From positions 1 to 61,292 of the forward strand of contig PXOU01000013.1 in the NCBI GenBank assembly GCA_003022365.1: 61,292 bases of DNA. Reading direction: 5' to 3'. This document shows positions 1-61,292 of the stretch, in pieces. The position numbers and the translations under genes were made by a program. Numbering within the stretch: the first letter of the stretch is position 1; each line of letters starts with the position of its first letter. Under the pieces are notes generated by a model, which saw nothing but the letters and a program-made list of their open reading frames with translations, did no database searches and was not told the DNA's origin. This stretch comes from Candidatus Saccharibacteria bacterium QS_5_54_17 (GTDB lineage Bacteria; Patescibacteriota; Saccharimonadia; QS-5-54-17).

Positions 1-40
1 CGACGGTTCCATAGGTTTGCATGGATGTACCGTACTTCAT
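1..40 (-). CDS. 5' end of an unidentified gene running off the left edge (MKYGTSMQTYGTV...)
   Basis: ATG is the complement of 38-40, with a GGAGG Shine-Dalgarno as the complement of 46-50. A near-identical start region occurs in opposite orientation at 61247-61292. Confidence 0.5.
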   Translation of the reverse strand, partial: MKYGTSMQTYGTV

Positions 41-97
41 GGAGCCTCCTTTTTAGAAGCTCAATGTGTACGGGATGTGTCTGAACTAGTGCACTGG
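1..97. repeat. Left arm of a window-spanning inverted duplication (partner 61190-61286)
   Basis: The reverse complement of 1-97 matches 61190-61286 with 3 mismatches by eye. It covers about 57 nt of leader, the SD and the first 13 codons. Confidence 0.9.
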
Positions 98-129
98 TGA
101 GGACCGGCTGCATACAAAATTTCCCCGTA

Positions 130-475
130 ATGGGAGGGGAGGAGCAAGAAGTAAGAAGTAAGGAGTAAGAAGTAAGTGGGAAAATGCGAAGCCTCTTTGT
201 CACTGCGAAGACGTCATCCCGGACCCCGATCCGGGATCAGTTTCGGATCACCTCTGAAATAGATCCTGAAACAAGTTCAGGATGACAGAATAAAGTTTGT
301 TATTACGAGGCTACCCGCTTTGTCATTCCGGCCCCCGCTTGCACTGAGCAAGGTCGAAGTGATCCGGAATCCATCAAGCCGATATGAGTCTGAAAGCGAT
401 CCTGAAACAGATCCTGAAATAAATTCAGAGCCTGTCCTGAACTTGTTTCAGGAATGACATCTTCAGGATGACAAT
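130..475. repeat. Mosaic hairpin-repeat cluster 1
   Basis: Contains an AAG-rich tract (about 140-178), a GTCATCCCGGA/TCCGGGAT hairpin (213-238) and an ATCCTGAA/TTCAGGAT hairpin (263-283). GTCATTCCGGC-type modules follow. All recur in the other clusters. Confidence 0.85.
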
Positions 476-553
476 CCTTGGATTGGAGTCCGGGGTTCGG
501 CACTTAGCCCTACGGGCTATACTTGCTAAAATGAAGACATACACTGCTTACAC

Positions 554-643
554 GGAGGAGTGGCCGAGCGGCTGAAGGCGCACGCTTGGAAAGCGTGTGT
601 GCCCTTACGGGTACCGTGGGTTCGAATCCCACCTCCTCCGCCA
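554..643 (+). tRNA. tRNA-Ser (anticodon GGA)
   Basis: Acceptor stem GGAGGAG/CTCCTCC with encoded CCA. The anticodon stem CACGC/GCGTG carries loop TTGGAAA. A long variable arm marks a type II tRNA, and the T-loop is GGTTCGAATCC. Confidence 0.9.
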
Positions 644-689
644 ATTGATGCCCTATCGGATGATAGGGCGAATCCCACCTCCTCCGCCA
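623..689 (+). repeat. Direct duplication of the tRNA-Ser 3' end (att-like scar)
   Basis: The 21-mer CGAATCCCACCTCCTCCGCCA occurs at 623-643 and again at 669-689. The copies are separated by 25 nt holding a 7-bp hairpin (CCCTATC/GATAGGG). Confidence 0.8.
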
Positions 690-736
690 CATACTCGTAG
701 TAAAAGTACTATCTGTACGCTGCAATCGAACGCCAT

Positions 737-1282
737 ATGTATTATTCTTTGGTCCATTATCCGCAAATAGATCTTTCAAAAATAAACGAGTTCAGGAGAA
801 AATACGATCCATACGTTGATGTAGTCGATACTCATATAACGATGGTTTTTCCTGTACCGGATAAAATCGGTAAAGATGCCTTGGCAGAGCATATTGAGGA
901 AAAACTTTCCAATTGGAATCCCTTTGAAATAACAATACACGGCCTTGAGAAAGCGTGGGATCATTGGCTTTTCCTGGTGCTGCAGGACGGGGAACAAGAA
1001 GTCGTGAAACTTCATGACGATTTGTATACGGCCGTACTGGGGCCTTATTTAAGATCGGATATAGAGTTCATCCCGCATATCGCTATAGGATTGTTCGTTA
1101 CGGGCGAATATGACCTTCGCGACCCCCATAAAACAACGTTCGACCAAACGGGCTACAATGAAGCACTTAAGGAAGCGGAAGCATTAGACACCGGGCAGCA
1201 GTGTTTGGTTGATACATTGACCTTAGTTGAAATAGACGATGAATTTAGGCGAAGTAGAGATATTCAACAGTTTCATTTATAG
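737..1282 (+). CDS. 2H phosphoesterase superfamily protein (LigT-like)
   Basis: 181-aa ORF with two H-x-T/A motifs (THITMVFP and IPHIAIGL), as in 2H cyclic phosphodiesterases. It looks visibly lower in GC than its neighbours. Confidence 0.55.
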   Translation: MYYSLVHYPQIDLSKINEFRRKYDPYVDVVDTHITMVFPVPDKIGKDALAEHIEEKLSNWNPFEITIHGLEKAWDHWLFLVLQDGEQEVVKLHDDLYTAVLGPYLRSDIEFIPHIAIGLFVTGEYDLRDPHKTTFDQTGYNEALKEAEALDTGQQCLVDTLTLVEIDDEFRRSRDIQQFHL

Positions 1283-1360
1283 CCAGATGAATTTGGTGGC
1301 GACTCTATTTTTACAGCGTTTGTTATTATATGACTAATATAAACAGCAGAGGAAGAAATT

Positions 1361-2137
1361 ATGGCGGATAAACAATCACCTGATGTTCCGTGGTACAGCG
1401 AGGAAGCCGGATTTTTCGGCGAGAATTACATAAAAGAGTACGGAGAAAAACTAACCGAAGAAAGAACCCAGCAAGAAATCGATTTTCTTGAAAATGTATT
1501 AACGCTTGAACAGGGCGACACGGTTTTTGATTGCCCGTGCGGCCAAGGCCGTCATTCGATAGAGTTGGCCCGACGCGGTTATGATGTAACCGGCCAGGAT
1601 CTTAATTCCTATTTGATCAACGAAGCGAAGAAGAACTCTGAAGAAGCGGGTGTGAGCGTGGATTGGCGCCAAGGCGATATGCGCGAAGTGCCGTTCGAAG
1701 AAGAATTCGAGGCGGCGATTAATCTTTTCACTTCGTTCGGTTATCTTGAAAGTGATGACGAAGATCAAAAAGTTCTTGACCAAACGGCGAAAGCCCTGAA
1801 ACCTGGCGGACAATTCGTCCTCGATATCATTAATCGTGATAGGGTCTTGTGTAACTGGATTGGCAAAACGTGGGAAGATTGTCATGACGGATCGGTGATA
1901 CTTAAAGAAAGGGAACTAGAACATTTGACCGGCCGCAGCCATGAGAGGCGTACCACGATTTATAGCAATGGCGAGCGCGAAGTATTGAATATTCAGCACC
2001 GGCACTATACGGTGACCGAACTCGTTGCTATGCTCAACAAGGCCGGGTTTAGCGTTAAAGGGTTGTATGGAAGTTATAATGCTGACTCATACACTACTGC
2101 CTCTAACAGATGTATCATTGTCGCGGGAAAAGCCTAA
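1361..2137 (+). CDS. Class I SAM-dependent methyltransferase
   Basis: 258 aa with motif I VFDCPCGQGRHS, followed by VTGQDLN and GDMRE. A GAGGAAG SD lies upstream. Confidence 0.75.
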   Translation: MADKQSPDVPWYSEEAGFFGENYIKEYGEKLTEERTQQEIDFLENVLTLEQGDTVFDCPCGQGRHSIELARRGYDVTGQDLNSYLINEAKKNSEEAGVSVDWRQGDMREVPFEEEFEAAINLFTSFGYLESDDEDQKVLDQTAKALKPGGQFVLDIINRDRVLCNWIGKTWEDCHDGSVILKERELEHLTGRSHERRTTIYSNGEREVLNIQHRHYTVTELVAMLNKAGFSVKGLYGSYNADSYTTASNRCIIVAGKA

Positions 2138-2172
2138 GCTTATATTTTGATAAAATTTAACTACTCGTCATC

Positions 2173-2640
2173 ATGCAAAATCCACTCGAAATGATAAAAG
2201 AATTACTCGACCAAGAAAGCGTCGAATATGAGTTGCTGGAACACGATCCGGTTCATACCAGTGAGGAAGCGGCCAAGGTGCGGGGCGGTTCGCCCCAAAC
2301 CGGCGCCAAGTCTTTGTTGCTGAAAAGCGAAGCCGGTTTCCTGACGGTGGTATTACAGGGTGACGCGCGACTGGACAGCAAAAAGGTAACCAAGTACCTC
2401 GGTGTTTCTCGGAACCCCCGGTTCGCCACACCTGAGGAAGTCCAGCAACAGATGGGTTGCCAAGTCGGAGCCTGCTACCCATTGGCGCATTTGGCCGGGT
2501 TGCGGACTATCATCGACCAGCCCTTTACTCAGCAGGAATATATGTCATTCAACCCTGGCGTACATGATAAGACCATTACCATGTCCCTGCGGGATTATAT
2601 GGAATTAACGCGGCCGGAAGTGGTTCAGGTGAGCCAATGA
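2173..2640 (+). CDS. YbaK/ProX-type aminoacyl-tRNA deacylase domain protein
   Basis: 155 aa. The GAKSLLLKS...VVLQGDARLDSKKV and VGACYPL segments resemble YbaK/EbsC trans-editing domains. Confidence 0.6.
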   Translation: MQNPLEMIKELLDQESVEYELLEHDPVHTSEEAAKVRGGSPQTGAKSLLLKSEAGFLTVVLQGDARLDSKKVTKYLGVSRNPRFATPEEVQQQMGCQVGACYPLAHLAGLRTIIDQPFTQQEYMSFNPGVHDKTITMSLRDYMELTRPEVVQVSQ

Positions 2641-2662
2641 ACCCCGGCCAAGCGGAGAATAT

Positions 2663-3382
2663 ATGCAGCAACTACACCCCGTAAAGGAGGATTGGCAAAC
2701 CGGATTGGTGGTGGTTGCCCATCCCGACGATATTGAGTACGGGGCCTCCGGTGCCATTGCCCGGTGGACGAAGCAGGGCAAACGGATTATCTACCTCCTT
2801 CTCACCCGCGGGGAGGCGGGCATCGATAGCATTGAACCGGGGCGGACGGCCGATATCCGGACCAGGGAACAGATTGCCGCCGCGGAGGTGGTGGGTGTCG
2901 ATGACGTGCGATTTCTTGACCACCCCGACGGCGTACTGGAATATTCGCTGGCTCTACGGCGAGATGTCGCCCGGGTGATCCGGGACGTGAGACCGGAAGT
3001 GTGCATTACGCTCAACCACCGGGAATACTTTCCGGGAGAACGTTTGAACATGGCTGATCACCGGGTGGCGGGTTCGGTGCTGATTGATGCTATCCGGGAC
3101 GCGGACAATCGGTGGGTGTTCCCGGAATTGGCCGATGAAGGATATGAACCATGGAGTGGTGTCCACACCGTGCTGGTCAGCAATTCGCCGCGCGGTAACC
3201 ACGCGGTAGACATCGATGACACTATCCAGGCCGGGGTCACGTCTTTGCGGCAGCATGAAACTTACCTGGATAATTTAGCAGACCACCCCGAACCGGATGC
3301 GTTTATTCGCGGAATCACCGCTTCGGCCGGGGAAAATTATACCTCGACCTATGCCAGCGCCTTCGAGGTTATTTCGGTTTAA
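2663..3382 (+). CDS. PIG-L/LmbE family N-acetylglucosaminyl deacetylase
   Basis: 239 aa with VVVAHPDDIEYG (AHPDD motif) and FLDHPDGVLEY, both typical of LmbE/MshB-like deacetylases. Confidence 0.8.
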   Translation: MQQLHPVKEDWQTGLVVVAHPDDIEYGASGAIARWTKQGKRIIYLLLTRGEAGIDSIEPGRTADIRTREQIAAAEVVGVDDVRFLDHPDGVLEYSLALRRDVARVIRDVRPEVCITLNHREYFPGERLNMADHRVAGSVLIDAIRDADNRWVFPELADEGYEPWSGVHTVLVSNSPRGNHAVDIDDTIQAGVTSLRQHETYLDNLADHPEPDAFIRGITASAGENYTSTYASAFEVISV

Positions 3383-3392
3383 CGGTGGTGGC

Positions 3393-3745
3393 CTTAATGT
3401 GACAAAACTTATTGAACTCTTTTTGTCATTCCGAAAACGTCATTCCTGAAATGAATTCAGGACAGGCTATGGACCCCGCCCGCACTGAGCAAAGTCGAAG
3501 TGATCCGGGATCAGTTTCGTATGTCATTCCGAATTTAGTTCGGAACCGGTCCTGAAAACAGATCCTGAAATAAATTCAGGATGACAATTATTTTTCGTCA
3601 CCCGCTTTGTCATTCCGGCCACCGAGCCCCGAATCCATTAACCCGATATGGTCTTGAAACAGATCCTGAATAAATTCAGAGCCTGTTGCTTCTCACTCCC
3701 TGTCTACCGTCTGCTGTCTGCGTACTGCTGCCGGGAGACTATACG
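3393..3745. repeat. Mosaic hairpin-repeat cluster 2
   Basis: Start module CTTAATGTGACAAAACTTATTGAAC lies 11 nt after the stop at 3382. Hairpin modules follow. End module GTTGCTTCTCACTCCCTGTCTACC...GCCGGGAGACTATAC occupies 3685-3745. Confidence 0.85.
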
Positions 3746-3796
3746 GTTTCCCCGGACGGCCAAATTTGTTATGCTCGGAAAGTATGGAGGAAAATT

Positions 3797-4150
3797 ATGG
3801 CGAAAATGCATGTTATACCACTTGAAACGCTACTTGAGTTCCAGTACAACGGCGAGCCGTTTACGCTGGTTGAAACCTTAGGCGAGGATTCGTTCGCCGA
3901 AGGCCATATACCGGGTGCTCTCAATATTCCCACCCACAAAGAAATGACTGCCGAGGAAATGTCGGATGCGGCCACCCAGCAGGGGATAGACCGGGATGAC
4001 CCAGTCGTCGTTTACTGTGCCAGCTATCCGTGCGGGGCCAGTAGCCGGGCGGCGGCACTGCTCCTGGAAGCCGGATACACCAACGTGATGGATTTTGCCG
4101 GCGGCAAAGCGGTCTGGCAAAACGCCGGATTCCAGCTGGATAGCCAATAG
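3797..4150 (+). CDS. Rhodanese-like domain protein
   Basis: I take the start at ATG 3797 (SD GGAGGA at 3787-3792), because the upstream ORF extension is translated repeat. GHIPGALNIP and VVVYCASYPCGASS fit a rhodanese fold with a catalytic Cys loop. Confidence 0.75.
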   Translation: MAKMHVIPLETLLEFQYNGEPFTLVETLGEDSFAEGHIPGALNIPTHKEMTAEEMSDAATQQGIDRDDPVVVYCASYPCGASSRAAALLLEAGYTNVMDFAGGKAVWQNAGFQLDSQ

Positions 4151-4258
4151 GCAAGGTATTGGTATATGATCGCGCTCATCCTACTATTTTTCGGTGACCG
4201 CTGGCGGCGAAAGTCTAAGCAATAAGGTGGACTCAGAGAAAAACACCCGACCTGTTTT

Positions 4259-4287
4259 TTGACTAAAATGGGCTGATATGGTAACGT
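4259..4287 (+). promoter_or_regulatory. Candidate sigma-70 promoter giving a leaderless mRNA
   Basis: TTGACT (4259-4264), a 17-nt spacer, then TAACGT (4282-4287). The ATG at 4294 begins 7 nt after the -10 box. Confidence 0.5.
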
Positions 4288-4293
4288 AGCCTT

Positions 4294-4566
4294 ATGTTAT
4301 TCTCAGGTTCACGTTCTCGGTTGCGGAATGAAGCTCCGTCTTCATTGCCCGATCAGGCCGTCTTTCCCTCGGAAGCGCCATCTTTGCTCAGCGACTTTGA
4401 TGGAGAGGGATACGAAGCAGGGGATAAAGAAGCCCTCATGCGCATCGCCAACCAAGCGGTGGAACGGCGTATGGCGGCCGCGGCTTTGCGGCATTACGAC
4501 TTGCAAGAAAGTCCCGGCGAACATGATGCACAGCAGGCGTTAGACGAATTCGTGGATAAAAGATAA
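4294..4566 (+). CDS. Hypothetical small protein (90 aa)
   Basis: Open frame directly downstream of a good promoter. I recognise no domain. Confidence 0.45.
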   Translation: MLFSGSRSRLRNEAPSSLPDQAVFPSEAPSLLSDFDGEGYEAGDKEALMRIANQAVERRMAAAALRHYDLQESPGEHDAQQALDEFVDKR

Positions 4567-4624
4567 ACAACCCGGGCTAATCGGCCGATAATCCCGGTGA
4601 TCATCCACCTAAGCGTTTATTATG

Positions 4625-5207
4625 CCTCACTCTTTGTCACTGCGAACCTGCCTGCCGGCAGGCAGGCTTGGTTCGGAATCTGATTCTGCAATAGGGAAAC
4701 CATCCCGGATCACTTCGACCTTGTCCGCCCAAGGCGGACAGGCTCAGTGCGGGCGGAGTCCGGGATGAGGCGAACAGGAAGCAGGAAGCAAGAAGTAAGC
4801 GGGAGACGTGGACACGCAATTGCAAGCGCAATTGCAAGGAACGTCCTTGCAAGATTAAAAATCGCTACCAAAAGCGCTACTTGGCGCAAAATTGCAAGGA
4901 CGTTCCTTGCAAAAGGAGGGTTTCCTCTCTTTTTGTCATTCCTAATTTAGTTCGGAATCGTTTCTATAATAGATCCTGCAACCAAGCCTAAAATAGATCC
5001 TGAAATAAATTCAGGATGACAATCCTCTTTGTCATTCCGGCCCCCGAGCCGGAATCCATTAACCCGATATGATCCTGAAACGGATCCTGAAACAAGCCTG
5101 CCTGCCGGCAGGTAGGTTCAGGATGACAGGTTCAGAGCTTGTTGCTTCTCACTCCCTGTCTACCGCCTCCTGTCTACTGTCTGCGTGCTGCTGCCGGGAG
5201 ACTATAC
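4625..5207. repeat. Mosaic hairpin-repeat cluster 3
   Basis: Contains the CCTGCCTGCCGGCAGGCAGG palindrome, a reversed CCCGGAT module with an inner hairpin (4702-4766) and the TTGCAAGGA..TCCTTGCAA pair (4832-4912). Several hairpin types follow. The end module is at 5141-5207. Confidence 0.85.
4832..4912. repeat. 21-bp inverted repeats flanking a 39-bp spacer (copy C)
   Basis: TTGCAAGGAACGTCCTTGCAA (4832-4852) and its exact reverse complement (4892-4912) bracket the spacer. Confidence 0.85.
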
Positions 5208-5279
5208 GGGCGATACTCGCCAGCAGCGTTTCTATGTTGTCCTGTGGCTTATTGTATTACTTTTCCGAGCCGGGGCAGA

Positions 5280-5483
5280 TTATTTGTAATATCCCATTTC
5301 GGTCTTTTTCCAGATGTAATAGGCGGACCAGCCGCCGCCGATCAGTACCAGCAACGTCTGGGCGAAAAAGTTAATATTTAAAGCGCGCTCCAAAAGCCAA
5401 AACAGCAGCATCAACGTAAGTGAGACGATGATGAAGGTGATGACCGCTCTGACGATGCCGCTGTTGAAATTAATGCGTTCCAT
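5280..5483 (-). CDS. Small two-TM membrane protein (67 aa)
   Basis: I take the start at the internal Met (MERINFNSG...). A TATAAT (complement of 5491-5496) sits 7 nt upstream. The longer ORF extension is Gly/Pro-rich and looks like a frame artefact. Confidence 0.45.
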   Translation of the reverse strand: MERINFNSGIVRAVITFIIVSLTLMLLFWLLERALNINFFAQTLLVLIGGGWSAYYIWKKTEMGYYK

Positions 5484-5609
5484 GTGGGTGATTATAGGTG
5501 ATGGAAGCGATTGTGTATACCAAACCCCGCCCGGGACGGGCGCTGCGCCCGGAGACGGCCCGGATCGCCCCCGCCCAAAAACCCCTCCGGAGGGAAGCAT
5601 CGCGAAAAG

Positions 5610-6095
5610 TCATTCTTCCCGGAGCGTTTTGATGTGGGCCCGATGGTTCTGGCGAGCTTTCTTGAACATGTTACGGGCTTCTTCGCCGGCGAACTCAGCT
5701 TGCAGCGCTTCCATATTGCGACGGCTCCGCTGCAAAAGCTTCAGGGCCTGTTCCCGGTACAGGGCATCGAACCCTTCCGGTGTCTCTTCCAGTTCGGTGA
5801 CGAGCGACTTATCGACGGCTTTTATGGAATCGCCGTACTGGGCCCGGTAAATCTTGGATAATCGATTCCGGTCGCTGGCGGTAGTACTGCCGATGCGGGC
5901 TGCCAAGGTACGGGTGGCCACATCATCGGCTTCCGAGGCGGCTTCGTCGCTGATTTCCATGACCGTATTCTGGGTAATAATGGTCCGCCGGAATACCGGC
6001 TCCACATCATCGCCCGTCAAGACAGAGGCGATGGTGATTAAGAGGATCAAACCGATCCCGCCGCCGATAATTTTAATTAATTTTTCCCGTTCCAT
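5610..6095 (-). CDS. Hypothetical N-terminally anchored protein (161 aa)
   Basis: Single N-terminal TM (GGGIGLILLITIASVL) followed by a helical, charged domain. No domain recognised. Confidence 0.55.
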   Translation of the reverse strand: MEREKLIKIIGGGIGLILLITIASVLTGDDVEPVFRRTIITQNTVMEISDEAASEADDVATRTLAARIGSTTASDRNRLSKIYRAQYGDSIKAVDKSLVTELEETPEGFDALYREQALKLLQRSRRNMEALQAEFAGEEARNMFKKARQNHRAHIKTLREE

Positions 6096-6236
6096 TGTCT
6101 TGATTATACCAGCAAACCCGGGGCTTATACATAAAGGGGTAAATCTCAGCGGCCGACCAGGGCGGGTTTATTCGCTCGGGGTGGGAGTGTATACTAATGG
6201 GCAACTTGTAGTATCAACCACTAAAGAGAAGAAGGT

Positions 6237-7178
6237 ATGAAGGAGAAACCGCCGGATCAACAGCAAAATAATGCCCCTGGGCAGTCCGAGGAAGAGCCAG
6301 GGCGTACGCCTCAAGGGAACTTATCCCCGAACACGGCAGAGCAGCCCTCCCGGCCATATGTATCAAATCCGCTGCAGGTCTTCCTCGATAGCCTCAAGCG
6401 TTTGTTCACGGTGAACTTTGCTACCTTTCTTCGGTTTGCAGGGGTAATGTTATTAACGATCATCGTGGTGTCCGGCGCAATCTTATCGGCCGGGCTCCGT
6501 ACCGTGAGCAACACCGGTAACACCACCAACGGCAACATCAGCGACATCATCACCATTAATAATATTACCGGTAACCTCGGCGAGCTCGCTTGGGCAGCCA
6601 TAGGAGTTGTGGTTGTGTTGGCGTGGGGTGTCATACTCCAGGCGGCATGGAAGACATACGTTATTGAAACGGCACGTGAGAGCCGTATATCCCTGGGCAA
6701 AGCTTTCAGCAGCGGAGTCCGGAAAGCACCCGGTTTGCTTGGGGTGAATATCCTGTTCTTCGGCGGATTCTTGATCGGGCTGGGATTGTTGATTGTTCCC
6801 GGCCTCCTATTCCTGTATTGGTTTGTGTTTGCCCGGCATGTGTATATCGATACCGATGCCAGCATCCTACAGTCGTTCCGGGAGAGTAAAAAGCTGACAC
6901 AGGGCAAACTAAGGGAATTGGTCGGCTTAGCGAGCGCTACGTTGGTTTTGGGTTTGCCGGGCGCCCATTCAGGGTTCGGCACGTTCTACCAGATCCTTTT
7001 CATACCAGTAAATAGCCTTGCTTGGGCATATCGGTATACCAGCGCGGATATGCTCCAGCGAACCGAAACGCCCAAACCGGAGACCCACGTGGCCAATCTA
7101 GTTTTGCCATGCGTCATAGTAGCTTCGGTGGTACTCATTACCCTGGCATTGGCCGTTTTTACACCTTCCTGGTATTGA
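6237..7178 (+). CDS. Polytopic membrane protein, tandem paralog 1
   Basis: 313 aa. The Pro/Gln-rich N-terminus is followed by several TM segments. The core WKTYVIETARESRISL...IVPGLLFLYWF..YRYTSADMLQRT is shared with the next gene. Confidence 0.7.
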   Translation: MKEKPPDQQQNNAPGQSEEEPGRTPQGNLSPNTAEQPSRPYVSNPLQVFLDSLKRLFTVNFATFLRFAGVMLLTIIVVSGAILSAGLRTVSNTGNTTNGNISDIITINNITGNLGELAWAAIGVVVVLAWGVILQAAWKTYVIETARESRISLGKAFSSGVRKAPGLLGVNILFFGGFLIGLGLLIVPGLLFLYWFVFARHVYIDTDASILQSFRESKKLTQGKLRELVGLASATLVLGLPGAHSGFGTFYQILFIPVNSLAWAYRYTSADMLQRTETPKPETHVANLVLPCVIVASVVLITLALAVFTPSWY

Positions 7179-7206
7179 CCGTTTGGGGTGATATAGAGAG
7201 GAAAGT

Positions 7207-8226
7207 ATGGACTCTATGCCGCCGGACCAACAGCCAAGTAATGCGCCTGCCCGTTCCGGGGAGGAGCCAGGGCGTCCACCCGAGGGAAACTCGTCCCCGA
7301 ATACGGCAGAGCAGCCCTCCCGGCCATATGTATCCAATCCGCTGCAGGTGTTCCTCGATAGCCTCAGGCGTTTGTTTACAGTCAACTTTGCTACCTTTCT
7401 TGCGCTCGCGGGGTTGGCGTTCTTAACCATTGCCGTGTTAGCCATCGTGATCTTCGCGCCTGGTGGGTTCAGCCTCATTTTTGCGCCGATCGTAGTAATG
7501 GTTGTGTCGGCTGGTGGCGTATTCTTAACGATTGCCGCGGAAGCTTTCGCGGTCTTTGCGATCGCGAACGATACTTATGATACCACCGGTAACATCGGCG
7601 TGCTCATCCTGGGAGTGATAGGAGCAGCTGCTTTGTTGGTGTGGGGTGCCATACTCCAGGCGACGTGGAAGAAATACGTTATTGAAACGGTGCGTGAGAG
7701 CCGCATATCACTGAAAAAAACCTTGGGCAGCGGAATCAGGAAGGCACCCGGTTTGCTTTGTGTGCACGTCCTGTTCTTCGGCGGGGTGTTGGTCGGGCTG
7801 GGACTGTTCATTGTGCCAGGCCTTCTATTCCTGTATTGGTTTCTGTTTGCTCCATATGTGTATATGGATACTGATGCCGGTGTTATAGGGTCGTTCCGAA
7901 AAAGTAAAAAGCTAACCCAAGGCAAACTCGGGGAATTGCTGGGTTTGGCGGGCACTACGTTGATTTTGGGATTGCCGGCCGCTATTACAAAATTAAGCCC
8001 GTTCTACCTGATCGCGTTTAGCCCAGTTAGGAGCCTCGCTTTAGCCTATCGGTATACCAGCGCGGATATGCTCCAGCGGACCAATACGGGCAAACCGGCG
8101 AACCACGTGGCCAACGTAATAGCAGCTTTGGCGGCGCTCATTATCCTGGCATTGGCCGCCGGCTATATACATGATTGTCAACTCTCGGTTGAATGTTTCC
8201 TCCGGGGCGGGCACGTGCCCGGATAG
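7207..8226 (+). CDS. Polytopic membrane protein, tandem paralog 2
   Basis: 339 aa. The first ~65 codons are near-identical at DNA level to 6237-6430, and the conserved core is the same. The central loop region is diverged. Confidence 0.7.
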   Translation: MDSMPPDQQPSNAPARSGEEPGRPPEGNSSPNTAEQPSRPYVSNPLQVFLDSLRRLFTVNFATFLALAGLAFLTIAVLAIVIFAPGGFSLIFAPIVVMVVSAGGVFLTIAAEAFAVFAIANDTYDTTGNIGVLILGVIGAAALLVWGAILQATWKKYVIETVRESRISLKKTLGSGIRKAPGLLCVHVLFFGGVLVGLGLFIVPGLLFLYWFLFAPYVYMDTDAGVIGSFRKSKKLTQGKLGELLGLAGTTLILGLPAAITKLSPFYLIAFSPVRSLALAYRYTSADMLQRTNTGKPANHVANVIAALAALIILALAAGYIHDCQLSVECFLRGGHVPG

Positions 8227-8294
8227 TCCGGTCAGGGCTCGGTGCCGACCCGTGAGTTTCGGCCTTGGGGCGGGTATCCGCTATACTGGAGGGT

Positions 8295-10019
8295 ATGGAC
8301 CCCGTGGAGGAAGTCAAAGCGCGACTGGGTATCGATGAAGTAGTGGGCGGTTATGTCCAACTCAAGCAGGCCGGCCGCAACTTGAAGGGAATATGCCCGT
8401 TCCATGCCGAGAAAACCCCCAGTTTTATGGTTAGCACCGAAAAAGGGATTTATCACTGTTTCGGCTGCGGCGAAGGCGGGGACGTATTCAGTTTTGTGGA
8501 AAAAATGGACGGGTTGGAATTCCGCGAGGCCTTGCAACGTTTGGCCGGGAAAGCCAACGTGGAGCTACCGCAATACCAGAGTGGGGGACAGCAACAGAAA
8601 GAGCATAAAAAGCGGCTTTATGAAGCGCTTTCAACGGCAGCTCAGTATTATCATGTCCAGTTGGGACGCTCAGACAAAGCCAAAGCCTATGTAACCGAAG
8701 AACGTCAGATGACTCCCGAAACCATCAAGGACTTTCAGATCGGCTACGCTCCCGGGGGCAATCGTCGGCTCATCCAGTTCTTAGGAAAGCACGGCTTCAG
8801 CCAACAGGAACTACTGGACGCGGGTCTGGCCCGGAAACGCGGCCGATCGTTGCAGGATGTCTTCCGCCGGCGCATTATGGTGCCGTTTTTTGACAACAGC
8901 GGCAGTGTCATTGGTTTTACCGGCCGCCTACTGGATGATGGCGTCCCCAAATACCTGAATACTCCCCAGACGCCGCTATTCGATAAAAGCCGGTTCATAT
9001 TCGGCCTTTACCAAGCCAAAGAACACATCCGCGCCAACGGCCAAGCGATCGTGGTAGAAGGTAATCTGGACGTGGTCCGTTCCCACCAGGCCGGCATCCG
9101 GAACGTGGTGGCCATCAGCGGCACCGCCATTACCCGCCAGCAACTAAAACAACTGGCCCGGTTCGCCAATACCGTCACACTTGCCTTCGATGCCGACAGC
9201 GCCGGTGCCAGCGCCACCGAGCGGGCGCTGCCGCTGGCCCAGGAAGCGGGGGTGGCGCTGTACATCGCCGGTTTACCTCCCGAAACCGATCCGGATGATG
9301 TCATCCGCCGGGATCCGGAGGAATGGCAGCGGATCATCGATAATCAAACCTATGTCATGGATTGGCTGCTGCAGATTTTACCCGCCATGTATGATGCCAA
9401 CAGTGCCCGTGGCAAAAAGGAATTGACCGACCACGCGGCCTCCGTACTCCGACGGCTGGAAGATCCGGTGGAGCAAGAGCATTACGTCAACCAACTGGCC
9501 GACTTAGTGGGAACTGCCCCCGCCACCATTGCCCAAAAAGTCGCCAGCGGCACCTCAAAACCCCGGCAACCAGCACCAACGGACCCCGAGAAAGAATCAG
9601 CGCCGGCGGCTGACGAAGTGGAAACGGTGGCCGAGGCGGTCCTGAGTATGGCCGCGGTCTATCCGGATGTTCGCGGCGCGCTGGCCGAAGCCGCCGTGGA
9701 GCGTTTGCCCGAGCAGATGCAGACGGCGGCCGCCTATTTACAAAGCCATGAGGAGGAGCTGGATGCCGATAACTTGCCGAGGGAGTTGCATCAGGTTGAA
9801 AATTATGTGAAAATTCTACTATTGCGAGGCGAAGAGGAGTACGGATCGTGGGCCACGCTTGATCGGCAAGTTGAAGCGTTCAGCCTGATCCACCGCCTGG
9901 ATGAACTGCAAACCAAACGATACAAACACCATCTGAGTCAGCAAATCGCCGCTGCCGAAGCGGCGGGGGATTACGACTCGCGAAAAAAATTACTCACCGA
10001 GTTTCAACAACTTAATTAA
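8295..10019 (+). CDS. dnaG: DNA primase
   Basis: Zinc ribbon [13 protein letters not shown]...[16 protein letters not shown] and a Toprim region (IVVEGNLDV...AFDADSAG). I take the start at ATG 8295, after GGAGGG. Confidence 0.9.
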
Positions 10020-10033
10020 TAAGGAGGTGTGTT

Positions 10034-11116
10034 TTGGTGGATCAACCCGACAGTGAGCTGGACACGACCGAGATTGCCAATCAGCTGTTAAAGAAAGGCC
10101 AAAGCCAGGGATATATTGATTACAACGAAATCAATGAAGCGATCCCTGAGACGGAAGCCAACCTGGAATCGCTGGATCAGCTCCATGCTGACTTGATCGA
10201 TACCGGCGTGGAAATCATTAACAAGAAAGGTTCTTCCTGGGAAGAAGCCGACGAGGAGCTGCTGGAAGATCAAACGTTGGATGATATCTCTGATGACTCG
10301 GTCCGCTTGTATTTACGGGAAATCGGCAAAATTCCGCTTTTGACAGCCGAGGAAGAGATCGAATTGGCCAATCGGGTCCGAGAAGGCGACAAGGACGCCA
10401 AGGACAAAATGGCCGAGGCCAATATGCGGTTGGTGGTTTCCATCGCCAAAAAGTATGTCGGCCGGGGGCTGGACTTGCTTGATTTGGTGCAGGAAGGGAA
10501 TACCGGGTTGCTGCGGGCGGTCGAGAAATTCGACCCCGAACGCGGGTTTAAATTCTCCACCTACGCCACATGGTGGATCCGGCAGGCCATTACCCGGGCC
10601 ATCGCCGACCAATCCCGAACCATCCGCATTCCGGTCCATATGTTCGAAACCATCAACAAAATGCTCCGTACCCAGCGGCGGCTGACTCAGGATCTGGGCC
10701 GGGAGCCCAGCAACGAGGAAATCGCCCGGGAGATGGAAATGGAGGTGGACAAGATCGACCATATCCAGAAAATCAGGCAGGAAATCTCTTCGCTGGACGC
10801 CCCGGTCCGGGACGAGGAAGAGGATTCCAAGTTGGGTGATTTCATCGAAGACGAAGATTCGGCCACCCCGGAAGAAGCGGCCACCACCCAGTTGTTGAAA
10901 GAACATGTCAATGAAATGCTGGACATCCTCTCACCCCGGGAGCAGAAGATTCTGATGATGCGTTTCGGCTTGGAAGACGGCCGCGGCCGTACCTTGGAAG
11001 AAGTCGGCCGGGAATTCGGCGTCACCCGCGAACGCATCCGGCAGATCGAAGCCAAGGCCCTGGCCAAACTGCGCAAAAATCGGGAAAGCAAACCCCTCAA
11101 AGACTATTTGGAGTAA
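10034..11116 (+). CDS. rpoD: Primary RNA polymerase sigma factor
   Basis: Acidic region 1, then [46 protein letters not shown], and region 4 [23 protein letters not shown] start follows AAGGAGG. Confidence 0.9.
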
Positions 11117-11210
11117 GTTTTGCGTTCGGGGTGGGGGTGTATTCGAGGCATCAGAGTGCTCCAATAATATGCGCAATGTGAACAGCGGTGGGGTAGAATA
11201 GGAGGCGATT

Positions 11211-12266
11211 ATGGCAGAGAAATTTCCCACAACTGAGGAAACCCCAACAGAAGACATCCCTGAGGCAACCCCTGAGTCGGCTCCTGAGGTAACCATTCCC
11301 GCTTATGAGACTCATCAGGCGAGGGCGGGTGAACCTATACCCGACGACTTACTCGATGTGTATTTTCAGCAAGTGGGGCAACGGGAGATGCTCGAGCCGG
11401 AAGAGGAGGTACATCTTGCCAAGTGCATCGCCCGGGGGAATGAAGCAGAAAGCATACTGGAAGGCTCCCACCCGGAAGATGGGCATGTTTTTCTGGACTC
11501 CGAGCCCCAGGATGCCGAGCAACTGCAACAGATGGTCGAGGAAGGCCGCTCAGCCTTCCAGACCTTCGTGGAAGCCAACTTGCGACTGGTGATTACCTTG
11601 GCCGCCGAATATAGCCGGAAATATAACTCGGCCGAATTTGAGGTGTTAGTCCAGGAGGGCAACATCGGGTTGCTGCGGGCGGTGGAGAAATTCGACCCGG
11701 AGCGCGGATTTAAATTTTCCACCTACGCTGCGTGGTGGATCAATCGGGAAATCCGGCGGTCCCTACCGGAACAGGATACGATCCACCTGTCGCAAAACCT
11801 TTACGGGGACTTAAAACGGTTGCACGCTTCTTATGAGCGGCTTGCCGCCGGGACCGATCGTGAGCCCACCACGCCTGAGTTGGCGGAGGCGGCCAATCTA
11901 ACCCAGGACAGGGTGTCCAAACTCCTCTCCTATACCCCTCCCCGGACCTATTCTTTGCATAAACCCCTGGGGGAAGATGAAGACGGTGAACTGGGAGATA
12001 AAGTGGCGGTCGCCGACGACGACCCCGAGCGGGAAGTAATGGCCCAGGCCGAGGTCGAGTGGGTGCAGCAATTGCTTTCGGCCAGCGACCGCATTAGTGA
12101 AGACGGCAAAGGAATGCTGCGGCTGCGGTACGGATTGCATGGAGGCGAACCCGAGACATTATCAGACATCAGCCGCCGTTACGGGGTAAGCAGGGATCGG
12201 GCGCGCCACCTGGTGAACAAAACGCGAGCCGCGTTACGTAGGGCGATCGAAGATATGGAAGGGTAG
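11211..12266 (+). CDS. Second sigma-70 family sigma factor
   Basis: [35 protein letters not shown] (region 2) and TLSDISRRYGVSRDRARHLVNK (region 4.2). The N-terminus and region 3 are divergent. Confidence 0.8.
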   Translation: MAEKFPTTEETPTEDIPEATPESAPEVTIPAYETHQARAGEPIPDDLLDVYFQQVGQREMLEPEEEVHLAKCIARGNEAESILEGSHPEDGHVFLDSEPQDAEQLQQMVEEGRSAFQTFVEANLRLVITLAAEYSRKYNSAEFEVLVQEGNIGLLRAVEKFDPERGFKFSTYAAWWINREIRRSLPEQDTIHLSQNLYGDLKRLHASYERLAAGTDREPTTPELAEAANLTQDRVSKLLSYTPPRTYSLHKPLGEDEDGELGDKVAVADDDPEREVMAQAEVEWVQQLLSASDRISEDGKGMLRLRYGLHGGEPETLSDISRRYGVSRDRARHLVNKTRAALRRAIEDMEG

Positions 12267-12282
12267 CCTCCGCCTCCCGGAA

Positions 12283-12612
12283 CTTAATGTGATAGAAACG
12301 TATTAAACCCGCTTTGTCACTGCCAAGACGTTATCCCGGACCCCGCCCGCACTGAGCAAGGTCGAAGTGATCCGGGATCAGTTTCGGAATCGTTTGGATC
12401 CTGAAATAAATTCAGGATGACAATTTTGCAGGAAGACCTCCGACCCCCTCCGTCATTCCGAATTTAGTTCGGAATCGTTTCTGCAATAGATCCTGAAACA
12501 AGCCTGCCTGTCGGCAGACAGGTTCAGGATGACAGGTTCAGAGCTTGTTGCTTCTCACTCCCTGTATGCTGTCTACTGTCTGCTGACTGCGTGTTGCTCT
12601 GCCGGGAGACGA
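12283..12612. repeat. Mosaic hairpin-repeat cluster 4
   Basis: The start module at 12283 lies 17 nt after the stop at 12266. Hairpin modules include ATTCCGAA/TTCGGAAT at 12455-12475. The end module is at 12547-12612. Confidence 0.85.
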
Positions 12613-12717
12613 GACGCCGGAATGGTAGCGGACGTCGATGTCTTGTATACTCACCCAAGAAGCACCTGATGCTCTCGGGGCTGTTTTTTAGCCAATGGCA
12701 AGGTTTGAGGAGTTACG

Positions 12718-15279
12718 ATGAAGAGGCCGGAAACCCTGGTAGTGATCGACGGCAAATCCGTGCTATACCGGGGCTATTACGCCATGGGCGATCTGGCAAC
12801 TGCCGATGGCCGTCCCACTGGGGCCACCTACGGGTTCGCCATGATGGGGTTGCGAATCTTGCAGGAATTTAATCCCGATTACGTGGCGGTCGCCTGGGAT
12901 AAAAGCAAGACCAATATCCGGGCCCGGCGGGAGTTATATGCCCAGTATAAGGCCAACCGGAAGCCGATGCCCGAGGACTTGCGGGAGCAAATCCCCGATG
13001 TCCGCCGGGTATGCCGGGCGTTCGGCTGGCCGTTGCTGGAAGTGGATGACTATGAAGCCGATGACATCATGGGGAGTCTGGCGGTCCAGGCCAAGCAAAA
13101 AGACATCGACAGCGTGCTGGTAACCGGCGATCTGGATGTATTGCAGCTGGTGAACCACCACACCCAGGTGTGCCTCCTCAAGCGCGGGGTAACCCAAACC
13201 ATCACCTATAACCAAAATAGTTTCCAGGAGGCTTACCGCATGACGCCGGAACAGTTCACTGACTACAAAGCGCTTATGGGGGACCCCAGCGATAATATCC
13301 CCGGTGTCAGCGGCGTGGGCGAGAAGACCGCCCGGAATTTGATTGCCGAGTACGGCAGTTTGGACGGGGTATACCAACACCTGGATGATATCGGCGGCGC
13401 AACTGCCAAAAAATTGGCAACCAATCGGGATATGGCCTTCCTGAGCCGGCAGTTGATCGAACTCCATCTGGACGCACCGGTCGCCTTCGACGACGTGGCC
13501 GCTGACGCGGGCGGGGCTGACCCGGAAGCCGTGGACGCCTTGTTCGAGGAACTGAATTTTCACCGCCTCCGTTCGGAATTGCCGGCGCCCATGCAACCGG
13601 CAAAGACACCATCTTACAAAGCGGAAGACAGCCCAAGTGCCGATGAGCAGCAGCATATCGCGGTGTATCGGGACCGGAATCCGGATTTTGCCGGCGACCA
13701 GGCGGTGGTATTTACCTTGGAGGATTACGCACTTCTCAGCGTCGGTGAGGACGCATGTTACCTGCTGCCCCGGGCTGATATCCCCGATACCGTCTCCATC
13801 ATCGGCTACCACGCCAAAGAAGATTTAAAAAAATTACCCGCCGGGGCAAGTGTGGAGTTCGACGTTATGATCGCCGCCTTTTTGCTGAACCCGCTGTTGC
13901 GGCAGCAGGAATTATCCGCGCTGGCTAAACAGGAGCTGGGCATCAGTATGGACGAACCCGGGCGCCGGGATGATATGACCGATGAAACTGCCCGGCTGCT
14001 TACCTACGTGCTCCGGGGGTTGTATAACCGCTACCGGCAGCAGTTGGAAGAATTCCCCCGGATACACTCGGTGGCCACGGACATTGAGTGGCCCCTGCTC
14101 CCGGTCCTGGCCCGTATGGAAGAGTATGGTATGAAACTGGATGTCGGCTATTTAGCGGCGATGAGCCGGGATTTCGCTGAGCGCCTGGGCGATCTGGAAA
14201 CCCAAATTTATGAGCAGGCGGGCGAGGAGTTTAACATCAACTCGCCCCAGCAACTGCAGACCGTGCTGTTTGAGACCTTGCAGTTGCCCACCGATAACAT
14301 CAAACGGACTCAAACCGGCTATTCCACCGGCGCGGCCGAGCTGGAGAAACTCCGGGACCTACACCCCATCATTGAGCTGATCTTTCGCCACCGGGAGTTA
14401 ACCAAACTCAAAAACACCTACATCGATGCCCTGCCCGAACAGGTCGACTCCCGTAACCGCCTGCACACCACCTTTACCCAAACCGTGACCCAGACCGGCC
14501 GCCTCTCCAGTCTGGAGCCCAACCTCCAGAATATCCCCGTCCGCAGCGAGGAAGGCAAGGCGATTCGCCGGGCATTCATCGCTGAAGAAGGCAACCTGCT
14601 ATTGCAGGCGGATTATTCGCAGTTCGAATTACGACTGGCAGCCGCTTTGTCGGGAGATAAGGCCATGATCGATTCCTTTAACAGCGGTGTGGATATCCAT
14701 ACCCAGACCGCGGCCGAACTTTATGGGGTCGAGTTGGATGAGGTGACCAAACAGCAGCGATATAACGCCAAAACGGTCAATTTCGGGGTCATGTACGGCA
14801 TGAGTCCGCATGGGTTACACGTGGCGACCGGTATGAGTCGGGAAGACGCTAAAGCCTTCATTGACCAGTACTTTCAGCTGCGATCGGGATTGCTGGAATA
14901 CCTGGATGCTTTGAAAACCCAGGCCAAACAAGACGGCTACGTGGAGACCTGGTTCGGCCGCCGCCGTCCCATGCCCGATATTCACTCCAGCAACTTTGCG
15001 GTCCGGTCGGCTGCCGAACGGGCGGCCATCAACATGCCCATCCAGGGCACGGAAGCCGATCTGATGAAACTGGCCATGATCGAAGCTGACAAAGCACTGG
15101 AACCCGAGTGCCGGCAAATCCTGCAGATCCATGACTCGATTTTGGTCGAGTGCCCCCAAGATTGGGCTGAACAGGCGACTTCCGCTCTCAAAAGCAGCAT
15201 GGAACGTATCGCGCCCCAGGATCTGCCGCTGAGCCTGGAAGTGGAGACGTCATCGGGGAAACACTGGGGTGAGTTGTGA
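12718..15279 (+). CDS. polA: DNA polymerase I
   Basis: 853 aa with an N-terminal 5'-nuclease (VIDGKSVLYRGYYA, GDPSDNIPGV). The polymerase motifs are DYSQFELRLAA, KTVNFGVMYG and QIHDSILVE. Confidence 0.95.
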   Translation: MKRPETLVVIDGKSVLYRGYYAMGDLATADGRPTGATYGFAMMGLRILQEFNPDYVAVAWDKSKTNIRARRELYAQYKANRKPMPEDLREQIPDVRRVCRAFGWPLLEVDDYEADDIMGSLAVQAKQKDIDSVLVTGDLDVLQLVNHHTQVCLLKRGVTQTITYNQNSFQEAYRMTPEQFTDYKALMGDPSDNIPGVSGVGEKTARNLIAEYGSLDGVYQHLDDIGGATAKKLATNRDMAFLSRQLIELHLDAPVAFDDVAADAGGADPEAVDALFEELNFHRLRSELPAPMQPAKTPSYKAEDSPSADEQQHIAVYRDRNPDFAGDQAVVFTLEDYALLSVGEDACYLLPRADIPDTVSIIGYHAKEDLKKLPAGASVEFDVMIAAFLLNPLLRQQELSALAKQELGISMDEPGRRDDMTDETARLLTYVLRGLYNRYRQQLEEFPRIHSVATDIEWPLLPVLARMEEYGMKLDVGYLAAMSRDFAERLGDLETQIYEQAGEEFNINSPQQLQTVLFETLQLPTDNIKRTQTGYSTGAAELEKLRDLHPIIELIFRHRELTKLKNTYIDALPEQVDSRNRLHTTFTQTVTQTGRLSSLEPNLQNIPVRSEEGKAIRRAFIAEEGNLLLQADYSQFELRLAAALSGDKAMIDSFNSGVDIHTQTAAELYGVELDEVTKQQRYNAKTVNFGVMYGMSPHGLHVATGMSREDAKAFIDQYFQLRSGLLEYLDALKTQAKQDGYVETWFGRRRPMPDIHSSNFAVRSAAERAAINMPIQGTEADLMKLAMIEADKALEPECRQILQIHDSILVECPQDWAEQATSALKSSMERIAPQDLPLSLEVETSSGKHWGEL

Positions 15280-15308
15280 AGCTGTCACGCTCCTGATGGC
15301 GAACCATC

Positions 15309-15317
15309 TGCTATAAT
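15309..15317 (+). promoter_or_regulatory. Extended -10 element upstream of the dsbB-like gene
   Basis: TGCTATAAT matches TGnTATAAT, and the ATG at 15328 lies 10 nt downstream. This implies a very short or absent leader. Confidence 0.45.
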
Positions 15318-15327
15318 CCGGACTGTT

Positions 15328-15765
15328 ATGGATGGCATAAAAACACATCTCCGGTCGGAATTATTCTGGCTCCAAGCCGTTTTTCTGGTGTCATTGGCGG
15401 CCACCCTGGCCAGTCTGGGATTAAGCGAAGTGCTGGGGCTGCCGCCGTGTGAGTTATGCTGGTACCAGCGCATTCTGATGTATCCGTTGCCCTTCATATT
15501 CGGCGCGGCGCTGGCCCAAAAGCAATATGACGTATTCTGGTATGCGTTCCCCATGGTGCTGATCGGCATGGGTCTGGCGGCTTACCACTACGCCATCCAG
15601 ATGTCCGCCTTCGCGGCCAACAGTTGTAGCCCTGATCTGGTTGCCTGCACCACCCGTCAAATCGCTTATTTCGGCTTTATGACCATACCCTTGGGTTCCT
15701 TACTGGCCTTCTCGGCTATCGCCGTCATGCTGCTGGTGCTGCGAGCTCGCCACAAAGAGGCATAA
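15328..15765 (+). CDS. Disulfide bond formation protein (DsbB/BdbC family)
   Basis: 145 aa with four TM segments. CELCWYQRILMYPL is the characteristic BdbC-type CxxC region. Confidence 0.7.
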   Translation: MDGIKTHLRSELFWLQAVFLVSLAATLASLGLSEVLGLPPCELCWYQRILMYPLPFIFGAALAQKQYDVFWYAFPMVLIGMGLAAYHYAIQMSAFAANSCSPDLVACTTRQIAYFGFMTIPLGSLLAFSAIAVMLLVLRARHKEA

Positions 15766-15952
15766 GCGTTTTACTGTAGTCTCATAAACAACAGCGGGCA
15801 TTTCATGTTGCCCATATATCTACAGTTTCGGCAGTGACGTGTGTCACCTCCCCAAATTTTTGTGGTGTCTATTCAGGGGCAGCTGAAAGGGATAAAATGC
15901 GCCCCGTGGAGCCGTTCGCGTGGGTAATTGTGAGGGAGATTACCAAAAAAGC

Positions 15953-15980
15953 TTGACTTCTATGGTGTGGGGTGTAGGAT
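15953..15980 (+). promoter_or_regulatory. Candidate promoter for a long leader ahead of the LysM-Rpf gene
   Basis: TTGACT (15953-15958), a 16-nt spacer, then TAGGAT (15975-15980). No credible ORF lies between here and 16334. Confidence 0.4.
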
Positions 15981-16048
15981 AGCTTTTGTGTTTTTGGCGC
16001 CTCCGGGGCCAGAGACAGGTGAGGAAACGGTGCACTATATGGGAATAT

Positions 16049-16168
16049 GTCACTGCCGAAATGCATTCAGGACAGGCTTTGATTCCGATCCAATTGTCAT
16101 CCTGAAGACGTCATCCTGAACTTGTTTCAGGATCGGTTTCAGGATCTATTCCAGCAAATGTCATTCTC
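16049..16168. repeat. Mosaic hairpin-repeat cluster 5 (short)
   Basis: GTCACTGCCGAA..., TGTCATCCTGAAGACGTCATCCTGAACTTGTTTCAGGATCGGTTTCAGGATC. These modules are shared with the other clusters. Confidence 0.8.
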
Positions 16169-16201
16169 ATCGACGTTAAAAATTGACTTCGCCTCAAAAA
16201 C

Positions 16202-16327
16202 AGGCACCTGAAACGGCGGTTATAGCTTCGGGCTTCCCATGCCTCGATGTCATTTACCTAAAAAACATCGAGCCGTTTCAGGTGCCTCCCCAGAAGTATG
16301 TAAGGCGTGGAGGCATAAAAAAGGAGG
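16202..16327 (+). promoter_or_regulatory. Structured 5' leader with alternative pairings around an anti-SD-like CCTCC
   Basis: A perfect 16-bp stem pairs 16202-16217 with 16272-16287. The GTGCCTCC at 16283-16290 could instead pair with GGAGGCA (16309-16315), and its CCTCC part (16286-16290) with the SD AAGGAGG (16321-16327). Confidence 0.4.
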
Positions 16328-16333
16328 ATTACG

Positions 16334-16900
16334 ATGCGGTTATTCACTATAGGAGGGGGAGTTGTGTTGTTGCTGCTGGCGATGGCACTGACGCCCGTCC
16401 CCGCCCACGCGCAAAGCGCGTCAACTATCACCGTCCAGCGCGGTGATACACTGTCAGAAATCGCCGCCACCTACGGGACCTCGGTGGCGCGATTGGTAAA
16501 TGTCAATAACATCGCTAACCCTGACTTGATTTACCCAGGCCAGCGGCTGCGGGTAGGAGTTAGGGATCGCTCCCAACAGAGGTCGCGGACCAATCAGAGG
16601 TCTCAGGCTAATGTCTCGACTGTCTCGGCGACTGCCGCGTCCACGGCCATGTCCACGGCCAGCACCGGCGTGTGGGAACGCCTTGCCCAGTGCGAATCCA
16701 GCGGAAACTGGAGTATCAACACCGGCAACGGGTTCTACGGCGGTCTGCAATTCACCCTTTCCAGTTGGCGAGCGGTCGGCGGCACGGGCATGCCGCACCA
16801 CGCCAGCAAGGCTGAGCAAATCCGGCGAGCCAAGAAACTCCGGGCCATCCAGGGTTGGGGCGCGTGGCCGGCCTGCTCGGCGAAGCTTGGACTCCGCTAA
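16334..16900 (+). CDS. Secreted LysM + Rpf-type transglycosylase-like protein
   Basis: A signal peptide ends AHAQS. The LysM domain reads [17 protein letters not shown]...IYPGQRL. The Rpf core is [32 protein letters not shown]. Confidence 0.8.
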
Positions 16901-16945
16901 ACACCTGGAGTTGGGGGTAAGCGCTCCCGCTCCCCGAAAAAGATT

Positions 16946-16978
16946 CCGGGCGGCCGGGTTCCGGCCGCCCGGGGTTTT
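16946..16978 (+). terminator. Intrinsic terminator after the Rpf gene
   Basis: A 12-bp GC stem, CCGGGCGGCCGG/CCGGCCGCCCGG (16946-16972), is followed by GGTTTT. Confidence 0.7.
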
Positions 16979-17027
16979 CACGTTACTGCCGCGGAGGCGG
17001 GAATTTAACGCGGGAAAACATGAAAAC

Positions 17028-17206
17028 GATTCCGAAACAAGTTCGGAATGACGGAGAGGGGGTTCGCAGTGACAAAGAGGTTTTGCATTTTTCCACTTGC
17101 TTCTTACTTCCTGCTGCTTACTCCCTATTCTTTGTTCCCTGTCTACCGTCTACTGACTCCCACTTGCTGCTTACTTCTTACTTCTCACTCCTTGCTTCTT
17201 GTTCCC
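17028..17206. repeat. Mosaic hairpin-repeat cluster 6
   Basis: An ATTCCGAA/TTCGGAAT hairpin is followed by GTGACAAAGAGG and a long CT-rich tract. That tract includes the end-module core CCCTGTCTACCGTCT. Confidence 0.8.
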
Positions 17207-17277
17207 GCCGCCCGGCTGCACACCCGGCATGGATTGTGTCAAAATAGCCGGTGTCGCCTGACTAAGGAGAGATATTT

Positions 17278-18225
17278 GTGCCGGAACTGCCCGAAGTAGA
17301 GACCATCCGGAGCGGGTTAGCCGAGCTATTGCCCGGCCAACGGATCGCTGGAGTAGAGGTGCTGTTAAATAAGTCCCTGTCCGCTCCGGAATCCCATATC
17401 ACCACTCATATAGCGGGTGCTGGAGTCACCGATGTCAGGCGCCGGGGCAAAATCATGATAGTTGATCTCTCCAGCGGGTATAGCCTGCTGGTCCATTTGA
17501 AGATGACGGGGCAATTGGTGTTCGAGGCTGGCGGGCAACAACCAGCCAAGCCTGGAACCGGAACCAACGAGCCACACTCCTGCCCGAATCCAACATCCGA
17601 AACCGGGGACGGGAGACGTGTGGCCGGCGGTCATCCCACCCAAAGTATGGCGGGGGATTTACCGGATAAAACTACTCGGGTCATTTTTACCTTCCAGGAC
17701 GGCTCAAAACTGTTCTTCAACGACCAGCGCACCTTCGGCTGGATGAAACTGGTCGAGCGCTCGAAAGTCGAACGTGACAAATGTTTCATGGCCATGGGCG
17801 TGGAACCGCTGGGTTCCCAATTCGAGGTTTGTCACTTGAAATCTCGCCTCAAGCACCGGAAGGCGGCTATCAAGACGCTGTTGCTGGACCAGAGCCACGT
17901 GGCCGGTTTAGGTAATATTTACGCTGACGAGGCGTTGCACCTGGCCCAAGTACACCCCTCCCGGGAAGGACAGTCCCTCTCAGATGAAGAGATAGAACGG
18001 CTGCACGCGGCGATCATCAAAGTGTTAGGCGACAGCATTCAAGCCGGCGGCACCAGCTTCACCAGTTATGTGAACGCCAACGGCATTACCGGCGATTACT
18101 TACACAATGCCCGGGTCTACCGCCGCCAAGGTGAACCGTGTCGAGCGTGTGGGACAACAATAGACAAAATCAAGGTCGGCCAACGAGGCACGCACATCTG
18201 CCCCAATTGCCAGAAGTTAACATAA
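17278..18225 (+). CDS. mutM: Formamidopyrimidine-DNA glycosylase
   Basis: Starts MPELPEVETIR from a GTG after AAGGAGAG, and has a C-terminal zinc finger CRACGTTI...CPNCQ. A ~45-aa Gly/Pro/Thr insertion lies after HLKMTGQL. Confidence 0.85.
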   Translation: MPELPEVETIRSGLAELLPGQRIAGVEVLLNKSLSAPESHITTHIAGAGVTDVRRRGKIMIVDLSSGYSLLVHLKMTGQLVFEAGGQQPAKPGTGTNEPHSCPNPTSETGDGRRVAGGHPTQSMAGDLPDKTTRVIFTFQDGSKLFFNDQRTFGWMKLVERSKVERDKCFMAMGVEPLGSQFEVCHLKSRLKHRKAAIKTLLLDQSHVAGLGNIYADEALHLAQVHPSREGQSLSDEEIERLHAAIIKVLGDSIQAGGTSFTSYVNANGITGDYLHNARVYRRQGEPCRACGTTIDKIKVGQRGTHICPNCQKLT

Positions 18226-18256
18226 ACTTAAAGTAACTCTCGCTTCATGGAAGTAC

Positions 18257-18748
18257 TCATCGACTATCACGCCCGAAGCTTCTGACAATGCTCCTGAAAA
18301 TTTTCTCATTGTCAGGCGTACGCGCTAAAAGCTGTAAGTTAATATACTCCTTATCATTTCTGTAGTATGCATTGCTTTCACCTCCGAAATATACGTCAAA
18401 ATTACCGATGCCGGATTGGATGGTTTCACACGCATCCGGATTAGAAGTACATACGTCTATACCTTGGGATCTTGAATCCTTGGCAGAGATGATAGTAACT
18501 ACTGGATCATCTTCCTGATTTAGCAAAACGATCTTCCTCCGGTCAGTAGTGGTTTTCCATGCCGGGGGATAGCGGAATGCGTAGGGTAGGTTTTCCACGG
18601 GCTGTATACGCCACCCCTGGGTATCAGCAAACTGTTGATTCTCTCGAGATTTTTGTAGCAGTAAGAGGCCACCTACAGCTATGAGTGCAAGCACGATAAC
18701 AATCATTGTCAGTATTTTCTTGTTATTTTTGATCTGCTGGATGGTCAT
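18257..18748 (-). CDS. Hypothetical N-terminally anchored secreted protein (163 aa)
   Basis: Single TM (ILTMIVIVLALIAVGGLLLL) followed by a soluble domain. It lies in a lower-GC stretch. Confidence 0.5.
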   Translation of the reverse strand: MTIQQIKNNKKILTMIVIVLALIAVGGLLLLQKSRENQQFADTQGWRIQPVENLPYAFRYPPAWKTTTDRRKIVLLNQEDDPVVTIISAKDSRSQGIDVCTSNPDACETIQSGIGNFDVYFGGESNAYYRNDKEYINLQLLARTPDNEKIFRSIVRSFGRDSR

Positions 18749-19006
18749 TTTCTACTCCTCGAAAAAGGACATATTTAGTCATTTTATTTCCCAAATCTTA
18801 TTGTATCTTACCGATACAGGGCGGTGATGGAAAACAGCAAGGTCGGCCCACGGGTTACCCGTATCTGGCCCGTGTCAACAATTTAGGCAATCACACCCAA
18901 TTTTAATCATAAAAATTTGACTTTTCCTGCGTTAGGTTATTGAATTTAGGAATGAGGACAACCGTCCTCGCACCTGCACCTGACACCTCCTCTAGAAAGG
19001 GTTGAA

Positions 19007-19630
19007 ATGAATACCGCAGCCCGCGCACTGGAGCTTCGAAACCAGGGTCGGTATCAGGAAGCCGACCGTTTGTTCCAGGATGCATACGAAGAAACGAGTG
19101 GCGGAATAGACGCGGCAGACCTGTTATTCAATTGGGCAGATGCGGTTCGCCGCCTGCCTGGTGGAGAAAAGCGGGCACGCGCCATGCTGGAGGAGGCCAC
19201 GGACATCTTGTGGCCTATCCGGTTCAATAACCGAAAGGTGTACGCGGCTTGCGTGCACCATAAGGCGCGGTTTCTGCGCAGTATCGGAGACACAGTAGCG
19301 GCACTAGGAGAGAGTGAAGACGCTTTGCGGCAAATTCGTCGCTTTACGTGTCGCAATCCGCTATTGTGGTTTTTCCCGCACATAGACAATCTAACAATTC
19401 GGTTGGATGTCTCTTCCATCCGTGCTATAAACGGATATTCGTGGAAGGCACGGACAATCGGATTGAGTGCTTTAGTCTGGGCTTTCCATCCATGGCTATG
19501 GATGAAGCGCCAAGTAGGTCCGAAGCATGTAGTTCGGGCGGGTATTCTGCTCACGTATGCCGGGAATCCGTTCCGGAGCGAATCGCGTGTTCAAGGCGCG
19601 TTTTTCGGCAATACAGCCAGAAGGAGGTGA
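19007..19630 (+). CDS. Hypothetical protein (207 aa), TPR-like N-terminal helices
   Basis: This is the longest frame in a lower-GC segment. LRNQGRYQEADRLFQDAYEE looks TPR-like, while the C-terminal half is less convincing. Confidence 0.4.
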   Translation: MNTAARALELRNQGRYQEADRLFQDAYEETSGGIDAADLLFNWADAVRRLPGGEKRARAMLEEATDILWPIRFNNRKVYAACVHHKARFLRSIGDTVAALGESEDALRQIRRFTCRNPLLWFFPHIDNLTIRLDVSSIRAINGYSWKARTIGLSALVWAFHPWLWMKRQVGPKHVVRAGILLTYAGNPFRSESRVQGAFFGNTARRR

Positions 19631-19733
19631 TATACAGGGAGTAAAGCAACCGTTTTGCTCTAGCAGCACGGAGCCCACATTTGGCCGTATATTCGGCTTT
19701 AAATCCCTGGGCTCCAGTTTCTTACCATAATTT

Positions 19734-20392
19734 TTATTGCTTCCAGTCACCGCTGTTGAGCCGATTCCGGCCGAAACGATGCCAGTCGTGGGGATCCGAG
19801 TCTTGTATTTCTTGCCACATCGCATAGGCGGTATCGGTGTAGAGTTTGTTTTCGCTGACTTGTTTTCGCGGGGCATGGAAAGATTCGCCGACCGTATTGC
19901 CCATGGCGCTTTGTTCGCGCAACTCGAAATCAATATCCAAATTATCCGCGTCCTTGACGATTTTTGCCTCCATGCTTTGGCGGTCTTCATATTCCTGCCA
20001 CAAAGAGAGAAATTCTTCTTCAAGTGCCGTATCGGCCAGCATATCCTTGATACCCAATTCCTCATTCCGCTCGGTGTATTGCCGGGAAACGTAATGTACG
20101 TCGCCTGCTCTGCTTTCGGCGATATCGTGCACCAAGGCCATTTTTACAACTTTTTCAGTGTCCTCAATGCCTTCTTTGGCGGCGATCATCAAAGCCAGCC
20201 ACGTGACCGGAAGTGGTGTTCGGCCAGATTGGCGACGTTAGGGCTTAAGAACTGTACCCAGCTGCGCTTAATGAAACGCAACGTGCCGACTTCGTATAAA
20301 AACTCCATATCCCGTTTCATATATGAGCATTGTAGCGTAGAAAACCAAGAATCCAATAATTTGCCGGTCCCGCTACCCGCGGATTTACGCAT
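19734..20392 (-). pseudogene. HD-domain phosphohydrolase (YfbR-like) interrupted by a 1-nt frameshift
   Basis: The upstream ORF ends ...NLAEHHFR (the first His of the HD domain). The downstream ORF continues VTWLALMIAAKEG...MALVHDIAESRAGD in the -1 frame. The frames meet near 20207-20209. Confidence 0.6.
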
Positions 20393-20436
20393 ACTCCATA
20401 CCTAATACGTCACACCTCATACGTTATACTACGGCT

Positions 20437-21369
20437 ATGATTTACCTATTCCATGGGGAGAATACCTACGCGGCCAAGCGGCAGGTTCATAAGTTGATGG
20501 GTCGATATAAAGACAGTACCGGTTCCGACTTCGGCCTGCATCGGTTCAGCGAAGCGGATGAACCGGAGGCGGTCATCCAGGCCATCACGGCCGTGCCCAT
20601 GTTCAGCTCCAGTAGTCTGGTTATTATCGAAAATCCCAGCCAATCCAAACCACTCATGGACGCCTTATCACCTAAACTGGAACACGTGCCTGATGAAACG
20701 GTGGTTGTCATTCACGATCCGGATATCGACAAGCGGACCAGCTGGTTCAAAACGCTGCAGAAGCAGGCGACCGTCAAAGAGTTTACCGCCAAGTCACGGG
20801 CGCAACTCTTAAAATGGATCCCCAAAGCTGCCCAGATACATGGCAGCACCATCAACAAAGAAGCAGGGGAACTGTTGCTGGAATACACCGGCGAAGATGA
20901 GCGCCGGCTGGAGCAGGAGATTGCCAAACTGGCCGATTCGGGCGATCCCATCGATGCGGAGCGGGTCCGGACGCTGGTCCGGCCCAACCCGCGCCAGACT
21001 ATCTTTACCCTGCTTGACGCGCTCAGCGGGGGAGATATAGAGAGCGCGCTCCAGTATTTGGATGACTTACGTTCCCAGAACATCCATGAACTGGAGATTC
21101 TGGCCATGCTGGGGTGGCAAGTGCGGGTGTTTCTGGTGGTGGCCAGCGCGGATTCGGTGAGTGACCAGCAACTGGCGAGCGATTTCGGCATGAAGCCCTA
21201 CACCATACAGAAAGCCAAACCCATCGCCAAGCGGGTGCCGGTCGACACCCTGCAAAACGCCTACCAGCAAATCATCGCTACTGACTACGCCATCAAAACC
21301 AGCCAGCATGAGCCCCGCGTCTTACTGGAACAATTGCTCGCGCAGCTGCATGATTATTTGCGTCAATAA
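20437..21369 (+). CDS. holA: DNA polymerase III delta subunit
   Basis: 310 aa. The MIYLFHGENTYAAKR start and overall helical architecture fit HolA. A TATACT box ends 6 nt before the ATG. Confidence 0.7.
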   Translation: MIYLFHGENTYAAKRQVHKLMGRYKDSTGSDFGLHRFSEADEPEAVIQAITAVPMFSSSSLVIIENPSQSKPLMDALSPKLEHVPDETVVVIHDPDIDKRTSWFKTLQKQATVKEFTAKSRAQLLKWIPKAAQIHGSTINKEAGELLLEYTGEDERRLEQEIAKLADSGDPIDAERVRTLVRPNPRQTIFTLLDALSGGDIESALQYLDDLRSQNIHELEILAMLGWQVRVFLVVASADSVSDQQLASDFGMKPYTIQKAKPIAKRVPVDTLQNAYQQIIATDYAIKTSQHEPRVLLEQLLAQLHDYLRQ

Positions 21370-21382
21370 AAATGATAGAGGA

Positions 21383-21850
21383 GTGTCATTCCTGAATTGT
21401 CATTCCTGAAACAAGTTCAGGACAGGCTCTGAATTTATTTCAGGATCTATTTTAGGACCAGATTCCGAACCAAGTTCGGAATGACAAAAAGAGAGGAACC
21501 CCTCCTTTTGCAAGGACCGTCCTTGCAATACATAGAATTGCTGCATAAAGCTTTTATTGAGCCAATCTTGCAAGGACGGTCCTTGCAATTGCGTGTCACT
21601 TCTCCTGCTTGCTTCTTGTTCCTGTCATCCTGAATTTATTTCAGGATCTATTTTAGGATCAGATTCCGAACTAAGTTCGCAGTGGCGGAGGAGGGCTCGG
21701 AATGGCAAAGAAGCTTCGCATTTTCCCACTTACTGCTTACTCCTTGCTGCTTGCTTCCCGTTCTTTACTCCCTGTCTGCTGTCTGCTGTCTACCGCCTAC
21801 TGTTACCTGCTTACTCCTTACTTCCTGCTGCTTGCTTCCCGTTCTTTGCT
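21383..21850. repeat. Mosaic hairpin-repeat cluster 7
   Basis: Contains hairpin modules and the TTGCAAGGAC..GTCCTTGCAA pair (21508-21588) in reversed context. Long CT-rich tracts follow. The right end overlaps the last codons of rpsT. Confidence 0.85.
21508..21588. repeat. 21-bp inverted repeats flanking a 39-bp spacer (copy B; spacer inverted relative to its flanks)
   Basis: The flanks are the reverse complement of those at 51621-51702, but the spacer TACATAGAATTGCT..CCAATC is in the same absolute orientation. Confidence 0.85.
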
Positions 21851-22168
21851 GCCGGCGGTTTGTTTCTGACTGCTACCGGAAGTTGACTTGGTTTTGGTGG
21901 TGGAAGCGAACGCTTGCTCCAGTTGCCGGTTCAGCCGGGATTTTTTCCGGGCGGCGGTGTTCTTTTTGATGACACCCTTTTTGACCGCTTTATCGATGGC
22001 TTTCTGGGCGGTTTTGGCGTGCTCCCGGACCTGCTGTTGCTGCCCGGTGGCAATCGCGTCATAACTGTCCTTGATGGCTTGGCGCATGGCGCGCTTGGCG
22101 TTTAAGTTTTCCCGGTACCGGGAGGTATTCTGTCGCATCCGTTTTTGGGCGGATTTGATATTCGGCAT
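21818..22168 (-). CDS. rpsT: 30S ribosomal protein S20
   Basis: MPNIKSAQKRMRQN start. At 116 aa it is about 25-30 aa longer than usual. The last codons and the stop lie in an AAG-rich repeat module. Confidence 0.9.
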   Translation of the reverse strand: MPNIKSAQKRMRQNTSRYRENLNAKRAMRQAIKDSYDAIATGQQQQVREHAKTAQKAIDKAVKKGVIKKNTAARKKSRLNRQLEQAFASTTKTKSTSGSSQKQTAGSKEREASSRK

Positions 22169-22318
22169 AAGGACTCCTCTTGGTTCAAACTCAGAATATA
22201 CGGGTTACAGCGGTGTTTGTAAAGGAAGACGGGAAGGATGAGGTGTCTCCATCCATCCCACTTTGGCGCTTGCTCGGCGGGCTACACTCTCGAGTCCGTG
22301 CGGGGTGTGGTAATCTGA

Positions 22319-22347
22319 TTGACAAAACAGGGGAGCTAGCGTAGCGT
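22319..22347 (+). promoter_or_regulatory. Candidate sigma-70 promoter giving a leaderless mRNA
   Basis: TTGACA (22319-22324), a 17-nt spacer, then TAGCGT (22342-22347). The ATG at 22355 begins 7 nt after the -10 box. Confidence 0.55.
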
Positions 22348-22354
22348 AAGAATT

Positions 22355-24313
22355 ATGGACGATAACAAAAATCAAGGCGAGGCGCCCTCGATTAAACAGC
22401 AGCTGGTGGAAACGCTCCGAGGTGCTGACAGTGTCGTCATCACCACCCAGGACACCCCCGGAAAAGACGCGTTTGCCGCGGCCATCGGGCTGCATTTATT
22501 GCTGGAGAAGTTGGACAAAGTAGCCGAGGTGGTGATTACCGCCGATGTCCCGAGCCAACTCCAGTTCTTACCGGCCGATTTCATAAATAAAGAACTGCAG
22601 GGACAGCGGGATTTCGTGATAGAGCTGGATCAGTCCCGGGCGGAAGCCGACTCGCTCAAATACGTCAACGAAAACAACACGCTCAAAGTATACATCACGC
22701 CCTACAACGGGTCGTTCACCGGAGATGATGTCTCCTTCAGCTACGGCGACTACCATTGCGATGCCATTATTGGCCTCGGGGCGCACGAGGCGAGTGATTT
22801 GACCGAGAAGGTTACCGGCGAGCAGAAATTGATCCATAATGCTGCCTTTCTGTTGATTAATCCCGGTCCCGGCGGCCCGGGAAGCGGCGACGCGCTCAAC
22901 TGGAACGATCCTAACGCCGGCTCTATCTGTGAAATGGTGATGAGTATGTCCGAGGCGCTGGGGAGCGGTATGCTGGATGAAGACATCGCCACGGCGCTGA
23001 TGACCGGTATTGTGGAGCGGACCCAGCACTTTACCAACCAAACCACTACGCCCAAGGTCATGACTATGTCGGCCCAACTGTTAGCCGCTGGCGCCCGGCA
23101 ATCCCAGATCGTGGAGCAGTTGTCCAAACCGGACCAACCGGCCGCGGGAACACAACACGGATCCGGGGATGCCGGACAGGCTCAGAATCCTCAGCAATCA
23201 TCGGAGGCCGACCGGCCGCCCAATGAATTCCAAATCCGGCAGCCCAAATCCAGCCAATCGAGTGCCGGGAGCCAAGCACAGCAGAGTCAAGACCAATCCT
23301 CAGAAGTTTCCATCCGTGGCGGGAGCGGGCAGTCTTCCGAGGGGAGCCAGTCGTCACAAACCTCACAAATTGAAAGCTCCCCGTCGACGGCGGGCTCGGC
23401 TTCCGAGGGGCAGAGCCAGTCGACCCAGGAGCAGACGCAGCAGAGCGCGTCTCCGTATACGGCCGCCAGTAGTCAACGAGCTGCTTCCGCTGCTACCTCC
23501 CAGTCAGCCCAGTCAGCTCAATCGTCGCAAGCGGGCACTACGCAGGGCGGAAGTACGGGCGCCTACTCCCAGTCCCAACCTGCAGCTCAATCCCAGCAGC
23601 AAGGCCAATCGGGGCAGCAAGCCGGGCAGCAAGCTCAGCAACAAGCCCAGGCCCAGCAACAAGCCCAATCCGGTTCGTCCGGCAGCGGGGCTCAAACCGG
23701 CCAGGCGGCATCGTCGGGGCAGTCCGCTACACAAGGTCAGCAGTCCCAAGGTCAACAGCCTCAAGGGCAGCAGTCCCAAGGTCAACAGGCCCAATCAGGG
23801 CAATCCGGTCAACAAGCCGGTCAACAAGCCTCCGGGGCGAGACAGGCCAGCTCACAGCAAGCAACCAGCGGGTCTTCCCAGACCGGGAGTGCAGCCAGCA
23901 CCCAGGGTTCCGGGGTACGCGATCCCCAGAGCCAGGGAGCAAGCATCCAAACTCCGGACGAAAGTTCCGGCTACCCGTCCAGTCAGGGTGGTCCCCAAGC
24001 CGGGAGCGGGCAGCAGTCGTCCCAGAGCGCCGGCTCCCAAAATTCGACCGCCAGCCAGGGGCAACAACAATCGAGCGGGCAATCGCAACAGGCAGCTGGG
24101 GCTCAGCAATCTCAGGGCTCGTCCGCTACGGGGCAACAACAGGGCGCTGCCCAGCAGGCACAAACCGGGCAGTCGGATTCCTCACAAGGCGGAGGTCAGC
24201 AGAATCAACAGTCCAGTGAACAGGCGAGCGGTTCGGACTTGGAAGCGGCCCGTCAAGCGGTCGAAGAAGCCCAGCAGCAACAAAACCAATCAGAGCAGCA
24301 GGGTTCCCAATAA
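22355..24313 (+). CDS. DHH-like (NrnA-related) domain with degenerate catalytic motifs fused to a ~390-aa Gln/Ser/Gly-rich tail
   Basis: The N-terminal ~260 aa align by eye to the DHH fold (ICEMVMSM..DIATALMTGIVERTQHFTN). Motif I reads TQDTPGKDAF and the DHH motif reads GAH. From about 23147 the sequence is low-complexity Q/S/G/A. Confidence 0.7.
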   Translation: MDDNKNQGEAPSIKQQLVETLRGADSVVITTQDTPGKDAFAAAIGLHLLLEKLDKVAEVVITADVPSQLQFLPADFINKELQGQRDFVIELDQSRAEADSLKYVNENNTLKVYITPYNGSFTGDDVSFSYGDYHCDAIIGLGAHEASDLTEKVTGEQKLIHNAAFLLINPGPGGPGSGDALNWNDPNAGSICEMVMSMSEALGSGMLDEDIATALMTGIVERTQHFTNQTTTPKVMTMSAQLLAAGARQSQIVEQLSKPDQPAAGTQHGSGDAGQAQNPQQSSEADRPPNEFQIRQPKSSQSSAGSQAQQSQDQSSEVSIRGGSGQSSEGSQSSQTSQIESSPSTAGSASEGQSQSTQEQTQQSASPYTAASSQRAASAATSQSAQSAQSSQAGTTQGGSTGAYSQSQPAAQSQQQGQSGQQAGQQAQQQAQAQQQAQSGSSGSGAQTGQAASSGQSATQGQQSQGQQPQGQQSQGQQAQSGQSGQQAGQQASGARQASSQQATSGSSQTGSAASTQGSGVRDPQSQGASIQTPDESSGYPSSQGGPQAGSGQQSSQSAGSQNSTASQGQQQSSGQSQQAAGAQQSQGSSATGQQQGAAQQAQTGQSDSSQGGGQQNQQSSEQASGSDLEAARQAVEEAQQQQNQSEQQGSQ

Positions 24314-24478
24314 AAGGCTGCCCATAACAATTCCAACCCCGTATCTTTTATACACAACTCACGACCCGGGTTTTGTATAAAAGGTATTGCCTGGATTTGA
24401 ATGCCTGCTTGGTCGCTCAATTTTAATCTTCTGTTTCTGCTTTACTCGTTACTCGTCGCCTTTTAAGCTGGTAGTGAT

Positions 24479-25252
24479 ATGGACGGTCTACTACTGATCG
24501 ACAAACCCCAGGGGTGGAGCAGTTTCGACGTAATTCGGAAGTTACGGGGAACGTTTGGCGCGGATGATAAAGCAGGGAACGCGGGCAACCAAAACACGGG
24601 TAAAGATGGCAAGCGGACGTCCCAACCGGGAGCTCGGCCTCCCAAAATGGGGCACGCGGGGACGCTCGACCCCATGGCGACCGGGCTTTTGATGGTACTC
24701 GTCGGCCGGGCGACTAAACAGCAGGATCAGTTCATGGGTTTGGAAAAAACCTATCAGGCCGAGGTTACGCTGGGAGCCACCAGTACTACCGATGACGCCG
24801 AGGGCACCATATACCCCGCGCAGGATCAGCCGGCCAATAGTGAGTCCCCGCCAAACCCGCAACCGGAAGAAAAACAGGTGCGAAAGCTATTGGAGCAATT
24901 TCAGGGCACGATTGGGCAAGTGCCGCCGCAGTACTCGGCGATTAAGGTGGATGGCCAGCGGGCGTACGCCCTGGCTCGGGACGGAGCAGAAGTAGAGTTG
25001 GAGCCCCGCTCAGTGGTGGTGCATGAGATGTCAGCGGTAGTGTATCAGTATCCCACCCTCCGCTTTATGGCTCGGGTGTCCAGCGGCACCTATCTGCGCA
25101 GTCTGGCCCGGGATATCGGTCAAGAACTTGGCACCGGCGGGTACCTGAGCAGCTTGCGCCGGGTGGCGATCGGGGATTACTCGGTGGAAGCGGCGGTTTC
25201 CCCGGAAGCTGGCAAAGAACAACTTTCCGCCGCGATCCGCCCCACTCATTAA
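24479..25252 (+). CDS. truB: tRNA pseudouridine-55 synthase
   Basis: GLLLIDKPQGWSSFDV and GHAGTLDPMATGLL contain the catalytic Asp motif. A ~30-aa low-complexity insertion separates them. Confidence 0.9.
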   Translation: MDGLLLIDKPQGWSSFDVIRKLRGTFGADDKAGNAGNQNTGKDGKRTSQPGARPPKMGHAGTLDPMATGLLMVLVGRATKQQDQFMGLEKTYQAEVTLGATSTTDDAEGTIYPAQDQPANSESPPNPQPEEKQVRKLLEQFQGTIGQVPPQYSAIKVDGQRAYALARDGAEVELEPRSVVVHEMSAVVYQYPTLRFMARVSSGTYLRSLARDIGQELGTGGYLSSLRRVAIGDYSVEAAVSPEAGKEQLSAAIRPTH

Positions 25253-25257
25253 CAGAC

Positions 25258-25455
25258 CTTAATATGAAAGAAACGTATTGCACACCTCCTTGTTGTTTAC
25301 TGCAGGGGAGGTATTTAGTAAGCCGAAAGACGAGGCGGATGGGTCTTAGGAAGTGCCGATAAAAGCGTGTTATCCCTACCTCTCCGCTTCGTCACTGCGA
25401 ATTTATTTCGGAATCCGGTCTTAAAACAGATCCTGAAATAAATTCAGGATGACAA
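25258..25455. repeat. Mosaic hairpin-repeat cluster 8
   Basis: A start-module variant at 25258 lies 6 nt after the truB stop. It is followed by the CACCTCC..GGGAGG hairpin and ATCCTGAA/TTCAGGAT. Confidence 0.8.
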
Positions 25456-25557
25456 TGTAACCCGGCCACTCCCGTCGCCGAAAAGCTCATGCTTGCCGCT
25501 TTTGCACGTGCATGCTATTGTGCCCATTCATTCAAATCTGCTAATATACAGCTGAGT

Positions 25558-25824
25558 ATGGTGGAAACACAGGACAAACAAGACATCGTCGCCAAGCAGG
25601 GCGCCCACAAGGACGACACGGGTTCTTCCCGGGTGCAGATCGGCATTTTAACCGAGCGGATCAAATCGTTGACGGAACATGTCAAGTTTCACAGGCACGA
25701 TCATCATTCCCGTCGCGGGTTGCTCCAGATGGTTGGTAAGCGCCGGCGCCTGCTTGATTATTTGCGGCGTAAAGATCCGGATGCCTACCAGAACATTATC
25801 AAGGAATTCGGCCTGCGGCGGTAA
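25558..25824 (+). CDS. rpsO: 30S ribosomal protein S15
   Basis: 88 aa from the internal Met. [35 protein letters not shown] is canonical S15. Confidence 0.9.
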
Positions 25825-25832
25825 GGTGGATC

Positions 25833-26083
25833 GTCACTCTGAATTTGTTGGGGAATCGGTTCTGATTTTGAAACAGATCCGGAAACCGATCCTGAAACAA
25901 GCCTGCCTGCCGGCAGACAGGTTCAGGATGACATCTTCAGGATGAGGCGAACAAGAAGCAGGAAGTAAGAAGTAAGTAGGGAAATGCAAATCCTCTCTGT
26001 CACTGCGAACCCCCTCCATCACTCCGAAGACCCGGACCCCGCCCGCACTGAGCAAAGTCGAAGTGATCCGGGATCCTTTTCGG
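25833..26083. repeat. Mosaic hairpin-repeat cluster 9
   Basis: Contains the CCTGCCTGCCGGCAGACAGG palindrome, an AAG-rich tract, and the GGACCCCGCCCGCACTGAGCAAAGTCGAAGTGATCCGGGAT module. Confidence 0.85.
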
Positions 26084-26113
26084 AAACTGCGGGCTGATAT
26101 AAGAAAGGAGTTT

Positions 26114-28240
26114 ATGGGTAATATTATCCATCCGCTGGGTGGAGCTCAAGAAAAAGTCGAAACCCAGTTTCAAGGGAAAACATTATCGATCGAAACCGGC
26201 CAGATGGCATTTCTGGCCGATGGCGCGGTCACGGTTACCTACGGCGATACAGTGGTACTGGGAACGGCCGTGGTGGGCCACACCCCGCGTGAAGGGGCGG
26301 ACTTCTTCCCGCTGCTGATCGATTATGAAGAAAAAATGTATGCTTCGGGTAAGATTTCCGGCAGCCGTTTCATCAAGCGAGAGGGCCGGGCCAGTGACCA
26401 GGCTACCTTGGCGGCCCGGCTGATTGACCGGCCGATTCGCCCCTTGTTTCCCAAAGGTTACCGGAATGAAGTACAAGGAGTGGCAACCGTCCTGAGTACC
26501 GATATGCAGCACAGTACCGAAATTCTGGGTATGGCCGCTATTTCCAGCGCCTTGTCTTTGACCGGCGCGCCGTTCAAGGGTCCGATCGCCGGAGTAACCA
26601 TCGGTATGGTGGATAACGAGTTGGTCGTTTTCCCCGATACCCAGCAGATGGAGCAAAGCGACTTGAACCTAACCGTGGCCGGTACCCGGGAGGCCATCAT
26701 GATGGTGGAGGGCGGTGCCAACGAAGTGGATGAAGACACCATGCTTAAGGCCTTGAACTTAGCGCACGAATCCATCCAGCCCATCATTGATCTTCAGGAG
26801 CAATTGATGGAGAAAATCAAGCCGGAACCGGTGGAATACGAGTTGGCCGAAGAAGATCCTGAGCTGGAGCAGGCCATGGAGGAATTTTTGCGGGATAAAC
26901 TTGGTTCGGCCATCCGGCATGAGGACCACTGGGAACGGCATCGGGCCTTCAATAACCTGAAAGAAGCGGTGTTTGAACATTTCGCCAGTGAACATCCGGA
27001 TAAGTTCGAACGAGCTCACATCGAGGAATCCTTTGAAAAGGCCATCAAAGCCGAAATACGCCGATCGATCCTTCAGGAGCATACCCGTCCTGACAACCGG
27101 AAACCGGAGGAGATCCGTCCTTTAAGCTCCCGGGTCGGGCTATTGCCCCGAGTGCATGGGTCAGGACTGTTTACTCGCGGGGCGACGCAGGTGCTGAATA
27201 TTACCACTCTGGCGTCACCGGGCTACGCCCAGGTCATCGATACCATGGAAGAAGACGAGCGGAAACACTTCATGCACCACTATAACTTCCCCGGTTATTC
27301 GACCGGAGAAGTCAAACCGATGCGATCGCCGGGGCGTCGGGAGATCGGCCACGGCGCACTGGCCGAGCGGGCCTTGGAACCCATGATTCCGCCTCAAGAA
27401 GAATTTCCGTATGTAATCCGTTCCGTCTCGGAAGTGGTGACCAGTAACGGTTCGACGTCCATGGCCAGCGTCTGCGGGGGAACTATGAGCTTAATGGATG
27501 CCGGCGTGCCCATAAAGCGGCCGGTGTCCGGTATCGCCATGGGGCTGATGATGGGCGAGGACGGCGAGTACGAGATTCTCTCCGACATCATCGGTGGCGA
27601 GGATTTTTCCGGTGACATGGACTTCAAAGTGGCCGGAACCAGTAACGGCATCACGGCGGTCCAGATGGACATCAAGATCGAAGGCATTACGTCAGAGATT
27701 ATGGAAAAGGCGTTAGCCCAAGCCCAGACCGGCCGGGCGCATATCCTAAACCACATGCTGGAGACGATCGCCGAACCCCGGAGCGATTTAAGCAGCCGGG
27801 CACCGCGCATCGTCCAGCACCGGATCGATCCGGACAAAATCCGCGATGTCATCGGTAAAGGCGGCGAGACCATTAACAAGCTGATTGAGGAAACCGGCGC
27901 CCAGATCGACATTGAAGATGACGGTTTGGTCTACATTGCCGCTGAGCAGGGCAACGCCGAAGGCGCCCAGCAGGCGCTGGAGCGGGTCAAAGCGCTGACG
28001 ACGGAACCGGAAGTCGGGGAAATATACGAGGGCAAAGTGGTGCGGTTGATGGAATACGGCGCCTTCGTGGAAATTATGCCCGGCAAGGACGGCTTGCTGC
28101 ACATTTCCGAACTGAACGAGGGCCACGTGGACGATATCAACGACGAACTCTCCGAAGGAGATACGGTCAAAGTCAAGTTGATTTCCATCGATGACATGGG
28201 CCGGCTGAAGTTGAGCAGGAAAGCAGTAGAAGATAAGTAG
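26114..28240 (+). CDS. pnp: Polyribonucleotide nucleotidyltransferase (PNPase)
   Basis: Two RNase PH domains plus KH (IGKGGETINKL) and S1 (GKVVRLMEYGAFVEI). I take the start at ATG 26114, after AAAGGAG. Confidence 0.95.
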   Translation: MGNIIHPLGGAQEKVETQFQGKTLSIETGQMAFLADGAVTVTYGDTVVLGTAVVGHTPREGADFFPLLIDYEEKMYASGKISGSRFIKREGRASDQATLAARLIDRPIRPLFPKGYRNEVQGVATVLSTDMQHSTEILGMAAISSALSLTGAPFKGPIAGVTIGMVDNELVVFPDTQQMEQSDLNLTVAGTREAIMMVEGGANEVDEDTMLKALNLAHESIQPIIDLQEQLMEKIKPEPVEYELAEEDPELEQAMEEFLRDKLGSAIRHEDHWERHRAFNNLKEAVFEHFASEHPDKFERAHIEESFEKAIKAEIRRSILQEHTRPDNRKPEEIRPLSSRVGLLPRVHGSGLFTRGATQVLNITTLASPGYAQVIDTMEEDERKHFMHHYNFPGYSTGEVKPMRSPGRREIGHGALAERALEPMIPPQEEFPYVIRSVSEVVTSNGSTSMASVCGGTMSLMDAGVPIKRPVSGIAMGLMMGEDGEYEILSDIIGGEDFSGDMDFKVAGTSNGITAVQMDIKIEGITSEIMEKALAQAQTGRAHILNHMLETIAEPRSDLSSRAPRIVQHRIDPDKIRDVIGKGGETINKLIEETGAQIDIEDDGLVYIAAEQGNAEGAQQALERVKALTTEPEVGEIYEGKVVRLMEYGAFVEIMPGKDGLLHISELNEGHVDDINDELSEGDTVKVKLISIDDMGRLKLSRKAVEDK

Positions 28241-28710
28241 CTATGCAATTTACAATTCACAGTTCACAATTCACAATGAATTTTCAATTTACAATAACAG
28301 ACCATGAAACAGGATAACTACGATTTAGAGGAGCGAATGTTAGATTTTGGAGCTAGAGTCGTTAAGCACTGTTCCGGACTTAGAGATTATGAAATGGTAA
28401 ATATTACAGCACAACTCATACGATCCGCTACCAGTATTGGTGCCAATTACTGTGAAGCCAATAATGCCGCGTCAAAGCAAGATTTCCGCAGCAAGATATT
28501 TATTGCCAAAAAGGAAGCTGCCGAAACCAAGTATTGGTTGAAGATGTTAAAACGCCTCGGGGACGAAAGCTCGGAAAGAGACGTGCTCGAACAGGAAAGT
28601 CAGGAGCTTTTGATGATACTTCAGAAAATAGTCAACACTATGAGACAGAAGTCTGCTAAGTGAAAATTGAGAATTTAATGAAAATTGTAAATTGGAAACT
28701 GTAAATTGAA
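28241..28710. mobile_element. Low-GC cassette carrying a four-helix-bundle gene, bracketed by inverted AT-rich 11-mers
   Basis: CAATTTACAAT occurs at 28246 and 28285. Its reverse complement ATTGTAAATTG is at 28684, with a partial copy at 28701. The interior is visibly AT-rich between the GC-rich pnp and UDG genes. Confidence 0.35.
28304..28663 (+). CDS. Four-helix-bundle protein (23S rRNA intervening-sequence protein family)
   Basis: 119 aa. QLIRSATSIGANYCEA...FIAKKEAAETKYWLKML matches the family signature. Confidence 0.8.
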   Translation: MKQDNYDLEERMLDFGARVVKHCSGLRDYEMVNITAQLIRSATSIGANYCEANNAASKQDFRSKIFIAKKEAAETKYWLKMLKRLGDESSERDVLEQESQELLMILQKIVNTMRQKSAK

Positions 28711-29296
28711 TACCAGCAAGCAGCGACGACTTGATAAGATAGCCCAAGATATTACCCGAAACAATATCTGCCCGGAATTAGCGGAAAATGCTACCCAGCT
28801 GGTGTTCGGCGATGGCAACCCGGACGCGGACATTGTCTTTATCGGCGAAGGCCCGGGCAAAAACGAAGACCAGCAAGGCCGGCCGTTTGTCGGTGCGGCA
28901 GGCAAGTTCCTGGATGAAATGCTGGAGCAGATCGATATGGACCGGAGTGAGGTCTACATTACCAACATCATCAAGTACCGGCCGCCGGACAATCGCGACC
29001 CCCGACCGGATGAGATCAACGCCTTTATGCCGTACCTGCTGGAGCAGATCGAGGTCATCGAACCCCAACTGATCGCCACCCTGGGGCGGTTTTCCATGAA
29101 CGTATTTCTGCCTGACCTGAAAATCAGCCAAGTGCACGGAGAGCCCAAGCGGGTCAAAGGACGGGTATTCCTGCCCATGTACCATCCGGCGGCCGCCCTG
29201 TATAACGGCGACCAGCGGACGATGCTGATGGACGATTTCGCCAAAATTCCCAGCGTACTGGAGAAGATTAATGAGGAAGCGCAAACTCATCGGTAA
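28706..29296 (+). CDS. Uracil-DNA glycosylase, family 4
   Basis: FIGEGPGKNEDQQGRPFVGAAGKFL and the later HPAAALY motif. The TTG start lies inside the right AT-rich arm of the upstream cassette. Confidence 0.85.
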   Translation: MNTSKQRRLDKIAQDITRNNICPELAENATQLVFGDGNPDADIVFIGEGPGKNEDQQGRPFVGAAGKFLDEMLEQIDMDRSEVYITNIIKYRPPDNRDPRPDEINAFMPYLLEQIEVIEPQLIATLGRFSMNVFLPDLKISQVHGEPKRVKGRVFLPMYHPAAALYNGDQRTMLMDDFAKIPSVLEKINEEAQTHR

Positions 29297-29406
29297 TATA
29301 ATTAGGCCATTCTCCCGGCTTGAACTACGGGCGAGAGCGGACCGGTTGATGGCCGGAACCAGTTTCCGGATCTCGTGATCCAAACTATAGAAAGGAGTAA
29401 CAACAT

Positions 29407-31440
29407 ATGAGCAATAACAGTAACAACAGCAACAGCAACAACCATAATTCAGGCGCCAAAAAAGCCCATAACGGCCGGAAGAACGCCCACGAGGCGACTC
29501 GGCAGACCCGTCGCAACCAGGATGACGCCCAACGCCGGGCCGGTTTCGACGATGTGGTGACCGATGCCGATAAGGCCCGCATGGCCATGAAAGCCAAGCA
29601 GGCCAACCAGCTGCATAACGGCGAGCAGAAACTGCGCGTGATTCCCATCGGTGGACAGGATGGCGTCGGCGACAAAAACATGGCCATCATTGAGTACGGT
29701 GATGACGCCATCGTGGTTGACGCCGGATTCAACCTGAGCGTTGATTTACCCGGGATCAACTACACCATTCCCGACTCCACCTACCTGGAAGCCATCCAGC
29801 ACAAACTCCGTGCCTATGTATTTACCCATGGGCACCTGGATCACATCGGGGCGACTCCATACATCATCCCCCAATTCCCAGCGCCGGTGTATGGCTCGCA
29901 ATTCACCGTCGGCATGGTCCAGAAACAGATCGAGGATGCCGATATCGAAACCGATTTTACCCCTGAGACCGTGCCCATGAACATCGACAACCACGAACGG
30001 TTGAAGATCGGGCCGTTCTTCATCGAGATGATACGGGTCACCCATTCGATACCCGACTCCTGTGCGGTTGCCATCGATACGCCGGTGGGCCGGATTCTGC
30101 ATACCGGCGACTTCCGGCTTGATCCGGAACCACTGGACAACAGCCCCACCGATCTTGACCGCGTCAAAGAGTTGGCCCGGGACGGCATCATGCTGCTGAT
30201 GACCGAGAGTACCAACAGTGAATCTCCCGGCCGGACGCCGACTGAACACACCCTCCAGCAGAGTTTCCACGACATACTGCACCAGTCACCGGGCCGGGTG
30301 CTCATCTCCAGCTTTTCCACCAACATCAACCGCATACAGATGATCGTCAATGGAGCGGTCGAGAGCGGGCGTAAAGTAGCCATCGATGGCCGGAGCATGT
30401 TGGCGTGTGTCGAGTTGGCCGTAAAACTGGGTTACATCAAAATCCCCAAAGGCACCCTGGTCGCCATGAAAGATCTGGCCAGCCTCCAGGACCAGGAAGT
30501 AGCCATTGTTTGTACCGGTTCGCAAGGAGAACCCAACGCGGCGCTGGAGCGCATCGGCATGGGTGATCACACCTACATCACGCTCAAAACAAGTGACACT
30601 GTGGTGTTGAGTTCCAGCCCCATTCCCGGCAAAGAAGTCTCAGTCATGGAAAGCGTTGATAGATTAATGCGGGCCGGGGCGACCGTATTGCGGCACCGGA
30701 CGCATGAAATCGATGGGTGCGGGCCGTTGCACGTCTCCGGCCACGGGAACCGTGATGAACAACGGGAAATGTTGGAGCTCACCCGCCCCGATTACGTCAT
30801 GCCCAACCACGGACCGTTCGTCCACCGGCAACGCTACAGGGAGATAGCGCTGGAAGCCGGCATCGATCCGGATAAGGTAACCTTGGTAGACAACGGCGAC
30901 ATACTGGAGTTTAACCAGGAGGGAAAATTACGCCAGCAAGACTCGATTCCCACGGGTTCGCTGCTAATCGATCAAACCGGCACTTTGGTCCCCAATCTGG
31001 TCATCAAAGACCGGCTTTTGATGAGCGAGGAAGGCATCGTGGTGGTGGTTTTGACCATCGACAAAAAGAGCAAGCAGCTTTTGAGTAGTCCCGATATCAT
31101 TTCCCGGGGGTTCCTCCATATGCAGGAGAACGCCGAGCTGATAGATAATTTGCGCCAATCGTTGCGCGAATTTACCCAGCAGCAGATCAAACGGCTGGAG
31201 ATCAAAGAGTTCAAACAACAGCTCCGCGATGAAGTGAACAACTTCCTGTATCAGCACACCCAGCGAGCGGCGGTCATCATACCGGTCGTTAATGTGGTGG
31301 GGTCCGGGTCCGGAAGTGGCGGCGGCAAACAACAGCCAAATCGCCGCCCGCCAGGCAAACAATCCAAGCCCCAGCAGAAACAACAACAGAAACAACAAGA
31401 CAAACAGCAGGCCAACCCGTCCCGGAAGGGCAGGAACTAA
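29407..31440 (+). CDS. rnj: Ribonuclease J
   Basis: Metallo-beta-lactamase motif FTHGHLDHIG, a beta-CASP region, then HVSGHG. The termini are low-complexity: Asn/Ser-rich at the N-terminus and Gln/Lys-rich at the C-terminus. Confidence 0.9.
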   Translation: MSNNSNNSNSNNHNSGAKKAHNGRKNAHEATRQTRRNQDDAQRRAGFDDVVTDADKARMAMKAKQANQLHNGEQKLRVIPIGGQDGVGDKNMAIIEYGDDAIVVDAGFNLSVDLPGINYTIPDSTYLEAIQHKLRAYVFTHGHLDHIGATPYIIPQFPAPVYGSQFTVGMVQKQIEDADIETDFTPETVPMNIDNHERLKIGPFFIEMIRVTHSIPDSCAVAIDTPVGRILHTGDFRLDPEPLDNSPTDLDRVKELARDGIMLLMTESTNSESPGRTPTEHTLQQSFHDILHQSPGRVLISSFSTNINRIQMIVNGAVESGRKVAIDGRSMLACVELAVKLGYIKIPKGTLVAMKDLASLQDQEVAIVCTGSQGEPNAALERIGMGDHTYITLKTSDTVVLSSSPIPGKEVSVMESVDRLMRAGATVLRHRTHEIDGCGPLHVSGHGNRDEQREMLELTRPDYVMPNHGPFVHRQRYREIALEAGIDPDKVTLVDNGDILEFNQEGKLRQQDSIPTGSLLIDQTGTLVPNLVIKDRLLMSEEGIVVVVLTIDKKSKQLLSSPDIISRGFLHMQENAELIDNLRQSLREFTQQQIKRLEIKEFKQQLRDEVNNFLYQHTQRAAVIIPVVNVVGSGSGSGGGKQQPNRRPPGKQSKPQQKQQQKQQDKQQANPSRKGRN

Positions 31441-31732
31441 AAGTAAGCAGAAAGAAGTAAGAAGCAAGTGGGAGTCAGTAGTCAGGAGACGGTAGACGGT
31501 AGACAGGGAACAAAAATTAAGAAGCAAGCAGCAGGAAGTAAGAAGTAAGTTTCGGAATCGACTTTGATCCTGAAATAAATTCAGGATGACAATAGGGGAA
31601 GATCCTGAAACAAGCCTGCCTGTCGGCAGACAGGTTCAGGATGACATCATCTTCAGGAATGACATATTCAGCAATGATATTTCGCCTGGGTTTTTGTTGC
31701 CGGGTTTTGATAATAAGCCGGGAGACTATACA
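31441..31732. repeat. Mosaic hairpin-repeat cluster 10
   Basis: Begins at the rnj stop with AAG-rich tracts and a reversed end-module core (GGAGACGGTAGACGGTAGACAGGGAA). Hairpins follow. It ends ...GCCGGGAGACTATAC. Confidence 0.85.
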
Positions 31733-31773
31733 CCCGTCTGTACCCGCTGCAGTCTAGGCTATATAATGGCGGT

Positions 31774-33927
31774 ATGGCCAAAAAGAAATCATCCGCCAAA
31801 AAGACCAAGTCCTCCAAGCAGTCCGCCAAACAGTCGGAATCCCGGCTGGCGCCCGGCGTAGGGCGCGAAGCGGTCGCCATCGGGGTGTTCGCCGTCGGCG
31901 TGTTATTGCTGCTGGCGATTTTCGGAGTCGGCGGCAGCCTGACCGAAGGGGTGGTATCCATGCTAGCCTGGCTCCTGGGGATGGTGGCCTTTCTTTTGCC
32001 GCTGTTGCTGATCTACACCGGCATCCGCATATTTTTTGCCCAAGACCGGACCATGCATTTGATCCATTACGCGGGTATGGCCCTGTTGCTGGCTTCCTTG
32101 GCCGGGCTGTTTACCATCATGGCGGCAGTGCCCGACTTTGCCGCCGCCCGTGCCGGCGTGGGCGGCGGGGTGATCGGCTACGTGGCGGGTAAAAGCCTGG
32201 CCGCCTTACTGAGCCCCATCGGTGCCGCCATTCTGCTGGTGGCTACCAGTGCCATCGGCGGGGTGTTAGCGGCCAATACCACCCTGCGGGAAATTGCCGG
32301 CGTGTTGCAATCACGGTTTCCCCGCGCCGGGAAACCTGCATCTGACGGGGAACGCTTTTCCAACCAACTCAACCAGGCGGAAGAGGCCAAAACGGGGAAT
32401 ATGCGCATCAATGCCAAGGTGCCGCTTGCCAAATCCAACGCGTCCGAGTCGGAAGCTTCATCGGAAGACGCTTCCCAGTCGGAGGTGCTGACCGCCAGCA
32501 ACGACCCGGAATGGACGCTTCCGGGCCTGGATTTACTGGAAGACAAACAAGGCAAAGCCAGCGCCGGTAACCCGGAAGAAAAAGCGGAAAATATACAGCA
32601 GACCCTGGCCAGCTTCGGGGTGGAAGTGGCCATGGATGAGGTGAATATCGGCCCCACGGTGACCCAATACACCCTTCGGCCGGCCAGCGGAGTGAAGCTG
32701 AATAAAATTACTGAGTTGGAACACAATCTCGCCCTGAACCTGGCCGCCCGGAGCCTGCGGGTGGAAGCCCCGATTCCGGGCAAAAGCGCAGTCGGCATCG
32801 AGGTCCCCAACGAAAAAACGGCCAGCGTGCGTATGCGGGAAATTCTGCAAACCGATGAATGGAAGAATGTAAAATCCCCTCTGGGCTTTACGCTGGGCCG
32901 CGGCGTCGCCGGCAGTACCGAGATTGCCGATCTGTCCAAAATGCCGCATATGCTGGTAGCCGGTGCCACGGGCTCGGGGAAGTCAGTCATGATCAATTCC
33001 TTCCTGCTGAGTCTGCTTTATCGGAATTCGCCGGCCGACTTGAAGCTGATTTTGGTCGACCCCAAACAGGTCGAACTTAGCCTGTATGCCGATATTCCAC
33101 ACCTTTTGAGCCCGGTCATCAGCGAACCTGAAAAGTGCATTTCGGCTTTGAAATGGGCCGTGGCGGAGATGGACCGCCGTTACAGCGTCTTCGCCGAATT
33201 AGGCAAGCGGAGCATCGATGAGTATAACGCCGGCGACAGCGGGGAACATATGCCCTACATCGTCATCGTCATCGATGAAATGGCCGATTTGATGATGTTA
33301 GCCGCTGCCGAGGTAGAAAGCCTGATCGTGCGCCTGGCCCAGAAAGCACGGGCGACCGGTATTCATCTGGTATTAGCCACCCAACGCCCCAGCGTCAACG
33401 TCATAACCGGACTCATCAAAGCCAACATACCGGCCCGGATCAGTTTCAGCACCGTCAGCCAGGTGGATTCCCGGACCATTCTCGACCAAGCCGGAGCCGA
33501 AAAGTTGCTCGGCAATGGCGATATGTTGTTCTCCGCACCTGACTTCATTAAGCCGCAGCGTATCCAGGGAACCTATGTGACCGAGAAGGAAATCCGCCAG
33601 GTGACCGACTATCTGCGCCAGGCCCAGGAGCCCCAATACAACGAAGACGTATTGAACCAACAAGTCAAGATAGGCGGAGGCGGTAACGCGGCCGGTGACG
33701 TTGAGGATGCCGAAGACGATCTTTTCATGGATGCCGCCAAACTGGTGGTGGAAACCGGCAAGGCGTCATCGTCGTTGATCCAGCGCCGGTTACGGGTGGG
33801 GTATTCCCGGGCGGCGCGTTTGCTGGATATGCTGGAAGAACACGGGGTCGTCTCCCCGCAGGATGGTTCCCGGCCCCGGGATGTTTTGATACGCGACGTA
33901 AGTGAATTAACTGATGAGGAAGCGTAA
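31774..33927 (+). CDS. ftsK: DNA translocase FtsK/SpoIIIE
   Basis: N-terminal TM segments, Walker A GATGSGKS, VIVIDEMADL, and a C-terminal gamma wHTH (SSSLIQRRLRVGYSRAARLLD). TATAAT (31762-31767) ends 6 nt before the ATG. Confidence 0.95.
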   Translation: MAKKKSSAKKTKSSKQSAKQSESRLAPGVGREAVAIGVFAVGVLLLLAIFGVGGSLTEGVVSMLAWLLGMVAFLLPLLLIYTGIRIFFAQDRTMHLIHYAGMALLLASLAGLFTIMAAVPDFAAARAGVGGGVIGYVAGKSLAALLSPIGAAILLVATSAIGGVLAANTTLREIAGVLQSRFPRAGKPASDGERFSNQLNQAEEAKTGNMRINAKVPLAKSNASESEASSEDASQSEVLTASNDPEWTLPGLDLLEDKQGKASAGNPEEKAENIQQTLASFGVEVAMDEVNIGPTVTQYTLRPASGVKLNKITELEHNLALNLAARSLRVEAPIPGKSAVGIEVPNEKTASVRMREILQTDEWKNVKSPLGFTLGRGVAGSTEIADLSKMPHMLVAGATGSGKSVMINSFLLSLLYRNSPADLKLILVDPKQVELSLYADIPHLLSPVISEPEKCISALKWAVAEMDRRYSVFAELGKRSIDEYNAGDSGEHMPYIVIVIDEMADLMMLAAAEVESLIVRLAQKARATGIHLVLATQRPSVNVITGLIKANIPARISFSTVSQVDSRTILDQAGAEKLLGNGDMLFSAPDFIKPQRIQGTYVTEKEIRQVTDYLRQAQEPQYNEDVLNQQVKIGGGGNAAGDVEDAEDDLFMDAAKLVVETGKASSSLIQRRLRVGYSRAARLLDMLEEHGVVSPQDGSRPRDVLIRDVSELTDEEA

Positions 33928-34573
33928 AACTGAGGGCCTGGGGGAGCTTTTATCCCGGACCCGGCAAGAATCCGGCAGGACCCAGGAGGAAGTTGCTGCC
34001 CAAGCGGGGGTAAGCACCCAGTTTGCCGCCGATGTGGAAGCGGGCCGATGCGAGGCTACACCCCAAGACGTGTATACACGGCACGGCATTCGACGCTACG
34101 CCGCTGAGCTAGGCGTGGAGGAGGCCGCGGGCCAAACTCGCTCCGCTCGGAAGCGGGGAACCCCCAGCGGGCCGGGATCCTTTTCCCGGCCTCGGCATAA
34201 TAGGTACAAGTTGGCGCCATTGGTCACCAGCAGTATCGCCAGGCGGGGGATTATCGGCTTGGTGGCGGCTATCGTGGTTATCTATATCGGCTACCAAGTT
34301 ATCACCAGCCTGTCCCAGCCGCCGCTTGAAGTCGCCTTCCCCCGGGAAAATCAAGTTATATACACCAACCAAATCGAACTGGTGGGGGTCACCGAACCGG
34401 GCAACACCATCGCCGTTGACGGCCAACCGGTGCCGGTGGCCGATGACGGTCATTTCCGCCATGTGTTGACGTTGCCGGAAGGCCGGCACAGCCTCAATGT
34501 AGAGGCGGAAAACGACTTGGGGCGGACATCACACCTCACCCGGCACTTTCGAATTGAAGATGAATCGGATTGA
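33914..34573 (+). CDS. XRE-type HTH membrane protein (RodZ-like topology)
   Basis: N-terminal HTH (LLSRTRQESGRTQEEVAAQAGVS), one TM, and a C-terminal beta-rich domain. It overlaps the ftsK stop by 14 nt. Confidence 0.6.
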   Translation: MRKRKTEGLGELLSRTRQESGRTQEEVAAQAGVSTQFAADVEAGRCEATPQDVYTRHGIRRYAAELGVEEAAGQTRSARKRGTPSGPGSFSRPRHNRYKLAPLVTSSIARRGIIGLVAAIVVIYIGYQVITSLSQPPLEVAFPRENQVIYTNQIELVGVTEPGNTIAVDGQPVPVADDGHFRHVLTLPEGRHSLNVEAENDLGRTSHLTRHFRIEDESD

Positions 34574-34708
34574 TGAAACCTCGGGCGGTTGCTAGGATGG
34601 GCGAGTAATATCAATAAACCTTTCTCCCCGCACTTTTGCCTACCCACCGCCGCGTGAGCGCGTAGTCAGAAGCGCTGTGGGGCTGGAGTCCATAGAAAGG
34701 AGTGTAGT

Positions 34709-35146
34709 ATGGGGACCTACGAAGTAGCCGTGGTGCTGCATCCGGATCTGGAAATTGATCCGGAAGCTCCCAAGTCCCGGGTCGAGGAATCTCTCTCGGG
34801 CGCCGGAGCGACCATCAAGAGCCGTGACGAATGGGGGAAGCGGAAGCTGGCTTACCCGATTGCCGGACAAACCTTCGGGATTTACATCTTTTACGTCATT
34901 CAGGTAGAAGGTGACCGGGTGGCTGATATAAAGCAAGCCCTGCAACTGAATGAGGAAGTCATCCGGCATATGGTGGTGACCCATGAAGCAAACGCCCAAC
35001 CCCGAGCGGGAGACGACCAGGAAGACGCCGAGGAAAACAGCAAAAAAGACAGCAAGGAAAACAGCCAGGAAAACAGCCAGGAAAACTCCGGGGATTCCCC
35101 GGCATACGAGCAAACAACGGAAAACGATACATCCCGGAAAAGCTAA
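34709..35146 (+). CDS. rpsF: 30S ribosomal protein S6
   Basis: YEVAVVLHPDLE...WGKRKLAYPI forms the core. An acidic, repetitive C-terminal extension of ~45 aa follows. Confidence 0.9.
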   Translation: MGTYEVAVVLHPDLEIDPEAPKSRVEESLSGAGATIKSRDEWGKRKLAYPIAGQTFGIYIFYVIQVEGDRVADIKQALQLNEEVIRHMVVTHEANAQPRAGDDQEDAEENSKKDSKENSQENSQENSGDSPAYEQTTENDTSRKS

Positions 35147-35219
35147 AATACACTCGGACCCGTGTGCTACCATAGGGGTAATCGGCAGTATTAGTTAAAC
35201 GAATGAAAGTAGAGGTGTT

Positions 35220-35693
35220 ATGGCACGGAGTTTTAACCAAGCGATCGTGGTCGGCAATTTAGCCCGGGATCCGGAGCTGCGGACCACTCAGAACGGCCGG
35301 TCGGTCACCTCGTTCGCGGTGGCGACCAACCGGGTATGGCAGGATCAAAACGGCGAAACCCAGGAACAGGCTGACTTCCACAACGTGGTTGCCTGGGCTA
35401 AACTGGCCGAGTTAGCCGACCAGTATTTAAGCAAGGGCCGGCGGGTGATGGTGGTCGGCCGCTTGCAGACCCGCTCCTGGGAAGACCAGGACGGCAAGAA
35501 AAATTACCGGACGGAGATCGTGGCCAACGAACTCAATTTCATGGACGGTCCCGGCGGCAGTAGCAGCGGCAGCGACGAGGCTTCTCAGGAGAAAACCGGA
35601 GACGACAGCGACCAATCGGATAAACAGAGTGAGAGCGACGTCCAGATCGAGGATCTCGACGATGATGTTGACCTCAACGAAGTACCGTTCTAA
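35220..35693 (+). CDS. ssb: Single-stranded DNA-binding protein
   Basis: OB fold (NQAIVVGNLARDPELRTT...FHNVVAW), a Gly/Ser linker, and an acidic tail ending DLNEVPF. Confidence 0.9.
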   Translation: MARSFNQAIVVGNLARDPELRTTQNGRSVTSFAVATNRVWQDQNGETQEQADFHNVVAWAKLAELADQYLSKGRRVMVVGRLQTRSWEDQDGKKNYRTEIVANELNFMDGPGGSSSGSDEASQEKTGDDSDQSDKQSESDVQIEDLDDDVDLNEVPF

Positions 35694-35814
35694 GTTCGGG
35701 TAACACTGGGAGCATGTTGGCGGGCGACCAAGAATTCGCGGGGTATCAGCTCGCAATCAGCTGAGTATAATATGAGGAAATAAAATCGGTAAGGCAATTG
35801 ATAAGGAGGTTACT

Positions 35815-36009
35815 ATGGTAAAACAGCAGCCCAAACGAGCCCGGGATTTCGACTACAAAGACGTCAAAACCCTGGGGCGGTATACGGATATGTTCGGGCA
35901 CATCGAGTCCCGCAAGAAAACCGGTTTGAACGAAAAACAACAACACCGGTTAGCCCGGGCGATCAAGCGCGCCCGCCATATCGGCTTATTGCCGTATTCC
36001 AACGAGTAA
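35815..36009 (+). CDS. rpsR: 30S ribosomal protein S18
   Basis: 64 aa. DYKDVKTLGRYT....RKKTGL..KQQHRLARAIKRARHIGLLPY is canonical S18. Confidence 0.9.
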   Translation: MVKQQPKRARDFDYKDVKTLGRYTDMFGHIESRKKTGLNEKQQHRLARAIKRARHIGLLPYSNE

Positions 36010-36134
36010 ATGCCAAATTTGCACCCCGGAACCCCAAAACAGCCCCCATATTCTAAGATCGCCGGTGCCGGAATAGGCAGACAGCGGTGATCCCGGGGTT
36101 TTTCGCTGCAGGCGGGTAATGAGGATTTTTCCAT

Positions 36135-36689
36135 ATGGACATCACAGATCTGAAAAAAGGGAGTATCATCCAAGTCAACGGCACGCCCCATCGGGTGGTA
36201 AAGTACGACCACTCCAGCCAAGCACGGGGAAGTGCCGTGGTGCGCACCAAACTGCGCGATATGCGGAATGGCTCCATGCTGGATAAAACCTTCCGGAAAG
36301 GCGACAAGATCGAATCGGCCGACATCGACCCCGTGGAAGCCCAGTTTCTCTACAGTGACGGCGAGCAGGCCTATTTCATGCGGCTGGATACCTATGACCA
36401 GCTGGGCATTGCTCGAGCGGTGTTGGGCGAACAGATCGGTTTTTTGAAGGAAGGCATGGAAATCAAAGTCTTATTGCACCAGGGTAAGCCCCTGAACGTG
36501 GAGCTCCCGACCAAAATCGAGTTGGAAGTCATCTCGGCCGACCCGGGGGTTAAAGGCAATAGCGCCACCAACGTCACCAAGCAGTGCCGGGTGGAAACCG
36601 GCATGGAGGTATCGGTTCCCATGTTCATCGAGTCCGGGGATCGGATCAAGGTCGATACCCGTAGCAATGAGTACGTGGAGCGGGCGTGA
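36135..36689 (+). CDS. efp: Elongation factor P (Arg-type loop)
   Basis: 184 aa with a KOW-like N-domain. The loop reads SSQARGSAVVRTKL, so an Arg sits where Lys34 (E. coli) or Arg32 (Pseudomonas) is found. Confidence 0.9.
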   Translation: MDITDLKKGSIIQVNGTPHRVVKYDHSSQARGSAVVRTKLRDMRNGSMLDKTFRKGDKIESADIDPVEAQFLYSDGEQAYFMRLDTYDQLGIARAVLGEQIGFLKEGMEIKVLLHQGKPLNVELPTKIELEVISADPGVKGNSATNVTKQCRVETGMEVSVPMFIESGDRIKVDTRSNEYVERA

Positions 36690-36756
36690 AATACGCTCAC
36701 GCCCGGCAGGGAGCCGAAGCTTATTATGATATGCTCCTCCCGCATTCGGTTGATGT

Positions 36757-37530
36757 ATGAAACAACGTCTTGACCGGCTATTAGTCGAAAAGGACCTGGC
36801 TCGGTCGCGCCATCAAGCACAGGGGCTGATTATGAGCGGGCAGGTATGGGTGGACGGCGTTCGCCGCGACAAGCCGGGATTTTTCGCCTCACAAACGGCT
36901 GATATACAGGTGGAATCGCCGCCGCAATACGTTTCCCGGGCGGGGGATAAGCTGGCCGCCGCCAATCAGAAATTCGGCCTTGATTTTACCGGCAAAGTAG
37001 TGCTGGACGTCGGCGCATCGACCGGCGGTTTTACCGACTACGCGCTCCAAAACGGGGCGGAGCGGGTCTACGCGGTCGATGTCGGCACCAACCAGCTGCA
37101 TGAGAAACTTGGCGGCCACGAGCGGGTAGTGGTTATGGAAAAAACCGACATACGCCAACTAAATCCGGACCAAAACCAGTCCCAATTCTCGGTTCCGGGT
37201 TTCCCGTCTCAATTTGACTCGCCGGATATGGCCATGGTCGACGTGTCCTTTATAAGTTTACGGCAGGTGCTCCCCGAAGTGGTGGAGGTGTTACAACCGG
37301 GTGCGCCGATTATTGCCATGTGCAAGCCACAGTTCGAGGCCGGCGCGCGCGAGGCCACCAAGCACAAAGGCGTCATCAAGAACGATCGGCTTCGTCGGGA
37401 TATCCTGAAACAGTTCGAAGCCTGGCTCAGCCAGAACGGCCTTTTCGTCCGGGGTAAGGCCGACTCGGAAGTTACCGGGGCCAAGGGCAACCTAGAAAGA
37501 TTCTATCTGCTGGTGAAGGCCCCAAAGTAA
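36757..37530 (+). CDS. tlyA: TlyA family rRNA 2'-O-methyltransferase
   Basis: An S4 domain (RLDRLLVEKDLARSR) followed by an FtsJ-like methyltransferase (VLDVGASTGGFTDYAL). Confidence 0.85.
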   Translation: MKQRLDRLLVEKDLARSRHQAQGLIMSGQVWVDGVRRDKPGFFASQTADIQVESPPQYVSRAGDKLAAANQKFGLDFTGKVVLDVGASTGGFTDYALQNGAERVYAVDVGTNQLHEKLGGHERVVVMEKTDIRQLNPDQNQSQFSVPGFPSQFDSPDMAMVDVSFISLRQVLPEVVEVLQPGAPIIAMCKPQFEAGAREATKHKGVIKNDRLRRDILKQFEAWLSQNGLFVRGKADSEVTGAKGNLERFYLLVKAPK

Positions 37531-37546
37531 AAGCAAAATTCCTAAG

Positions 37547-37587
37547 GGTCTCCCACAGGAAAATTATTAAGAGAGGGGACTTTTTTT
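37547..37587. terminator. Possible bidirectional terminator between convergent genes
   Basis: An imperfect hairpin (GTCTCCC...GGGGAC) is followed by a T7 run at 37581-37587. The stem is weak. Confidence 0.35.
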
Positions 37588-37628
37588 AAGGTGAGTTAAT
37601 TACAACTGATTTAATATTTCTCGCTTTA

Positions 37629-38057
37629 CTATTGCTCGCCATCTGCTCCGTTATCGTAATCAAGTAACAAGTCTTGTTTCATATCATCACGAAGTCCGAT
37701 GTTATCAGCCACTTTGGCGATAATGCCATCAAGTTTACGTGCACCATCTGGATCGTCGTTAACATACTGCTCAATATGCTCAGCAACACTCTCGACATCA
37801 ATATCTCTACCCACAAAGTACACCTCGCGCAATAACTCCATCTCCTCGTCGCTTAACTCCTCGAACGCTTCGGGGTGAAATTCGTACATAGTTAAGGCAA
37901 AGTTGTGTTGCTTTCCCAATGTCTCCAAAGTCTGCTTATTCATATCGTAATCATACTCTTCCATAGTAAAAGATTTGAGCAGTTTATAGTCAGGGGCGGA
38001 CGGGAGTTTAGAGGTTTGGTAATAATATCGAACTGTGGGACAACTCCCGTCCGCCAT
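37629..38057 (-). CDS. Strongly acidic hypothetical protein (142 aa)
   Basis: Asp/Glu-rich throughout (EEYDYDM, SDEEMELL, YVNDDPDG). It sits in a low-GC segment and is the second gene of a two-gene minus-strand unit. Confidence 0.5.
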   Translation of the reverse strand: MADGSCPTVRYYYQTSKLPSAPDYKLLKSFTMEEYDYDMNKQTLETLGKQHNFALTMYEFHPEAFEELSDEEMELLREVYFVGRDIDVESVAEHIEQYVNDDPDGARKLDGIIAKVADNIGLRDDMKQDLLLDYDNGADGEQ

Positions 38058-38082
38058 CCTGAGTGCTCAGGACTTGGTTGTG

Positions 38083-38286
38083 CTACTCCGGTGCGTGATC
38101 CTTGCTGACGGAAACTCCTCCGCCGGACCCCTTGGTGGCGACCCAGCTGTCCGAATGCATGCTTCCGTCCTGGCCGGGGTGGGGGTTGTTGTTGGCCATG
38201 CCTTCGCTAACCATGTGAACCGTGGTACCCGGCTCCTCGTCACGAAGGATCTGTCGCCCTGCCTCACGTGCTTGCTTTCGGTTCAT
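38083..38286 (-). CDS. Small hypothetical protein (67 aa)
   Basis: I take the start at the internal Met (MNRKQAREAGRQ...), which follows AAGGAG. The upstream ORF extension lacks an SD and has atypical composition. Confidence 0.45.
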   Translation of the reverse strand: MNRKQAREAGRQILRDEEPGTTVHMVSEGMANNNPHPGQDGSMHSDSWVATKGSGGGVSVSKDHAPE

Positions 38287-38419
38287 GGCAACTCCTTTGC
38301 CTTGACGGTGCCAAGGCGTAAGCGACGCGAGCGTACACAACCCTATTCGGTTGTAAAGTGCATAGCATCGATAGTCCTCGATGCTACTATTGAGTATAGC
38401 AAAGTTGTGAGTTGGTTTC

Positions 38420-38725
38420 AAAAATTGCTACCAAAAGCGCTACTTGGCGCAAAATTGCAAGGACGTTCCTTGCAAACGACTGTTCCTTGCAAACGACATG
38501 ATCCTGAAATAAATTCAGGATGACAATTCAGGGGTGACACTCCCCTCCGTCATTCCGAATTTAGTTCGGAATCGTTTCTGCAATAGATCCTGAAATAGAT
38601 CCTGAAACAAGTTCAGGATGACGTTTCTTCTTTGTCATTCCGAACTTGTTTCGGAATCGGCTCTGAATTTATTTCAGGAATGATATTCAGTCCGGTTTTT
38701 GTTGCCGGGTTTTGATAATGGACTA
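38420..38725. repeat. Mosaic hairpin-repeat cluster 11
   Basis: Contains a truncated spacer plus TTGCAAGGACGTTCCTTGCAA (38455-38475), ATCCTGAA/TTCAGGAT and ATTCCGAA/TTCGGAAT hairpins. It ends with a TTGTTGCCGGGTTTTGATAAT variant. Confidence 0.85.
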
Positions 38726-38775
38726 TGTGTGGTGTGGATCTTACGCATTTGGGGGTTTTGATTACCCGCCGAAAT

Positions 38776-39891
38776 TCAGGTGTTGAACTTGAACTCGGCC
38801 ACGTCGCCTTCTTGCATGCGGTAGTTCTTGCCTTCGGTGCGGAGAAGCCCGCGGGTGCGGGCGGCGGATTTGGAGCCGGCGTCGATTAGATCTTGCCAGT
38901 TGATGATCTCGGCGGCGATGAAACCACGCTGCATATCGGTGTGAATGGTGCCGGCGGCGTCCGGGGCGGTGGCGCCGGCGGTGATGGTCCAGGCCCGGAC
39001 CTCGGTTTCACCGGCCGTAAAGAAGCTCTGCAATCCCAGTGCCCGGTATCCGGTGCGGGCCAGCTGCACCAAACCTGATTCCGCCTGGCCGTATTCCTCC
39101 AGCAGGGCGCGGGATTCCTCAGCTCCCAGCTCGATTAACTCTGCTTCCAGCTTGGCGCAGATGTACGCGTAGGGTTGACTGCCGGCGACCTCCGCCAGCC
39201 GGGCTTTCTGGTCCTCGTCGGTTATCTCGCTTTCATCCACGTTGAATACATAAATAACCGGCTTGGCCGTCAGCAACTGCCGTACCAGGGTGGCGGTATC
39301 TTGGCTAACTCTGGCTTCCTCGAGATATTCGTCCAGGGATTTTTCCTGGATAACATTCCTGATCAGCCGTTCCCGGTTCAGCGCTGCAAGCAAATCGTCG
39401 AGTAAGGTGATGTCGTTCTGCCACCCCTGCTCAGTCCGGGCGGGTTTCTCCAGCGCCTCCCGCCGCTTCTGGACAGTCGAGATATCGGCTAGGATCAATT
39501 CGGTTTCCACCGTCCGGATGTCCCGCTGGGGGTCGGGCGCTTCGTCCCCGCCCCTGAGTCCCGGGTCCCCGAAGGCGGGGACGACGTGGGCGATAGCCGA
39601 CACCTCCCGGATGTGGCTGAGGAACTGGTTGCCCAGCCCTGCTCCTTGGTTGGCGCCGGCGACCAATCCGGCGATGTCGGTAAAGTGCAGTGTGGCGGGT
39701 TCGATGGGACTGTCGGGGTAGAGTGTGCCCAGTTGCCGCAGCCGATCGTCCGGCACCGATACCACGCCTGCGTTGGGGTCGATGGTGGCGAACGGATAGT
39801 TGGCTGCCAGCGCCGCATTGTCGGTTAAGGCGTTGAACAGCGTTGACTTGCCCACGTTGGGCAGGCCGATGATGCCGATGGAAAGGCTCAT
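38776..39891 (-). CDS. ychF: Ribosome-binding ATPase YchF
   Basis: Contains GIIGLPNVGKSTLFNALT (G1) and DIAGLV (G3), plus a C-terminal TGS-like region ending EGKNYRMQEGDVAEFKFN. Confidence 0.9.
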   Translation of the reverse strand: MSLSIGIIGLPNVGKSTLFNALTDNAALAANYPFATIDPNAGVVSVPDDRLRQLGTLYPDSPIEPATLHFTDIAGLVAGANQGAGLGNQFLSHIREVSAIAHVVPAFGDPGLRGGDEAPDPQRDIRTVETELILADISTVQKRREALEKPARTEQGWQNDITLLDDLLAALNRERLIRNVIQEKSLDEYLEEARVSQDTATLVRQLLTAKPVIYVFNVDESEITDEDQKARLAEVAGSQPYAYICAKLEAELIELGAEESRALLEEYGQAESGLVQLARTGYRALGLQSFFTAGETEVRAWTITAGATAPDAAGTIHTDMQRGFIAAEIINWQDLIDAGSKSAARTRGLLRTEGKNYRMQEGDVAEFKFNT

Positions 39892-40043
39892 AACGTCTTC
39901 TCCTTGGGTGGGTCCTTAGGCACATCCGAAACCCGCGGCCCCGCAAACTCATATGGGTCGATCACATGGGTCGATGCCGATTGATGATAACACACCCCGC
40001 CCATGAGCGACGCGGCGTTGGTGCAACAAAATCAATCCCTGTG

Positions 40044-40406
40044 CTTAATGTGACAGGAACTTATTAAACCATCTTTGTCATTCCGAATTTAGTTCGGAAT
40101 CGTTTGGATCCTGAAACAAGTTCAGGATGACAAGAGAGGAGGATCCTGAAATAAATTCAGGATGACAGGAGCAAGAAGCAGGAAGCAAGAAGCAAGAAGT
40201 AAGTGGAAAAATGCAAAGCCTCTCCGTCATTCCGAACTTGTTTCGGAATCCAATTCTGAAACCGATCCTGAAACTGATCCCGGATCACTTCGACCTTGTC
40301 CGTCCAAGGCGGACAGGCTCAGTGCGGGTGGGGTCATAGCCTGTCCTGAATTCATTTCAGCAGTGACATCTTCAGGGCCTGTCCTGAACTTGTTTCAGCA
40401 GTGACA
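40044..40406. repeat. Mosaic hairpin-repeat cluster 12
   Basis: Start module at 40044, then hairpins and an AAG-rich tract. A reversed CCCGGAT module with an inner hairpin lies at about 40277-40335. Confidence 0.85.
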
Positions 40407-40466
40407 TTTGCGTTGCGGGTTTGGGTTCCGGGATGGTACAGTGGACATTAATCATAAGAGTCATGT

Positions 40467-41285
40467 ATGCAGTCCAGATATTTCGATATTACGAAACTGA
40501 AACAGTACTATAAGGGGTTGTCATCCCGGCAGCAGTGGCTGGTCATCGGCGCCGGTCTTCTGGTGGCCGTGCTGCTTTTGATCGCGTTGGGCAGGTGGTA
40601 CACCCAAATGGCGCTGCCCGACGGCAACAAAGACGAAGAAGCACAACGGATATTCCGGGAAGCGGACCAGCAGTATAGACAAGATGAATACCAACAAGCG
40701 GCCTCGGGATTCGAAGACTACGCCGAACGGACCCAAGGCTATGCCCGTTTCCACGGATTCATCCGGGCGGGCCGGTCGCATGATCGCGCTGGCTCCCATC
40801 AAGCATCCGTCCAAGCCTTCCAGAACGCGTTGGAGGTCCAGGATGTGTCTGCTTCGGAATACCCATTCCAACACGGGAGAGTCCATGATGGTATGTCGCG
40901 GGCCTATCAAGCCAGCGGGGAGGTGGACAAGGCGCTCTCCCATGCCAGGCAACGTCGAGATATTTTCCAGGAACTGGAGCCCGAGGGAGAGCAAGAGCGC
41001 CAGCAAGTCCAGCAAATTCTCGATAGCGGACAAAACCGCATCCAATCCCTCCAGAAGCAGCGATTAAACCAAAAATCCCGGCAGGCCCGGAAGCACGCCG
41101 ACCGGGCGGATGAGTTGATGTCCGGTGAGGACGTGCCCCGGGAGCAGATGCGGAAGGCCGTGGAGAAATACCAACAAGCCGTTACCATCCTGTCCGAGAA
41201 TCCCGACATCCCCAAGGCGCAGCAGCGCCGGCAGAATTACCAGCAGGAAATCGAGGCCATCCGGGAGATATTAGCCGAAGAATAG
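40467..41285 (+). CDS. Hypothetical N-terminally anchored protein with TPR-like/coiled-coil region (272 aa)
   Basis: One TM (WLVIGAGLLVAVLLLIAL) followed by helical repeats rich in Q/E/R. No catalytic motif is seen. Confidence 0.55.
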   Translation: MQSRYFDITKLKQYYKGLSSRQQWLVIGAGLLVAVLLLIALGRWYTQMALPDGNKDEEAQRIFREADQQYRQDEYQQAASGFEDYAERTQGYARFHGFIRAGRSHDRAGSHQASVQAFQNALEVQDVSASEYPFQHGRVHDGMSRAYQASGEVDKALSHARQRRDIFQELEPEGEQERQQVQQILDSGQNRIQSLQKQRLNQKSRQARKHADRADELMSGEDVPREQMRKAVEKYQQAVTILSENPDIPKAQQRRQNYQQEIEAIREILAEE

Positions 41286-41374
41286 TCTTAAGCGAAAAAA
41301 AAGGGGGGGGCGGACCCCGGCGTGTAATCACCTAGGTGATGGCTGCTCGCGGCCGTGAAGCCACATGCCGGGGG

Positions 41375-41950
41375 CTTAGTGTGACAGAAACTTATTGAAC
41401 CCTCTTTGTCACTGCGAACTTGTTTCGGAATCCGGTTCTGAAATAGATCCTGAAACAAGTTCAGGATGACGGGAATAAGAAGCAATAAGTAAGGAGTAAG
41501 AAGTAAGCGGGAGACGTGATACGCAATTGCAAGGACGGTCCTTGCAAAAGGAGGGTCCTCTCTTTTTGTCACTGGGAATTTAGTTCGGAATCTAATTCTG
41601 TAATACAGAAACGATCCCGGATGGGAGTCCGGGATGACAGGAAGAGAGTGTCATTCCGGCCGCCGAGCCGGAATCCATGAAGCCGATATGGTTTGAAACA
41701 GATCCTGAAATAAATTCAGGATGACAATAGGGGAAGATCCTGAAACGGATCCTGAAACAAGCCTGCCTGCCGGCAGGCAGGTTCAGGATGACATCTTCAG
41801 GATGACGGATTTAGGTGTGAGGATTCTGAACCAAGTTCAGAATGACAATAGGGGAAAATCCTGAAATAAATTCAGGAATGACAGGTTCAGGGCCTGTTGC
41901 TTCTCACTCCCTGTCTACTGTCTGCGTGCTGCTGCCGGGAGGCTATCCGG
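41375..41950. repeat. Mosaic hairpin-repeat cluster 13
   Basis: Start module at 41375, a solo TTGCAAGGACGGTCCTTGCAA (41527-41547), and many hairpins. The end module at 41896-41950 abuts the stop codon of the convergent gene. Confidence 0.85.
41527..41547. repeat. Solo 21-bp palindrome (collapsed form of the palindrome-spacer-palindrome module)
   Basis: It has the same flanks (ACGCAA ... AAGGAGGG) as copies at 51621-51702 and 4832-4912. Only one palindrome is present and there is no spacer. Confidence 0.8.
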
Positions 41951-41952
41951 GA

Positions 41953-43545
41953 TTATTGGTCTACCGGGTCCGCGCCGTCTAAGATGAGGTCGATTTTTGT
42001 TGCGACGTCGTGTTGGACATTGCCGATGATGCGGGCTTCCTGCCATGAGGTGTGTTTGTGCTGCTCGACCACGCGCTCCAGCGCGTTTAATAGCTCAGGT
42101 TCCTTGGGGTGGACCAGCTTCAAGGCCGCGTTCTCCTGTTGGGCTTCGATGGGAGCGGCCGCCAGGGCGCCGTAGTAGTTGGTGGAGGGAGCCAGATAGA
42201 TGCTGGCCCGGGCGTCCCGGGCTTGGTTGCCATTTTGCCGGTAATCCTTCTTAGCCACTTCTTCGCTGGTCTCACGGCGATTACGGCCGGCCAGGCGGTC
42301 GGTATTGGCGCCGGCTGCTTGGCCGCTTTGGCGGAGTGCGTGGGAAGACACGACTCCCGTGCCGCCGACCGCGGTCACCTTATCGGTGCCGGCGCGGTTG
42401 GCTTCCATATGCTCCCGAGTGGTGGAGGGTAATTGGCCGGTTTTGGTCAGGACGATCGAGGCCTGTTCTCCGGCCGCGTACCCGCCGGCGGCCATGGCGT
42501 CGGCGAACTTGTAGGCATTGACCAGGAACTGTTTATCGACGGAGGCGCCCGTGTGTTGGCGCAGGTACTTGTCGACCTCCACCGCCGTTTCCAGGCGGGT
42601 GGGTCCGGCTAGCCGGTTAACGGTCTGAACTTGGTTTCGGAGCTGGTCGGCTACTTCTCCAGACAGCGCCGCCTCACCGCCCAACATCAGTACTTCCCGG
42701 GGATTCAGCCGCTGGATTTCCTGGGCAGTGACACTGCTGAGTTGCTGGCTGCCCGTGAAGAGGATGGGCCCGCCGACCACTTTGGCCAGTGGTCCGCCGG
42801 CCAGGGCGTCGGCGAAATCCTGGTCGGTGGCCAGCACTACCTGCTCGGTGTTTTCCGGATCGAAATGCTCTCCGGAGGCCAGCGCGGCCGTTTCGGCCGG
42901 CGTCCGTCCGGCTCGCTGCTCGGTATTGATCGGATACTCCGGTCCGCCCACGTTGTCTTGCCGGCTGTCCCCGGAGGAAGTATTGTTTTCCCCGCTCGAA
43001 CCGTCGCAGTTGGGGTATTCCACCGTTTGGGGTTCGGTCTCGGCCGTGGCACCGTTATCGAACTCGGCTCGGTAGTACAGGGTTTGGTCTCGCTCTTCGA
43101 GGTCATTGTTATTTTCCCAGTCATATCGATCAGTAAACTCAAAGCCCTCTGATACAGTTTGCGTTGTAATAGAGCCATCGTTGCCCTCATCGGGGTTGTG
43201 CTCTTTTATAAAAATAGTCGCGTCGTGGCTAACTTCGTAAGTCGCCTCTAAGAAATCGTTGGTTTTGTAACACACCCCTTCCAGTTCGGCCGTGACAAAG
43301 CCGGGTTCCTGTTGTTGGATCTGGGCGCGCGATCCTTCCTCCCGGGCTTCCGCCCCGGGCGCATTGCCCATCGCCCCGATAGCCCCGGAGGCAGCGACCG
43401 CCGTCGCGGCGCAGACTCGTCCCGCCGCTTTTTCCGTCCGCTCCCGGAGCAGCGTTCTACCCGGTGCGGGTTCAGGGGTGGCAGGGGCATCGGTTGCCGC
43501 TGCCGCGTCTCCCTCTGGGTGACCGCCTGCTTCTTTGCCAGCCAT
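41953..43545 (-). CDS. Secreted protein with three cell-wall-binding repeat 2 (CWB2-like) modules
   Basis: 530 aa. It carries repeated units of the type VVLATDQDFADALAGGPLA..GGPILFT, IVLTKTGQLPSTT and IYLAPSTNYYGALAAAP. The N-terminal domain is distinct. Confidence 0.7.
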   Translation of the reverse strand: MAGKEAGGHPEGDAAAATDAPATPEPAPGRTLLRERTEKAAGRVCAATAVAASGAIGAMGNAPGAEAREEGSRAQIQQQEPGFVTAELEGVCYKTNDFLEATYEVSHDATIFIKEHNPDEGNDGSITTQTVSEGFEFTDRYDWENNNDLEERDQTLYYRAEFDNGATAETEPQTVEYPNCDGSSGENNTSSGDSRQDNVGGPEYPINTEQRAGRTPAETAALASGEHFDPENTEQVVLATDQDFADALAGGPLAKVVGGPILFTGSQQLSSVTAQEIQRLNPREVLMLGGEAALSGEVADQLRNQVQTVNRLAGPTRLETAVEVDKYLRQHTGASVDKQFLVNAYKFADAMAAGGYAAGEQASIVLTKTGQLPSTTREHMEANRAGTDKVTAVGGTGVVSSHALRQSGQAAGANTDRLAGRNRRETSEEVAKKDYRQNGNQARDARASIYLAPSTNYYGALAAAPIEAQQENAALKLVHPKEPELLNALERVVEQHKHTSWQEARIIGNVQHDVATKIDLILDGADPVDQ

Positions 43546-43661
43546 ACATCCTCCTTCTCCTTAAAACTTCTCCTCTCAGCTTAACACATTATGACACATT
43601 ACGTCATTGCATGGCGAGCATAACTGTTTTACACTTGGCTAAAGTCGAGTAACCTCATAGT

Positions 43662-44075
43662 ATGGAAAACCAAGAAGGACGAGAAGGACAAGACAGGCAG
43701 CAGGGTTCAGGTTTCAAGTGGCGGCCGCGATGGATCGTCATAGCCGCGATTGTCGTGGTGATAGCCGTAGCCGGACTGGGTGGATGGTACTGGTACGGGC
43801 AATCCACCGGCCAGAGCCAGGAGCAATCAGAAGCCCAGGAAGAGGCCGAGCAGGGTTCGTTCGGCGGCACCGTGCAAGCCATTGAGGGGGATACGATCCG
43901 GATCAAGAATGCCCAGTTCCAGGAAACCCAGCAGTTCAAGATTACCGACGAGACCCGGGCCATCAATGACGCGGCCGGAGAGATCAGTGACCCGGGCCAG
44001 ATCGAGCAGGGCATGAACGCTAACGTCCAGTACAAGACAGGCGATAACACGGCGATTACCATATGGTTTTATTAG
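43662..44075 (+). CDS. Small N-terminally anchored protein (137 aa), translationally coupled to the giant gene
   Basis: One TM followed by a small beta-rich domain. Its stop overlaps the next gene's ATG region by 13 nt. Confidence 0.55.
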   Translation: MENQEGREGQDRQQGSGFKWRPRWIVIAAIVVVIAVAGLGGWYWYGQSTGQSQEQSEAQEEAEQGSFGGTVQAIEGDTIRIKNAQFQETQQFKITDETRAINDAAGEISDPGQIEQGMNANVQYKTGDNTAITIWFY

Positions 44076-47000
44076 CTCGGCGGCCGGCACGGATTCTTTT
44101 CACTGCCTGCCTGCTCCTGCTGGTTGGCGCCTTCTTTGTCTATGGGGGAGAGACGGATGAGTATGCCTGGGTAGCCGCCCAGTCCAGCAGTGACGTCGAG
44201 GTAGTGGCCGAGAGCGATCCGGGTAATACCGAGGGTACCATTGAGGGGAGATTCTTCCCGTTGACCGGCTCGGACGGGTACGCCGAACACCATCACAGTT
44301 CACCCGAGTTGGACCGGATCAACTGGCCCGAGCGTTCCGATAGCCAGTGTGGCAGCGACAATAAGCGGTGGAAAACTCTGCCGTGGCTGCCCCAAAGCCC
44401 GCCGGCTTGGCTGGAGGCCTATGGATTGAACGAGGCGGAGTATAATAACCGGACTTCTCCGGACAAAAGTGATGTTGCCAACGGTATTTACTTTCATCTG
44501 TCCGGAGACTGCCAGAGCTTGCCCACCGACGGTGGTACCAGGAGTACTCCTAATGACGGAGGTGGTCCCGGTGCGTGGCTGAACCCCAAAGCCTTCGGGG
44601 GGTGGAAAGACCCGAAAGCGAAGCCGCACGGCTTTTCCCGCGCCCAGGCGGTTAATACCCGGGGGAAGGAGGTCGATACCGATCAGTTCGCCGGCACCAA
44701 GTACGAGAACATGCCCCGCATGTGGGGGACCGCCAGCCGGGATGATACCGACCACGGCCCCAACTTGCTTTTCCTGAACGGATACGAGAACAACATTCCG
44801 GAGGATTTCATTCTCACCAGCAGCGGGGTCAGCGCCTTCCGGCACAGCTTCAACATATCCGCCCAACAGCTGGATACGCTCCGCAACGATCCGGACGCCA
44901 CTTTCCGATTTGACGGCATCGCTGACGACTGGATGCGGATATATATCAACGGCGATCATATTCGAACCACAGAAACAGCACTTGATGATGTCGGGGTTAC
45001 AACTGACGACGTGACAGACTATCTGGAGGAGGGTGAAAACGTCCTGGCTGTCCAGGCCATCGACAAAGCTGCCTGGCACCAGGGCAACGGCTCGGCTGAG
45101 AGCCCCAACGCGGCCGGGCTGGCCTACCAACTACAAATCCGCGGCGCCGGCGGCGAGGATCCGGGCGCCATTCATGGGGAGAAGATCGCCACCGGCGACG
45201 CCGACCAATCCCGGATCGACGGGCAGGAAATCGCCGTAACCGGCGAGGGCACCACTACCGATAACCCGTACCAGTTCTCGCCGCTATCCCCTGAGGAATA
45301 CACCGTCAGCACCGAGACTCCCGCCGGCCACGTCGTCTCCTATGCCACCCGGCAAGAGGAGGATACCTGCCCCGATAAAAGCCAGGCCACCCAAGGTTCC
45401 TCGGTGGATGTCGAGGTACCCGCCGGCTCGTTCGTCTACGTCTGCTTTTACTATGATAAGCAGGAAGAAGAGGAGGAAGAGGAGGAGGTCCGGGCCCGGC
45501 CCATTATCTATGGCGCCAACCACATCGACATCAAGGGCGCCTACTTCCGGGACAACCGGAACTTCCAAGTAGACATCGGGACCTATTTATGGCCGGATGC
45601 CACCCTCCGGGAAAAAGGGCAGGGTTCCTTTTTCGCCAGTGACGGCAGCCAAACGGAGCACTTCTGGCAGGCGGGTATATGGGGTGAACGCTACGGCAAC
45701 GACCCCGACGACGATGGTGAAGGGAGTACCGAGACGGATCCCAACCAGATGACGGTCTTCAACAGTGAAGCGGAGAAGGGATGCCCCGCGGGCGATGACT
45801 GCTTACACCGGGTCCCCATGGCCTATGTGCCTGCTGATGACGGCAGCGGTGATAACGGTGAGCCTTACGCCAGTCGCCAGGACGGCTCCCAAACACCGAA
45901 CGGCAACAACTGGTGGCAGATCCGCGAGGAAAACTGGGGAGCCAACAGCCGCGGACGGGTGCGTCGGTGCGGCAGTTATAATAGGCGGTACAATCCCCAC
46001 TGCGGCGGCATCGCCTCCTTTCTGGATGAACAAGTTAACAACTTCGGTGAAAAAGGCAACTACATCAAAAACATTGAGGTTTCCAACATCCGAGTGCGCG
46101 CCCAAAACCCGTCGGCTTTAATGGAACAAGGTGCCGCTGATCTGCAGGGAGAATTGACGGGATCGGATGCGACTGATTTGCTGCAACCGAATGCCCAGAC
46201 TATCAATCTGCCGAATGGCAGTCAGGGACCCGACAGACAATATAATCCGACCTGGGACAACATCCGTCCGCCCGACTCCGGCGACGGCTCAATTGACAGA
46301 AATCAGTTCACCTTCCCCAACTCCTTCAGCGACACGGAGCCGCCTAACTTCACCGACAACCCCAAGGAGATCACCCGTCAACAATATAAACCCCGCAGTA
46401 TCCGATACGGCGGGGTGGATGCGGTAACCTTCCTCCAGGACGGGAAGGATGAGGACAATCCGCCCTATCCGGATAAGGACGAGCCGATTACCTACACCGC
46501 CACCCTCGAGGAAGTGGCGCAAACGGACTTGGTGTGGGATGAGTACGTGGACTGGAGTCAGATCGACGACAAGGGGCATTGGTATACGCGTAAGACCGGC
46601 GGCCGGCCCACGGGCATCGATCGTGGCGAGCGGGGCGAGCGAAGGACTAAAGTCAACCGCATAGAAGAAACGGATGACGGCTCACGTGAAGCCAGGCGCC
46701 GGTATTGGCGGTGCGATATGCCCGACGGCGACCGGCATTATCACTCCTATTCCAACACCAATTACAATCCCAACCTGGACAGCAGTCATCACCGGGATGA
46801 ACACTATGACATGCACCATGACAGCGGCCACCCGAGCTCGCACCACGACTCACACGTCAAGGAACAAGGCGTGCCGTGCGATAATTACTACACTTCCTAC
46901 ACCCGCAAGCGGCGGTATTGCGTGGATGATACCCAACTCGGCTATACCTACAATAACCTTTCCTATTACGATGATCGGGTCCGTTCCCGTTATGGGTGGT

Positions 47001-48550
47001 ACAACACCCAGACCGATACCAGAGCCAGGCCGTATGGCAAGGACGAACAAAGAGCCCAAACCGCTTTTTATCCCACTGCGTTCGATAATGAAGGATATAA
47101 CGGGTATGGCAGCCAACCGGGATGGAGTAGGACGGGCGACACCCCCTTCTGGCAGGACACCGGCATCACCCGTATGTCGGATGAGGGGTCCACCCAAAAA
47201 CCACCCCATGATCAACGCTGGATTTACAACACCGATGATCCCGCCTATACCGGTCGCCATCTGTACATTGACCGGGAAACGCCGCGGTTCAGGGATGGGT
47301 ATTATAAATATGACCGGGATTGCGTCTACCACTATCCCAACGGCAGTCACCGAAAATACCAAAAACGAGTCAACATCCGCCCTTATTATCCGAATGCCAA
47401 CCATCTCTACGAAAGCACCTCGGATTCCTACAATCCGGATGGCCGCGTCTATGGAAAGTACGGCAATGACGCTACCTTCGACGGCGAGAGCGACGGCGTA
47501 GTTGATTATGGGTGGCAATGGCGAACTAATAAGCAAAGGGTCCGATACGAGCAGACCTATACGGATCACCACCGGAAACTCGGCCCCCGGTTCCGGACCG
47601 TCAACGATGAAAAGGGAGGTAGTCAGTATCGGTTGCGCGGCGTCGAGGATCATGAAGATATCCGGGCCGGTCGGGATGATGCCCAGATCCGCAACCCGAC
47701 CGTCAGCACCCAGGAGGGCGACGTGTTCGCCGGCGGGACGCTGAATAGTTACTTCCAGAGCTCCCAGGCAGATTCGGCCTTCCTGTTTAGTAACGATCGC
47801 ATCCGGAACTTCCAGGGGAGCTCAGGTGACTATCCCAACTATTACATACACGACTCCCGGAACCGGGTTGATGCTTACTATCCCGGCAAGAAGGATCAGC
47901 AAGGACAAGAACGGGTGGAATACATATTCCGGAATTATGATGAGCTCGCCGCTCGCAGTTCCCGGGATATCAGGGGCAATTGCACGCCCGGGAGCGGCAG
48001 CTCCAGCATAAGCGGCCGGCAATCGCTTGAGATCGGCGATGATGGCATCCGGGACAACATCTTCTACGCGAGAGGCGACGCGCGGCTCGGCGAGACGAAG
48101 TTCACTGACTCGGCCGGCACCGTTATCGTCGAGGGTACCTACGGCCAATCTGGCAGTGACCGGAAAGACGTGCCCTCGGTCGGGTTCATCGTGCGGGGCA
48201 ATATCATCATCGACGAAAGCGTGGACGAACTGCACGGAAGCTACTTCAGCGGGAATGAGATCTACACCGGCAGCGTGCTTCTGGATCTGAACAGTGTTGA
48301 CGGCGGTCCCGACAACCGGACCGATTGGAGCCCCAACGATAACCGGAATGATAGCGATAAATTACTTGATATTAACGGGCTGATGGTGGCCAACAGTTAT
48401 GTACTGGCCCGGCAGCCCAGCGGCCAGGACAATGCCCAGTCTTCGGAAAGCTTCAATTACGACGGCCGGGTGGTCATCAACCCGCCTCCCGGATTCAGCC
48501 GCATCTACACTGCTGATGCCGTCTGGAACGATACGATACCCAGAAACTAA
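44063..48550 (+). CDS. Giant secreted protein (1495 aa) heading the pilus locus; candidate pilus-associated adhesin
   Basis: N-terminal signal/anchor (ILFTACLLLLVGAFFVY) and a PA14-like segment (FRFDGIADDWMRIYINGDHI..GENVLAVQAID). A poly-Glu run, a His-rich patch and a long Tyr/Asp/Arg/Asn-rich region follow. Confidence 0.75.
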   Translation: MVLLARRPARILFTACLLLLVGAFFVYGGETDEYAWVAAQSSSDVEVVAESDPGNTEGTIEGRFFPLTGSDGYAEHHHSSPELDRINWPERSDSQCGSDNKRWKTLPWLPQSPPAWLEAYGLNEAEYNNRTSPDKSDVANGIYFHLSGDCQSLPTDGGTRSTPNDGGGPGAWLNPKAFGGWKDPKAKPHGFSRAQAVNTRGKEVDTDQFAGTKYENMPRMWGTASRDDTDHGPNLLFLNGYENNIPEDFILTSSGVSAFRHSFNISAQQLDTLRNDPDATFRFDGIADDWMRIYINGDHIRTTETALDDVGVTTDDVTDYLEEGENVLAVQAIDKAAWHQGNGSAESPNAAGLAYQLQIRGAGGEDPGAIHGEKIATGDADQSRIDGQEIAVTGEGTTTDNPYQFSPLSPEEYTVSTETPAGHVVSYATRQEEDTCPDKSQATQGSSVDVEVPAGSFVYVCFYYDKQEEEEEEEEVRARPIIYGANHIDIKGAYFRDNRNFQVDIGTYLWPDATLREKGQGSFFASDGSQTEHFWQAGIWGERYGNDPDDDGEGSTETDPNQMTVFNSEAEKGCPAGDDCLHRVPMAYVPADDGSGDNGEPYASRQDGSQTPNGNNWWQIREENWGANSRGRVRRCGSYNRRYNPHCGGIASFLDEQVNNFGEKGNYIKNIEVSNIRVRAQNPSALMEQGAADLQGELTGSDATDLLQPNAQTINLPNGSQGPDRQYNPTWDNIRPPDSGDGSIDRNQFTFPNSFSDTEPPNFTDNPKEITRQQYKPRSIRYGGVDAVTFLQDGKDEDNPPYPDKDEPITYTATLEEVAQTDLVWDEYVDWSQIDDKGHWYTRKTGGRPTGIDRGERGERRTKVNRIEETDDGSREARRRYWRCDMPDGDRHYHSYSNTNYNPNLDSSHHRDEHYDMHHDSGHPSSHHDSHVKEQGVPCDNYYTSYTRKRRYCVDDTQLGYTYNNLSYYDDRVRSRYGWYNTQTDTRARPYGKDEQRAQTAFYPTAFDNEGYNGYGSQPGWSRTGDTPFWQDTGITRMSDEGSTQKPPHDQRWIYNTDDPAYTGRHLYIDRETPRFRDGYYKYDRDCVYHYPNGSHRKYQKRVNIRPYYPNANHLYESTSDSYNPDGRVYGKYGNDATFDGESDGVVDYGWQWRTNKQRVRYEQTYTDHHRKLGPRFRTVNDEKGGSQYRLRGVEDHEDIRAGRDDAQIRNPTVSTQEGDVFAGGTLNSYFQSSQADSAFLFSNDRIRNFQGSSGDYPNYYIHDSRNRVDAYYPGKKDQQGQERVEYIFRNYDELAARSSRDIRGNCTPGSGSSSISGRQSLEIGDDGIRDNIFYARGDARLGETKFTDSAGTVIVEGTYGQSGSDRKDVPSVGFIVRGNIIIDESVDELHGSYFSGNEIYTGSVLLDLNSVDGGPDNRTDWSPNDNRNDSDKLLDINGLMVANSYVLARQPSGQDNAQSSESFNYDGRVVINPPPGFSRIYTADAVWNDTIPRN

Positions 48551-48625
48551 CCTCCAAAGGCTTGTGAAGTACGCACTAGGTGCGCTAGACTAGGGGCATA
48601 ATAACCATGAGCGTTAGACAAACAT

Positions 48626-49258
48626 ATGATTAAAATTAACCTCCTCCCCGATGTAGTCCTTGAGCGCCGTCGGCGGGCGAGAATCAAATGGATCGCCAAC
48701 TTGGCCTTGATCGGGTGGTGCGGGCTGGTATTGCTGGTTTTGCTGGCGGCCTTTGGGTATAACCAATGGCAATCCTCGCGTCTGGAATCGGCCCGGGCCG
48801 AGCGGGATGAGGTAGAGGCGGAGGCTTTTTCACCGGAAAACGTAGAGTTCCGCCGGGAAGCGTTATCGGTCCAGTCCAGTTTGGATGCCTTGGTGCGGCT
48901 CCGTGACCGGCGGCAACTGGTAACCGAATTCACTGACGCGCTCCAGCGCAATATGCCCCGGGACGTGCGCATTGTCAGCTTGAATTATGAGACCGGAGAC
49001 ATCATTAACATCGGCGGCCAGGCAGCCTCATACGAAGCGGTCAGCAATTTCGAGCACGCGCTCAAGAATTCCCGTCCCTCCTCTGATGCTGATTCAAACG
49101 AACCGCTTCCCGGTTACTTTGAAAATACATCCTTGACAGGTGCCAACGTGGCCGGTCAGGGACGGATACGGTTCCAGCTGAGCACCGAATACGTGGCCCC
49201 GACTGACAGCAACACGGCATCCGCGGATTCCGGTGCCGGGGCGGGAGGACAACCATGA
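48626..49258 (+). CDS. pilN: Type IV pilus assembly protein PilN
   Basis: MIKINLLPDVV... is followed by one TM and then a periplasmic-type domain. Confidence 0.75.
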   Translation: MIKINLLPDVVLERRRRARIKWIANLALIGWCGLVLLVLLAAFGYNQWQSSRLESARAERDEVEAEAFSPENVEFRREALSVQSSLDALVRLRDRRQLVTEFTDALQRNMPRDVRIVSLNYETGDIINIGGQAASYEAVSNFEHALKNSRPSSDADSNEPLPGYFENTSLTGANVAGQGRIRFQLSTEYVAPTDSNTASADSGAGAGGQP

Positions 49259-49923
49259 AAAAACCGGATATGCAGTCCATCTCCAATATGGGCTCTAATA
49301 TGACCCTTTCCAACCTGCTGGGGTTGTACGCCTTGATCGCCATCGTGGTTGCCGGCGCGGTGGGGTATTTTTTGGTGGTGCCGCAGTTCCAATCGGCTCG
49401 GGAGACCGCTGATGAAGTCAAGCTGGTGCAAGCCGAGATAGATCAGCTGAACCAATTGATACAGGACACCGAAACCCTGCGCACCAACTATGATGAGATC
49501 AAACAAGACCGGGATCGTATTCTGGGCTTGCTGCCCCAGAGCGACGATGAAGAAGAGTACCTATTGGTTTTAGCCGCCGATACTGCTTCCCGGAACGGGC
49601 TGGCTATGAACAGTTTCCAATCCCAGGGCGCCGCGTCATCGATTGCCGGGGAGAGCAGCCCCTATCAAACCTATCGGGCCGAGATGTCCGTTTCCGGCAA
49701 ATATCAGCAGATCAGAAGTTTTATAAAAGAGTTGGAAGCCAGTTCCCGCTTCGTGTTCATAACGGAGGTAACCGCTTCCGCCAACCGGAACACCCGGGCC
49801 GACAATCCGGATATTAGCGCCACGCTGGTCATGGAAGCGTTCTATCAAACCGGTGCTGCCGGACTGTCGTCGGAAGCCGCCGGGACAAATACCCCGGCTG
49901 ACCAAGGAGGAGTAGCCCCATGA
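49255..49923 (+). CDS. pilO: Type IV pilus assembly protein PilO
   Basis: One TM, a coiled coil (EVKLVQAEIDQLNQLIQDTETL), then a ferredoxin-like C-domain. Its start overlaps the pilN stop (ATGA). Confidence 0.7.
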   Translation: MKKPDMQSISNMGSNMTLSNLLGLYALIAIVVAGAVGYFLVVPQFQSARETADEVKLVQAEIDQLNQLIQDTETLRTNYDEIKQDRDRILGLLPQSDDEEEYLLVLAADTASRNGLAMNSFQSQGAASSIAGESSPYQTYRAEMSVSGKYQQIRSFIKELEASSRFVFITEVTASANRNTRADNPDISATLVMEAFYQTGAAGLSSEAAGTNTPADQGGVAP

Positions 49924-50192
49924 TGGACAAATACAAAAACCTGGATCCCCAAACTCGGAAGACGATTTCCTTAGCCGTGACGTTGCTGGTGGTGATTGTG
50001 GTCAGCTTGATCGTCCTCTATCTTATGTCTGACTCTTCAGATGAGGCGGGCCAGCCTACACCTGATGTCCCGCAAATCGAGGATACCCAGTTCAATCAAC
50101 AAGGGCTGCAGTACGTCGAGCAAACCCGGGACGACCGGCCCTCACTGGGAACGGCCACGGGTAATGATAATCCGTTCTCCTCTTATGAATGA
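49920..50192 (+). CDS. Small single-pass membrane protein in the pilus operon (90 aa)
   Basis: Overlaps both neighbouring genes, which suggests translational coupling. It has one TM (ISLAVTLLVVIVVSLIVLYL). Confidence 0.5.
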   Translation: MMDKYKNLDPQTRKTISLAVTLLVVIVVSLIVLYLMSDSSDEAGQPTPDVPQIEDTQFNQQGLQYVEQTRDDRPSLGTATGNDNPFSSYE

Positions 50193-51405
50193 GTATATTT
50201 ATACGGCGAAAGATCAGAACGGGGAGGTCGTCAAAGCCAAGGTAGAAGCGACCAGTCAAAGCGATGCCGCCAAAATTCTGGTCGGCCAGAATCTCTTCCC
50301 GATAGACATACGGTCTCCTGAAGAGGCGGGGTTGAAGGTCCGGTTGCAACGTTTCATCCAGGACGTGCGTCCGGTCCGGAGCAAAGATAAGGTCATATTC
50401 ACCCGACAGATGGCCACGCTAATCCGGGGCGGACTACCGCTGGCCAAGACCCTGCAGCTACTCATCGACCAGGTAGATAACAAGAAACTCCAGGAGATTA
50501 TAGAGGATGTGAGTAATAACGTGCAGGGGGGAAGCACCTTAGCGGATTCCCTCGCCCAGCACCCCAAGGTGTTCGACACCATCTATATCAGCATGGTGGA
50601 AGCCGGCGAACGGGGCGGCAATCTGGACGAAACTATGCTGCGACTGGCAAACCAGGAGGAAAAAAGCCAGAAAATCCGCTCTAAAGTCCGCAGTGCCTTG
50701 ACCTATCCCACGGTCGTTTTCATTGTTTTGATCGCCGTCTCGATTTTAATGCTGACTATGGTCATCCCCCAAGTAGCCAATATGTATCACGAATTGGGCG
50801 AGCCGTTGCCGCTAACGACTAAGATACTGCAGGGGATAGCCAACTTTATGACCAATTATTGGTATATACTGATCGCGTTGTTGGCAGCTGCCGTCTTCGG
50901 TCTCCGGACCTATGTACGCACCGATAGCGGCCGGGCCAAACTGGATCGCTTCAAGCTATCCATCCCCGGCATCAAGCTGATTATAAAAAAGGTGTATATG
51001 GCCCGGTTTACCCGGACGATGAGCTCGCTTATCAATAGCGGCGTATCGGTTCTGGAAGCCTTGGATGTCACCTCCAAAGCCATCAACAACGTGCACATCG
51101 AAGAAGCTATTAACGAAGTGGCCGAACGTGTCAAATCCGGGGATCCCATCTCCAAGCCCATCCGTAACAATCCTATATTTCTCCCCCTGGTGGGCCAGAT
51201 GATCCAGGTGGGGGAACAGACCGGCAGTGTCGGCGACGGCATGGACAAGGTAGCCGATTACTTCGAGGCTGAAGTGGATGAGGCCATGGAGAATATATCC
51301 ACTCTGATCGAGCCGGCCACCATGGTGGTGCTGGGGTTGTTGGTGGCCTTCCTGATCGGCGCCGTGCTATTGCCGATTTACGGCTTAGTATCCAGCATCC
51401 GGTGA
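50185..51405 (+). CDS. pilC: Type IV pilus platform protein PilC (GspF family)
   Basis: I take the start at MNEYIYTAKDQNG (ATG 50185). There are two GspF repeats (FTRQMATLIRGGLPL and FTRTMSSLINSGVSV) and three TM segments. Confidence 0.9.
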   Translation: MNEYIYTAKDQNGEVVKAKVEATSQSDAAKILVGQNLFPIDIRSPEEAGLKVRLQRFIQDVRPVRSKDKVIFTRQMATLIRGGLPLAKTLQLLIDQVDNKKLQEIIEDVSNNVQGGSTLADSLAQHPKVFDTIYISMVEAGERGGNLDETMLRLANQEEKSQKIRSKVRSALTYPTVVFIVLIAVSILMLTMVIPQVANMYHELGEPLPLTTKILQGIANFMTNYWYILIALLAAAVFGLRTYVRTDSGRAKLDRFKLSIPGIKLIIKKVYMARFTRTMSSLINSGVSVLEALDVTSKAINNVHIEEAINEVAERVKSGDPISKPIRNNPIFLPLVGQMIQVGEQTGSVGDGMDKVADYFEAEVDEAMENISTLIEPATMVVLGLLVAFLIGAVLLPIYGLVSSIR

Positions 51406-51424
51406 TCAACCAAGTCCGGGGCCT

Positions 51425-52232
51425 GCTTAGTCTGACAGAAACTTGTTGAACACCTCCCCGACACTGCGACCCCCCTATCTGTCATTCCGGCCGCCGAGCC
51501 GGAATCCATGAATCCGATATGATCCTGAAACAGATCCTGAAACAAGTTCAGGATGACATCTTCAGGATGACAGGAATAAGAAGCAAGCAGTAAGAAGTAA
51601 GCGGGAAACGTGACACGCAATTGCAAGGACCGTCCTTGCAATACATAAAATTGCTCCCATAAAGCTTTTGTTTAACCAATCTTGCAAGGACGGTCCTTGC
51701 AAAAGGAGGGTTTCCTCTCTTTTTGTCATTCCGGCCTCCGAGCCGGAATCCATGAATTCGATATGATCCTGAAACAGATCCTGAAATAAATTCAGGATGA
51801 CAACAGAGGAAGATCCTGAAACAAGCCTGCCTGCCGGCAGGCAGGTTCAGGATGACAGGCATAAGAAGCAAGCAGTAAGAAGTAAGTGAAAAAATGCAAA
51901 ACCTCTTTGTCATTCTGCCCCCCTCCGTCATTCCGAACTTGGTTCGGAATCATTTGGAGCCTGGAATAGATCCTGAAACAAGTTCAGGATGACAGGAATA
52001 AGAAGCAAGCAGTAAGAAGTAAGGAGCAAGTGGAAAAATGCAAAGTCTTTCTGTCACTGCGACCCTCCTCCGTCATTCCGAATTTAGTTCGGAATCCAAT
52101 TCTAAATAGATCTTGAAACCGATCCTGAACCAAGCCCGCCTGCCGGCAGGCAGGTTCAGACGGACATCTTCAGAGCCTGTTGCTTGTCACTCCCTGTCTA
52201 CTGTCTGTGTGCTGCTGCCGGGAGCTTCTACG
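51425..52232. repeat. Mosaic hairpin-repeat cluster 14 (largest)
   Basis: The start module at 51425 lies 20 nt after the pilC stop. More than 15 hairpin modules, three AAG-rich tracts and the palindrome pair at 51621-51702 follow. The end module is at 52179-52232. Confidence 0.9.
51621..51702. repeat. 21-bp inverted repeats flanking a 40-bp spacer (copy A)
   Basis: TTGCAAGGACCGTCCTTGCAA (51621-51641) and TTGCAAGGACGGTCCTTGCAA (51682-51702) bracket TACATAAAATTGCTCCC...CCAATC. Confidence 0.9.
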
Positions 52233-52236
52233 CCTG

Positions 52237-52266
52237 TTGACGCTTGGCACCCGATGCGGATACAAT
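52237..52266 (+). promoter_or_regulatory. Candidate sigma-70 promoter of the pilin operon
   Basis: TTGACG (52237-52242), an 18-nt spacer, then TACAAT (52261-52266). AAGGAGG (52291-52297) and the GTG start at 52306 lie downstream. Confidence 0.55.
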
Positions 52267-52305
52267 TAAGCGTAACAAGTTTGCATAAATAAGGAGGTAA
52301 GTAAA

Positions 52306-52764
52306 GTGCTGGAAAGATTAGGAAAACGAAAAGGGTTCACCTTAATCGAGGTTGTCATCGTCATCGCCATCGGGGCGTTGATTATTCTGGTGGTGCTGCA
52401 GGCGGTATCCAACGCCCAGGAAAGCCAGCGTGATTCGACTCGGCGGCAGGAAGGTTCCCAGATAGTGGCTGCCCTGGAACAGTACGCGGCCAACAACCAG
52501 GGCACCTATCCGGGTAATGCCGACAAGCTTCACAGCGAGGTTATCGGGGCTGGCTATGTCTCCGACACGGTTGAGGAGAAATGGAACGGCCAGTTTGAAC
52601 GAGGTACGCCCAGCCAGGGCGAGTGCGAGGAATTAGGGTCTGCTGAACACAAGGGTTGGTACGAGCCTGTCCGCAGCAACAATGCCGACCCAAGAGATTA
52701 TAAGCTCTCGATATGCCTGGAACAGGCCGATAACGCGGTCAATATTACCAAGAGTGACGAGTAA
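52306..52764 (+). CDS. pilA: Type IV major pilin
   Basis: Prepilin signature KRKG/FTLIEVVIVIAIGALI, with Gly at -1, Phe at +1 and Glu at +5. It is 152 aa and the first gene after a strong promoter and SD. Confidence 0.85.
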   Translation: MLERLGKRKGFTLIEVVIVIAIGALIILVVLQAVSNAQESQRDSTRRQEGSQIVAALEQYAANNQGTYPGNADKLHSEVIGAGYVSDTVEEKWNGQFERGTPSQGECEELGSAEHKGWYEPVRSNNADPRDYKLSICLEQADNAVNITKSDE

Positions 52765-52872
52765 AGGCTGTTAAATCGGCCCATTCAGAGGAAACACCGC
52801 ACGGTTTTACGTGCGGTGTTTTCGTAGTAAAATTAACATAAGCAATCAACGCAGCCGATACATAAACCACCC

Positions 52873-53577
52873 ATGAAACACATACCCCCCCGTAAGCAAT
52901 CCGGTTTCAGTGTTGTCGAGACCATAATAGTGGTGGCCATCGTCGGCTTGTTTACGGCGGTGCTCTTGGCTGCCGGTACCCAGAATATCCAGGTGGAACG
53001 GTTCAGCGGCTCCCTCCGGGATGTGGCCGACGCCTTCCGCAAGGGACAAAACGAGTCCTATTCCATCCAATCCGGTGAGTGCCCCCAAGACCGGGAGTGT
53101 TTCTGGCGGGGTACCTTGTTCGAATTTGAGACCAACACGCCCCGGGAATATAGGCGCTACCGGCTGCGGGGGAACGATTTGTCCGATTTCGCTGCCAACA
53201 GCGATCCCAAACGGGGTATTACCGGCAAAACCGCCAAACAAACCGTCAGTTTAACTGACCAGCAGATGAGGCTGCGCGGGATCGGTTTTAATTGTGAGGA
53301 GTCGGAATTCGGTTCGGGATTCAATGTCGAGTCTCATTGCCAGGATGACACCCAGCAATTATCAGTAGCCTTCCTGGCGCCGGACGGCCGGGCATACACG
53401 GCTGATGAAACAAAGACCAACGCCCAGCTTTCCACGTCAGCCAGTAACTCCAGCGAGCCGCCGCCTTACGCCGATCAGCGGCGGGTGACTCTCGTGGTGG
53501 AGAGTCTGGGCACGGACTTGACCGGGTACCTTACATTTAACCCCAAAAATGCTAATGTTGAGGTAGCAGTCTATTAA
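52873..53577 (+). CDS. Minor pilin (prepilin-type N-terminus)
   Basis: KQSG/FSVVETIIVVAIVGLF has Glu at +5. 234 aa. Confidence 0.75.
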   Translation: MKHIPPRKQSGFSVVETIIVVAIVGLFTAVLLAAGTQNIQVERFSGSLRDVADAFRKGQNESYSIQSGECPQDRECFWRGTLFEFETNTPREYRRYRLRGNDLSDFAANSDPKRGITGKTAKQTVSLTDQQMRLRGIGFNCEESEFGSGFNVESHCQDDTQQLSVAFLAPDGRAYTADETKTNAQLSTSASNSSEPPPYADQRRVTLVVESLGTDLTGYLTFNPKNANVEVAVY

Positions 53578-53579
53578 CT

Positions 53580-54173
53580 ATGACGCGGGTATATACCACA
53601 CAAACCGGATTGACGTTGGTAGAGGTAGTCGTAGCCATCGCCGTTTTGGCATTCGCCATGGCCGCGGCCGGGGCACTGGCGACCACGACGACTCGTTCCA
53701 GCACCGAAGGCGGCCGACGTAGCCAAGCGTCCACCCTGGCCACGCGGGAATCCGAATCTCTCCGGAGCCTACAGACAAGCATTCCCCAAGAGACCGAATA
53801 CGATACACTCTATGAGTACTTACAGGAAGAAGAAGCCAGGTCAACCGGCAGCGACTGTTTCCAGTTCGTTATGCGCCAAGACGGGCGCTCCTCGACCGGC
53901 TGGACGACTATTGCTCCGGATAGCCCGGATTCCCCCGTCCGGTTCGAAAAGGCCGATTTCGCCCGGGACCCGGATAAATATTTCGAAGGCTACCAGAATT
54001 TCAGCCGATTGATAACCGCCTGCCAATCAGAGGAATACAGCGTCGAAGAAGGATATCGGGACAGTAAGTACATTATCGATGTCGGCGTCCGGGTGACATG
54101 GCGGGAGGCCGGCGATGTGACCCGGGAAGTAAAGCTCCGTGATGTCTTAACCAACCCAGGGGTTCGCTCATGA
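53580..54173 (+). CDS. Minor pilin (PilV-like)
   Basis: TQTG/LTLVEVVVAIAVLAF has Glu at +5. 197 aa. Confidence 0.7.
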   Translation: MTRVYTTQTGLTLVEVVVAIAVLAFAMAAAGALATTTTRSSTEGGRRSQASTLATRESESLRSLQTSIPQETEYDTLYEYLQEEEARSTGSDCFQFVMRQDGRSSTGWTTIAPDSPDSPVRFEKADFARDPDKYFEGYQNFSRLITACQSEEYSVEEGYRDSKYIIDVGVRVTWREAGDVTREVKLRDVLTNPGVRS

Positions 54174-54709
54174 GGCAGGGGGGTTTTACCATCGTGGAAG
54201 TTATCATCGGTATGGCCATACTTTCCATAGCTATGCTGATAGCGGTCTTAGGTTTTACCACTATCGTGCGGCTGCAAGAGAAAGCCCAGACCGCCCAGAA
54301 TATCCAGCAGAACGCCCGCTATATTGCCGAAGCCATCAACCGGGATGTCCGGAGCTCGGACAATTACCAATTGCGTAAAGATGAGAGGCGTACGCAACTA
54401 TTACTTCCCAACAGCATCGAGGGGGATTCGATGGTTCGCTACACCTATAAGGCCGAGACCGGCAATTTCTACCGATACACCTGTGAGCCGGCGTTCTGCC
54501 AAAGGCGCAACAACGACACGGAAGGCGAGAATCTAGTCCCCGAAGATATGCAGATTACCGAAATGGAGATGCGGAAGCTCAATCAAGATTCGGCCGGTAA
54601 TTCGCCGCTGCAGGTCTACATCACCGCTACCCAGCGGGAAAACCTGGAGGCAACCGATCCCTACGCCTATGAATATGACGCAACAACTATAGTGGTGCCT
54701 AGGAGATGA
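54170..54709 (+). CDS. Minor pilin (PilW-like)
   Basis: MRQGG/FTIVEVIIGMAILSI has Glu at +5. 179 aa, overlapping both neighbours. Confidence 0.7.
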   Translation: MRQGGFTIVEVIIGMAILSIAMLIAVLGFTTIVRLQEKAQTAQNIQQNARYIAEAINRDVRSSDNYQLRKDERRTQLLLPNSIEGDSMVRYTYKAETGNFYRYTCEPAFCQRRNNDTEGENLVPEDMQITEMEMRKLNQDSAGNSPLQVYITATQRENLEATDPYAYEYDATTIVVPRR

Positions 54710-55893
54710 AACATATGATGACCCCACACCGGATACCAACAAGAATTATTGCTTTCCTTCGCCGAACAGTAGGAGGGGAAGCCCGGGGAGCTTGCGCCGG
54801 CAGCGTTGCCTTGTACCTGGTTTTGATTACCTCGCTTTTGCTGATGACCACTACCATGCTGGGTGCTCGGCTGTCGGTCAGTGAATTACGCCAGTCCAGC
54901 GATATTGATCAATCCAACGGCGCCTATTATGCCGCTGAAGCCGGGGTGGAAGAGGCCAGCCGCCGATTGGATATTAATGAAGACCAACATGCCAGCCTCC
55001 AAGAAATATTCCCCGAACAATATGATGGCGATGATCTACACGGCGACCGGGCGGTACTCCTAGACAGCGACGGTGAGCGCGACATCGGCGGGAGTTTCGG
55101 TATTGAACATGATAACCGGAGCGAGCACGGGGACATCAAAGGCCGTTTGGCTTGGCGGCAACGCCGGGTTTACGAGGAGCCCCGCACTCCCCACGGCACC
55201 CTGGTCAAAGACGAAACGGTAGAGCTGGACGCCACCGACTTACGCCGTGAATGCCCCGGCAGGGACGATTATGCCGGCAAAGACGGCAAAGACTGTGACG
55301 GCCAAGATATATTCACCCGTCTGGATGCTATCCAGTTGTGCTGGGCGCCGCCGCCCGAGGATGTCGAGATGGAGTTCACCGTGCTTTCCTATCCCGAAGA
55401 CAGTCCCGACCGCGTTGATACCGATAAGTACATCACCAACGGAGTGAGTGGTTTTGCCCGGGGCGATCACAGCCGCTTGGAAAACGCTTCGGGCCAAAGG
55501 GATAGTTACCAATATTGCGCCGAAGTCCGGCGTCTGGACTCCAGTCGACGGTATATCGTCCGGGTACGCCCCCTTTTCCCGCGACTCGATCCACCGGAAG
55601 AAGGGCGTGACGCCTCTGAATACCGGGTTGATTACAAGACCAGCCTGATAGATGAAAATTCCGGCCAGCCAAATGATTTATTCATACCCGATAACACCGT
55701 GCTGATAGATGTGGTCGGCCAATCCGGGGATGTTCGCCGCCGCATTATCGCCCGGAAACAGCGCCAGGGGCGCATCCTGGGTATTTTCGATTACGTATTA
55801 TACTCGGGTAGTGATAATCTGCCCTTGTGTAAAGTCGGGGTGCAGCAATCTGACGTCCAATATAATACCGATGAGGAATGCCAAGTAGAATGA
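54706..55893 (+). CDS. PilX-like pilus assembly protein
   Basis: Hydrophobic N-terminus without Glu at +5 (GSVALYLVLITSLLLMTTTML), followed by NGAYYAAEAGVEEA, which is typical of the PilX N-terminal domain. 395 aa. Confidence 0.6.
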   Translation: MKHMMTPHRIPTRIIAFLRRTVGGEARGACAGSVALYLVLITSLLLMTTTMLGARLSVSELRQSSDIDQSNGAYYAAEAGVEEASRRLDINEDQHASLQEIFPEQYDGDDLHGDRAVLLDSDGERDIGGSFGIEHDNRSEHGDIKGRLAWRQRRVYEEPRTPHGTLVKDETVELDATDLRRECPGRDDYAGKDGKDCDGQDIFTRLDAIQLCWAPPPEDVEMEFTVLSYPEDSPDRVDTDKYITNGVSGFARGDHSRLENASGQRDSYQYCAEVRRLDSSRRYIVRVRPLFPRLDPPEEGRDASEYRVDYKTSLIDENSGQPNDLFIPDNTVLIDVVGQSGDVRRRIIARKQRQGRILGIFDYVLYSGSDNLPLCKVGVQQSDVQYNTDEECQVE

Positions 55894-55914
55894 TGAACCT
55901 CAACGGACGGATGG

Positions 55915-56607
55915 GTGCCCGTGTTCCAGCATCCGGATGAGGCCCATCAAGTCAGTCAGCCGGATGTCAGTAGTTTCGCCCGCGGCTACCAACGCGGGCT
56001 CGCCTGGGGGACTGCTCGGCGGGAGCCGATTGTCAAAACCGCCCGTTGGTCAGGCTTAGTTGCCGCGGCCATCATTTTAGCAGCAATGGTGGGGGTGTAC
56101 GGGTTCCGGTGGCAGAATGATGTTACCTACGGGGTCTCCCATGTGCTGCCGCTGCCGGCGGCAACCGTGGATAATGCCCCGATCTGGTATCGGGATTATG
56201 CCGCCCGGCTCCGCCACGCGGAAGCGGTCTATGCCCGGCAATCCAGCGGCACCGATGGGGAAGAGGTAACCGGCTTGGAAGGATATGCCATGGATCGGGC
56301 CGTGTACGATCACGTGCTCCGGGACATTGCCGACAGTCGTGACATCCGGATACGCCAATCACCCGTCCAGCAACGGTTCCAGCGGCTATATACCGGGGAT
56401 ACGGCCCGCGCCCGGCTGGCCCGGGCACCCGGGGTATCTGCTGACATACTCAAGCGGGATATCGCCAACCGGCTCTTACGCCAGGAGTTGAAGGCCCGTC
56501 TTACGGAGGCCGGTGAATTAGGGGAGCAGGACATAAACACCTGGATGTGTCAACGCGTACAACAGCGCGATGTCACTTATTGGTTACCCGGGATAACACC
56601 ATCATGA
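55915..56607 (+). CDS. N-terminally anchored hypothetical protein closing the pilin operon (230 aa)
   Basis: GTG start (uncertain), one TM (LVAAAIILAAMVGVYG), then a helical soluble domain. Confidence 0.45.
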   Translation: MPVFQHPDEAHQVSQPDVSSFARGYQRGLAWGTARREPIVKTARWSGLVAAAIILAAMVGVYGFRWQNDVTYGVSHVLPLPAATVDNAPIWYRDYAARLRHAEAVYARQSSGTDGEEVTGLEGYAMDRAVYDHVLRDIADSRDIRIRQSPVQQRFQRLYTGDTARARLARAPGVSADILKRDIANRLLRQELKARLTEAGELGEQDINTWMCQRVQQRDVTYWLPGITPS

Positions 56608-56609
56608 TA

Positions 56610-56965
56610 CTTAGTCTGACAGAAACTTATTAAACACCTCCTTGCTGTTTACTACAGGGAGGTAGTCAGCAGACAGTAGACGGTATACAGGAAACAGGAA
56701 GTAAGCAGCAAGAAGTAAGAAGTAAGTGGAAATAAAAGTGTGTTATTCCTGCCTCCTCTCTTTGTCATTCCGAACTTGTTTCGGAATCCGGCTCTGAAAC
56801 AGATCCTGAAATAAATTCAGGATGACAAGAGAGGACGATCCTGAAACAGAATCCTGAAACTGATCCCGGATCGGGGTCCGGGATGACATCTTCAGGATGA
56901 CATTCAGAGCCTGTTGCTTCTCACTCCCTGTCTGCTGTCTGCGTGCTGCTGCGGGAGACTATACC
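56610..56965. repeat. Mosaic hairpin-repeat cluster 15
   Basis: The start module at 56610 lies 3 nt after the stop at 56607. It is followed by the CACCTCC..GGGAGG hairpin, AAG-rich tracts and further hairpins. The end module is at 56913-56965. Confidence 0.85.
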
Positions 56966-56971
56966 ATGATA

Positions 56972-57000
56972 TTGCACACATACCGCCCATGGTTTATAGT
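56972..57000 (+). promoter_or_regulatory. Candidate sigma-70 promoter of pilM-pilB-pilT (near-leaderless)
   Basis: TTGCAC (56972-56977), a 17-nt spacer, then TATAGT (56995-57000). The ATG at 57009 begins 8 nt after the -10 box. Confidence 0.55.
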
Positions 57001-57008
57001 GTGGTCAA

Positions 57009-58046
57009 ATGCCTATTTTAGACAAAAACACAGACTACTTCGGACTTGATATCGGGACGACCGGCGTCCGGCTGGTGCAGCTGAAGCCGGGCAGTTCCGC
57101 CCCCAGTCTGGTAACTTATGGCGCTAAACCAACCCCGGCCGATCTTGCCAGCAGCGACTCCGAGGTGGATAAGAACAAACTGGCCGATATCATCAAACAG
57201 CTCAAAAGCGAAGCCAAGATTTCCGCCGACCAGGTGGTGACCGCCTTACCGTCCCAGCATACCTTTACCACGGTCATTAATACGCCCAAGCTCAACAATA
57301 AGGAATTGGAAAAGTCCATCAACCTCCAGGCTGATCAGTACGTGCCCATGAAAGTCGAGGACGCCAAGTTGGATTGGCATGTCATCGATCCCGACAAGGG
57401 CGAGAATGAGATGTCAGTACTGCTGGTGGCTGCGCCGAAGAATGTGGTGAATAAATATTTGTCAGTGGTAGAGAAGGCCGATCTGAACCTGCTAGCACTG
57501 GAAATCAACGCCCTGGCGCTGGCCAGAAGCGTAGTTAGCACGGGGGATTTGCCGGTGGTGGTCGTTGACTTGGGAAGTACCAGTAGTGAGATTACCATCA
57601 TTTCCGGCCGGGTGCCGCACTTGGTACGCTCAGTGGACATCGGCGGCAATACGCTGGTCCGCTCGGTCGAGCAAAACCTGAATGTGGACACCGAACAAGC
57701 GCAACAGTTCCTGCAAAAGTTCGGCGTCACCCAAACCAAATTGGAAGGGCAGGTGCTGAAAGCTATACAGGGTTCGCTTGATAATCTCATGAACGAGATT
57801 TCCAAGTCGGTCAAATACTTTACGTCCCAGAATCAGGAGGCGCAGGTTGAAAAAGCGATCCTGACCGGCGGCCCGACCGCCTTGCCGGAAATGCCGTCCT
57901 ACGCTGCCAATTCGCTCAATCTGCCGGTAGAAATCGCCAATCCGTGGGTTAACGTCAGTTACCCGGCCACCCAACAGGAAACACTTATGAATCAATCTTT
58001 GCACTTTGCGGTGGCCGTTGGGTTGGCGCAGCGATCTTTCGTCTAG
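57009..58046 (+). CDS. pilM: Type IV pilus assembly ATPase-fold protein PilM
   Basis: Actin-like fold motifs are YFGLDIGTTGVRLVQL, VVVDLGSTSSEITI and ILTGGPTALPEM. Confidence 0.85.
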   Translation: MPILDKNTDYFGLDIGTTGVRLVQLKPGSSAPSLVTYGAKPTPADLASSDSEVDKNKLADIIKQLKSEAKISADQVVTALPSQHTFTTVINTPKLNNKELEKSINLQADQYVPMKVEDAKLDWHVIDPDKGENEMSVLLVAAPKNVVNKYLSVVEKADLNLLALEINALALARSVVSTGDLPVVVVDLGSTSSEITIISGRVPHLVRSVDIGGNTLVRSVEQNLNVDTEQAQQFLQKFGVTQTKLEGQVLKAIQGSLDNLMNEISKSVKYFTSQNQEAQVEKAILTGGPTALPEMPSYAANSLNLPVEIANPWVNVSYPATQQETLMNQSLHFAVAVGLAQRSFV

Positions 58047-58090
58047 GCTTCGTTGCGGGAAGATAACAACCATCACGTTGGGAGCATGAT

Positions 58091-59881
58091 GTGTTAGTCG
58101 GTGAATCCCAGAACACATTCGAACGGCTGCTGGTCGAAGAAGGATATCTCAGTGAGGAGCAGTTAAAAAGTCTGCGCCAGGAGTCGGCTGAGCAGAATAA
58201 GTCCATCATCAATCTGATCTCCGACCGGGGTTTGATTGACAAAGAAGATATCGTCAAAACGGTCGCCAAAGCCGAGAACGTACCCTATGCTGACCTGCAC
58301 GGTTTCAAAGCCGACGAAGAGACGCTGAACTTCATCCCCAAGGATCTGGCCAAGAATTACCAAGTGGTTCCCATCGGCATGATGAATGGCCAACTGGCGG
58401 TGGGTATGGTGGACCCCACCAACTTACAGGCGGTCGATTTCATCACCCGCCGGATCGGCCAGGCCATCACTCCTCACATGGTGTCTTCGGAAAGCGTGGA
58501 GGTGGTACTGGGCCAGTACGGGGCCGACGTTTCCGAGGAAGTATCCTCAGTGGTGGGCTCGGCTGAGCAGTTTGTCCAGTCCGAAGAACAACAGCAAAAG
58601 CAGCAACAACAGGAGGGGGGAGATGTCCAGAACCTGGTCCAGGACGCGCCCATCACCCGGGCGCTGAATACCATTCTGGATTACGCGGCCCGGCTGGAGG
58701 CATCCGACATTCACATCGAACCCAGACCGGAAAACGTCAAGATCCGTTTCCGTATCGACGGCATCCTCAAAGAGATTATGACCCTTCCCAAAGGGGTGGA
58801 AGCAGCACTGGTCTCCCGGGTCAAGATCCTCTCCAGTCTGAAGATTGATGAACACCGCCAACCACAGGACGGTGAATTTCAGATGCAACACGAGGGCCGT
58901 GACATCGACCTGCGAATCGCCATCGCGCCCATCGTCTGGGGCGAACAAGTCGTCATTCGGCTGCTTGATAAGGATTCCAGCCTGCTGGATATCGATTCAC
59001 TGGGCTACAAAGGCCGGGCCCGGCGGTTGATCCATGAAGGATTACAGAAACCCTACGGCATGACCCTTTCGACCGGCCCGACCGGTTCCGGCAAGTCGAC
59101 CACCTTGTATGCCGGCATTAACACCATCCACGACCCGGCCATCAATATCATTACCCTGGAGGATCCGGTGGAGTACAAAATGAGCGGCATCAACCAGATC
59201 CAGATCAACAGCCAAATCGGCCTGACGTTTGCCAGCGGCTTACGTTCGGTGTTGCGCCAGGATCCGGACGTGGTCATGGTGGGGGAGATCCGGGACGGGG
59301 AGACGGCCGATCTGGCGGTCCAGGCCGCGCTGACCGGCCACATCGTCCTCTCCACCTTGCACACCAACTCAGCGGCCGGCGTGCTGCCGCGGCTGATCGA
59401 TATGGGGATCGAACCGTTCCTGGTCAGCTCGGTCATCAATACGGTTATCGGCCAGCGGTTAGTCCGGCGCATTTGCGATAAATGCGCCAGGGAGCGGGAA
59501 TCCACGGAGGCGGAGAACCATTCCATCCAGGAGGTTCTGGGGAGCATTCTGCCCGAGTCGGGCGAAGCCAGCCAGGAGCTCAAAGAGGATATCGGCTACG
59601 AGGTATTGCCGGGTTTGGACCAAAACGCTTATACTTTATACCAAGGAAGCGGATGCAAGGACTGCAATGGGGAGGGGTACAAAGGACGCACGGGGATTTT
59701 CGAGGTCTTTAGCATTACTGATGAGATGGAGAAAATCCTGGTGAGTGGTATGACAAGCGGGCAAGTGCAGGAGCAAGCCCAGAAAGACGGCATGATCACT
59801 ATGCGGCAAGATGGATATCTAAAAGCGTTGAACGGCGTCACGACCTTGGACGAAGTCGCCCGTGTCGCCTCGGACGCCTAA
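58091..59881 (+). CDS. pilB: Type IV pilus extension ATPase PilB (GspE family)
   Basis: N-terminal T2SSE_N-like domain, Walker A GPTGSGKST, Asp box, Walker B VVMVGEIRD, His box TGHIVLSTLHTN, and a tetracysteine motif (CDKC...CKDC). Confidence 0.9.
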   Translation: MLVGESQNTFERLLVEEGYLSEEQLKSLRQESAEQNKSIINLISDRGLIDKEDIVKTVAKAENVPYADLHGFKADEETLNFIPKDLAKNYQVVPIGMMNGQLAVGMVDPTNLQAVDFITRRIGQAITPHMVSSESVEVVLGQYGADVSEEVSSVVGSAEQFVQSEEQQQKQQQQEGGDVQNLVQDAPITRALNTILDYAARLEASDIHIEPRPENVKIRFRIDGILKEIMTLPKGVEAALVSRVKILSSLKIDEHRQPQDGEFQMQHEGRDIDLRIAIAPIVWGEQVVIRLLDKDSSLLDIDSLGYKGRARRLIHEGLQKPYGMTLSTGPTGSGKSTTLYAGINTIHDPAINIITLEDPVEYKMSGINQIQINSQIGLTFASGLRSVLRQDPDVVMVGEIRDGETADLAVQAALTGHIVLSTLHTNSAAGVLPRLIDMGIEPFLVSSVINTVIGQRLVRRICDKCARERESTEAENHSIQEVLGSILPESGEASQELKEDIGYEVLPGLDQNAYTLYQGSGCKDCNGEGYKGRTGIFEVFSITDEMEKILVSGMTSGQVQEQAQKDGMITMRQDGYLKALNGVTTLDEVARVASDA

Positions 59882-59896
59882 TGGGAGGAGGGCGAT

Positions 59897-60976
59897 ATGG
59901 CTGAAGAAGAACCAACCGGTTTGCGGATCGAACATTTATTGCAAGAGGTAGTTGATAAAGACGCCTCCGACTTGCACTTGCAGGTGGGGTTACGGCCGGT
60001 GCTGCGGATTGATGGCGCCTTAACCCCGGCACATGACGCGCCGGTGTTGGATGAGAAAATGGTGGAGAATCTGATAAATGCCATCGTCGACGACGAACAA
60101 AAACAGATTCTGGAAAAAGATAAGGAGCTTGATTTTTCCTTCGCGTTCGGCGATCTGGGGCGTTTTCGCGTCAACGCCTACCACGAGCGGGGCAATCTGG
60201 CTGCCGCGCTCCGTTTAATCCCCAGTAACATACGCAGCATCGAAGATCTGGGACTCCCCAAAGTCATGAACAGTTTTGCCGAATATCCGCGGGGATTGGT
60301 CCTGGTTACCGGCCCGACCGGCTCCGGAAAATCGACCACGCTGGCGGCGATGATTGACAAAATCAACGAAGAACGGGCGACCCACATCATTACCATTGAA
60401 GACCCCATCGAGTACACCCACCAGAATAAACAGGCGGTGGTGTCCCAACGGGAAGTACACTATGACACCTACTCGTTTGCCACTTCCTTACGCTCGACAT
60501 TGCGCCAGGATCCGGACGTGGTACTGGTCGGGGAAATGCGGGATCTGGAAACCATCGCCTCGGCCATTACCATCGCCGAGACCGGACATTTGGTCTTCGC
60601 CACCCTGCACACCAATTCGGCTGCCCAAAGCGTGGATCGTATGGTCGATGTCTTCCCGCCGCACCAGCAGCAACAGATCCGGGTCCAGCTGGCGGCTATC
60701 ATCCAGGGAGTATGTTCGCAGCGGTTAGTACCGGCCATCGGCGGCGGCCGGCTGCCGGCGGTGGAAATCATGGCGGCCAACCCGGCCGTGCGGAACATCA
60801 TCCGCGAAGGTAAGACTCACCAATTGGATTCGGCCATTCAGACCGGCGGGGAACAAGGGATGCAGTCCATGGACAAAACCTTAGTCAACATGATCCGCAG
60901 CGGTAAGATTACCTACGAAGAAGCCAAAAACTACGCGGTCGACCTGGAAGAAGTTGACCGCTTGATGCGCAATTAA
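59897..60976 (+). CDS. pilT: Twitching motility (retraction) ATPase PilT
   Basis: Contains ASDLHLQVG, GPTGSGKSTT, DVVLVGEMRD, TGHLVFATLHTN and AIRNIIREGK. 359 aa. Confidence 0.9.
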   Translation: MAEEEPTGLRIEHLLQEVVDKDASDLHLQVGLRPVLRIDGALTPAHDAPVLDEKMVENLINAIVDDEQKQILEKDKELDFSFAFGDLGRFRVNAYHERGNLAAALRLIPSNIRSIEDLGLPKVMNSFAEYPRGLVLVTGPTGSGKSTTLAAMIDKINEERATHIITIEDPIEYTHQNKQAVVSQREVHYDTYSFATSLRSTLRQDPDVVLVGEMRDLETIASAITIAETGHLVFATLHTNSAAQSVDRMVDVFPPHQQQQIRVQLAAIIQGVCSQRLVPAIGGGRLPAVEIMAANPAVRNIIREGKTHQLDSAIQTGGEQGMQSMDKTLVNMIRSGKITYEEAKNYAVDLEEVDRLMRN

Positions 60977-61037
60977 CTTGACGGGCAATTGACCCAGGAA
61001 TGGAGGTGGGGCATCCGGTGTTGCTCGCCTGGGCGTA

Positions 61038-61185
61038 GCCAATTTAGTTCGGAACTGGCTCTGCAATAGATCCTGAAACGGATCCTGAAACAAGTTCAGG
61101 ATGACAAAGAGGATTGGCATTTTTCACTTACTCCTTACTTCCTGTTCCCTGTCTGCTGTCTGCGTACTGCTGCCGGGAGACTGTA
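61038..61185. repeat. Mosaic hairpin-repeat cluster 16
   Basis: An AATTTAGTTCGGAA module is followed by ATCCTGAA/TTCAGGAT, GACAAAGAGG and a CT-rich tract. An end-module core ...CTGCTGCCGGGAGACTGTAC closes the cluster. Confidence 0.8.
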
Positions 61186-61189
61186 CGCG

Positions 61190-61286
61190 CCGGTGCACTA
61201 GTTCAGACACATCCCGTACACATTGAGCTTCTGAAAAGGAGGCTCCATGAAGTACGGTATATCCATGCAAACCTATGGAACCGTCG
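61190..61286. repeat. Right arm of the window-spanning inverted duplication (partner 1-97)
   Basis: See the feature at 1-97. The mismatches are at 61192, 61233 and 61260 by my alignment. Confidence 0.9.
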
Positions 61287-61292
61287 TTCCCG
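61247..61292 (+). CDS. 5' end of an unidentified gene running off the right edge (MKYGISMQTYGTVVP...)
   Basis: ATG at 61247 follows AAAGGAGG. It is a paralog of the minus-strand gene start at 1-40, with one amino-acid difference in 13. Confidence 0.5.
   Translation, partial: MKYGISMQTYGTVVP

Follow-up and report, generated by a model that had tools for sequence, protein, structure and literature searches.

Dense, fast-changing arrays of a known class of CGTC-tagged DNA hairpins in a Saccharibacteria genome

A 61,292-nt stretch of DNA from a Saccharibacteria (CPR) bacterium, here called the window, raises the question of what the short palindromic modules are that fill spacer after spacer in so small a genome, and how they came to be there. 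The initial annotation had described sixteen repeat-filled spacers amounting to ≈5.7 kb, or ≈9% of the window, and had likened them to REP/BIME mosaics of short palindromic units. When all 11-mers present at least three times are marked and merged, the 16 clusters emerge again, 5,631 bp in total (9.2% of the window); all of the module sequences quoted earlier are present, the mosaic organization is borne out, and a direct-repeat search returns at least 60 repeat families. Short repeats in metagenomes are prone to mis-assembly, and only 61 kb are visible, so that mis-assembly or a duplication confined to this region had to be weighed. The 16 arrays lie between unrelated genes and are distributed evenly across the 61 kb. 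An independent ENA contig (ERZ27230158 k119_43995, L001) is 99.986% identical over 14.2 kb spanning four of them, the right end of the window is reproduced by another contig (L214), and a sister genome from other samples harbors arrays with the same module vocabulary. We regard such an origin, which the initial annotation had named as grounds for rejecting its own proposal, as scarcely credible.

The recurring unit is a hairpin of the form (C/T)GTC, an 8-bp stem starting with AT, a 5- to 6-nt loop, and a C-initial tail, most commonly CCA. A finder that requires a GTCA tag and an 8-bp stem with at most one mismatch, and that also accepts units whose loop encloses a 20-nt palindrome, identifies 46 units, all of them intergenic and within the 16 spacers; the other ≈88% of the window gives no match. 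The tag is TGTC in 36 units and CGTC in 10. The motif GTCATYCYGRM-N5-KYCRGRAT (≤1 mismatch) is matched 32 times versus 0.00 expected from 100 dinucleotide shuffles, and the 25-mer GATYCYGAA-loop-TTCRGRATGAC is found in 26 copies by direct-repeat search. Across the units, four of the eight stem pairs vary on both sides with pairing kept in 100% of cases, and the A-T, T-A, C-G, and G-C pairs at stem positions 1, 2, 4, and 6 are invariant, as are the GTC and the C that flank the stem. Most hairpins occur as head-to-head (HH) heterodimers, with ATTCCGAA or ATTCCGGC on the left, ATCCTGAA on the right, and the tags outward; twelve adjacent pairs are HH heterodimers. The initial annotation had not recognized the family and had held that a match to a described one would count against it; such a match is what we find, as the hairpins agree with every stated feature of the CGTC-tagged REP superfamily (PMC3733652) and, by association, belong to the class of Ssn-related motifs (SRM; PMC11893778).

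Roughly half of the array DNA consists of non-REP modules that are specific to this lineage: a T left end, AAG-rich heptamer tracts (found by TRF with period 7), H palindromes (TTGCAAGGACSGTCCTTGCAA, eight copies including variants), a palindrome nested inside REP loops (CCTGCCTGCCGGCAGGCAGG), and a CT-rich G right end. These modules are not accounted for by Ssn, the nuclease discussed below. Array 1 (130..475, no strand assigned) lies upstream of a tRNA (554-640) and contains an AAGAAGT heptamer tract (146-176), an HH pair formed by REPs 213-237 (+) and 263-286 (-), and degenerate REPs. Array 2 (3395..3745, +) opens with a T-like left end just past the stop of a PIG-L gene and continues with an HH pair (3523-3585) and a right-end module ending in CTGCTGCCGGGAGACTATAC (3725-3744), and array 3 (4630..5227, +) combines a REP with nested palindrome, a heptamer tract, a pair of H palindromes (4832 and 4892), and HH pairs at 4935-5020 and 5031-5127 with a G end at 5188-5207. 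Upstream of polA, array 4 (12283..12644, +) runs from a T module (12283-12308) through REPs 12398-12421 (-), 12452-12475 (+), and 12490-12533 (-, with nested palindrome) to a CT-rich right end. Array 5 (15999..16157, -) is a small inverted REP block in the long dsbB–lysM leader (REP 16110-16133, +); in array 6 (16959..17217, -), likewise inverted, the AAG-tract module appears as its reverse complement after REP 17029-17052 (-); and array 7 (21384..21858, -), inverted between holA and rpsT, carries REPs 21462-21485 (-) and 21624-21647 (+), a pair of H palindromes (21508/21568), and CTT heptamer tracts. Between truB and rpsO, array 8 (25258..25456, +) comprises a T module (25258-25283) with a hairpin, a degenerate REP, and REP 25430-25453 (-). 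In array 9 (25831..26075, +), between rpsO and pnp, a REP dimer whose right unit (25889-25932) carries the nested palindrome directly follows the rpsO stop and precedes a heptamer tract.

Array 10 (31441..31731, +), between rnj and ftsK, has heptamer tracts followed by REPs 31567-31590 and 31602-31645 (-). Array 11 (38440..38712, +) contains H palindromes and four REPs of alternating orientation (38501, 38549, 38599, and 38634). Array 12 (40044..40398, +) consists of a T module (40044-40069), an HH pair (40077-40131), REP 40143-40166, a heptamer tract (40166-40203), and REP 40226-40249. Beside a CWB2 surface-protein gene, array 13 (41375..41948, +) combines eight REPs and an H palindrome (41527) with a T module (41375-41400) and a G end (41929-41948). 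The largest, array 14 (51426..52231, +), lies between pilC and a pilin-like gene and holds a T module (51426-51451), ten REPs including three HH heterodimers of ATTCCGGC/ATTCCGAA with ATCCTGAA, a pair of H palindromes (51621/51682), nested palindromes, and a G end (52212-52231). In array 15 (56610..56964, +), upstream of pilM, a T module (56610-56635) with a hairpin is accompanied by a heptamer tract, by REPs both paired (HH, 56764-56826) and single (56863-56887), and by a G-like end; array 16 (61041..61186, +) follows pilT and contains REP 61082-61105 (-) and a degenerate one, along with a CT-rich tract and a G end (61167-61186).

These arrays turn over fast between close relatives, since genomes ≈93% identical to this one have other arrays or none at orthologous spacers. 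The rnj–ftsK spacer measures 333 bp in the window versus 63 bp in L125 and L126; the whole ≈200-bp block of array 8 is missing from L125; the holA–rpsT spacer is 448 bp in the window versus 69 bp in L121, with a differently composed array in L125; and the dsbB–lysM leader of L121 lacks the array 5 block. Relatives at 75 to 80% nucleotide identity have almost no REPs. Such turnover fits the very active non-autonomous element that the initial annotation had entertained as an alternative to function. Syntenic arrays of the window and L125 differ in module number and order, as do syntenic NIME arrays between Neisseria strains (PMC1797815); tandem half-site duplications (GATCCTGAAACR ×2 and TTCAGGATGACANN ×2) suggest slippage, and many arrays adjoin type IV pilus and cell-surface genes. 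These observations would suit a view, proposed for NIME arrays, in which the arrays are substrates for recombination, lengthen and shorten through slippage and homologous or illegitimate exchange, and diversify neighboring surface and pilus genes without the need for a dedicated nuclease. However, this idea leaves unexplained the de novo arrays at spacers repeat-free in relatives (rnj–ftsK and truB–rpsO) as well as the cross-phylum conservation of tag and stem and their tight link to ssn (see below), and the housekeeping genes polA, pnp, rnj, and ftsK are flanked too. We consider it improbable as the explanation, yet compatible with, rather than exclusive of, the one we favor.

Transcribed hairpins in 3' UTRs or between cistrons might instead halt 3' exonucleases, act as terminators or insulators of transcription, or serve as sites of RNase processing, roles of a sort proposed for E. 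coli REP/BIME. Consistent with action at the RNA level, the T module begins most arrays 3 to 20 nt past a stop codon and is in every case on the + strand, as are most window genes; structure is strong (z = -9.2 for array 14 folded as ssDNA); and the rpsO–pnp REP dimer is kept in L125, L121 (degenerate), and L124, is found in relatives down to 69% PNPase identity, and is conserved across the class. The corresponding position in E. coli harbors an RNase III-processed hairpin. On the other hand, the arrays cannot be required for expression of the flanking housekeeping genes, as orthologous spacers of relatives ≈93% identical lack them or have different ones; three arrays are inverted although they lie between + strand genes; and the window repeats have no match in Rfam, a search that the initial annotation had called for. 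The hairpins are without T-runs, terminator-like matches lie mostly at the nested palindrome and in antisense, and the invariant unpaired GTC tag and trailing C, which recur across phyla, point to a protein–DNA recognition site. The 3'-end protection and termination suggested by the initial annotation are possible for such hairpins, but with no T-runs, and with Ssn not binding RNA (PMC11893778), we judge an RNA-level explanation unlikely.

Beyond the window, more than 119 genome stretches (a lower bound) from many phyla contain the 25-mer without any mismatch, usually as part of HH dimers, with hosts that include CPR groups (other Saccharibacteria among them), Bacteroidota, Alpha- and Gammaproteobacteria, Treponema, Melainabacteria, Dependentiae, and others. 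Across the ORFs of 119 REP-bearing loci in other genomes, just one small ORF recurs near the hairpins, and it encodes a GIY-YIG protein. This gene (≈95 aa) is bracketed by the same hairpin types, with HH-oriented REPs in L108, L098, and L090; in a CPR Daviesbacteria genome (L147), an HH dimer of ATCCTGAA and ATTCCGAA lies 6 nt past the ssn gene and joins both stem types that pair in the window in reversed order, with the ATCCTGAA unit on the left. REPs also adjoin four of four GIY-YIG homologues picked without regard to repeats, one of which (L157) is bracketed exactly. At 41 IMG/VR loci picked by protein homology, a REP lies ≤150 nt from the gene in 22 and on both sides in 16, and its offsets are stereotyped (-40 to -47 and +5 to +8). 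REPs number 4.3 per kb near the gene versus 0.26 per kb farther off, and some gene flanks are the exact NTS consensus. The cross-phylum link of the motif class to the GIY-YIG gene, which we found independently, is already published (Chenal et al. 2025, PMC11893778). By hmmsearch, no ssn/GIY-YIG gene is present in the 61-kb window or in ≈60 kb of the close relatives examined, except in L124, where a diverged 79-aa gene is flanked by inverted repeats of another kind. The exact Ssn proteins looked up each reside at one conserved locus, a pattern that does not resemble an actively transposing gene.

The gene associated elsewhere encodes a single-domain GIY-YIG ssDNA nuclease, not the RAYT-like Y1 enzyme that the initial annotation had suggested looking for. 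Its report of no transposase, RAYT, or integrase in the window stands for every substantial ORF. Enterobacterial REP/BIME and Pseudomonas REPINs share with the window class palindromic units, inverted doublets, mosaic clusters, one repeat-flanked gene, intergenic siting, and high copy number, and the window is only part of a genome that could encode a RAYT (IS200/IS605-type Y1 transposase) elsewhere. Nonetheless, the REP/REPIN tag is GTAG rather than CGTC/TGTC, there is no sequence similarity, and the partner of REPINs is an HUH Y1 transposase, the partner of the CGTC class a GIY-YIG nuclease. No tyrosine transposase flanked by CGTC REPs was found by Di Nocera et al. (PMC3733652), and none of the Y1 type is present in the window or recurrent in the 119 loci. 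Mobilization as classical REPINs is very unlikely.

The explanation we favor, and consider probable, is that these CGTC-tagged REPs, or Ssn-related motifs, multiplied as non-autonomous miniatures into NIME-like arrays. Motifs of this class are pan-bacterial oriented DNA hairpins and the cognate sites of single-domain GIY-YIG Ssn nucleases. By extension from Neisseria, where the mechanism has been shown, once DNA becomes single-stranded here, Ssn would bind the tag-bearing hairpin strand and nick it a few nucleotides 5' of the tag, leaving dsDNA, RNA, and the opposite strand uncut; incoming motif-bearing ssDNA would recombine less well as a result. Candidate ssDNA targets in this lineage are GTCATCCTGAAYTTRTTTCAGGATC and GTCATTCCGAAYTTRKTTCGGAATC. 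Since the HH geometry is that of an SRM–ssn–SRM unit minus the gene, the window dimers may be read as miniatures that multiplied and were shuffled with lineage-specific spacer modules. This genome presumably encodes a cognate Ssn (cd10448) elsewhere, Ssn or repair after its nicks may drive repeat spread, and the arrays may influence recombination of pilus-imported DNA. Mobilization of repeats by Ssn is putative.

Three known systems place these arrays in context. The CGTC-tagged REP superfamily (Di Nocera, De Gregorio & Rocco 2013, BMC Genomics 14:522; PMC3733652) comprises families CGTC-1 to -4, includes Neisseria dRS3, and is known from Proteobacteria, Chlorobi, Bacteroidetes, Spirochaetes, and Thermotogae, with CPR not among them. 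The window hairpins, which the published text description, as distinct from the consensus sequences, would place in CGTC-2, share with it the unpaired CGTC/TGTC tag, AT-starting stem, 3-nt tail (frequently CCA), HH dimers (many of them heterodimers), lack of an adjacent transposase, and an intergenic location mostly downstream of genes. CGTC REPs have stems of 8 to 9 bp and loops of 4 to 5 nt; the window stem is 8 bp, and some loops are 6 nt or contain a nested 20-nt palindrome. Nearly every window unit sits in an array, unlike most CGTC REPs, clusters of which were called rare except in Neisseria and Wolbachia. The second system, Ssn, consists of small single-domain GIY-YIG ssDNA nucleases that recognize and bind NTS/SRM hairpins when the DNA is single-stranded, cleave immediately upstream of them, and, in Neisseria, hold back natural transformation (Chenal et al. 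2025, Nat Commun 16:2388, PMC11893778), a study from which CPR bacteria are absent. The published NTS consensus matches none of the window hairpins and the degenerate SRM search motif 0 of 46, because the window stems are A/T-rich (CCTGAA/TCCGAA), so that membership in the SRM class rests on the association in other genomes. Both kinds of hairpin are oriented and share a conserved GTC on the 5' side of the palindrome and a conserved C on its 3' side, and high copy number in a symbiont fits an observation of Chenal et al. Finally, the NIME arrays of Neisseria (dRS3 plus RS elements) resemble those of the window in having many short oriented hairpins parted by families of 20- to 200-bp spacer repeats and in their enrichment beside pilus and surface genes of a piliated host, for which natural competence is established in Neisseria and presumed here. 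The NIME-type hairpin ATTCCC-N8-GGGAAT is absent from the window, the spacer modules are unrelated, and the window arrays, unlike NIME, also flank core housekeeping genes. The host differs as well, an epibiont with a ≈1-Mb-class genome versus a 2.2-Mb proteobacterium. In this tiny Saccharibacteria genome, the arrays of a known hairpin class are unusually dense and change fast.

The 16 arrays, delimited by marking and merging 11-mers present at least three times, amount to 5,631 bp, or 9.2% of the window; the modules quoted in the initial annotation, and the 16 repeat-filled spacers (~9%) that it described, are all present where it placed them. A direct repeat search returns at least 60 repeat families in the window. 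Searching by structure for a GTCA tag next to an 8-bp stem with at most one mismatch, and allowing long loops, we identified 46 hairpin units, all 46 of which are intergenic and fall within the 16 spacers, and a degenerate hairpin pattern finds 32 matches in the window and zero in shuffles. As ssDNA, the largest array folds far more strongly than shuffles of it (z = -9.2).

Each unit consists of (C/T)GTC, an 8-bp stem A-T-Y-C-Y-G-R-M, a 5- to 6-nt loop, the complementary arm, and C-N-N. The tag is found on 46 of 46 units (TGTC in 36 and CGTC in 10), with GTC invariant in the alignment, and the tail begins with C in 45 of the 46, CCA being the commonest (8), followed by CTA, CTG, and CGT. The stem types (ATCCTGAA, ATTCCGAA, ATTCCGGC, ATCCCGGA, and ATTCTGAA) are all 8 bp long and share invariant A-T and T-A pairs at positions 1 and 2. 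Between stem types, four of the eight pairs differ on both sides with pairing kept, and pairs 1, 2, 4, and 6, the GTC tag, and the trailing C are constant; the copies entered into the covariation test had already been chosen for how well they pair, and the value of 100% is therefore partly circular, which does not apply to the compensatory changes between stem types. Among the 38 perfect-stem units, the loop is 5 nt in 31 and 6 nt in seven; if one mismatch is accepted, these seven also fit a 9-bp stem around a 4-nt loop. Adjacent units form 12 head-to-head (HH) pairs with tags outward, eight TT pairs, and seven HT pairs, the last two kinds arising from dimers packed inside arrays. All 12 HH pairs are heterodimers, in which the left unit is ATTCCGAA or ATTCCGGC and the right unit ATCCTGAA.

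The initial annotation did not recognize this family, yet the hairpins fit the published description of CGTC-tagged REPs, which carry a CGTC (or TGTC/CCTC) tag, an 8- to 9-bp stem starting with AT, a 4- to 5-nt loop, and a 3-nt tail that is mostly CCA (Di Nocera et al. 2013; PMC3733652), and which occur mostly as HH dimers, often heterodimers, in intergenic regions and without a dedicated transposase (PMC3733652). The tag, AT-start stem, tail, HH heterodimers, intergenic site, and missing transposase all agree in the window. The hairpins are of the CGTC-REP/Ssn class, Ssn being a small GIY-YIG ssDNA nuclease; the same types flank ssn genes elsewhere, and the arrays turn over quickly, as detailed below.

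Seven to eight units harbor a perfect 20-nt palindrome (consensus CCTGCCTGCCGGCAGGCAGG, with several copies one to two bases off) exactly in the loop, at positions 4646-4665, 5098-5117, 12503-12522, 25902-25921, 31615-31634, 41762-41781, 51826-51845, and 52138-52157. It occupies the same loop position in otherwise normal REPs of two stem types, as would be expected if another very small element targeted REP loops. We also observe that REPs often have a tandem copy of the left arm on their 5' side (GATCCTGAAACR GATCCTGAAAC...) or have the right arm, together with the tag, repeated in tandem on their 3' side (TTCAGGATGACANN TTCAGGATGAC), for example at 5071-5093, 41736-41758, 51521-51544, 51546-51571, and 25921-25945. 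This half-site stutter adjoins the hairpins in unrelated phyla as well (stretches L050, L071, L090, L111, and L112 from other genomes and metagenomes) and may be a footprint of unit copying or repair.

The arrays bear out the logic proposed earlier, a REP/BIME-like mosaic. Besides the hairpins, four modules, which make up about half of the array DNA and lie outside the Ssn explanation, recur. The T left-end module CTTARTNTGAYAGAAACKTATTRAAC is present in six to seven copies, all on the + strand, and most begin 3 to 20 nt past a stop codon; (AAGYAAG)n heptamer tracts (A) are followed by GTGGAAAAATGCAAAGCCTCT; H consists of paired TTGCAAGGACSGTCCTTGCAA palindromes; and the CT-rich right-end module G terminates in CTGCTGCCGGGAGACTATAC. 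Three arrays are inverted. When the T and G ends were compared by eye as the possible inverted termini of a single composite transposon, they showed only a weak TAGTCT...CAG resemblance. In a metagenome scan, TTGCAAGGACSGTCCTTGCAA was found in seven unrelated low-GC contigs (L129-L135), all without REPs; the copies there are single, some beside a -10-like box or within a longer palindrome, and TTGCAAGGACSGTCCTTGCAA may be an operator-like site common to CPR bacteria and not an array-specific module.

The window (GC ~55%) is chromosomal and carries housekeeping genes (a tRNA gene, dnaG, two sigma-70 genes, polA, truB, rpsO, pnp, rnj, ftsK, rpsF-ssb-rpsR, efp, and ychF) together with a surface and type IV pilus block (a CWB2 protein, a 1495-aa protein, pilN/O, pilC, pilins, pilM, and pilB/T). 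The nearest named matches of its PNPase are Candidatus Saccharimonadales proteins with 69-70% identity, encoded on contigs with the same gene order, and the host is a Saccharibacteria (CPR) bacterium represented by metagenomes only. A plasmid collection gave no blastn match to the window, and no record was found for the leftmost protein. An independent ENA contig (L001) is 99.986% identical across 14.2 kb, and a second contig (L214) extends the right end, via PilT, by ~1 kb. An assembly artefact or a local duplication could in principle produce such repeat-filled spacers, but both are contradicted by the arrays carried on these independent contigs and in a sister genome.

Several further features of the window were noted. 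Judged by eye, positions 1-105 and 61190-61292 are near-identical inverted copies, each with a ribosome-binding site and a gene start MKYG(T/I)SMQTYGTV..., one per strand; the right-hand gene runs on for >260 aa in L214 and has no Pfam match. With inverted paralogues at both ends, the 61-kb segment between them could invert. Adjacent UPF0259-family membrane-protein genes (6237-7178 and 7207-8226) form a tandem pair of paralogues, their nucleotide sequences being 78-80% identical across ~850 bp (repeat families D15 and D17). TATAAT-like boxes lie 7 to 15 nt 5' of several starts (dsbB, ftsK, and pilM; 15300-15327, 31745-31776, and 56985-57011) and are kept in relatives, as at 1070-1095 of the related contig L121; boxes so close to starts suggest that mRNAs of this lineage have very short leaders or none. 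The pnp-udg spacer (28241-28760) holds a 119-aa "23S rRNA-intervening sequence protein" ORF (PF05635; 28304-28663); tandem heptamers in inverted orientation lie on its two sides, (CAATTCA)n at 28246-28277 and (AAATTGT)n at 28682-28708. Since the relative L125 is without this ORF and carries another, 11-mer tandem repeat at the site, the ORF looks like a separate small insertion. Finally, the ~550-nt spacer 5' of a LysM/transglycosylase gene (15766-16333; L121 1534-2066) contains conserved blocks at only ~74% genome identity, and Rfam yielded nothing for it at E up to 1. The spacer may represent a structured leader or a riboswitch of unknown class, and a small REP insertion (15999-16157) interrupts it in the window.

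Gene order is kept in the relatives, and spacers can thus be compared one to one. Contigs L125 and L126 share 88-95% nucleotide identity with the window over aligned blocks (mostly 91-93%), and their rnj-ftsK spacer is 63 bp, versus 333 bp in the window, the surplus being one complete block from heptamer tract to GGGAGACTATAC. In L125, the truB-rpsO spacer is without a ~200-bp block that has a T module at its start and a REP dimer at its end, and the holA-rpsT spacer holds arrays in both the window and L125 with different modules in a different order. REPs are nearly absent from L121/L122 and L127 (~72-81% identity) and from L123 and L124. The exception is rpsO-pnp, where a REP dimer lies right after rpsO in the window (25831-25933), in L125 (4495-4560), in L121 (9805-9880; degenerate), and in L124 (9810-9880; GTCATTCTGGATCTGTTTCAGC...CCCCTGAAACAGTTTTAGGATGAC), and is kept in Saccharibacteria down to 69% PNPase identity, in which all other arrays differ from it. 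These comparisons indicate that the family is old in the class and that its expansion is recent and clade-specific.

The rpsO-pnp dimer may have been co-opted as an rpsO terminator or a pnp leader hairpin, and RNA-level roles of this kind may apply to such a conserved copy. For the family overall they are disfavored by the quick turnover, the mixed orientations, and the DNA-type recognition features of the hairpins; there are no T-runs, and a terminator scan found no convincing sense-strand terminators at REPs. The Rfam search named in the initial annotation returned only tRNA for the whole window at the gathering threshold, and when the largest array was run with E up to 1, nothing beyond weak matches to microRNA precursors, which are generic long hairpins, came back.

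The hairpins are widespread. In a scan of one genome per species, the exact 25-mer GATCCTGAAAYAARTTCAGGATGAC occurs in at least 119 stretches; among the matches listed, the hosts include CPR groups, Bacteroidota, Sphingomonadales, Gammaproteobacteria, Treponema, Gastranaerophilales, Dependentiae, Ignavibacteria, and others, with three loci in two other Saccharibacteria MAGs, and the 25-mer is usually the right half of an HH dimer (partner, e.g., GTCATGCTGAACTTGTTTCAGCATC). We clustered all ORFs across the 119 listed loci, and no ORF family was found in more than four of them, which excludes a closely linked transposase among them. In agreement with the initial annotation, which had seen no transposase, RAYT-like, or integrase gene, no transposase domain was found in the window; a Y1 (RAYT) transposase is likewise missing there, and none is recurrent near the hairpin among the 119 listed loci. 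RAYT-driven REPINs, which would explain REP-like hairpins by a Y1 transposase, are contradicted, since neither the tag nor the gene association agrees.

One four-locus family consists of a ~95-aa protein, most members of which match the Pfam GIY-YIG domain only; an HMM of this family retrieves five strong copies and a weaker sixth. In three of the loci (L108, L098, and L090), the ORF lies between two HH tagged hairpins, 5 to 90 nt from the ORF ends. Four homologues picked solely for their presence on many contigs served as an independent test, and hairpins are adjacent in all four; the order in one (L157) is GTCATCCTGAACTTGTTTCAGGATC, 31 nt, GIY-YIG ORF, 1 nt, GATCCTGAAACAAGTTCAGGATGAC. In a Daviesbacteria locus (L147), a ATCCTGAA plus ATTCCGAA HH dimer, the stem pair of the window with left-right order reversed, begins 6 nt past the ssn stop. 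Overall, Ssn-family ORFs lie between or next to hairpins of the types ATCCTGAA, ATTCCGAA, and ATGCTGAA in seven loci (L098, L108, L090, L157, L136, L146, and L147). Among 41 IMG/VR loci selected by protein similarity alone, a tagged hairpin lies within 150 nt of the gene in 22 and on both sides in 16, typically at offsets of -40 to -47 and +5 to +8; hairpins number 4.3 per kb close to the gene versus 0.26 per kb further off, stem type follows protein clade, and several flanks are the exact Neisseria NTS consensus. The GIY-YIG-only architecture, and relatives with exact NTS flanks, lead us to infer that the ~95-aa ORFs belong to the Ssn (cd10448) family; NCBIfam holds no specific model for these small GIY-YIG proteins, and the PDB search gave only distant UPF0213 relatives.

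No ssn gene was found in the stretches searched from this organism and its relatives (the window, L001, L121-L123, L125-L127, and L214). The weaker sixth HMM match is a diverged 79-aa GIY-YIG ORF of L124, a more distant Saccharibacteria relative (17790-18110), between an HTH gene and rpsF; its relation to the Ssn profile is weak (E = 1.6e-10), and neither the window nor L121, L123, L125, or L126 has such an ORF. A 17-nt inverted repeat (CCCCGCACCTGAAAACG / CGTTTTCAAGTGCGGGG) that differs from the REP flanks encloses it, as if the gene had inserted into the loop of an existing hairpin.

The link between GIY-YIG genes and hairpins is already published, and our finding is an independent re-derivation, not a discovery (PMC11893778). 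Neisseria dRS3 is part of the oriented motif NTS (Chenal et al. 2025, PMC11893778). SsnA is a 94-aa GIY-YIG protein (cd10448), with Ssn-related motifs (SRMs) near 71% of homologues and on both sides of 42% (PMC11893778); binding requires the hairpin to be single-stranded DNA and is limited to one strand, and the cut falls a few nt upstream, with GTC before the palindrome controlling cutting and C after it controlling binding (PMC11893778), in agreement with the invariant GTC tag and trailing C of the window hairpins. Deletion of ssnA raises transformation by NTS-bearing DNA ~five-fold, NTS-ssnA-NTS resembles an insertion sequence, and genomes with >300 motifs are enriched in symbionts (PMC11893778).

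By analogy, a cognate Ssn would be encoded elsewhere in this genome, expected as a ~95-aa GIY-YIG ORF between GTCATCCTGAA/GTCATTCCGAA hairpins, and the HH dimers would be gene-less miniatures of an SRM-ssn-SRM unit. Such miniatures could spread by ssDNA nicking followed by repair or template switching, the copies then being rearranged through recombination and slippage; tandem half-site duplications are present in the arrays. The arrays may in turn limit recombination of imported ssDNA that carries hairpins, which is plausible given the full type IV pilus set in the window and that Saccharibacteria are naturally transformable; in cultivated strains, natural transformation has reportedly served as a genetic tool (Wang et al., Cell 2023). 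We advance, tentatively and as a reading we hold to be rather doubtful in its entirety, that an A/T-stem Ssn-hairpin branch, unseen by the SRM motif, exists in Saccharibacteria and many other CPR bacteria, Melainabacteria, and Dependentiae, that it takes up ~9% of the DNA in this epibiont lineage, and that the arrays mark self DNA for an ssDNA nuclease choosing which pilus-imported DNA recombines. Another reading is that Ssn was lost from the lineage and that the arrays persist as orphans with another role.

If self-DNA marking is true, it would be significant for organisms that depend on host DNA uptake. The recently characterized nuclease and hairpin system is extended here to CPR bacteria, for which we found no report in the literature searched: Chenal et al. 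do not mention them (PMC11893778), and the one paper that pairs Saccharibacteria with the term REP appears to do so only in passing. Repeat arrays at ~9% are tolerated in a genome class known for extreme streamlining. Arrays that differ between ~93%-identical genomes are useful for telling strains apart and may give access to epibiont recombination, and the hairpins supply candidates for new Ssn-hairpin specificity pairs that could serve the ssDNA tools Chenal et al. propose. The interest of the feature lies in its streamlined epibiont host, its density, its NIME-like layout, and the blind spot of the published motif.

The feature is real and striking, but it adds to a known kind of repeat and reveals no new kind of element. 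REP/REPIN-RAYT systems have a GTAG tag and a Y1 transposase, whereas the window has a C/TGTC tag and no Y1. The CGTC-tagged superfamily, which includes Neisseria dRS3 and Rickettsia RPE-4/6 (PMC3733652), has 4- to 5-nt loops, whereas those in the window are 5 to 6 nt, with seven further units harboring the nested 20-nt palindrome; and array clusters are rare among CGTC REPs (Di Nocera et al., PMC3733652), whereas almost all window units are in arrays. The NTS consensus CGTCATTCCCGCGMAVGCGGGAATCYRG, with at most one mismatch, has no match in the window but 13 matches flanking GIY-YIG genes in L182-L202, loci from other genomes. The SRM search motif HGTCWYN(0-2)YYVSBRHN(0-5)WNVSBRGN(0-2)RNCYNB has one window match, inside a gene and outside the repeats (shuffle mean 0.42). 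The window hairpins escape both motifs (0 of 46) because their inner stems are A/T-rich; genomes with such stems would have been missed by the published survey, and the system is probably much wider than reported. The dRS3 unit of Neisseria, ATTCCC-N8-GGGAAT, likewise has no match in the window. NIME arrays had, according to Bentley et al. (PMC1797815), not been seen outside Neisseria; they consist of hairpin arrays spaced by 20- to 200-bp RS repeat families and are strain-variable at syntenic sites, and the window arrays are alike in this when set against L125, with the T, A, H, and G modules playing the part of the RS elements.

Follow-up and report, generated by a model that had tools for sequence, protein, structure and literature searches.

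A repeat cluster at 51426-52232, upstream of pilA, begins with a fixed start module (S) and closes with a fixed end module (E), and this layout recurs along the 61,292-nt stretch of DNA analysed here (the window). The question raised by this cluster, hereafter the focal unit, is whether its polarity reflects a directional function or the way in which such clusters arrived. Our analysis indicates that each S...E cluster is very probably a non-autonomous, MITE-like derivative of an insertion sequence (IS) of the IS481 family, and that the clusters would be polar because S and E correspond to the left and right terminal repeats of such an element, which differ from each other. The units are ordinary in kind, and unusual in their cargo and in their host, a Saccharibacteria genome.

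The start module is present in seven copies in the window, all on the + strand, where chance predicts 0. The pattern CTTARTSTGACAGAAACTTRTTRAAC, with at most three mismatches, matched five of them, at 12283, 40044, 41375, 51426 and 56610 (all +; 0 expected from shuffled sequences), and two further copies are still recognisable, with six mismatches to the pattern at 25258 and with a 1-nt deletion at 3393. On the minus strand of the window, no S-like sequence was found even when up to eight mismatches were allowed. These are the copies that a first-pass annotation had described as opening clusters, the one given there as 51425 being one base off. Six of the seven lie 2-89 nt past a + strand stop codon (gaps of 10, 16, 5, 89, 20 and 2 nt, within one base of the distances first reported), and the copy at 40044 lies in a divergent spacer, upstream of the minus-strand ychF.

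The end module is present in 7-8 copies, again all on the + strand and against a chance expectation of 0. Its 30-nt core gave six matches, every one + (0 expected), and its terminal 16-mer GCCGGGAGACTATACG, with at most three mismatches, matched at 3730, 5193, 12601, 31717, 41934, 52217, 56950 and 61172 (all +, none -). The true right termini of the units are located at 3745, 5208, 12616, 31732, 41949, 52232, 56965 and 61187, slightly different from the end coordinates first given for the same closing modules, and two right-end remnants, at 31691-31732 and 38714-38732, can be added to those listed at that time. Five of the eight E ends lie 43-105 nt ahead of a + strand gene, in agreement with the five genes originally named (rhodanese, polA, pilA, pilM and the edge gene), and two of the eight lie in convergent spacers, facing the 3' end of a minus-strand ORF. 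The units range from 334 to 807 bp, and the repeats make up ~9.3% of the 61-kb region (Table 1).

Table 1. Parts of the focal unit, and the other repeat units and clusters of the window
Feature	Position	Strand	Remarks
Focal unit, S	51426..51451	+	0 mismatches to S pattern; IRL (left terminal inverted repeat), derived from an IS481-family element
Focal unit, variable interior	51452..52166	+	CGTC/TGTC-tagged REP hairpins (types A, B, C, D), heptamer arrays
Focal unit, E1	52167..52216	+	Pyrimidine-rich heptamer array (TTGCTTC / CTGTCTA); core of the claimed end module
Focal unit, E2 (GCCGGGAGCTTCTACG)	52217..52232	+	Decayed right terminal repeat (IRR), right terminus of the unit; graded series to IS end
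Native pilA promoter-like site	52237..52266	+	TTGACG-18-TACAAT, directly outside the unit
Complete S...E unit, 356 bp	56610..56965	+	ATGATA duplication at 56604-56609 and 56966-56971
Complete S...E unit, 334 bp	12283..12616	+	Perfect CCGGAA duplication at 12277-12282 and 12617-12622
Complete S...E unit, PIG-L/rhodanese spacer	3393..3745	+	No clean duplication
Unit with degenerate S (CCTAAGCG..TTTATTATGCC), intact E	4608..5208	+	
S...E unit, convergent TPR gene/CWB2 gene spacer	41375..41949	+	S and E pattern matches, module map
3'-truncated unit (S, T hairpin, REP doublet, no E), truB/rpsO spacer	25258..25459	+	Homologous to 56610-56828
Unit with S, without E, divergent ychF/TPR gene spacer	40044..40410	+	S match, module map
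5'-truncated unit, heptamer arrays from RNase J stop codon	31441..31732	+	Fuller IRR (TTTTTGTTGCCGGGTTTTGATAATAAGCCGGGAGACTATACA) at end
5'-deleted unit, intact E	61040..61187	+	Complete version in L214
Cluster ending in degenerate IRR remnant (GATAATGGACTATGTG)	38455..38732	+	Module map
Reverse-orientation internal-module cluster, downstream of minus-strand rpsT	21385..21860	-	No S/E
Reverse-orientation cluster between two + strand genes	17028..17220	-	No S/E
Small reverse-orientation REP cluster upstream of + strand gene	16040..16160	-	No S/E
Cluster between left edge gene (minus strand) and tRNA-Ser	115..500	+	No S/E
Cluster in rpsO-pnp spacer	25830..26062	+	No S/E; module map

The exact S pattern gave 0 matches in searches of genome contigs and metagenome contigs, and the E core gave 0 matches in genome contigs, indicating that both modules, as written for the window, are lineage-specific. 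A looser S pattern gave 17 matches in the metagenome contigs, 15 of which were chance matches and two of which (L222 and L233; L numbers designate relatives and other contigs) led to an IS, the putative parent of the units. This IS is 987 bp long, encodes a DDE transposase of 302-316 aa and occupies many sites in other Saccharimonadales contigs. The transposase matched rve_3 (E = 7e-9), rve and HTH_23 in Pfam, and its best NCBIfam match was IS481 (E = 5.7e-42, profile positions 5-283 of 284) with 144 bits, below the curated cut-off of 224, suggesting a divergent member of the family; NCBI gives the name 'IS481 family transposase [Ca. Saccharimonadales]' to a homologue with 71% identity. The terminal repeats of the IS are ~27 nt long, imperfect and inverted, and its target duplications are 6 bp (GTATAC in L242; AACCGA, GAGTTG and TTTGGG, which pair across contigs). 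In ISfinder, the IS481 family covers elements of 950-1300 bp with target duplications of 4-15 bp. The 987-bp size, the single rve transposase, the inverted repeats and the 6-bp duplication of the parent IS fit this family, whereas the units of the window encode nothing. Neither Pfam scans of ~45 ORFs nor tblastn of the IS transposase over the whole window detected a transposase, and a 127-aa ORF inside the focal interior had no homologue in the protein collection. An HTH_38 ORF beside a cluster in L215 (9266-9787) was rejected as a transposase, as it holds only a helix-turn-helix domain.

Comparison with the IS identifies S as its left terminal inverted repeat, which in an intact copy is the IS end overlapping the stop codon of the transposase gene. 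The S copy at 41375 is identical to the IS end CTTACTGTGACAGAAACTTATTGAACAC at 25 of 26 positions, and that of the focal unit differs from it by three mismatches over 28 nt. In addition, a second IS variant, in L246, ends in CTTAATGTGACAG..., and the S variant of 3393, 40044 and L214 opens with the same 13 nt.

The right ends form a graded series, from ...TCGTGTCACAGTACG in the IS through ...TCGCGAGACTATAC in L215 to ...GCCGGGAGACTATACG in the window. In the fuller alignment, the IS terminus reads GGTGTTCAATATGTCGTGTCACAGTACG, the right end of L214 (GGTGGTCAATATGTCGTGTCAC) is identical to the IS at 21 of 22 positions, and L215 (GGTGTTCAACATATCGCGAGACTATAC) and window 31691-31732 (GATAATAAGCCGGGAGACTATACA) are intermediate. 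Most E copies of the window keep ~13-16 nt of the right repeat, with 8 of 13 positions identical to the IS terminus. This alignment marks the last 13-16 nt of E as a remnant of the IS right terminal repeat. When three units were searched for terminal inverted repeats linking S with E, nothing notable emerged; with the inner part of the repeat gone from most E copies, what the two modules still share is short (TAGTCT). The inverted-repeat relation of S and E is evident only through the IS and the fuller ends of relatives.

Perfect 6-bp duplications, equal in length to those of the parent IS, flank the units at 12283 (CCGGAA), 56610 (ATGATA) and L214 12632 (CGCCGG). Three of the five complete units of the window (3393, 41375 and 51426) have no clean 6-bp duplication, the flanks of the focal unit showing no more than GCCTG, a 5-nt repeat that is out of register by one base. 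An initial 7-bp estimate was revised to 6 bp, as homology with the IS end assigns the terminal G/C to the element. A retroelement-like reading, based on 5' truncation and variable duplications, was also set aside, since units are truncated at either end and the duplications prove to be 6 bp long.

The unit at 56610..56965 is the best-documented insertion. In L209 (GCA_003022325.1, named Ca. Saccharibacteria SW_7_54_9) and L210, this site is exactly empty, with one ATGATA copy kept (...ACCATCATGATATTGCACAC...) and flanks that are ~95% identical, and it is also empty in L211-L213 and L121. L214 carries, at the same site, S and the identical ATGATA duplication, with a different interior and a right end that matches the fuller IS repeat. 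Both pilus sites are empty in more distant relatives, including L121 and L211, and the focal cluster 51426-52232 is missing from more distant relatives. The 31441 unit is missing from L215 and L218 (55-nt spacer), the right junction falling exactly at the E2 end, and the 25258 unit is missing from L218, which has 21 nt of other sequence instead. L214 12632-12937 is the complete version of the 61040..61187 unit, with the same right junction and with CGCCGG, the right flank of window 61187, on both sides. These observations demonstrate that insertion of units occurred, at least some of them with a 6-bp target duplication. Of the explanations offered by the first-pass annotation, insertion is upheld, the S/E-bounded clusters being discrete polar units that arrived in this way.

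Between their ends, the units carry, in place of the transposase gene, a mosaic of REP hairpin doublets, heptamer arrays and a few palindromes. The interior of the focal unit also contains purine-rich AAGNAAG arrays of period 7, of which E1 is an inverted copy, a GTGGAAAAATGCAAAG linker and two TTGCAAGGACNGTCCTTGCAA palindromes. The tag is CGTC in 10 of the 38 hairpins and TGTC in 28; the stem is 8 bp in 38/38, with T as its second base in 38/38 (the first base, A, was fixed by the search pattern), the loop is 5 nt in 31/38 and 6 nt in 7/38, and CCA is the commonest tail (8/38). The CGTC-tagged REP superfamily is defined by an unpaired CGTC/TGTC tag, an 8-9-bp stem starting with AT, a 4-5-nt loop and a short tail that is often CCA (PMC3733652), and on these structural features, read from the DNA, the internal hairpins qualify as members. 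The tag is (C/T)GTC rather than the GTAG of REP/RAYT systems, and the window contains no Y1_Tnp gene. Rfam searches of the whole window (gathering threshold) and of the focal cluster (E-value threshold) returned only the tRNA-Ser and spurious miRNA-like hairpins.

The module map bears out the earlier description of the internal modules as varying in number and order, and the interior differs among close relatives. At the 3393-3745 site, L217 (named QS_8_54_8) has the same ends and a replaced interior (144 nt vs 197 nt). L215 has S, a different interior and no E at the 41375 site, 1.9 kb of different content at the 40044 site and, in the 38455..38732 convergent spacer, a unit with S that runs the opposite way. 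In L218, a portion of the rpsO-pnp cluster is inverted. Eighty other Saccharibacteria loci are without such repeats.

Every copy of S and E in the window is in + orientation, like the genes, as first reported, and this strand bias is real. The clusters bounded by S or E are likewise +, but three clusters of the same internal modules without S and E are in - orientation, two of them between + strand genes. An all-plus orientation of ~10 units is not predicted by simple transposition. Within the window the bias is not separable from gene or replication direction, because nearly all genes are + and the GC skew is uniformly positive.

This co-orientation with the genes, together with the location of six of the seven S copies near + strand stops and of five of the eight E ends before + strand genes, would also be expected if the modules were regulatory and kept by selection, with S and the hairpins terminating or insulating the upstream transcript and E acting as a promoter-proximal element for the downstream gene; pneumococcal BOX elements can modulate the expression of neighbouring genes (PMC3049150). 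However, no G+C-rich hairpin with a T run behind it is present at S, terminator-like sites are not enriched (8 found vs 6.3 expected), and the focal cluster has a single + strand terminator-like site, a weak stem of 5 bp within module k. The native pilA promoter-like site lies outside E and is also present in L121, L211, L214 and L247, which lack the focal unit or carry a different one, and units are missing at orthologous sites in ~95% identical relatives that have the native promoter and spacer intact. Moreover, two of the eight E ends face convergent minus-strand ORFs, and the predicted RNA folding energies, summed over 15 clusters, are -1877 kcal/mol for the sense and -1911 kcal/mol for the antisense strand, so that an RNA-level reason for the polarity is unsupported. 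Considered with the homology of S and E to IS ends, these results make a directional terminator or promoter-proximal function, as the first-pass annotation had suggested, very unlikely. Even less probable is a mosaic of the BIME or NIME type, spread by a REP-specific system (a RAYT-like tyrosine transposase or recombination), with S and E as accessory motifs unrelated to the IS. The hairpins satisfy the published definition of CGTC-tagged REPs, E. coli and Neisseria are known to have REP mosaics with additional motifs, and several clusters have neither S nor E; on the other hand, such a mosaic leaves unexplained the 25/26 identity of S with an IS481-family end and the 6-bp duplications shared with the IS. 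To our knowledge, HUH transposition (RAYT or IS200-type) leaves no target duplication, and the window holds no Y1/HUH gene. CGTC-tagged REPs also have no known dedicated transposase (PMC3733652).

The remaining alternatives concern the interior. Perhaps only a ~90-bp MITE, consisting of S, hairpin T and the right repeat, transposed, and the interior was added later at each site by REP-doublet insertion or gene conversion, a possibility that we regard as tentative. Minimal S-T-IRR modules are found within larger units at L214 12632-12700 and L215 6611-6700 (minus strand), palindromes are nested in the loops of REP hairpins, suggesting insertion into existing modules, the interior of the same ATGATA-flanked insertion differs between the window and L214, and the 3393 unit differs from its L217 counterpart only in the middle. 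In contrast, unrelated sites share long collinear stretches, as 25258-25455 matches 56610-56828 at 82-84% identity and the module runs K-k-A-B and C-B-D recur among units; the window showed no minimal S-T-IRR element standing alone, and units of the form S-T-IRR-REPs-IRR resemble two elements that bracket and mobilise a segment. It is conceivable, although doubtful, that paired minimal IS481-derived MITEs bracket the CGTC REP and heptamer arrays, the outermost IS ends moving whole arrays between intergenic sites, with the orientation arising from replication-coupled, strand-specific insertion or from selection on the 3' UTRs to which the units give rise. Such bracketing, if true, would provide a spreading vehicle for the 'transposase-less' CGTC REP superfamily and would explain why repeats occupy ~9% of this region in one Saccharibacteria lineage vs none in the 80 loci. 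The data fit both the transposition of loaded units and a minimal insertion later filled in place.

For the MITE-like derivation from an IS481-family element, the probable course of events is as follows. Both ends would be recognised by a transposase acting in trans and encoded by an intact IS copy at another location in the genome; since all intact copies come from other samples, and 61 kb of this genome was covered, we infer this partner. The unit would insert into the short stretch that separates a stop codon from the promoter that follows, and such spacers may be the only sites at which insertions survive in a compact genome; the corresponding spacers in relatives are only ~40-100 nt long and mostly taken up by promoters. 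Recombination, inversions and deletions among the numerous similar hairpins would then reshape the interior, so that the same insertion would come to differ between close relatives and truncated units without S or E would accumulate.

The units share with the IS-derived MITEs Correia (Neisseria) and RUP/IS630-Spn1 (pneumococcus) a short length (0.33-0.8 kb), intergenic location and lack of conserved coding capacity, as well as IS-matching ends, duplications of parental length and presence/absence polymorphism between close relatives, with exact empty sites. They differ from these in that the interior is a variable REP/heptamer mosaic rather than a collapsed IS remnant, in that the right repeat is ~13-16 nt in most copies, and in the host, a member of the CPR. 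The comparison with boxA-(boxB)n-boxC made at the outset is apt, since a resemblance to the inverted repeats of ISSpn2 has been proposed for the termini of BOX as well, although that similarity is described as low (PMC3049150). The likeness to pneumococcal BOX is architectural only, comprising fixed, non-identical ends around a variable number of modules in an intergenic, structured element of variable length, whereas the window interiors contain at least eight module types in varying order instead of repeats of one boxB, and the link of S to its IS is strong (25/26).

E. coli BIMEs combine oppositely oriented REPs with other conserved motifs between them and specific outer motifs flanking them. 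They resemble the present interiors as mosaics of opposed REPs and conserved motifs, but their REPs are GTAG-type and RAYT-linked, and they have no IS-type ends or target duplications. The CGTC-tagged REPs (Di Nocera et al. 2013), which include Neisseria dRS3/NIMEs and Rickettsia RPE-4/6, have in common with the window hairpins the (C/T)GTC tag, the 8-bp stem starting with AT, the 5-6-nt loop, the frequent CCA tail, the arrangement mostly as inverted doublets and a position close to ORF 3' ends, REP-type repeats sitting <20 bp after upstream ORFs (PMC3733652); clustering with other repeats is likewise seen in NIMEs. In the survey by Di Nocera et al. (2013), CGTC REPs are mainly alphaproteobacterial and without transposase. 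The window hairpins differ in lying inside IS-end-bounded units of a CPR bacterium, and also in their 6-nt loops and nested insertions.

If REP arrays travel as cargo of IS ends, the question of how CGTC REPs spread, posed by that survey, would be addressed, and the existence of an intact IS whose ends match opens the mechanism to direct testing. The repeats also represent an expansion in a small CPR genome, a type usually considered streamlined. As the fixed ends of the clusters are transposon ends, annotators should not read them as terminators or promoters. Because the insertions differ between ~95% identical organisms, they are useful for telling strains apart and probably contribute to the fragmentation of assemblies.

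The first-pass annotation had described the repeat clusters as polar units with a fixed start module (S) and a fixed end module (E), and this layout was borne out: S stands at the front and E at the rear, and every copy lies on the + strand. The internal modules, 3 to ~20 per cluster and of at least eight types, vary in number and order in the module map, as had also been proposed. The distances from the stop codon to S are 10, 16, 5, 89, 20, and 2 nt. The 60-nt end module as originally drawn is mostly an inverted, pyrimidine-rich copy of the internal heptamer arrays. Altogether, 16 clusters occupy 5,718 nt, or 9.3% of the window.

Start modules, end modules, and reverse-orientation clusters in the window
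Feature	Positions	Orientation	Remark
S copies	3393, 12283, 25258, 40044, 41375, 51426, 56610	all +	none expected by chance
E core copies	3685, 5141, 12547, 41896, 52179, 56913	all +	none expected by chance
Partial E	61135-61187	+	
Clusters with the same internal modules, without S or E	16040-16160, 17028-17220, 21385-21860	reverse	2/3 between + strand genes

The window comes from the chromosome of a Saccharibacteria (CPR) bacterium and carries housekeeping and type IV pilus genes, nearly all on the + strand. Among the species representatives of the genome collection, the nearest is an uncultured Ca. Saccharibacteria MAG, whose PilC and PolA are 78% identical. Closer relatives are two NCBI contigs, whose proteins are named Ca. 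Saccharibacteria bacterium SW_7_54_9 and QS_8_54_8, and contigs of JGI samples 3300046054 and 3300046060 and of ENA assemblies. Window 53033-61292, including two clusters, is matched at 100% identity by an independent ENA contig, indicating that the repeats are not an assembly artefact.

At the junction between the SurA-like gene and pilM, the window sequence is ...ACCATC-ATGATA-(356 bp, S to E)-ATGATA-TTGCACAC..., whereas L209 (SW_7_54_9, GCA_003022325.1) and L210 (ENA ERZ27230168), whose flanks are ~95% identical, read ...ACCATC-ATGATA-TTGCACAC..., with no unit. The site is also empty in four more distant relatives. The unit at 12283-12616 has a perfect CCGGAA on either side. The related contig L214 holds a complete unit with CGCCGG on both sides, the right junction of which is that of the window copy ending at 61187, where the left part has been deleted at an AATT microhomology. 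In addition, the unit at 31441-31732, whose right junction is exactly the E terminus, is missing in two relatives (L215 and L218), and that at 25258-25459 is missing in L218. For the focal cluster (51426-52232), which lies between the pilC stop codon and the pilA promoter, the corresponding spacers in L121 and L211 are 72 and 96 nt long with the same promoter kept, and the closer relatives L214 and L247 carry different, shorter clusters without S; its flanking repeat is GCCTG only, one base out of register. These results show that the S...E units are insertions, inserted as wholes and at least some with 6-bp duplications, and that they are polymorphic among close relatives. The units encode no transposase. 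Separately, between the poly-G that follows the TPR gene and S (41286-41374), the window has ~65 extra nt absent in L215, with G runs at both sides; this stretch may represent one more small insertion.

When metagenome contigs were scanned with a relaxed form of the S pattern, an IS was recovered: in two contigs, the S-like CTTACTGTGACAGAAACTTATTGAACAC forms the terminus of a 987-bp element with a DDE transposase gene. The transposase carries rve and rve_3 domains, and its best NCBIfam match is IS481, with the full profile covered at a score under the curated cut-off. Its homologues number in the hundreds, several named from Ca. Saccharimonadales, and the exact protein is present on many contigs of ~1 kb, the pattern to be expected for a multicopy IS. 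Ten IS copies have constant ends, CGTACTGTGACACGACATATTGAACACC ... GTTCAATAAGTTTCTGTCACAGTAAG, and differing flanks. The 6-bp duplication GTATAC surrounds one copy; AACCGA, GAGTTG, and TTTGGG are paired across contigs, with left and right flanks matching between different IS-bearing contigs (L239, L240, L244, L245, and L237), which suggests either that IS copies have recombined or that assembly over the multicopy IS was chimeric.

The S at 41375 matches, at 25/26 positions, the IS end overlapping the stop codon of the transposase gene, and a second IS variant starts with CTTAATGTGACAG, resembling the other S subtype. The L214 units have the opposite IS end almost unaltered on their right (21/22 identical); a decayed form of it is seen in L215 and, within the window, both at 31691-31732 and as the final 13-16 nt of E. 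These comparisons show the S and E termini to be IS ends. When this homology is used to place the terminal base, the unit duplications measure 6 bp, equal to those of the IS.

The 38 hairpins in the window have an unpaired (C/T)GTC tag, an 8-bp stem starting with AT, a loop of 5 nt (31 hairpins) or 6 nt (7 hairpins), and CCA as the most frequent tail. They fit the definition of the CGTC-tagged REP superfamily, which rests on such a tag, stem, loop, and tail (Di Nocera et al., 2013, PMC3733652). Most form inverted doublets, a TCCGAA stem with the tag on the left followed by a CCTGAA stem with the tag on the right, so that the doublet has a polarity of its own (29 in cluster-plus versus 4 in cluster-minus orientation). 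The spaces between doublets hold purine-rich period-7 arrays (AAGNAAG) and a few other palindromes. The 25-nt hairpin GATCCTGAAAYAARTTCAGGATGAC has exact matches in >119 loci (genome contigs L002-L120) of many phyla, including Bacteroidota, Sphingomonadales, many CPR groups, Treponema, and others, in most cases as half of an inverted doublet whose partner stem covaries; in several of them (L044, L067, and L086) it adjoins period-7 arrays. In contrast, a hairpin pattern with 31 matches in the window had 0 in 80 other Saccharibacteria polA loci (1.48 Mb), indicating a lineage-specific expansion.

Nested palindromes were also seen in REP hairpin loops (window 51812-51857, 12493-12534, 4700-4765, and 12333-12380): the CCTGAA hairpin has CCTGCCTGCCGGCAGGCAGG inserted 3' of CAAG, and the ATCCCGGA hairpin has a 24-30-nt insert in either orientation. 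Comparable loop insertions occur in other phyla (L044 and L069).

The units were remodelled after insertion, as shown by three comparisons: for the same ATGATA insertion, both the interior and the right end differ between L214 and the window; for the 3393 unit, only the middle differs between L217 (QS_8_54_8) and the window; and L218 has a portion of the rpsO-pnp cluster in inverted orientation. L214 and L215 hold units of the form S-T-IRR-REPs-IRR (T, hairpin module; IRR, right terminal inverted repeat), a structure suggesting the capture of REP arrays by pairs of minimal elements on either side. The S...E units would be mobilised in trans by an intact IS located elsewhere in the genome, and in these short spacers an insertion would survive only if it fell 3' of a stop codon and ahead of the next promoter. 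REP-type repeats are known to lie <=20 bp from upstream ORFs (PMC3733652). Of the directional insertion or growth proposed at first, insertion is upheld by the empty sites and 6-bp duplications; later copies may have moved already loaded or may have been filled at their sites.

The ~10 units with S and/or an IRR end in the window are all in + orientation (p ~ 0.002 under random orientation by our own calculation, if the units are independent). One unit in L215 lies on the - strand, directly 3' of the minus-strand ychF. The window cluster in the same spacer is in + orientation, with the minus-strand ychF to its right; its left side overlaps the end of a + strand ORF (38035-38523) with no family match, and small minus-strand ORFs lie further left. 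The cumulative GC skew climbs across the entire window, and orientation relative to genes cannot be separated from orientation relative to replication within it. A directional terminator or insulator followed by a promoter-proximal element had also been envisaged; this reading was not supported, as no terminator or promoter features are attached to S or E and predicted RNA stability does not differ between the strands.

In kind, the S...E clusters are MITEs. Their architecture is similar to that of pneumococcal BOX elements, the termini of which have likewise been likened to IS repeats (PMC3049150), and their content to that of NIME/BIME REP mosaics.

To our knowledge, the combination has no earlier description: a CPR genome in which IS481-type ends enclose and move arrays of CGTC REPs and heptamers.

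Several other differences were observed. A 23S rRNA intervening-sequence protein gene (28304-28663) has heptamer arrays on both sides (CAATTCA x4.6 at 28246-28277 and AAATTGT x3.9 at 28682-28708); L218 is shorter there (269 versus 537 nt) and fails to align over the gene, so that 28246-28708 may represent one more small mobile cassette. At the site of the S-bearing cluster 40044-40410, L215 has 1.9 kb (8018-9942) with three small ORFs, one with an HTH_38 domain only. A small gene of unknown function at 37629-38057 (-) has another chromosomal position and the reverse orientation in L218 (window 37626-37957 versus L218 708-1039, 94% identity). At window 10034-12266 and 6237-8226, two sigma-70 genes stand in tandem, versus one in L129 (the 78% relative), and a paralogous gene pair in tandem has 78-80% DNA identity. 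The truB-rpsO spacer of L129 is comparable only in part, 20849-20946 being a masked N run. The two window ends, 1-97 and 61190-61292, are inverted copies (97% identical) of one gene's start and ~60 nt upstream, and have in common part of an upstream heptamer/linker module.

Follow-up and report, generated by a model that had tools for sequence, protein, structure and literature searches.

The window, by which we mean the whole 61-kb stretch of DNA analyzed here, comes from a Saccharibacteria (TM7) chromosome and contains about 54 open reading frames (ORFs). Pfam scans of all long ORFs identified housekeeping genes only, and Rfam at gathering thresholds detected one tRNA-Ser and nothing else. 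Short repeat modules, organized as strain-specific arrays, pack the intergenic regions of this genome; within the window the repeats are spread across about 16 intergenic regions. Genomes of CPR bacteria, including Saccharibacteria, are usually viewed as small and streamlined, and the modular arrays of 300-1100 bp found in most intergenic regions of this lineage contrast with that view. Array content varies between strains with >90% amino-acid identity. Contig ends fall in array modules, and the assembly of L024 breaks immediately after pilC.

Some of these arrays contain an element of 81-82 bp in which two 21-base palindromes are arranged as mirror images around a loop of about 40 bases (Table 1). 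A 21-mer search allowing up to 3 mismatches found 8 copies of the palindrome, TTGCAAGGA-NNN-TCCTTGCAA, in the window, while 100 shuffles gave an expectation of 0.01 copies and never as many as 8. All 8 copies are intergenic and form three inverted doublets (A, B and C, with spacers of 39-40 nt) and two singlets (D and E). The five loci were all found at the positions listed in an earlier note on this DNA. Within each doublet one arm is the exact reverse complement of the other, and this extends to the asymmetric centre, which reads CCG/CGG in A and B and ACG/CGT, a mirrored variant, in C; compared as direct repeats, the arms of the doublets show 1-3 mismatches vs 0 as inverted repeats. Single-stranded DNA of the doublets is predicted to fold into hairpins of -26.5 to -31.2 kcal/mol (z = -6.4 to -8.4), with copy A at -26.5 kcal/mol (z = -6.4) and copy C at -31.2 kcal/mol (z = -7.5). 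As had been described before, copy E consists of both flanks and one palindrome without a spacer, and copy D of a spacer and a single palindrome. The D spacer is of the C type (35/39 matches to the C spacer) and its arm is the C variant; a C-type spacer with an arm recurs at D outside the usual flanks. Right flanks of A and C are identical at 30/30 positions, while their spacers match at only 23/40.

Table 1. Coordinates in the window of the palindrome copies, the arrays and units that carry them, and adjacent features.
Feature	Position	Strand	Description
Copy A left arm	51621..51641	.	TTGCAAGGACCGTCCTTGCAA
Copy A spacer	51642..51681	+	40 nt, hairpin loop
Copy A right arm	51682..51702	.	exact reverse complement of A left arm
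Copy B left arm	21508..21528	.	21-mer search
Copy B spacer	21529..21567	+	39 nt; in A's absolute orientation, inverted vs its own flanks and array
Copy B right arm	21568..21588	.	21-mer search
Copy C	4832..4912	.	arms 4832-4852 and 4892-4912; 39-nt spacer 4853-4891, second type
Copy D	38412..38475	.	C-type spacer and single C-variant arm 38455-38475; no left arm
Copy E	41527..41547	.	lone palindrome between both flank modules; no spacer
Tandem duplication, left border of C	4815..4838	+	12 bp, CGCAATTGCAAG x2
Tandem duplication, right border of D	38465..38497	+	17 bp, GTTCCTTGCAAACGACT x1.9
Array with copy A	51406..52236	+	intergenic, pilC to pilin promoter; four tandem units, A in the first
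Array with copy B	21370..21817	-	intergenic, convergent genes holA/rpsT; reversed vs array of A
Unit bearing copy A	51470..51713	+	244 bp; 89-nt direct repeats 51470-51558 and 51714-51802 (family D20, 91% identity, spacing 244)
Unit bearing copy B	21458..21658	-	201 bp, register within the direct repeats arbitrary; 55-nt direct repeats 21429-21483 and 21630-21684 (family D13)
Predicted sigma-70-like promoter by D	38393..38421	-	TTGAAA-17-TATACT, 10/12 matches, TG extension

Copies A, C and E and the reverse-complemented copy B share a common organization of heptamers, xL (GTGACACGCAA), a palindrome alone or with spacer and second palindrome, P(-S-P), xR (AAGGAGGGTTTCCTCT) and TGTCA. The copy-bearing unit of these four loci aligns with six "generic" junctions in these arrays that have no palindrome and from which the xL and xR segments are absent too. 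The palindrome unit breaks the 150-240 bp repeating unit of the array at one fixed position, and the break always falls at the same "GGAAAAA|TGCAAAG|CCTCT" junction. The earlier note had missed that larger intergenic arrays include the elements as modules.

The organization around A, B, C and E is kept, and B differs only by its reversed loop. When B is reverse-complemented, its 30-nt flanks match those of A at 25/30 positions on the left and 29/30 on the right, whereas its spacer matches that of A at 34/40 in the same absolute orientation vs 24/46 reversed. The previous description of the B spacer as inverted relative to its own flanks is thus borne out. The B flanks had also been called exact reverse complements of those of A; reverse complements they are, but not exact ones, as the 17-nt right flank has one mismatch (GAGAGGAACCCCTCCTT in B vs GAGAGGAAACCCTCCTT in the reverse complement of A). 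The A-type orientation that had been assigned to copy C cannot be established, since the A and C spacers score equally both ways (6 vs 6; 23/40 vs 24/46), and only the longer D copy shows a weak forward preference (10 vs 8). Because the orientation of C is ambiguous, A and B provide the single clear orientation contrast. Assemblies L023 and L107 of the same strain are identical at A and B, which as consensus assemblies would mask minority forms.

In relatives with >90% amino-acid identity the same sites are also occupied by arrays, and the palindrome is absent from these relatives in about 50 kb; a relative with 78% identity has a 75-bp spacer without repeats. Strain L229 (~96% identical) lacks the entire 201-bp unit bearing copy B. 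The promoter/ORF segment next to D is not present in relatives L111 and L113. The pilin gene has its own promoter (52237-52266) about 550 bp downstream of copy A, and this promoter is conserved in relatives without the element. By these sequence comparisons, neighbouring genes do not need the element and close relatives dispense with it.

Copies B and E are located between convergent genes. A consensus scan found no sigma-70-like promoter inside A or B, in agreement with the earlier note, which could not define a convincing promoter in the spacer. A promoter in the spacer was accordingly rejected; the sole strong promoter-like site is beside D, outside the repeat, where it directly abuts the D spacer and lies at the head of two small ORFs that are specific to the strain (38285-38083 and 38057-37629). 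Neither the ORF pair beside C nor the pair beside D matched a Pfam, PHROG or NCBIfam family of known function, and one ORF beside C gave a lone weak PHROG match of unknown function (E = 0.0046). An intrinsic terminator was also rejected: the 21-bp stem is not followed by a T-run, and the weak 5-bp hairpin of the right flank alone scores. Permissive Rfam miRNA-precursor models reached 24.7 bits vs a gathering threshold of 73, which simply reflects the long hairpin, and a known RNA family was dismissed. Pfam scans of the ~54 ORFs in the 61-kb window detected no transposase and no serine or tyrosine recombinase. A RAYT or Y1 transposase domain was likewise not found among these ORFs, with only 61 kb of the genome visible, and neither were cas domains in the window ORFs or a parent autonomous element with the same ends in the window.

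Beyond this genome, the exact 21-mer was found only in other CPR genomes, mostly within long ORFs. The 21-nt palindrome family, whose inclusion of the arms the earlier note had overlooked, occurs in several CPR classes and mostly within essential genes; 40/59 (68%) of family copies in other CPR loci are within open frames of at least 150 aa. These intragenic copies are found in all three frames, and 68% is near the value for random positions. Genes with such copies include ArgS, PriA, TilS, RecF, DinB and RecG (loci L001-L014). In an alignment of 76 MnmA sequences, L013 has seven additional residues (LQGPSLQ) compared to L091 and L057, and L003 has seven (LQGRSLQ) at a different site compared to L027; insertion status was judged on these close MnmA orthologues from other CPR genomes and not on the window copies. 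An inverted doublet is present in L089 in the same MnmA loop as in L013, and inverted doublets with mirrored asymmetric centres were detected in L089, L143, L144, L220 and L221. In L012 the 21-mer has a TATAAT box on one side and a start codon on the other, and in L011 it extends into a longer hairpin directly past a stop codon. No target-site duplication was observed around the window copies, where the flanks read ...ACGCAA (left) and AAGGAG... (right), or around single copies in other genomes.

We favor, with confidence that is about evenly balanced, the interpretation that the 82-bp unit is a hairpin repeat of a non-coding, REPIN/MITE-like type, that palindrome-driven recombination or replication template switching flipped its loop and collapsed its arms, and that these changes are fixed and represent no regulated switch. 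Two inverted copies of the palindrome would form a 21-bp stem around the ~40-nt loop, and the resulting element would be one module of the strain-specific tandem arrays filling intergenic regions. Array units bearing the element would be copied and lost as blocks when the direct repeats on either side recombine. The loop inside one such block could have flipped once, in B vs A, by intramolecular recombination or template switching between the arms, a process known from minute inversions of hairpin loops in chloroplast DNA. Because each arm is nearly self-complementary, the arms could act as direct repeats too, and slipped mispairing between them would remove the loop together with one arm to leave singlet E. 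The rearrangements would then be fixed evolutionary changes of selfish or structural DNA.

The anatomy of the element, its position in the arrays, the gain or loss of blocks, the slippage scars and the lack of switch features are direct observations. The idea in the earlier note that inversion and deletion arise from recombination at inverted, self-palindromic repeats fits this anatomy in general terms. This idea is further supported by the slippage duplications (12 bp at the C border and 17 bp at the D border), by the presence/absence polymorphism of the B-bearing unit in comparison with L229, and by the organization kept around A, B, C and E with the loop alone reversed in B. A flip in place rather than a re-insertion, as well as the molecular route, we infer; with palindromic arms, an in-place flip and a re-insertion in the opposite direction leave identical sequence. 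Counting against this interpretation are the reliance on A vs B for orientation, the disagreement between flanks and spacers (A vs C, and the context of D), which fits elements moving independently of their flanks, and the lack of a mobilizing enzyme, RAYT or other, in the visible 61 kb. If the interpretation is correct, hairpin repeats yield a flipped loop as an ordinary by-product, and there is no reason to pursue it as a phase-variation switch.

That same disagreement between near-identical flanks and strongly different spacers, and the reappearance of the C-type spacer with an arm at D, would be explained if the P-S-P hairpin, or a spacer with one arm, were a small mobile element that enters a resident palindrome or the "TGCAA" junction of an array either way around. 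E would then be an unfilled or primary site, A, B and C would be filled sites, and B would have received its insertion in the direction opposite to A. The absence of the palindrome family from close relatives that have the same arrays suggests recent invasion, and the clean 7-codon insertions at two different MnmA sites and the recurrence of mirrored-centre inverted doublets in five other CPR loci point the same way. Yet xL and xR, which are missing from generic junctions, keep the array orientation in B and the loop alone is reversed, so the inserted unit would have to be the loop with its arms, precisely targeted to a resident palindrome. With neither a target-site duplication, nor a transposase or RAYT in the window, nor a match in phage and plasmid collections, we consider such orientation-blind insertion possible but rather unlikely. 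It is improbable that the palindrome serves as a protein-binding site or structural signal (an operator, a terminator-like hairpin, or a site for a nucleoid or replication protein), with the doublet being a functional cis element in which loop orientation is irrelevant. At D, palindrome and spacer are directly upstream of the -35 box of the strong predicted promoter, the placements in L012 and L011 are suggestive of a signal, and the right flank, in which a T-run comes after GGAGGGTTTCCTCT, weakly resembles a terminator. However, a near-random distribution over long ORFs in three frames is unexpected for a regulatory site, close relatives have no palindrome at the same intergenic sites, the 21-bp stem has no T-run directly after it, and the copies sit within non-conserved repeat arrays.

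The earlier note had also raised a site-specific switch, in which a recombinase would flip the 40-bp segment between the 21-bp inverted repeats and thereby alter expression of a neighbour. Inverted repeats do bound a segment seen in both orientations relative to its flanks, and copy A precedes a type IV pilin gene, and genes of this class are often phase-variable. But without a recombinase among the ~54 ORFs of the 61 kb, an internal promoter in A or B, or any orientation difference between same-strain assemblies, and with B and E between convergent gene ends, a programmed switch is unsupported and very improbable. The pilin gene moreover has its own promoter, conserved where the element is absent, and close relatives do without the element. 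To our knowledge, recombinase-driven invertible segments are all far longer than the 40 bp found here between 21-bp repeats, and so short a segment does not allow synapsis in known inversion systems. Least probable of all, to the point of being hardly credible, is that the palindromes misled the assembler and the B spacer was misoriented. Palindromes and dense repeats do fragment these assemblies, as seen at contig ends and in L024, but the element (81-82 bp) fits within one read and falls below the k = 119 of the ENA contigs, and an independent ENA assembly agrees exactly at A and differs at one position in 6.9 kb around B. The B spacer has its own substitutions compared to A (34/40) and is therefore not a misplaced copy of A.

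Several other candidates were rejected. A CRISPR-like mini-array is inconsistent with arms that are inverted (0 mismatches vs 1-3 as direct repeats), with spacers that are homologous between A and B and between C and D, and with the lack of cas genes. TIGR arrays and integron attC sites were set aside on account of the dispersed repeats, the lack of a Nop-domain protein or an integrase in the window, and ends without attC R'/R'' motifs. A phage or plasmid origin was discarded, as the element had no blastn match in phage and plasmid collections and the exact 21-mer was not found in IMG/VR.

Among known systems, REPINs are inverted doublets that form hairpins, with compensatory changes being common and singlets representing remnants (PMC3116915). 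The element shares with REPINs and REP sequences the two inverted, imperfect palindromes of ~20 nt around a less conserved spacer, a long predicted single-stranded DNA hairpin, mirrored arm changes (those of C vs A and B), singlets beside doublets, and intergenic mosaics with tandem clusters that take in flanking DNA. It differs in that no RAYT (IS200/IS605-like tyrosine transposase) is found in this window, the self-complementarity of the arms is almost perfect, the copy number is only 8 in 61 kb with none in close relatives, and the family in other CPR genomes is mostly within genes and so not "extragenic". MITEs have terminal inverted repeats in common with the element, where these are 21 bp and perfect, whereas the element has no target-site duplication. 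In the invertible promoters of fimS, hin and Bacteroides, segments of ~170-1000 bp carry an internal promoter, a recombinase gene lies close by, and populations are heterogeneous. The element resembles them in having inverted repeats around a segment seen in two orientations, but its segment is 40 bp, A and B have no internal promoter, and the window has no recombinase.

Hairpin-associated small inversions of chloroplast non-coding DNA were reportedly described by Kelchner & Wendel in 1996. Such inversions, 4-50 bp long, occur pervasively across plastid DNA (PMC12371153), and the element likewise has a short loop between inverted repeats in either orientation, with 39-40 nt falling within this range. 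The chloroplast flips are thought to be passive, via the hairpin, and to be accompanied by slippage indels, and the pairing of homologous flanks with a reversed loop that characterizes them is what we found in A vs B. The chloroplast cases, however, are orthologous loci across taxa with recurrent flips, whereas ours are paralogous copies in one genome.

The SDR repeats of Nostoc punctiforme, reported by Elhai et al. in 2008, are said to be very small (21-27 nt) and dispersed, with no known mobilizing protein. SDRs reportedly share with the CPR repeats a size of ~21 nt, hairpin potential, insertion behaviour and the company of tandem heptamer tracts and other small repeats. The CPR repeats belong to a different sequence family in another phylum, and they additionally form inverted doublets with mirrored centres and occur in frame inside housekeeping genes, neither of which is known for SDRs. 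Rickettsia palindromic elements (RPEs) are in-frame palindromic insertions that leave the reading frame intact in unrelated housekeeping genes of a host-dependent bacterium with a reduced genome (PMC10969869). In-frame palindromic insertion in housekeeping genes is thus common to both, but RPEs are ~100-150 bp and encode a conserved peptide (PMC10969869), whereas the CPR palindrome spans 7 codons (21 nt) and occurs in all three frames. Insertion relative to close orthologues, as for SDRs and RPEs, is evident in MnmA of other CPR genomes.

The clean 7-codon MnmA insertions and the inverted doublets with mirrored centres suggest a mobile palindrome family of very small size that is so far undescribed. 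It is plausible, if somewhat short of evenly so, that the arms represent a hairpin repeat family (TTGCAAGG-N5-CCTTGCAA, 21 nt) across CPR which inserts regardless of coding status, is stop-free in six frames, adds exactly 7 codons to housekeeping proteins and duplicates into perfect inverted doublets with mirrored centres, the 82-bp units being doublets that enclose a 40-nt loop. Because no transposase is associated with the repeats, a replication- or repair-linked mechanism of spread is proposed as a possibility. Literature searches returned no paper with the 21-mer halves in a relevant context or with the peptides LQGRSLQ or LQGPSLQ, and nothing on palindromic repeats in Saccharibacteria or CPR. 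If the family is truly mobile, it would rank among the smallest known mobile units, supply CPR proteins with insertions of 7 residues and cause assemblies to break in metagenome bins of CPR bacteria. In comparisons of TilS and MnmA with their PDB homologues, the palindrome falls in loops of variable length.

The 21-nt palindrome TTGCAAGGACSGTCCTTGCAA was found in exactly eight copies in the window when up to three mismatches were allowed, against a chance expectation of 0.01 (100 dinucleotide-preserving shuffles), and the count was still eight at six mismatches. Its form, TTGCAAGGA-NNN-TCCTTGCAA, is a 9-bp stem with an asymmetric 3-nt centre. The copies make up three inverted doublets (A, B and C), in which two arms enclose a spacer of about 40 nt, and two singlets with one arm (D and E). 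In each doublet, one arm is the exact reverse complement of the other, down to the centre (CCG/CGG for A and B, ACG/CGT for C), and compared as direct repeats the two differ at one to three positions. A strong single-stranded DNA hairpin is predicted for the element (-26.5 to -31.2 kcal/mol, z = -6.4 to -8.4).

Re-reading all five loci bore out the sequences and coordinates of the earlier note together with its main observation, an inversion of the B spacer relative to its own flanks: this spacer matches that of A at 34/40 positions un-reversed vs 24/46 reversed. Flanks of B are the reverse-complemented flanks of A, as had been proposed (25/30 and 29/30 for 30-nt flanks), but they are not exact, since the right-flank copy has one mismatch. 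The sequence observation is correct and is not a product of chance. An A-type orientation had also been assigned to the C spacer; this is ambiguous, as the A-C alignment scores equal both ways, and with the longer D copy there is only a weak forward preference for the orientation of the C-type spacer relative to A (10 vs 8).

Coordinates of element copies, intergenic arrays and neighbouring features in the window, with array modules and loci (L-numbers) from other genomes and metagenome contigs
Feature	Position or locus	Sequence or size
Doublet A	51621-51702	
Doublet B	21508-21588	
Doublet C	4832-4912	
Singlet D	38455-38475	
Singlet E	41527-41547	
Array-type intergenic regions	1-736, 3383-3685, 4151-5230, 12267-12717, 15766-16333, 16901-17277, 21370-21817, 25253-25488, 25825-26062, 31441-31773, 38476-38775, 39892-40466, 41286-41952, 51406-52236, 56608-57008, 60977-61292	
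Array module, hairpin		TGTCATTCCGAA...TTCGGAATC
Array module, hairpin		GATCCTGAA...TTCAGGATGACA
Array module, heptamer tracts		AAGNAAG + CTGTCTN
Array module, junction		'GGAAAAATGCAAAGCCTCTTTGTCA' (also written GGAAAAATGCAAAGCCTCT)
Unit carrying B	21458-21658 (vs L229:1835-1884)	201 bp
Promoter-like site next to D	38421-38393, minus	TTGAAA-17-TATACT
Strain-specific insert with two small ORFs next to D	37600-38475, minus	~0.85 kb; ORFs of 67 and 142 aa
Pilin gene promoter	52237-52266	TTGACG-18-TACAAT
rpsT (S20) ORF	21818-22168, minus	
Adjacent similar ORFs	6237-7178; 7207-8226	313 aa; 339 aa
Complementary window ends	1-109; 61178-61286	
21-mer or variants inside housekeeping genes	L001, L003, L006-L010, L013, L014, L089	
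Inverted doublets with mirrored asymmetric centres	L143:3189, L143:7317, L144:890, L220:7537, L221:2511, L089:1273	
RecG-like ORF of a Nomurabacteria MAG	L006:1-2137	

These arrangements had been tentatively attributed either to a site-specific switch or to palindrome-mediated rearrangement. The latter reading is reasonable, while nothing was found in favour of the switch. Recombinase, integrase and transposase domains were detected in none of the window ORFs, and consensus scans identified no promoter inside A or B. Copies B and E are both located between convergent genes, B where the 3' ends of holA and rpsT face each other and E between two other genes. A promoter of its own precedes the pilin gene and is also conserved in relatives without the element. 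Independent ENA contigs from the same strain contain A exactly and B in a 6.9-kb stretch with a single mismatch, both with unchanged loop orientation; these are consensus sequences, which could hide minority forms, so this comparison carries little weight. To our knowledge, known invertible segments are far longer than 40 bp.

The flipped loop is of less interest than two features of its context, namely the intergenic arrays of this Saccharibacteria lineage, which are hypervariable, and a CPR-wide, largely intragenic 21-nt palindrome family which supplies the arms of the element. The window is bacterial chromosomal DNA, with Saccharibacteria MAGs as the closest genomes, and its genes include dnaG, two sigma-70 paralogues, polA, fpg, holA, rpsT, truB, rpsO, pnp, RNase J, ftsK, ssb, efp, ychF and a type IV pilus cluster. 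Most of its intergenic regions are 300-1100 bp long and are built from few modules (two hairpin types ending TGTCA/TGACA, heptamer tracts and one junction), which repeat in tandem as units of 150-240 bp and occur in either orientation; the pilC-pilin spacer comprises four such units, each of about 150-240 bp. When A, C, E and the reverse complement of B were placed in one multiple alignment with six array junctions free of the palindrome, the palindrome unit with its short flanking segments xL (GTGACACGCAA) and xR (AAGGAGGGTTT) always interrupts one junction, at 'TGCAA'. The four palindrome-bearing units share a common organisation, and the loop is reversed in B only.

At the two ends of the 61,292-bp window lie array-module copies that are complementary to each other at 93%, and assembly probably stopped there because the arrays could not be crossed. 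Another contig from ENA, the related L024, likewise breaks directly after pilC. The C-terminal tail of S20 (...TSGSSQKQTAGSKEREASSRK) extends into the heptamer tract of the adjoining array. Close relatives have an S20 of 116-134 aa, and it therefore seems that this ribosomal protein gene has had its end altered by the repeats. Two adjacent ORFs without a significant Pfam family share DNA stretches that are 78-80% identical (repeat families D15 and D17) and are thus a tandem gene duplication.

Arrays differ among relatives. The pilC-pilin spacer measures 75 bp and is repeat-free in a MAG whose PilC is 78% identical. Strains with PilC, HolA or YchF more than 90% identical have the same modules at the same sites in another order, and the palindrome is absent from about 50 kb of their sequence. 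Locus L229 (~96% nucleotide identity) contains the holA-rpsT array of the window minus the 201-bp unit carrying B, which is bounded by 55-nt direct repeats; A lies within a comparable unit, 244 bp long, between direct repeats of 89 nt (family D20). Presence or absence of the 201-bp unit between such similar strains, with direct repeats at its borders, shows that arrays change by whole units; element-bearing units are therefore gained or lost as blocks. Duplications of 12 bp at the left border of C and 17 bp at the right border of D, identified by Tandem Repeats Finder, are slippage scars at palindromes.

Copy D is made up of one arm with a C-type spacer. It immediately adjoins the -35 box of a strong promoter-like site heading two small ORFs, for which no family was detectable, and it forms the upstream border of a strain-specific insert of ~0.85 kb between ychF and an ftsJ-like gene. 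Two related loci (L111 and L113) are without this insert, and the two genes are directly convergent there. Since the D-containing segment is missing in these loci, the C/D spacer type may be derived from the insert or have been carried with it, in either direction.

By analogy, the element is most likely a REPIN-type hairpin repeat. In REPINs, a ~20-nt palindrome occurs as inverted doublets around a less conserved spacer, with a hairpin, mirrored arm changes and accompanying singlets (PMC3116915), and the inverted doublets described here likewise have a less conserved spacer, a single-stranded DNA hairpin, mirrored arm changes and singlets beside them. We prefer an account in which hairpin-carrying array units would be copied between and within arrays, the loop would be flipped in place in one copy lineage through recombination between the arms or template switching from one to the other, and near-self-complementary arms could mispair as direct repeats, with the loss of the loop and one arm producing E. 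Hairpin-loop inversions of 4-50 bp are pervasive in plastid non-coding DNA, with slippage indels alongside (PMC12371153), and the loop reversal in B and the slippage duplications resemble this behaviour.

The main rival explanation is that the hairpin, or a spacer with one arm, is itself mobile and enters a resident palindrome in either orientation. It is favoured by the identical right flanks of A and C (30/30) next to spacers matching at only 23/40 positions, by the recurrence of the C-type spacer and arm at D in another context, and by the absence of the palindrome family from sister strains. With palindromic arms, re-insertion and the in-place flip of our preferred account leave identical sequence.

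Outside the window, the exact 21-mer was detected at seven loci in a collection of species-representative genomes, compared to ~0.5 expected by chance according to our own calculation, and in seven metagenome contigs; no viral contig contained it. All six lineage-named genome records with the exact 21-mer are Saccharibacteria or Nomurabacteria. Nine of the 14 exact copies are located inside long ORFs resembling ArgS, PriA, TilS, RecF, DinB, RecG and MnmA. The 21-mer is free of stop codons over six frames, and its intragenic copies use each of the three reading frames, giving LQG[PR]SLQ, CKD[RG]PC or ARTVLA. An alignment of 76 Saccharibacteria MnmA sequences revealed two separate sites with a clean insertion of 7 residues (L013 vs L091 and L057; L003 vs L027), and in MnmA of L089 the loop that is affected in L013 carries an inverted doublet whose arms are 6 nt apart.

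A relaxed scan with TTGCAAGG-N5-CCTTGCAA, for which a few hundred chance matches are expected across the collection, returned 115 loci; 42 of these were CPR as counted by record name, with two MAGs assigned via Saccharibacteria-like MnmA loci. Self-complementary centres were far more common in CPR matches (20/45) than in non-CPR matches (12/75). Open frames of at least 150 aa contained 68% of 59 CPR copies vs 78% of random positions in the same loci. Inverted doublets outside the window have spacers of -3 to 6 nt, with overlapping arms in L220, and their mirrored centres make each arm look like an inverted copy of the other and not like an independent insertion.

A description of a CPR 21-nt palindrome family was not found in the searchable literature. 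One of its nearest analogues is the small dispersed repeats of Nostoc, reportedly 21-27 nt long in the work of Elhai et al. from 2008, to which PMC3116915 refers. The other is the palindromic elements of Rickettsia, which are inserted in-frame (PMC10969869). The RecG-like ORF of the Nomurabacteria MAG has several palindrome copies (LQGQTLN, LQGPSLT, RCKDRPCN and ARTVLV), and the peptide NILQHKNSYKQDSLVC is duplicated around a large insertion.
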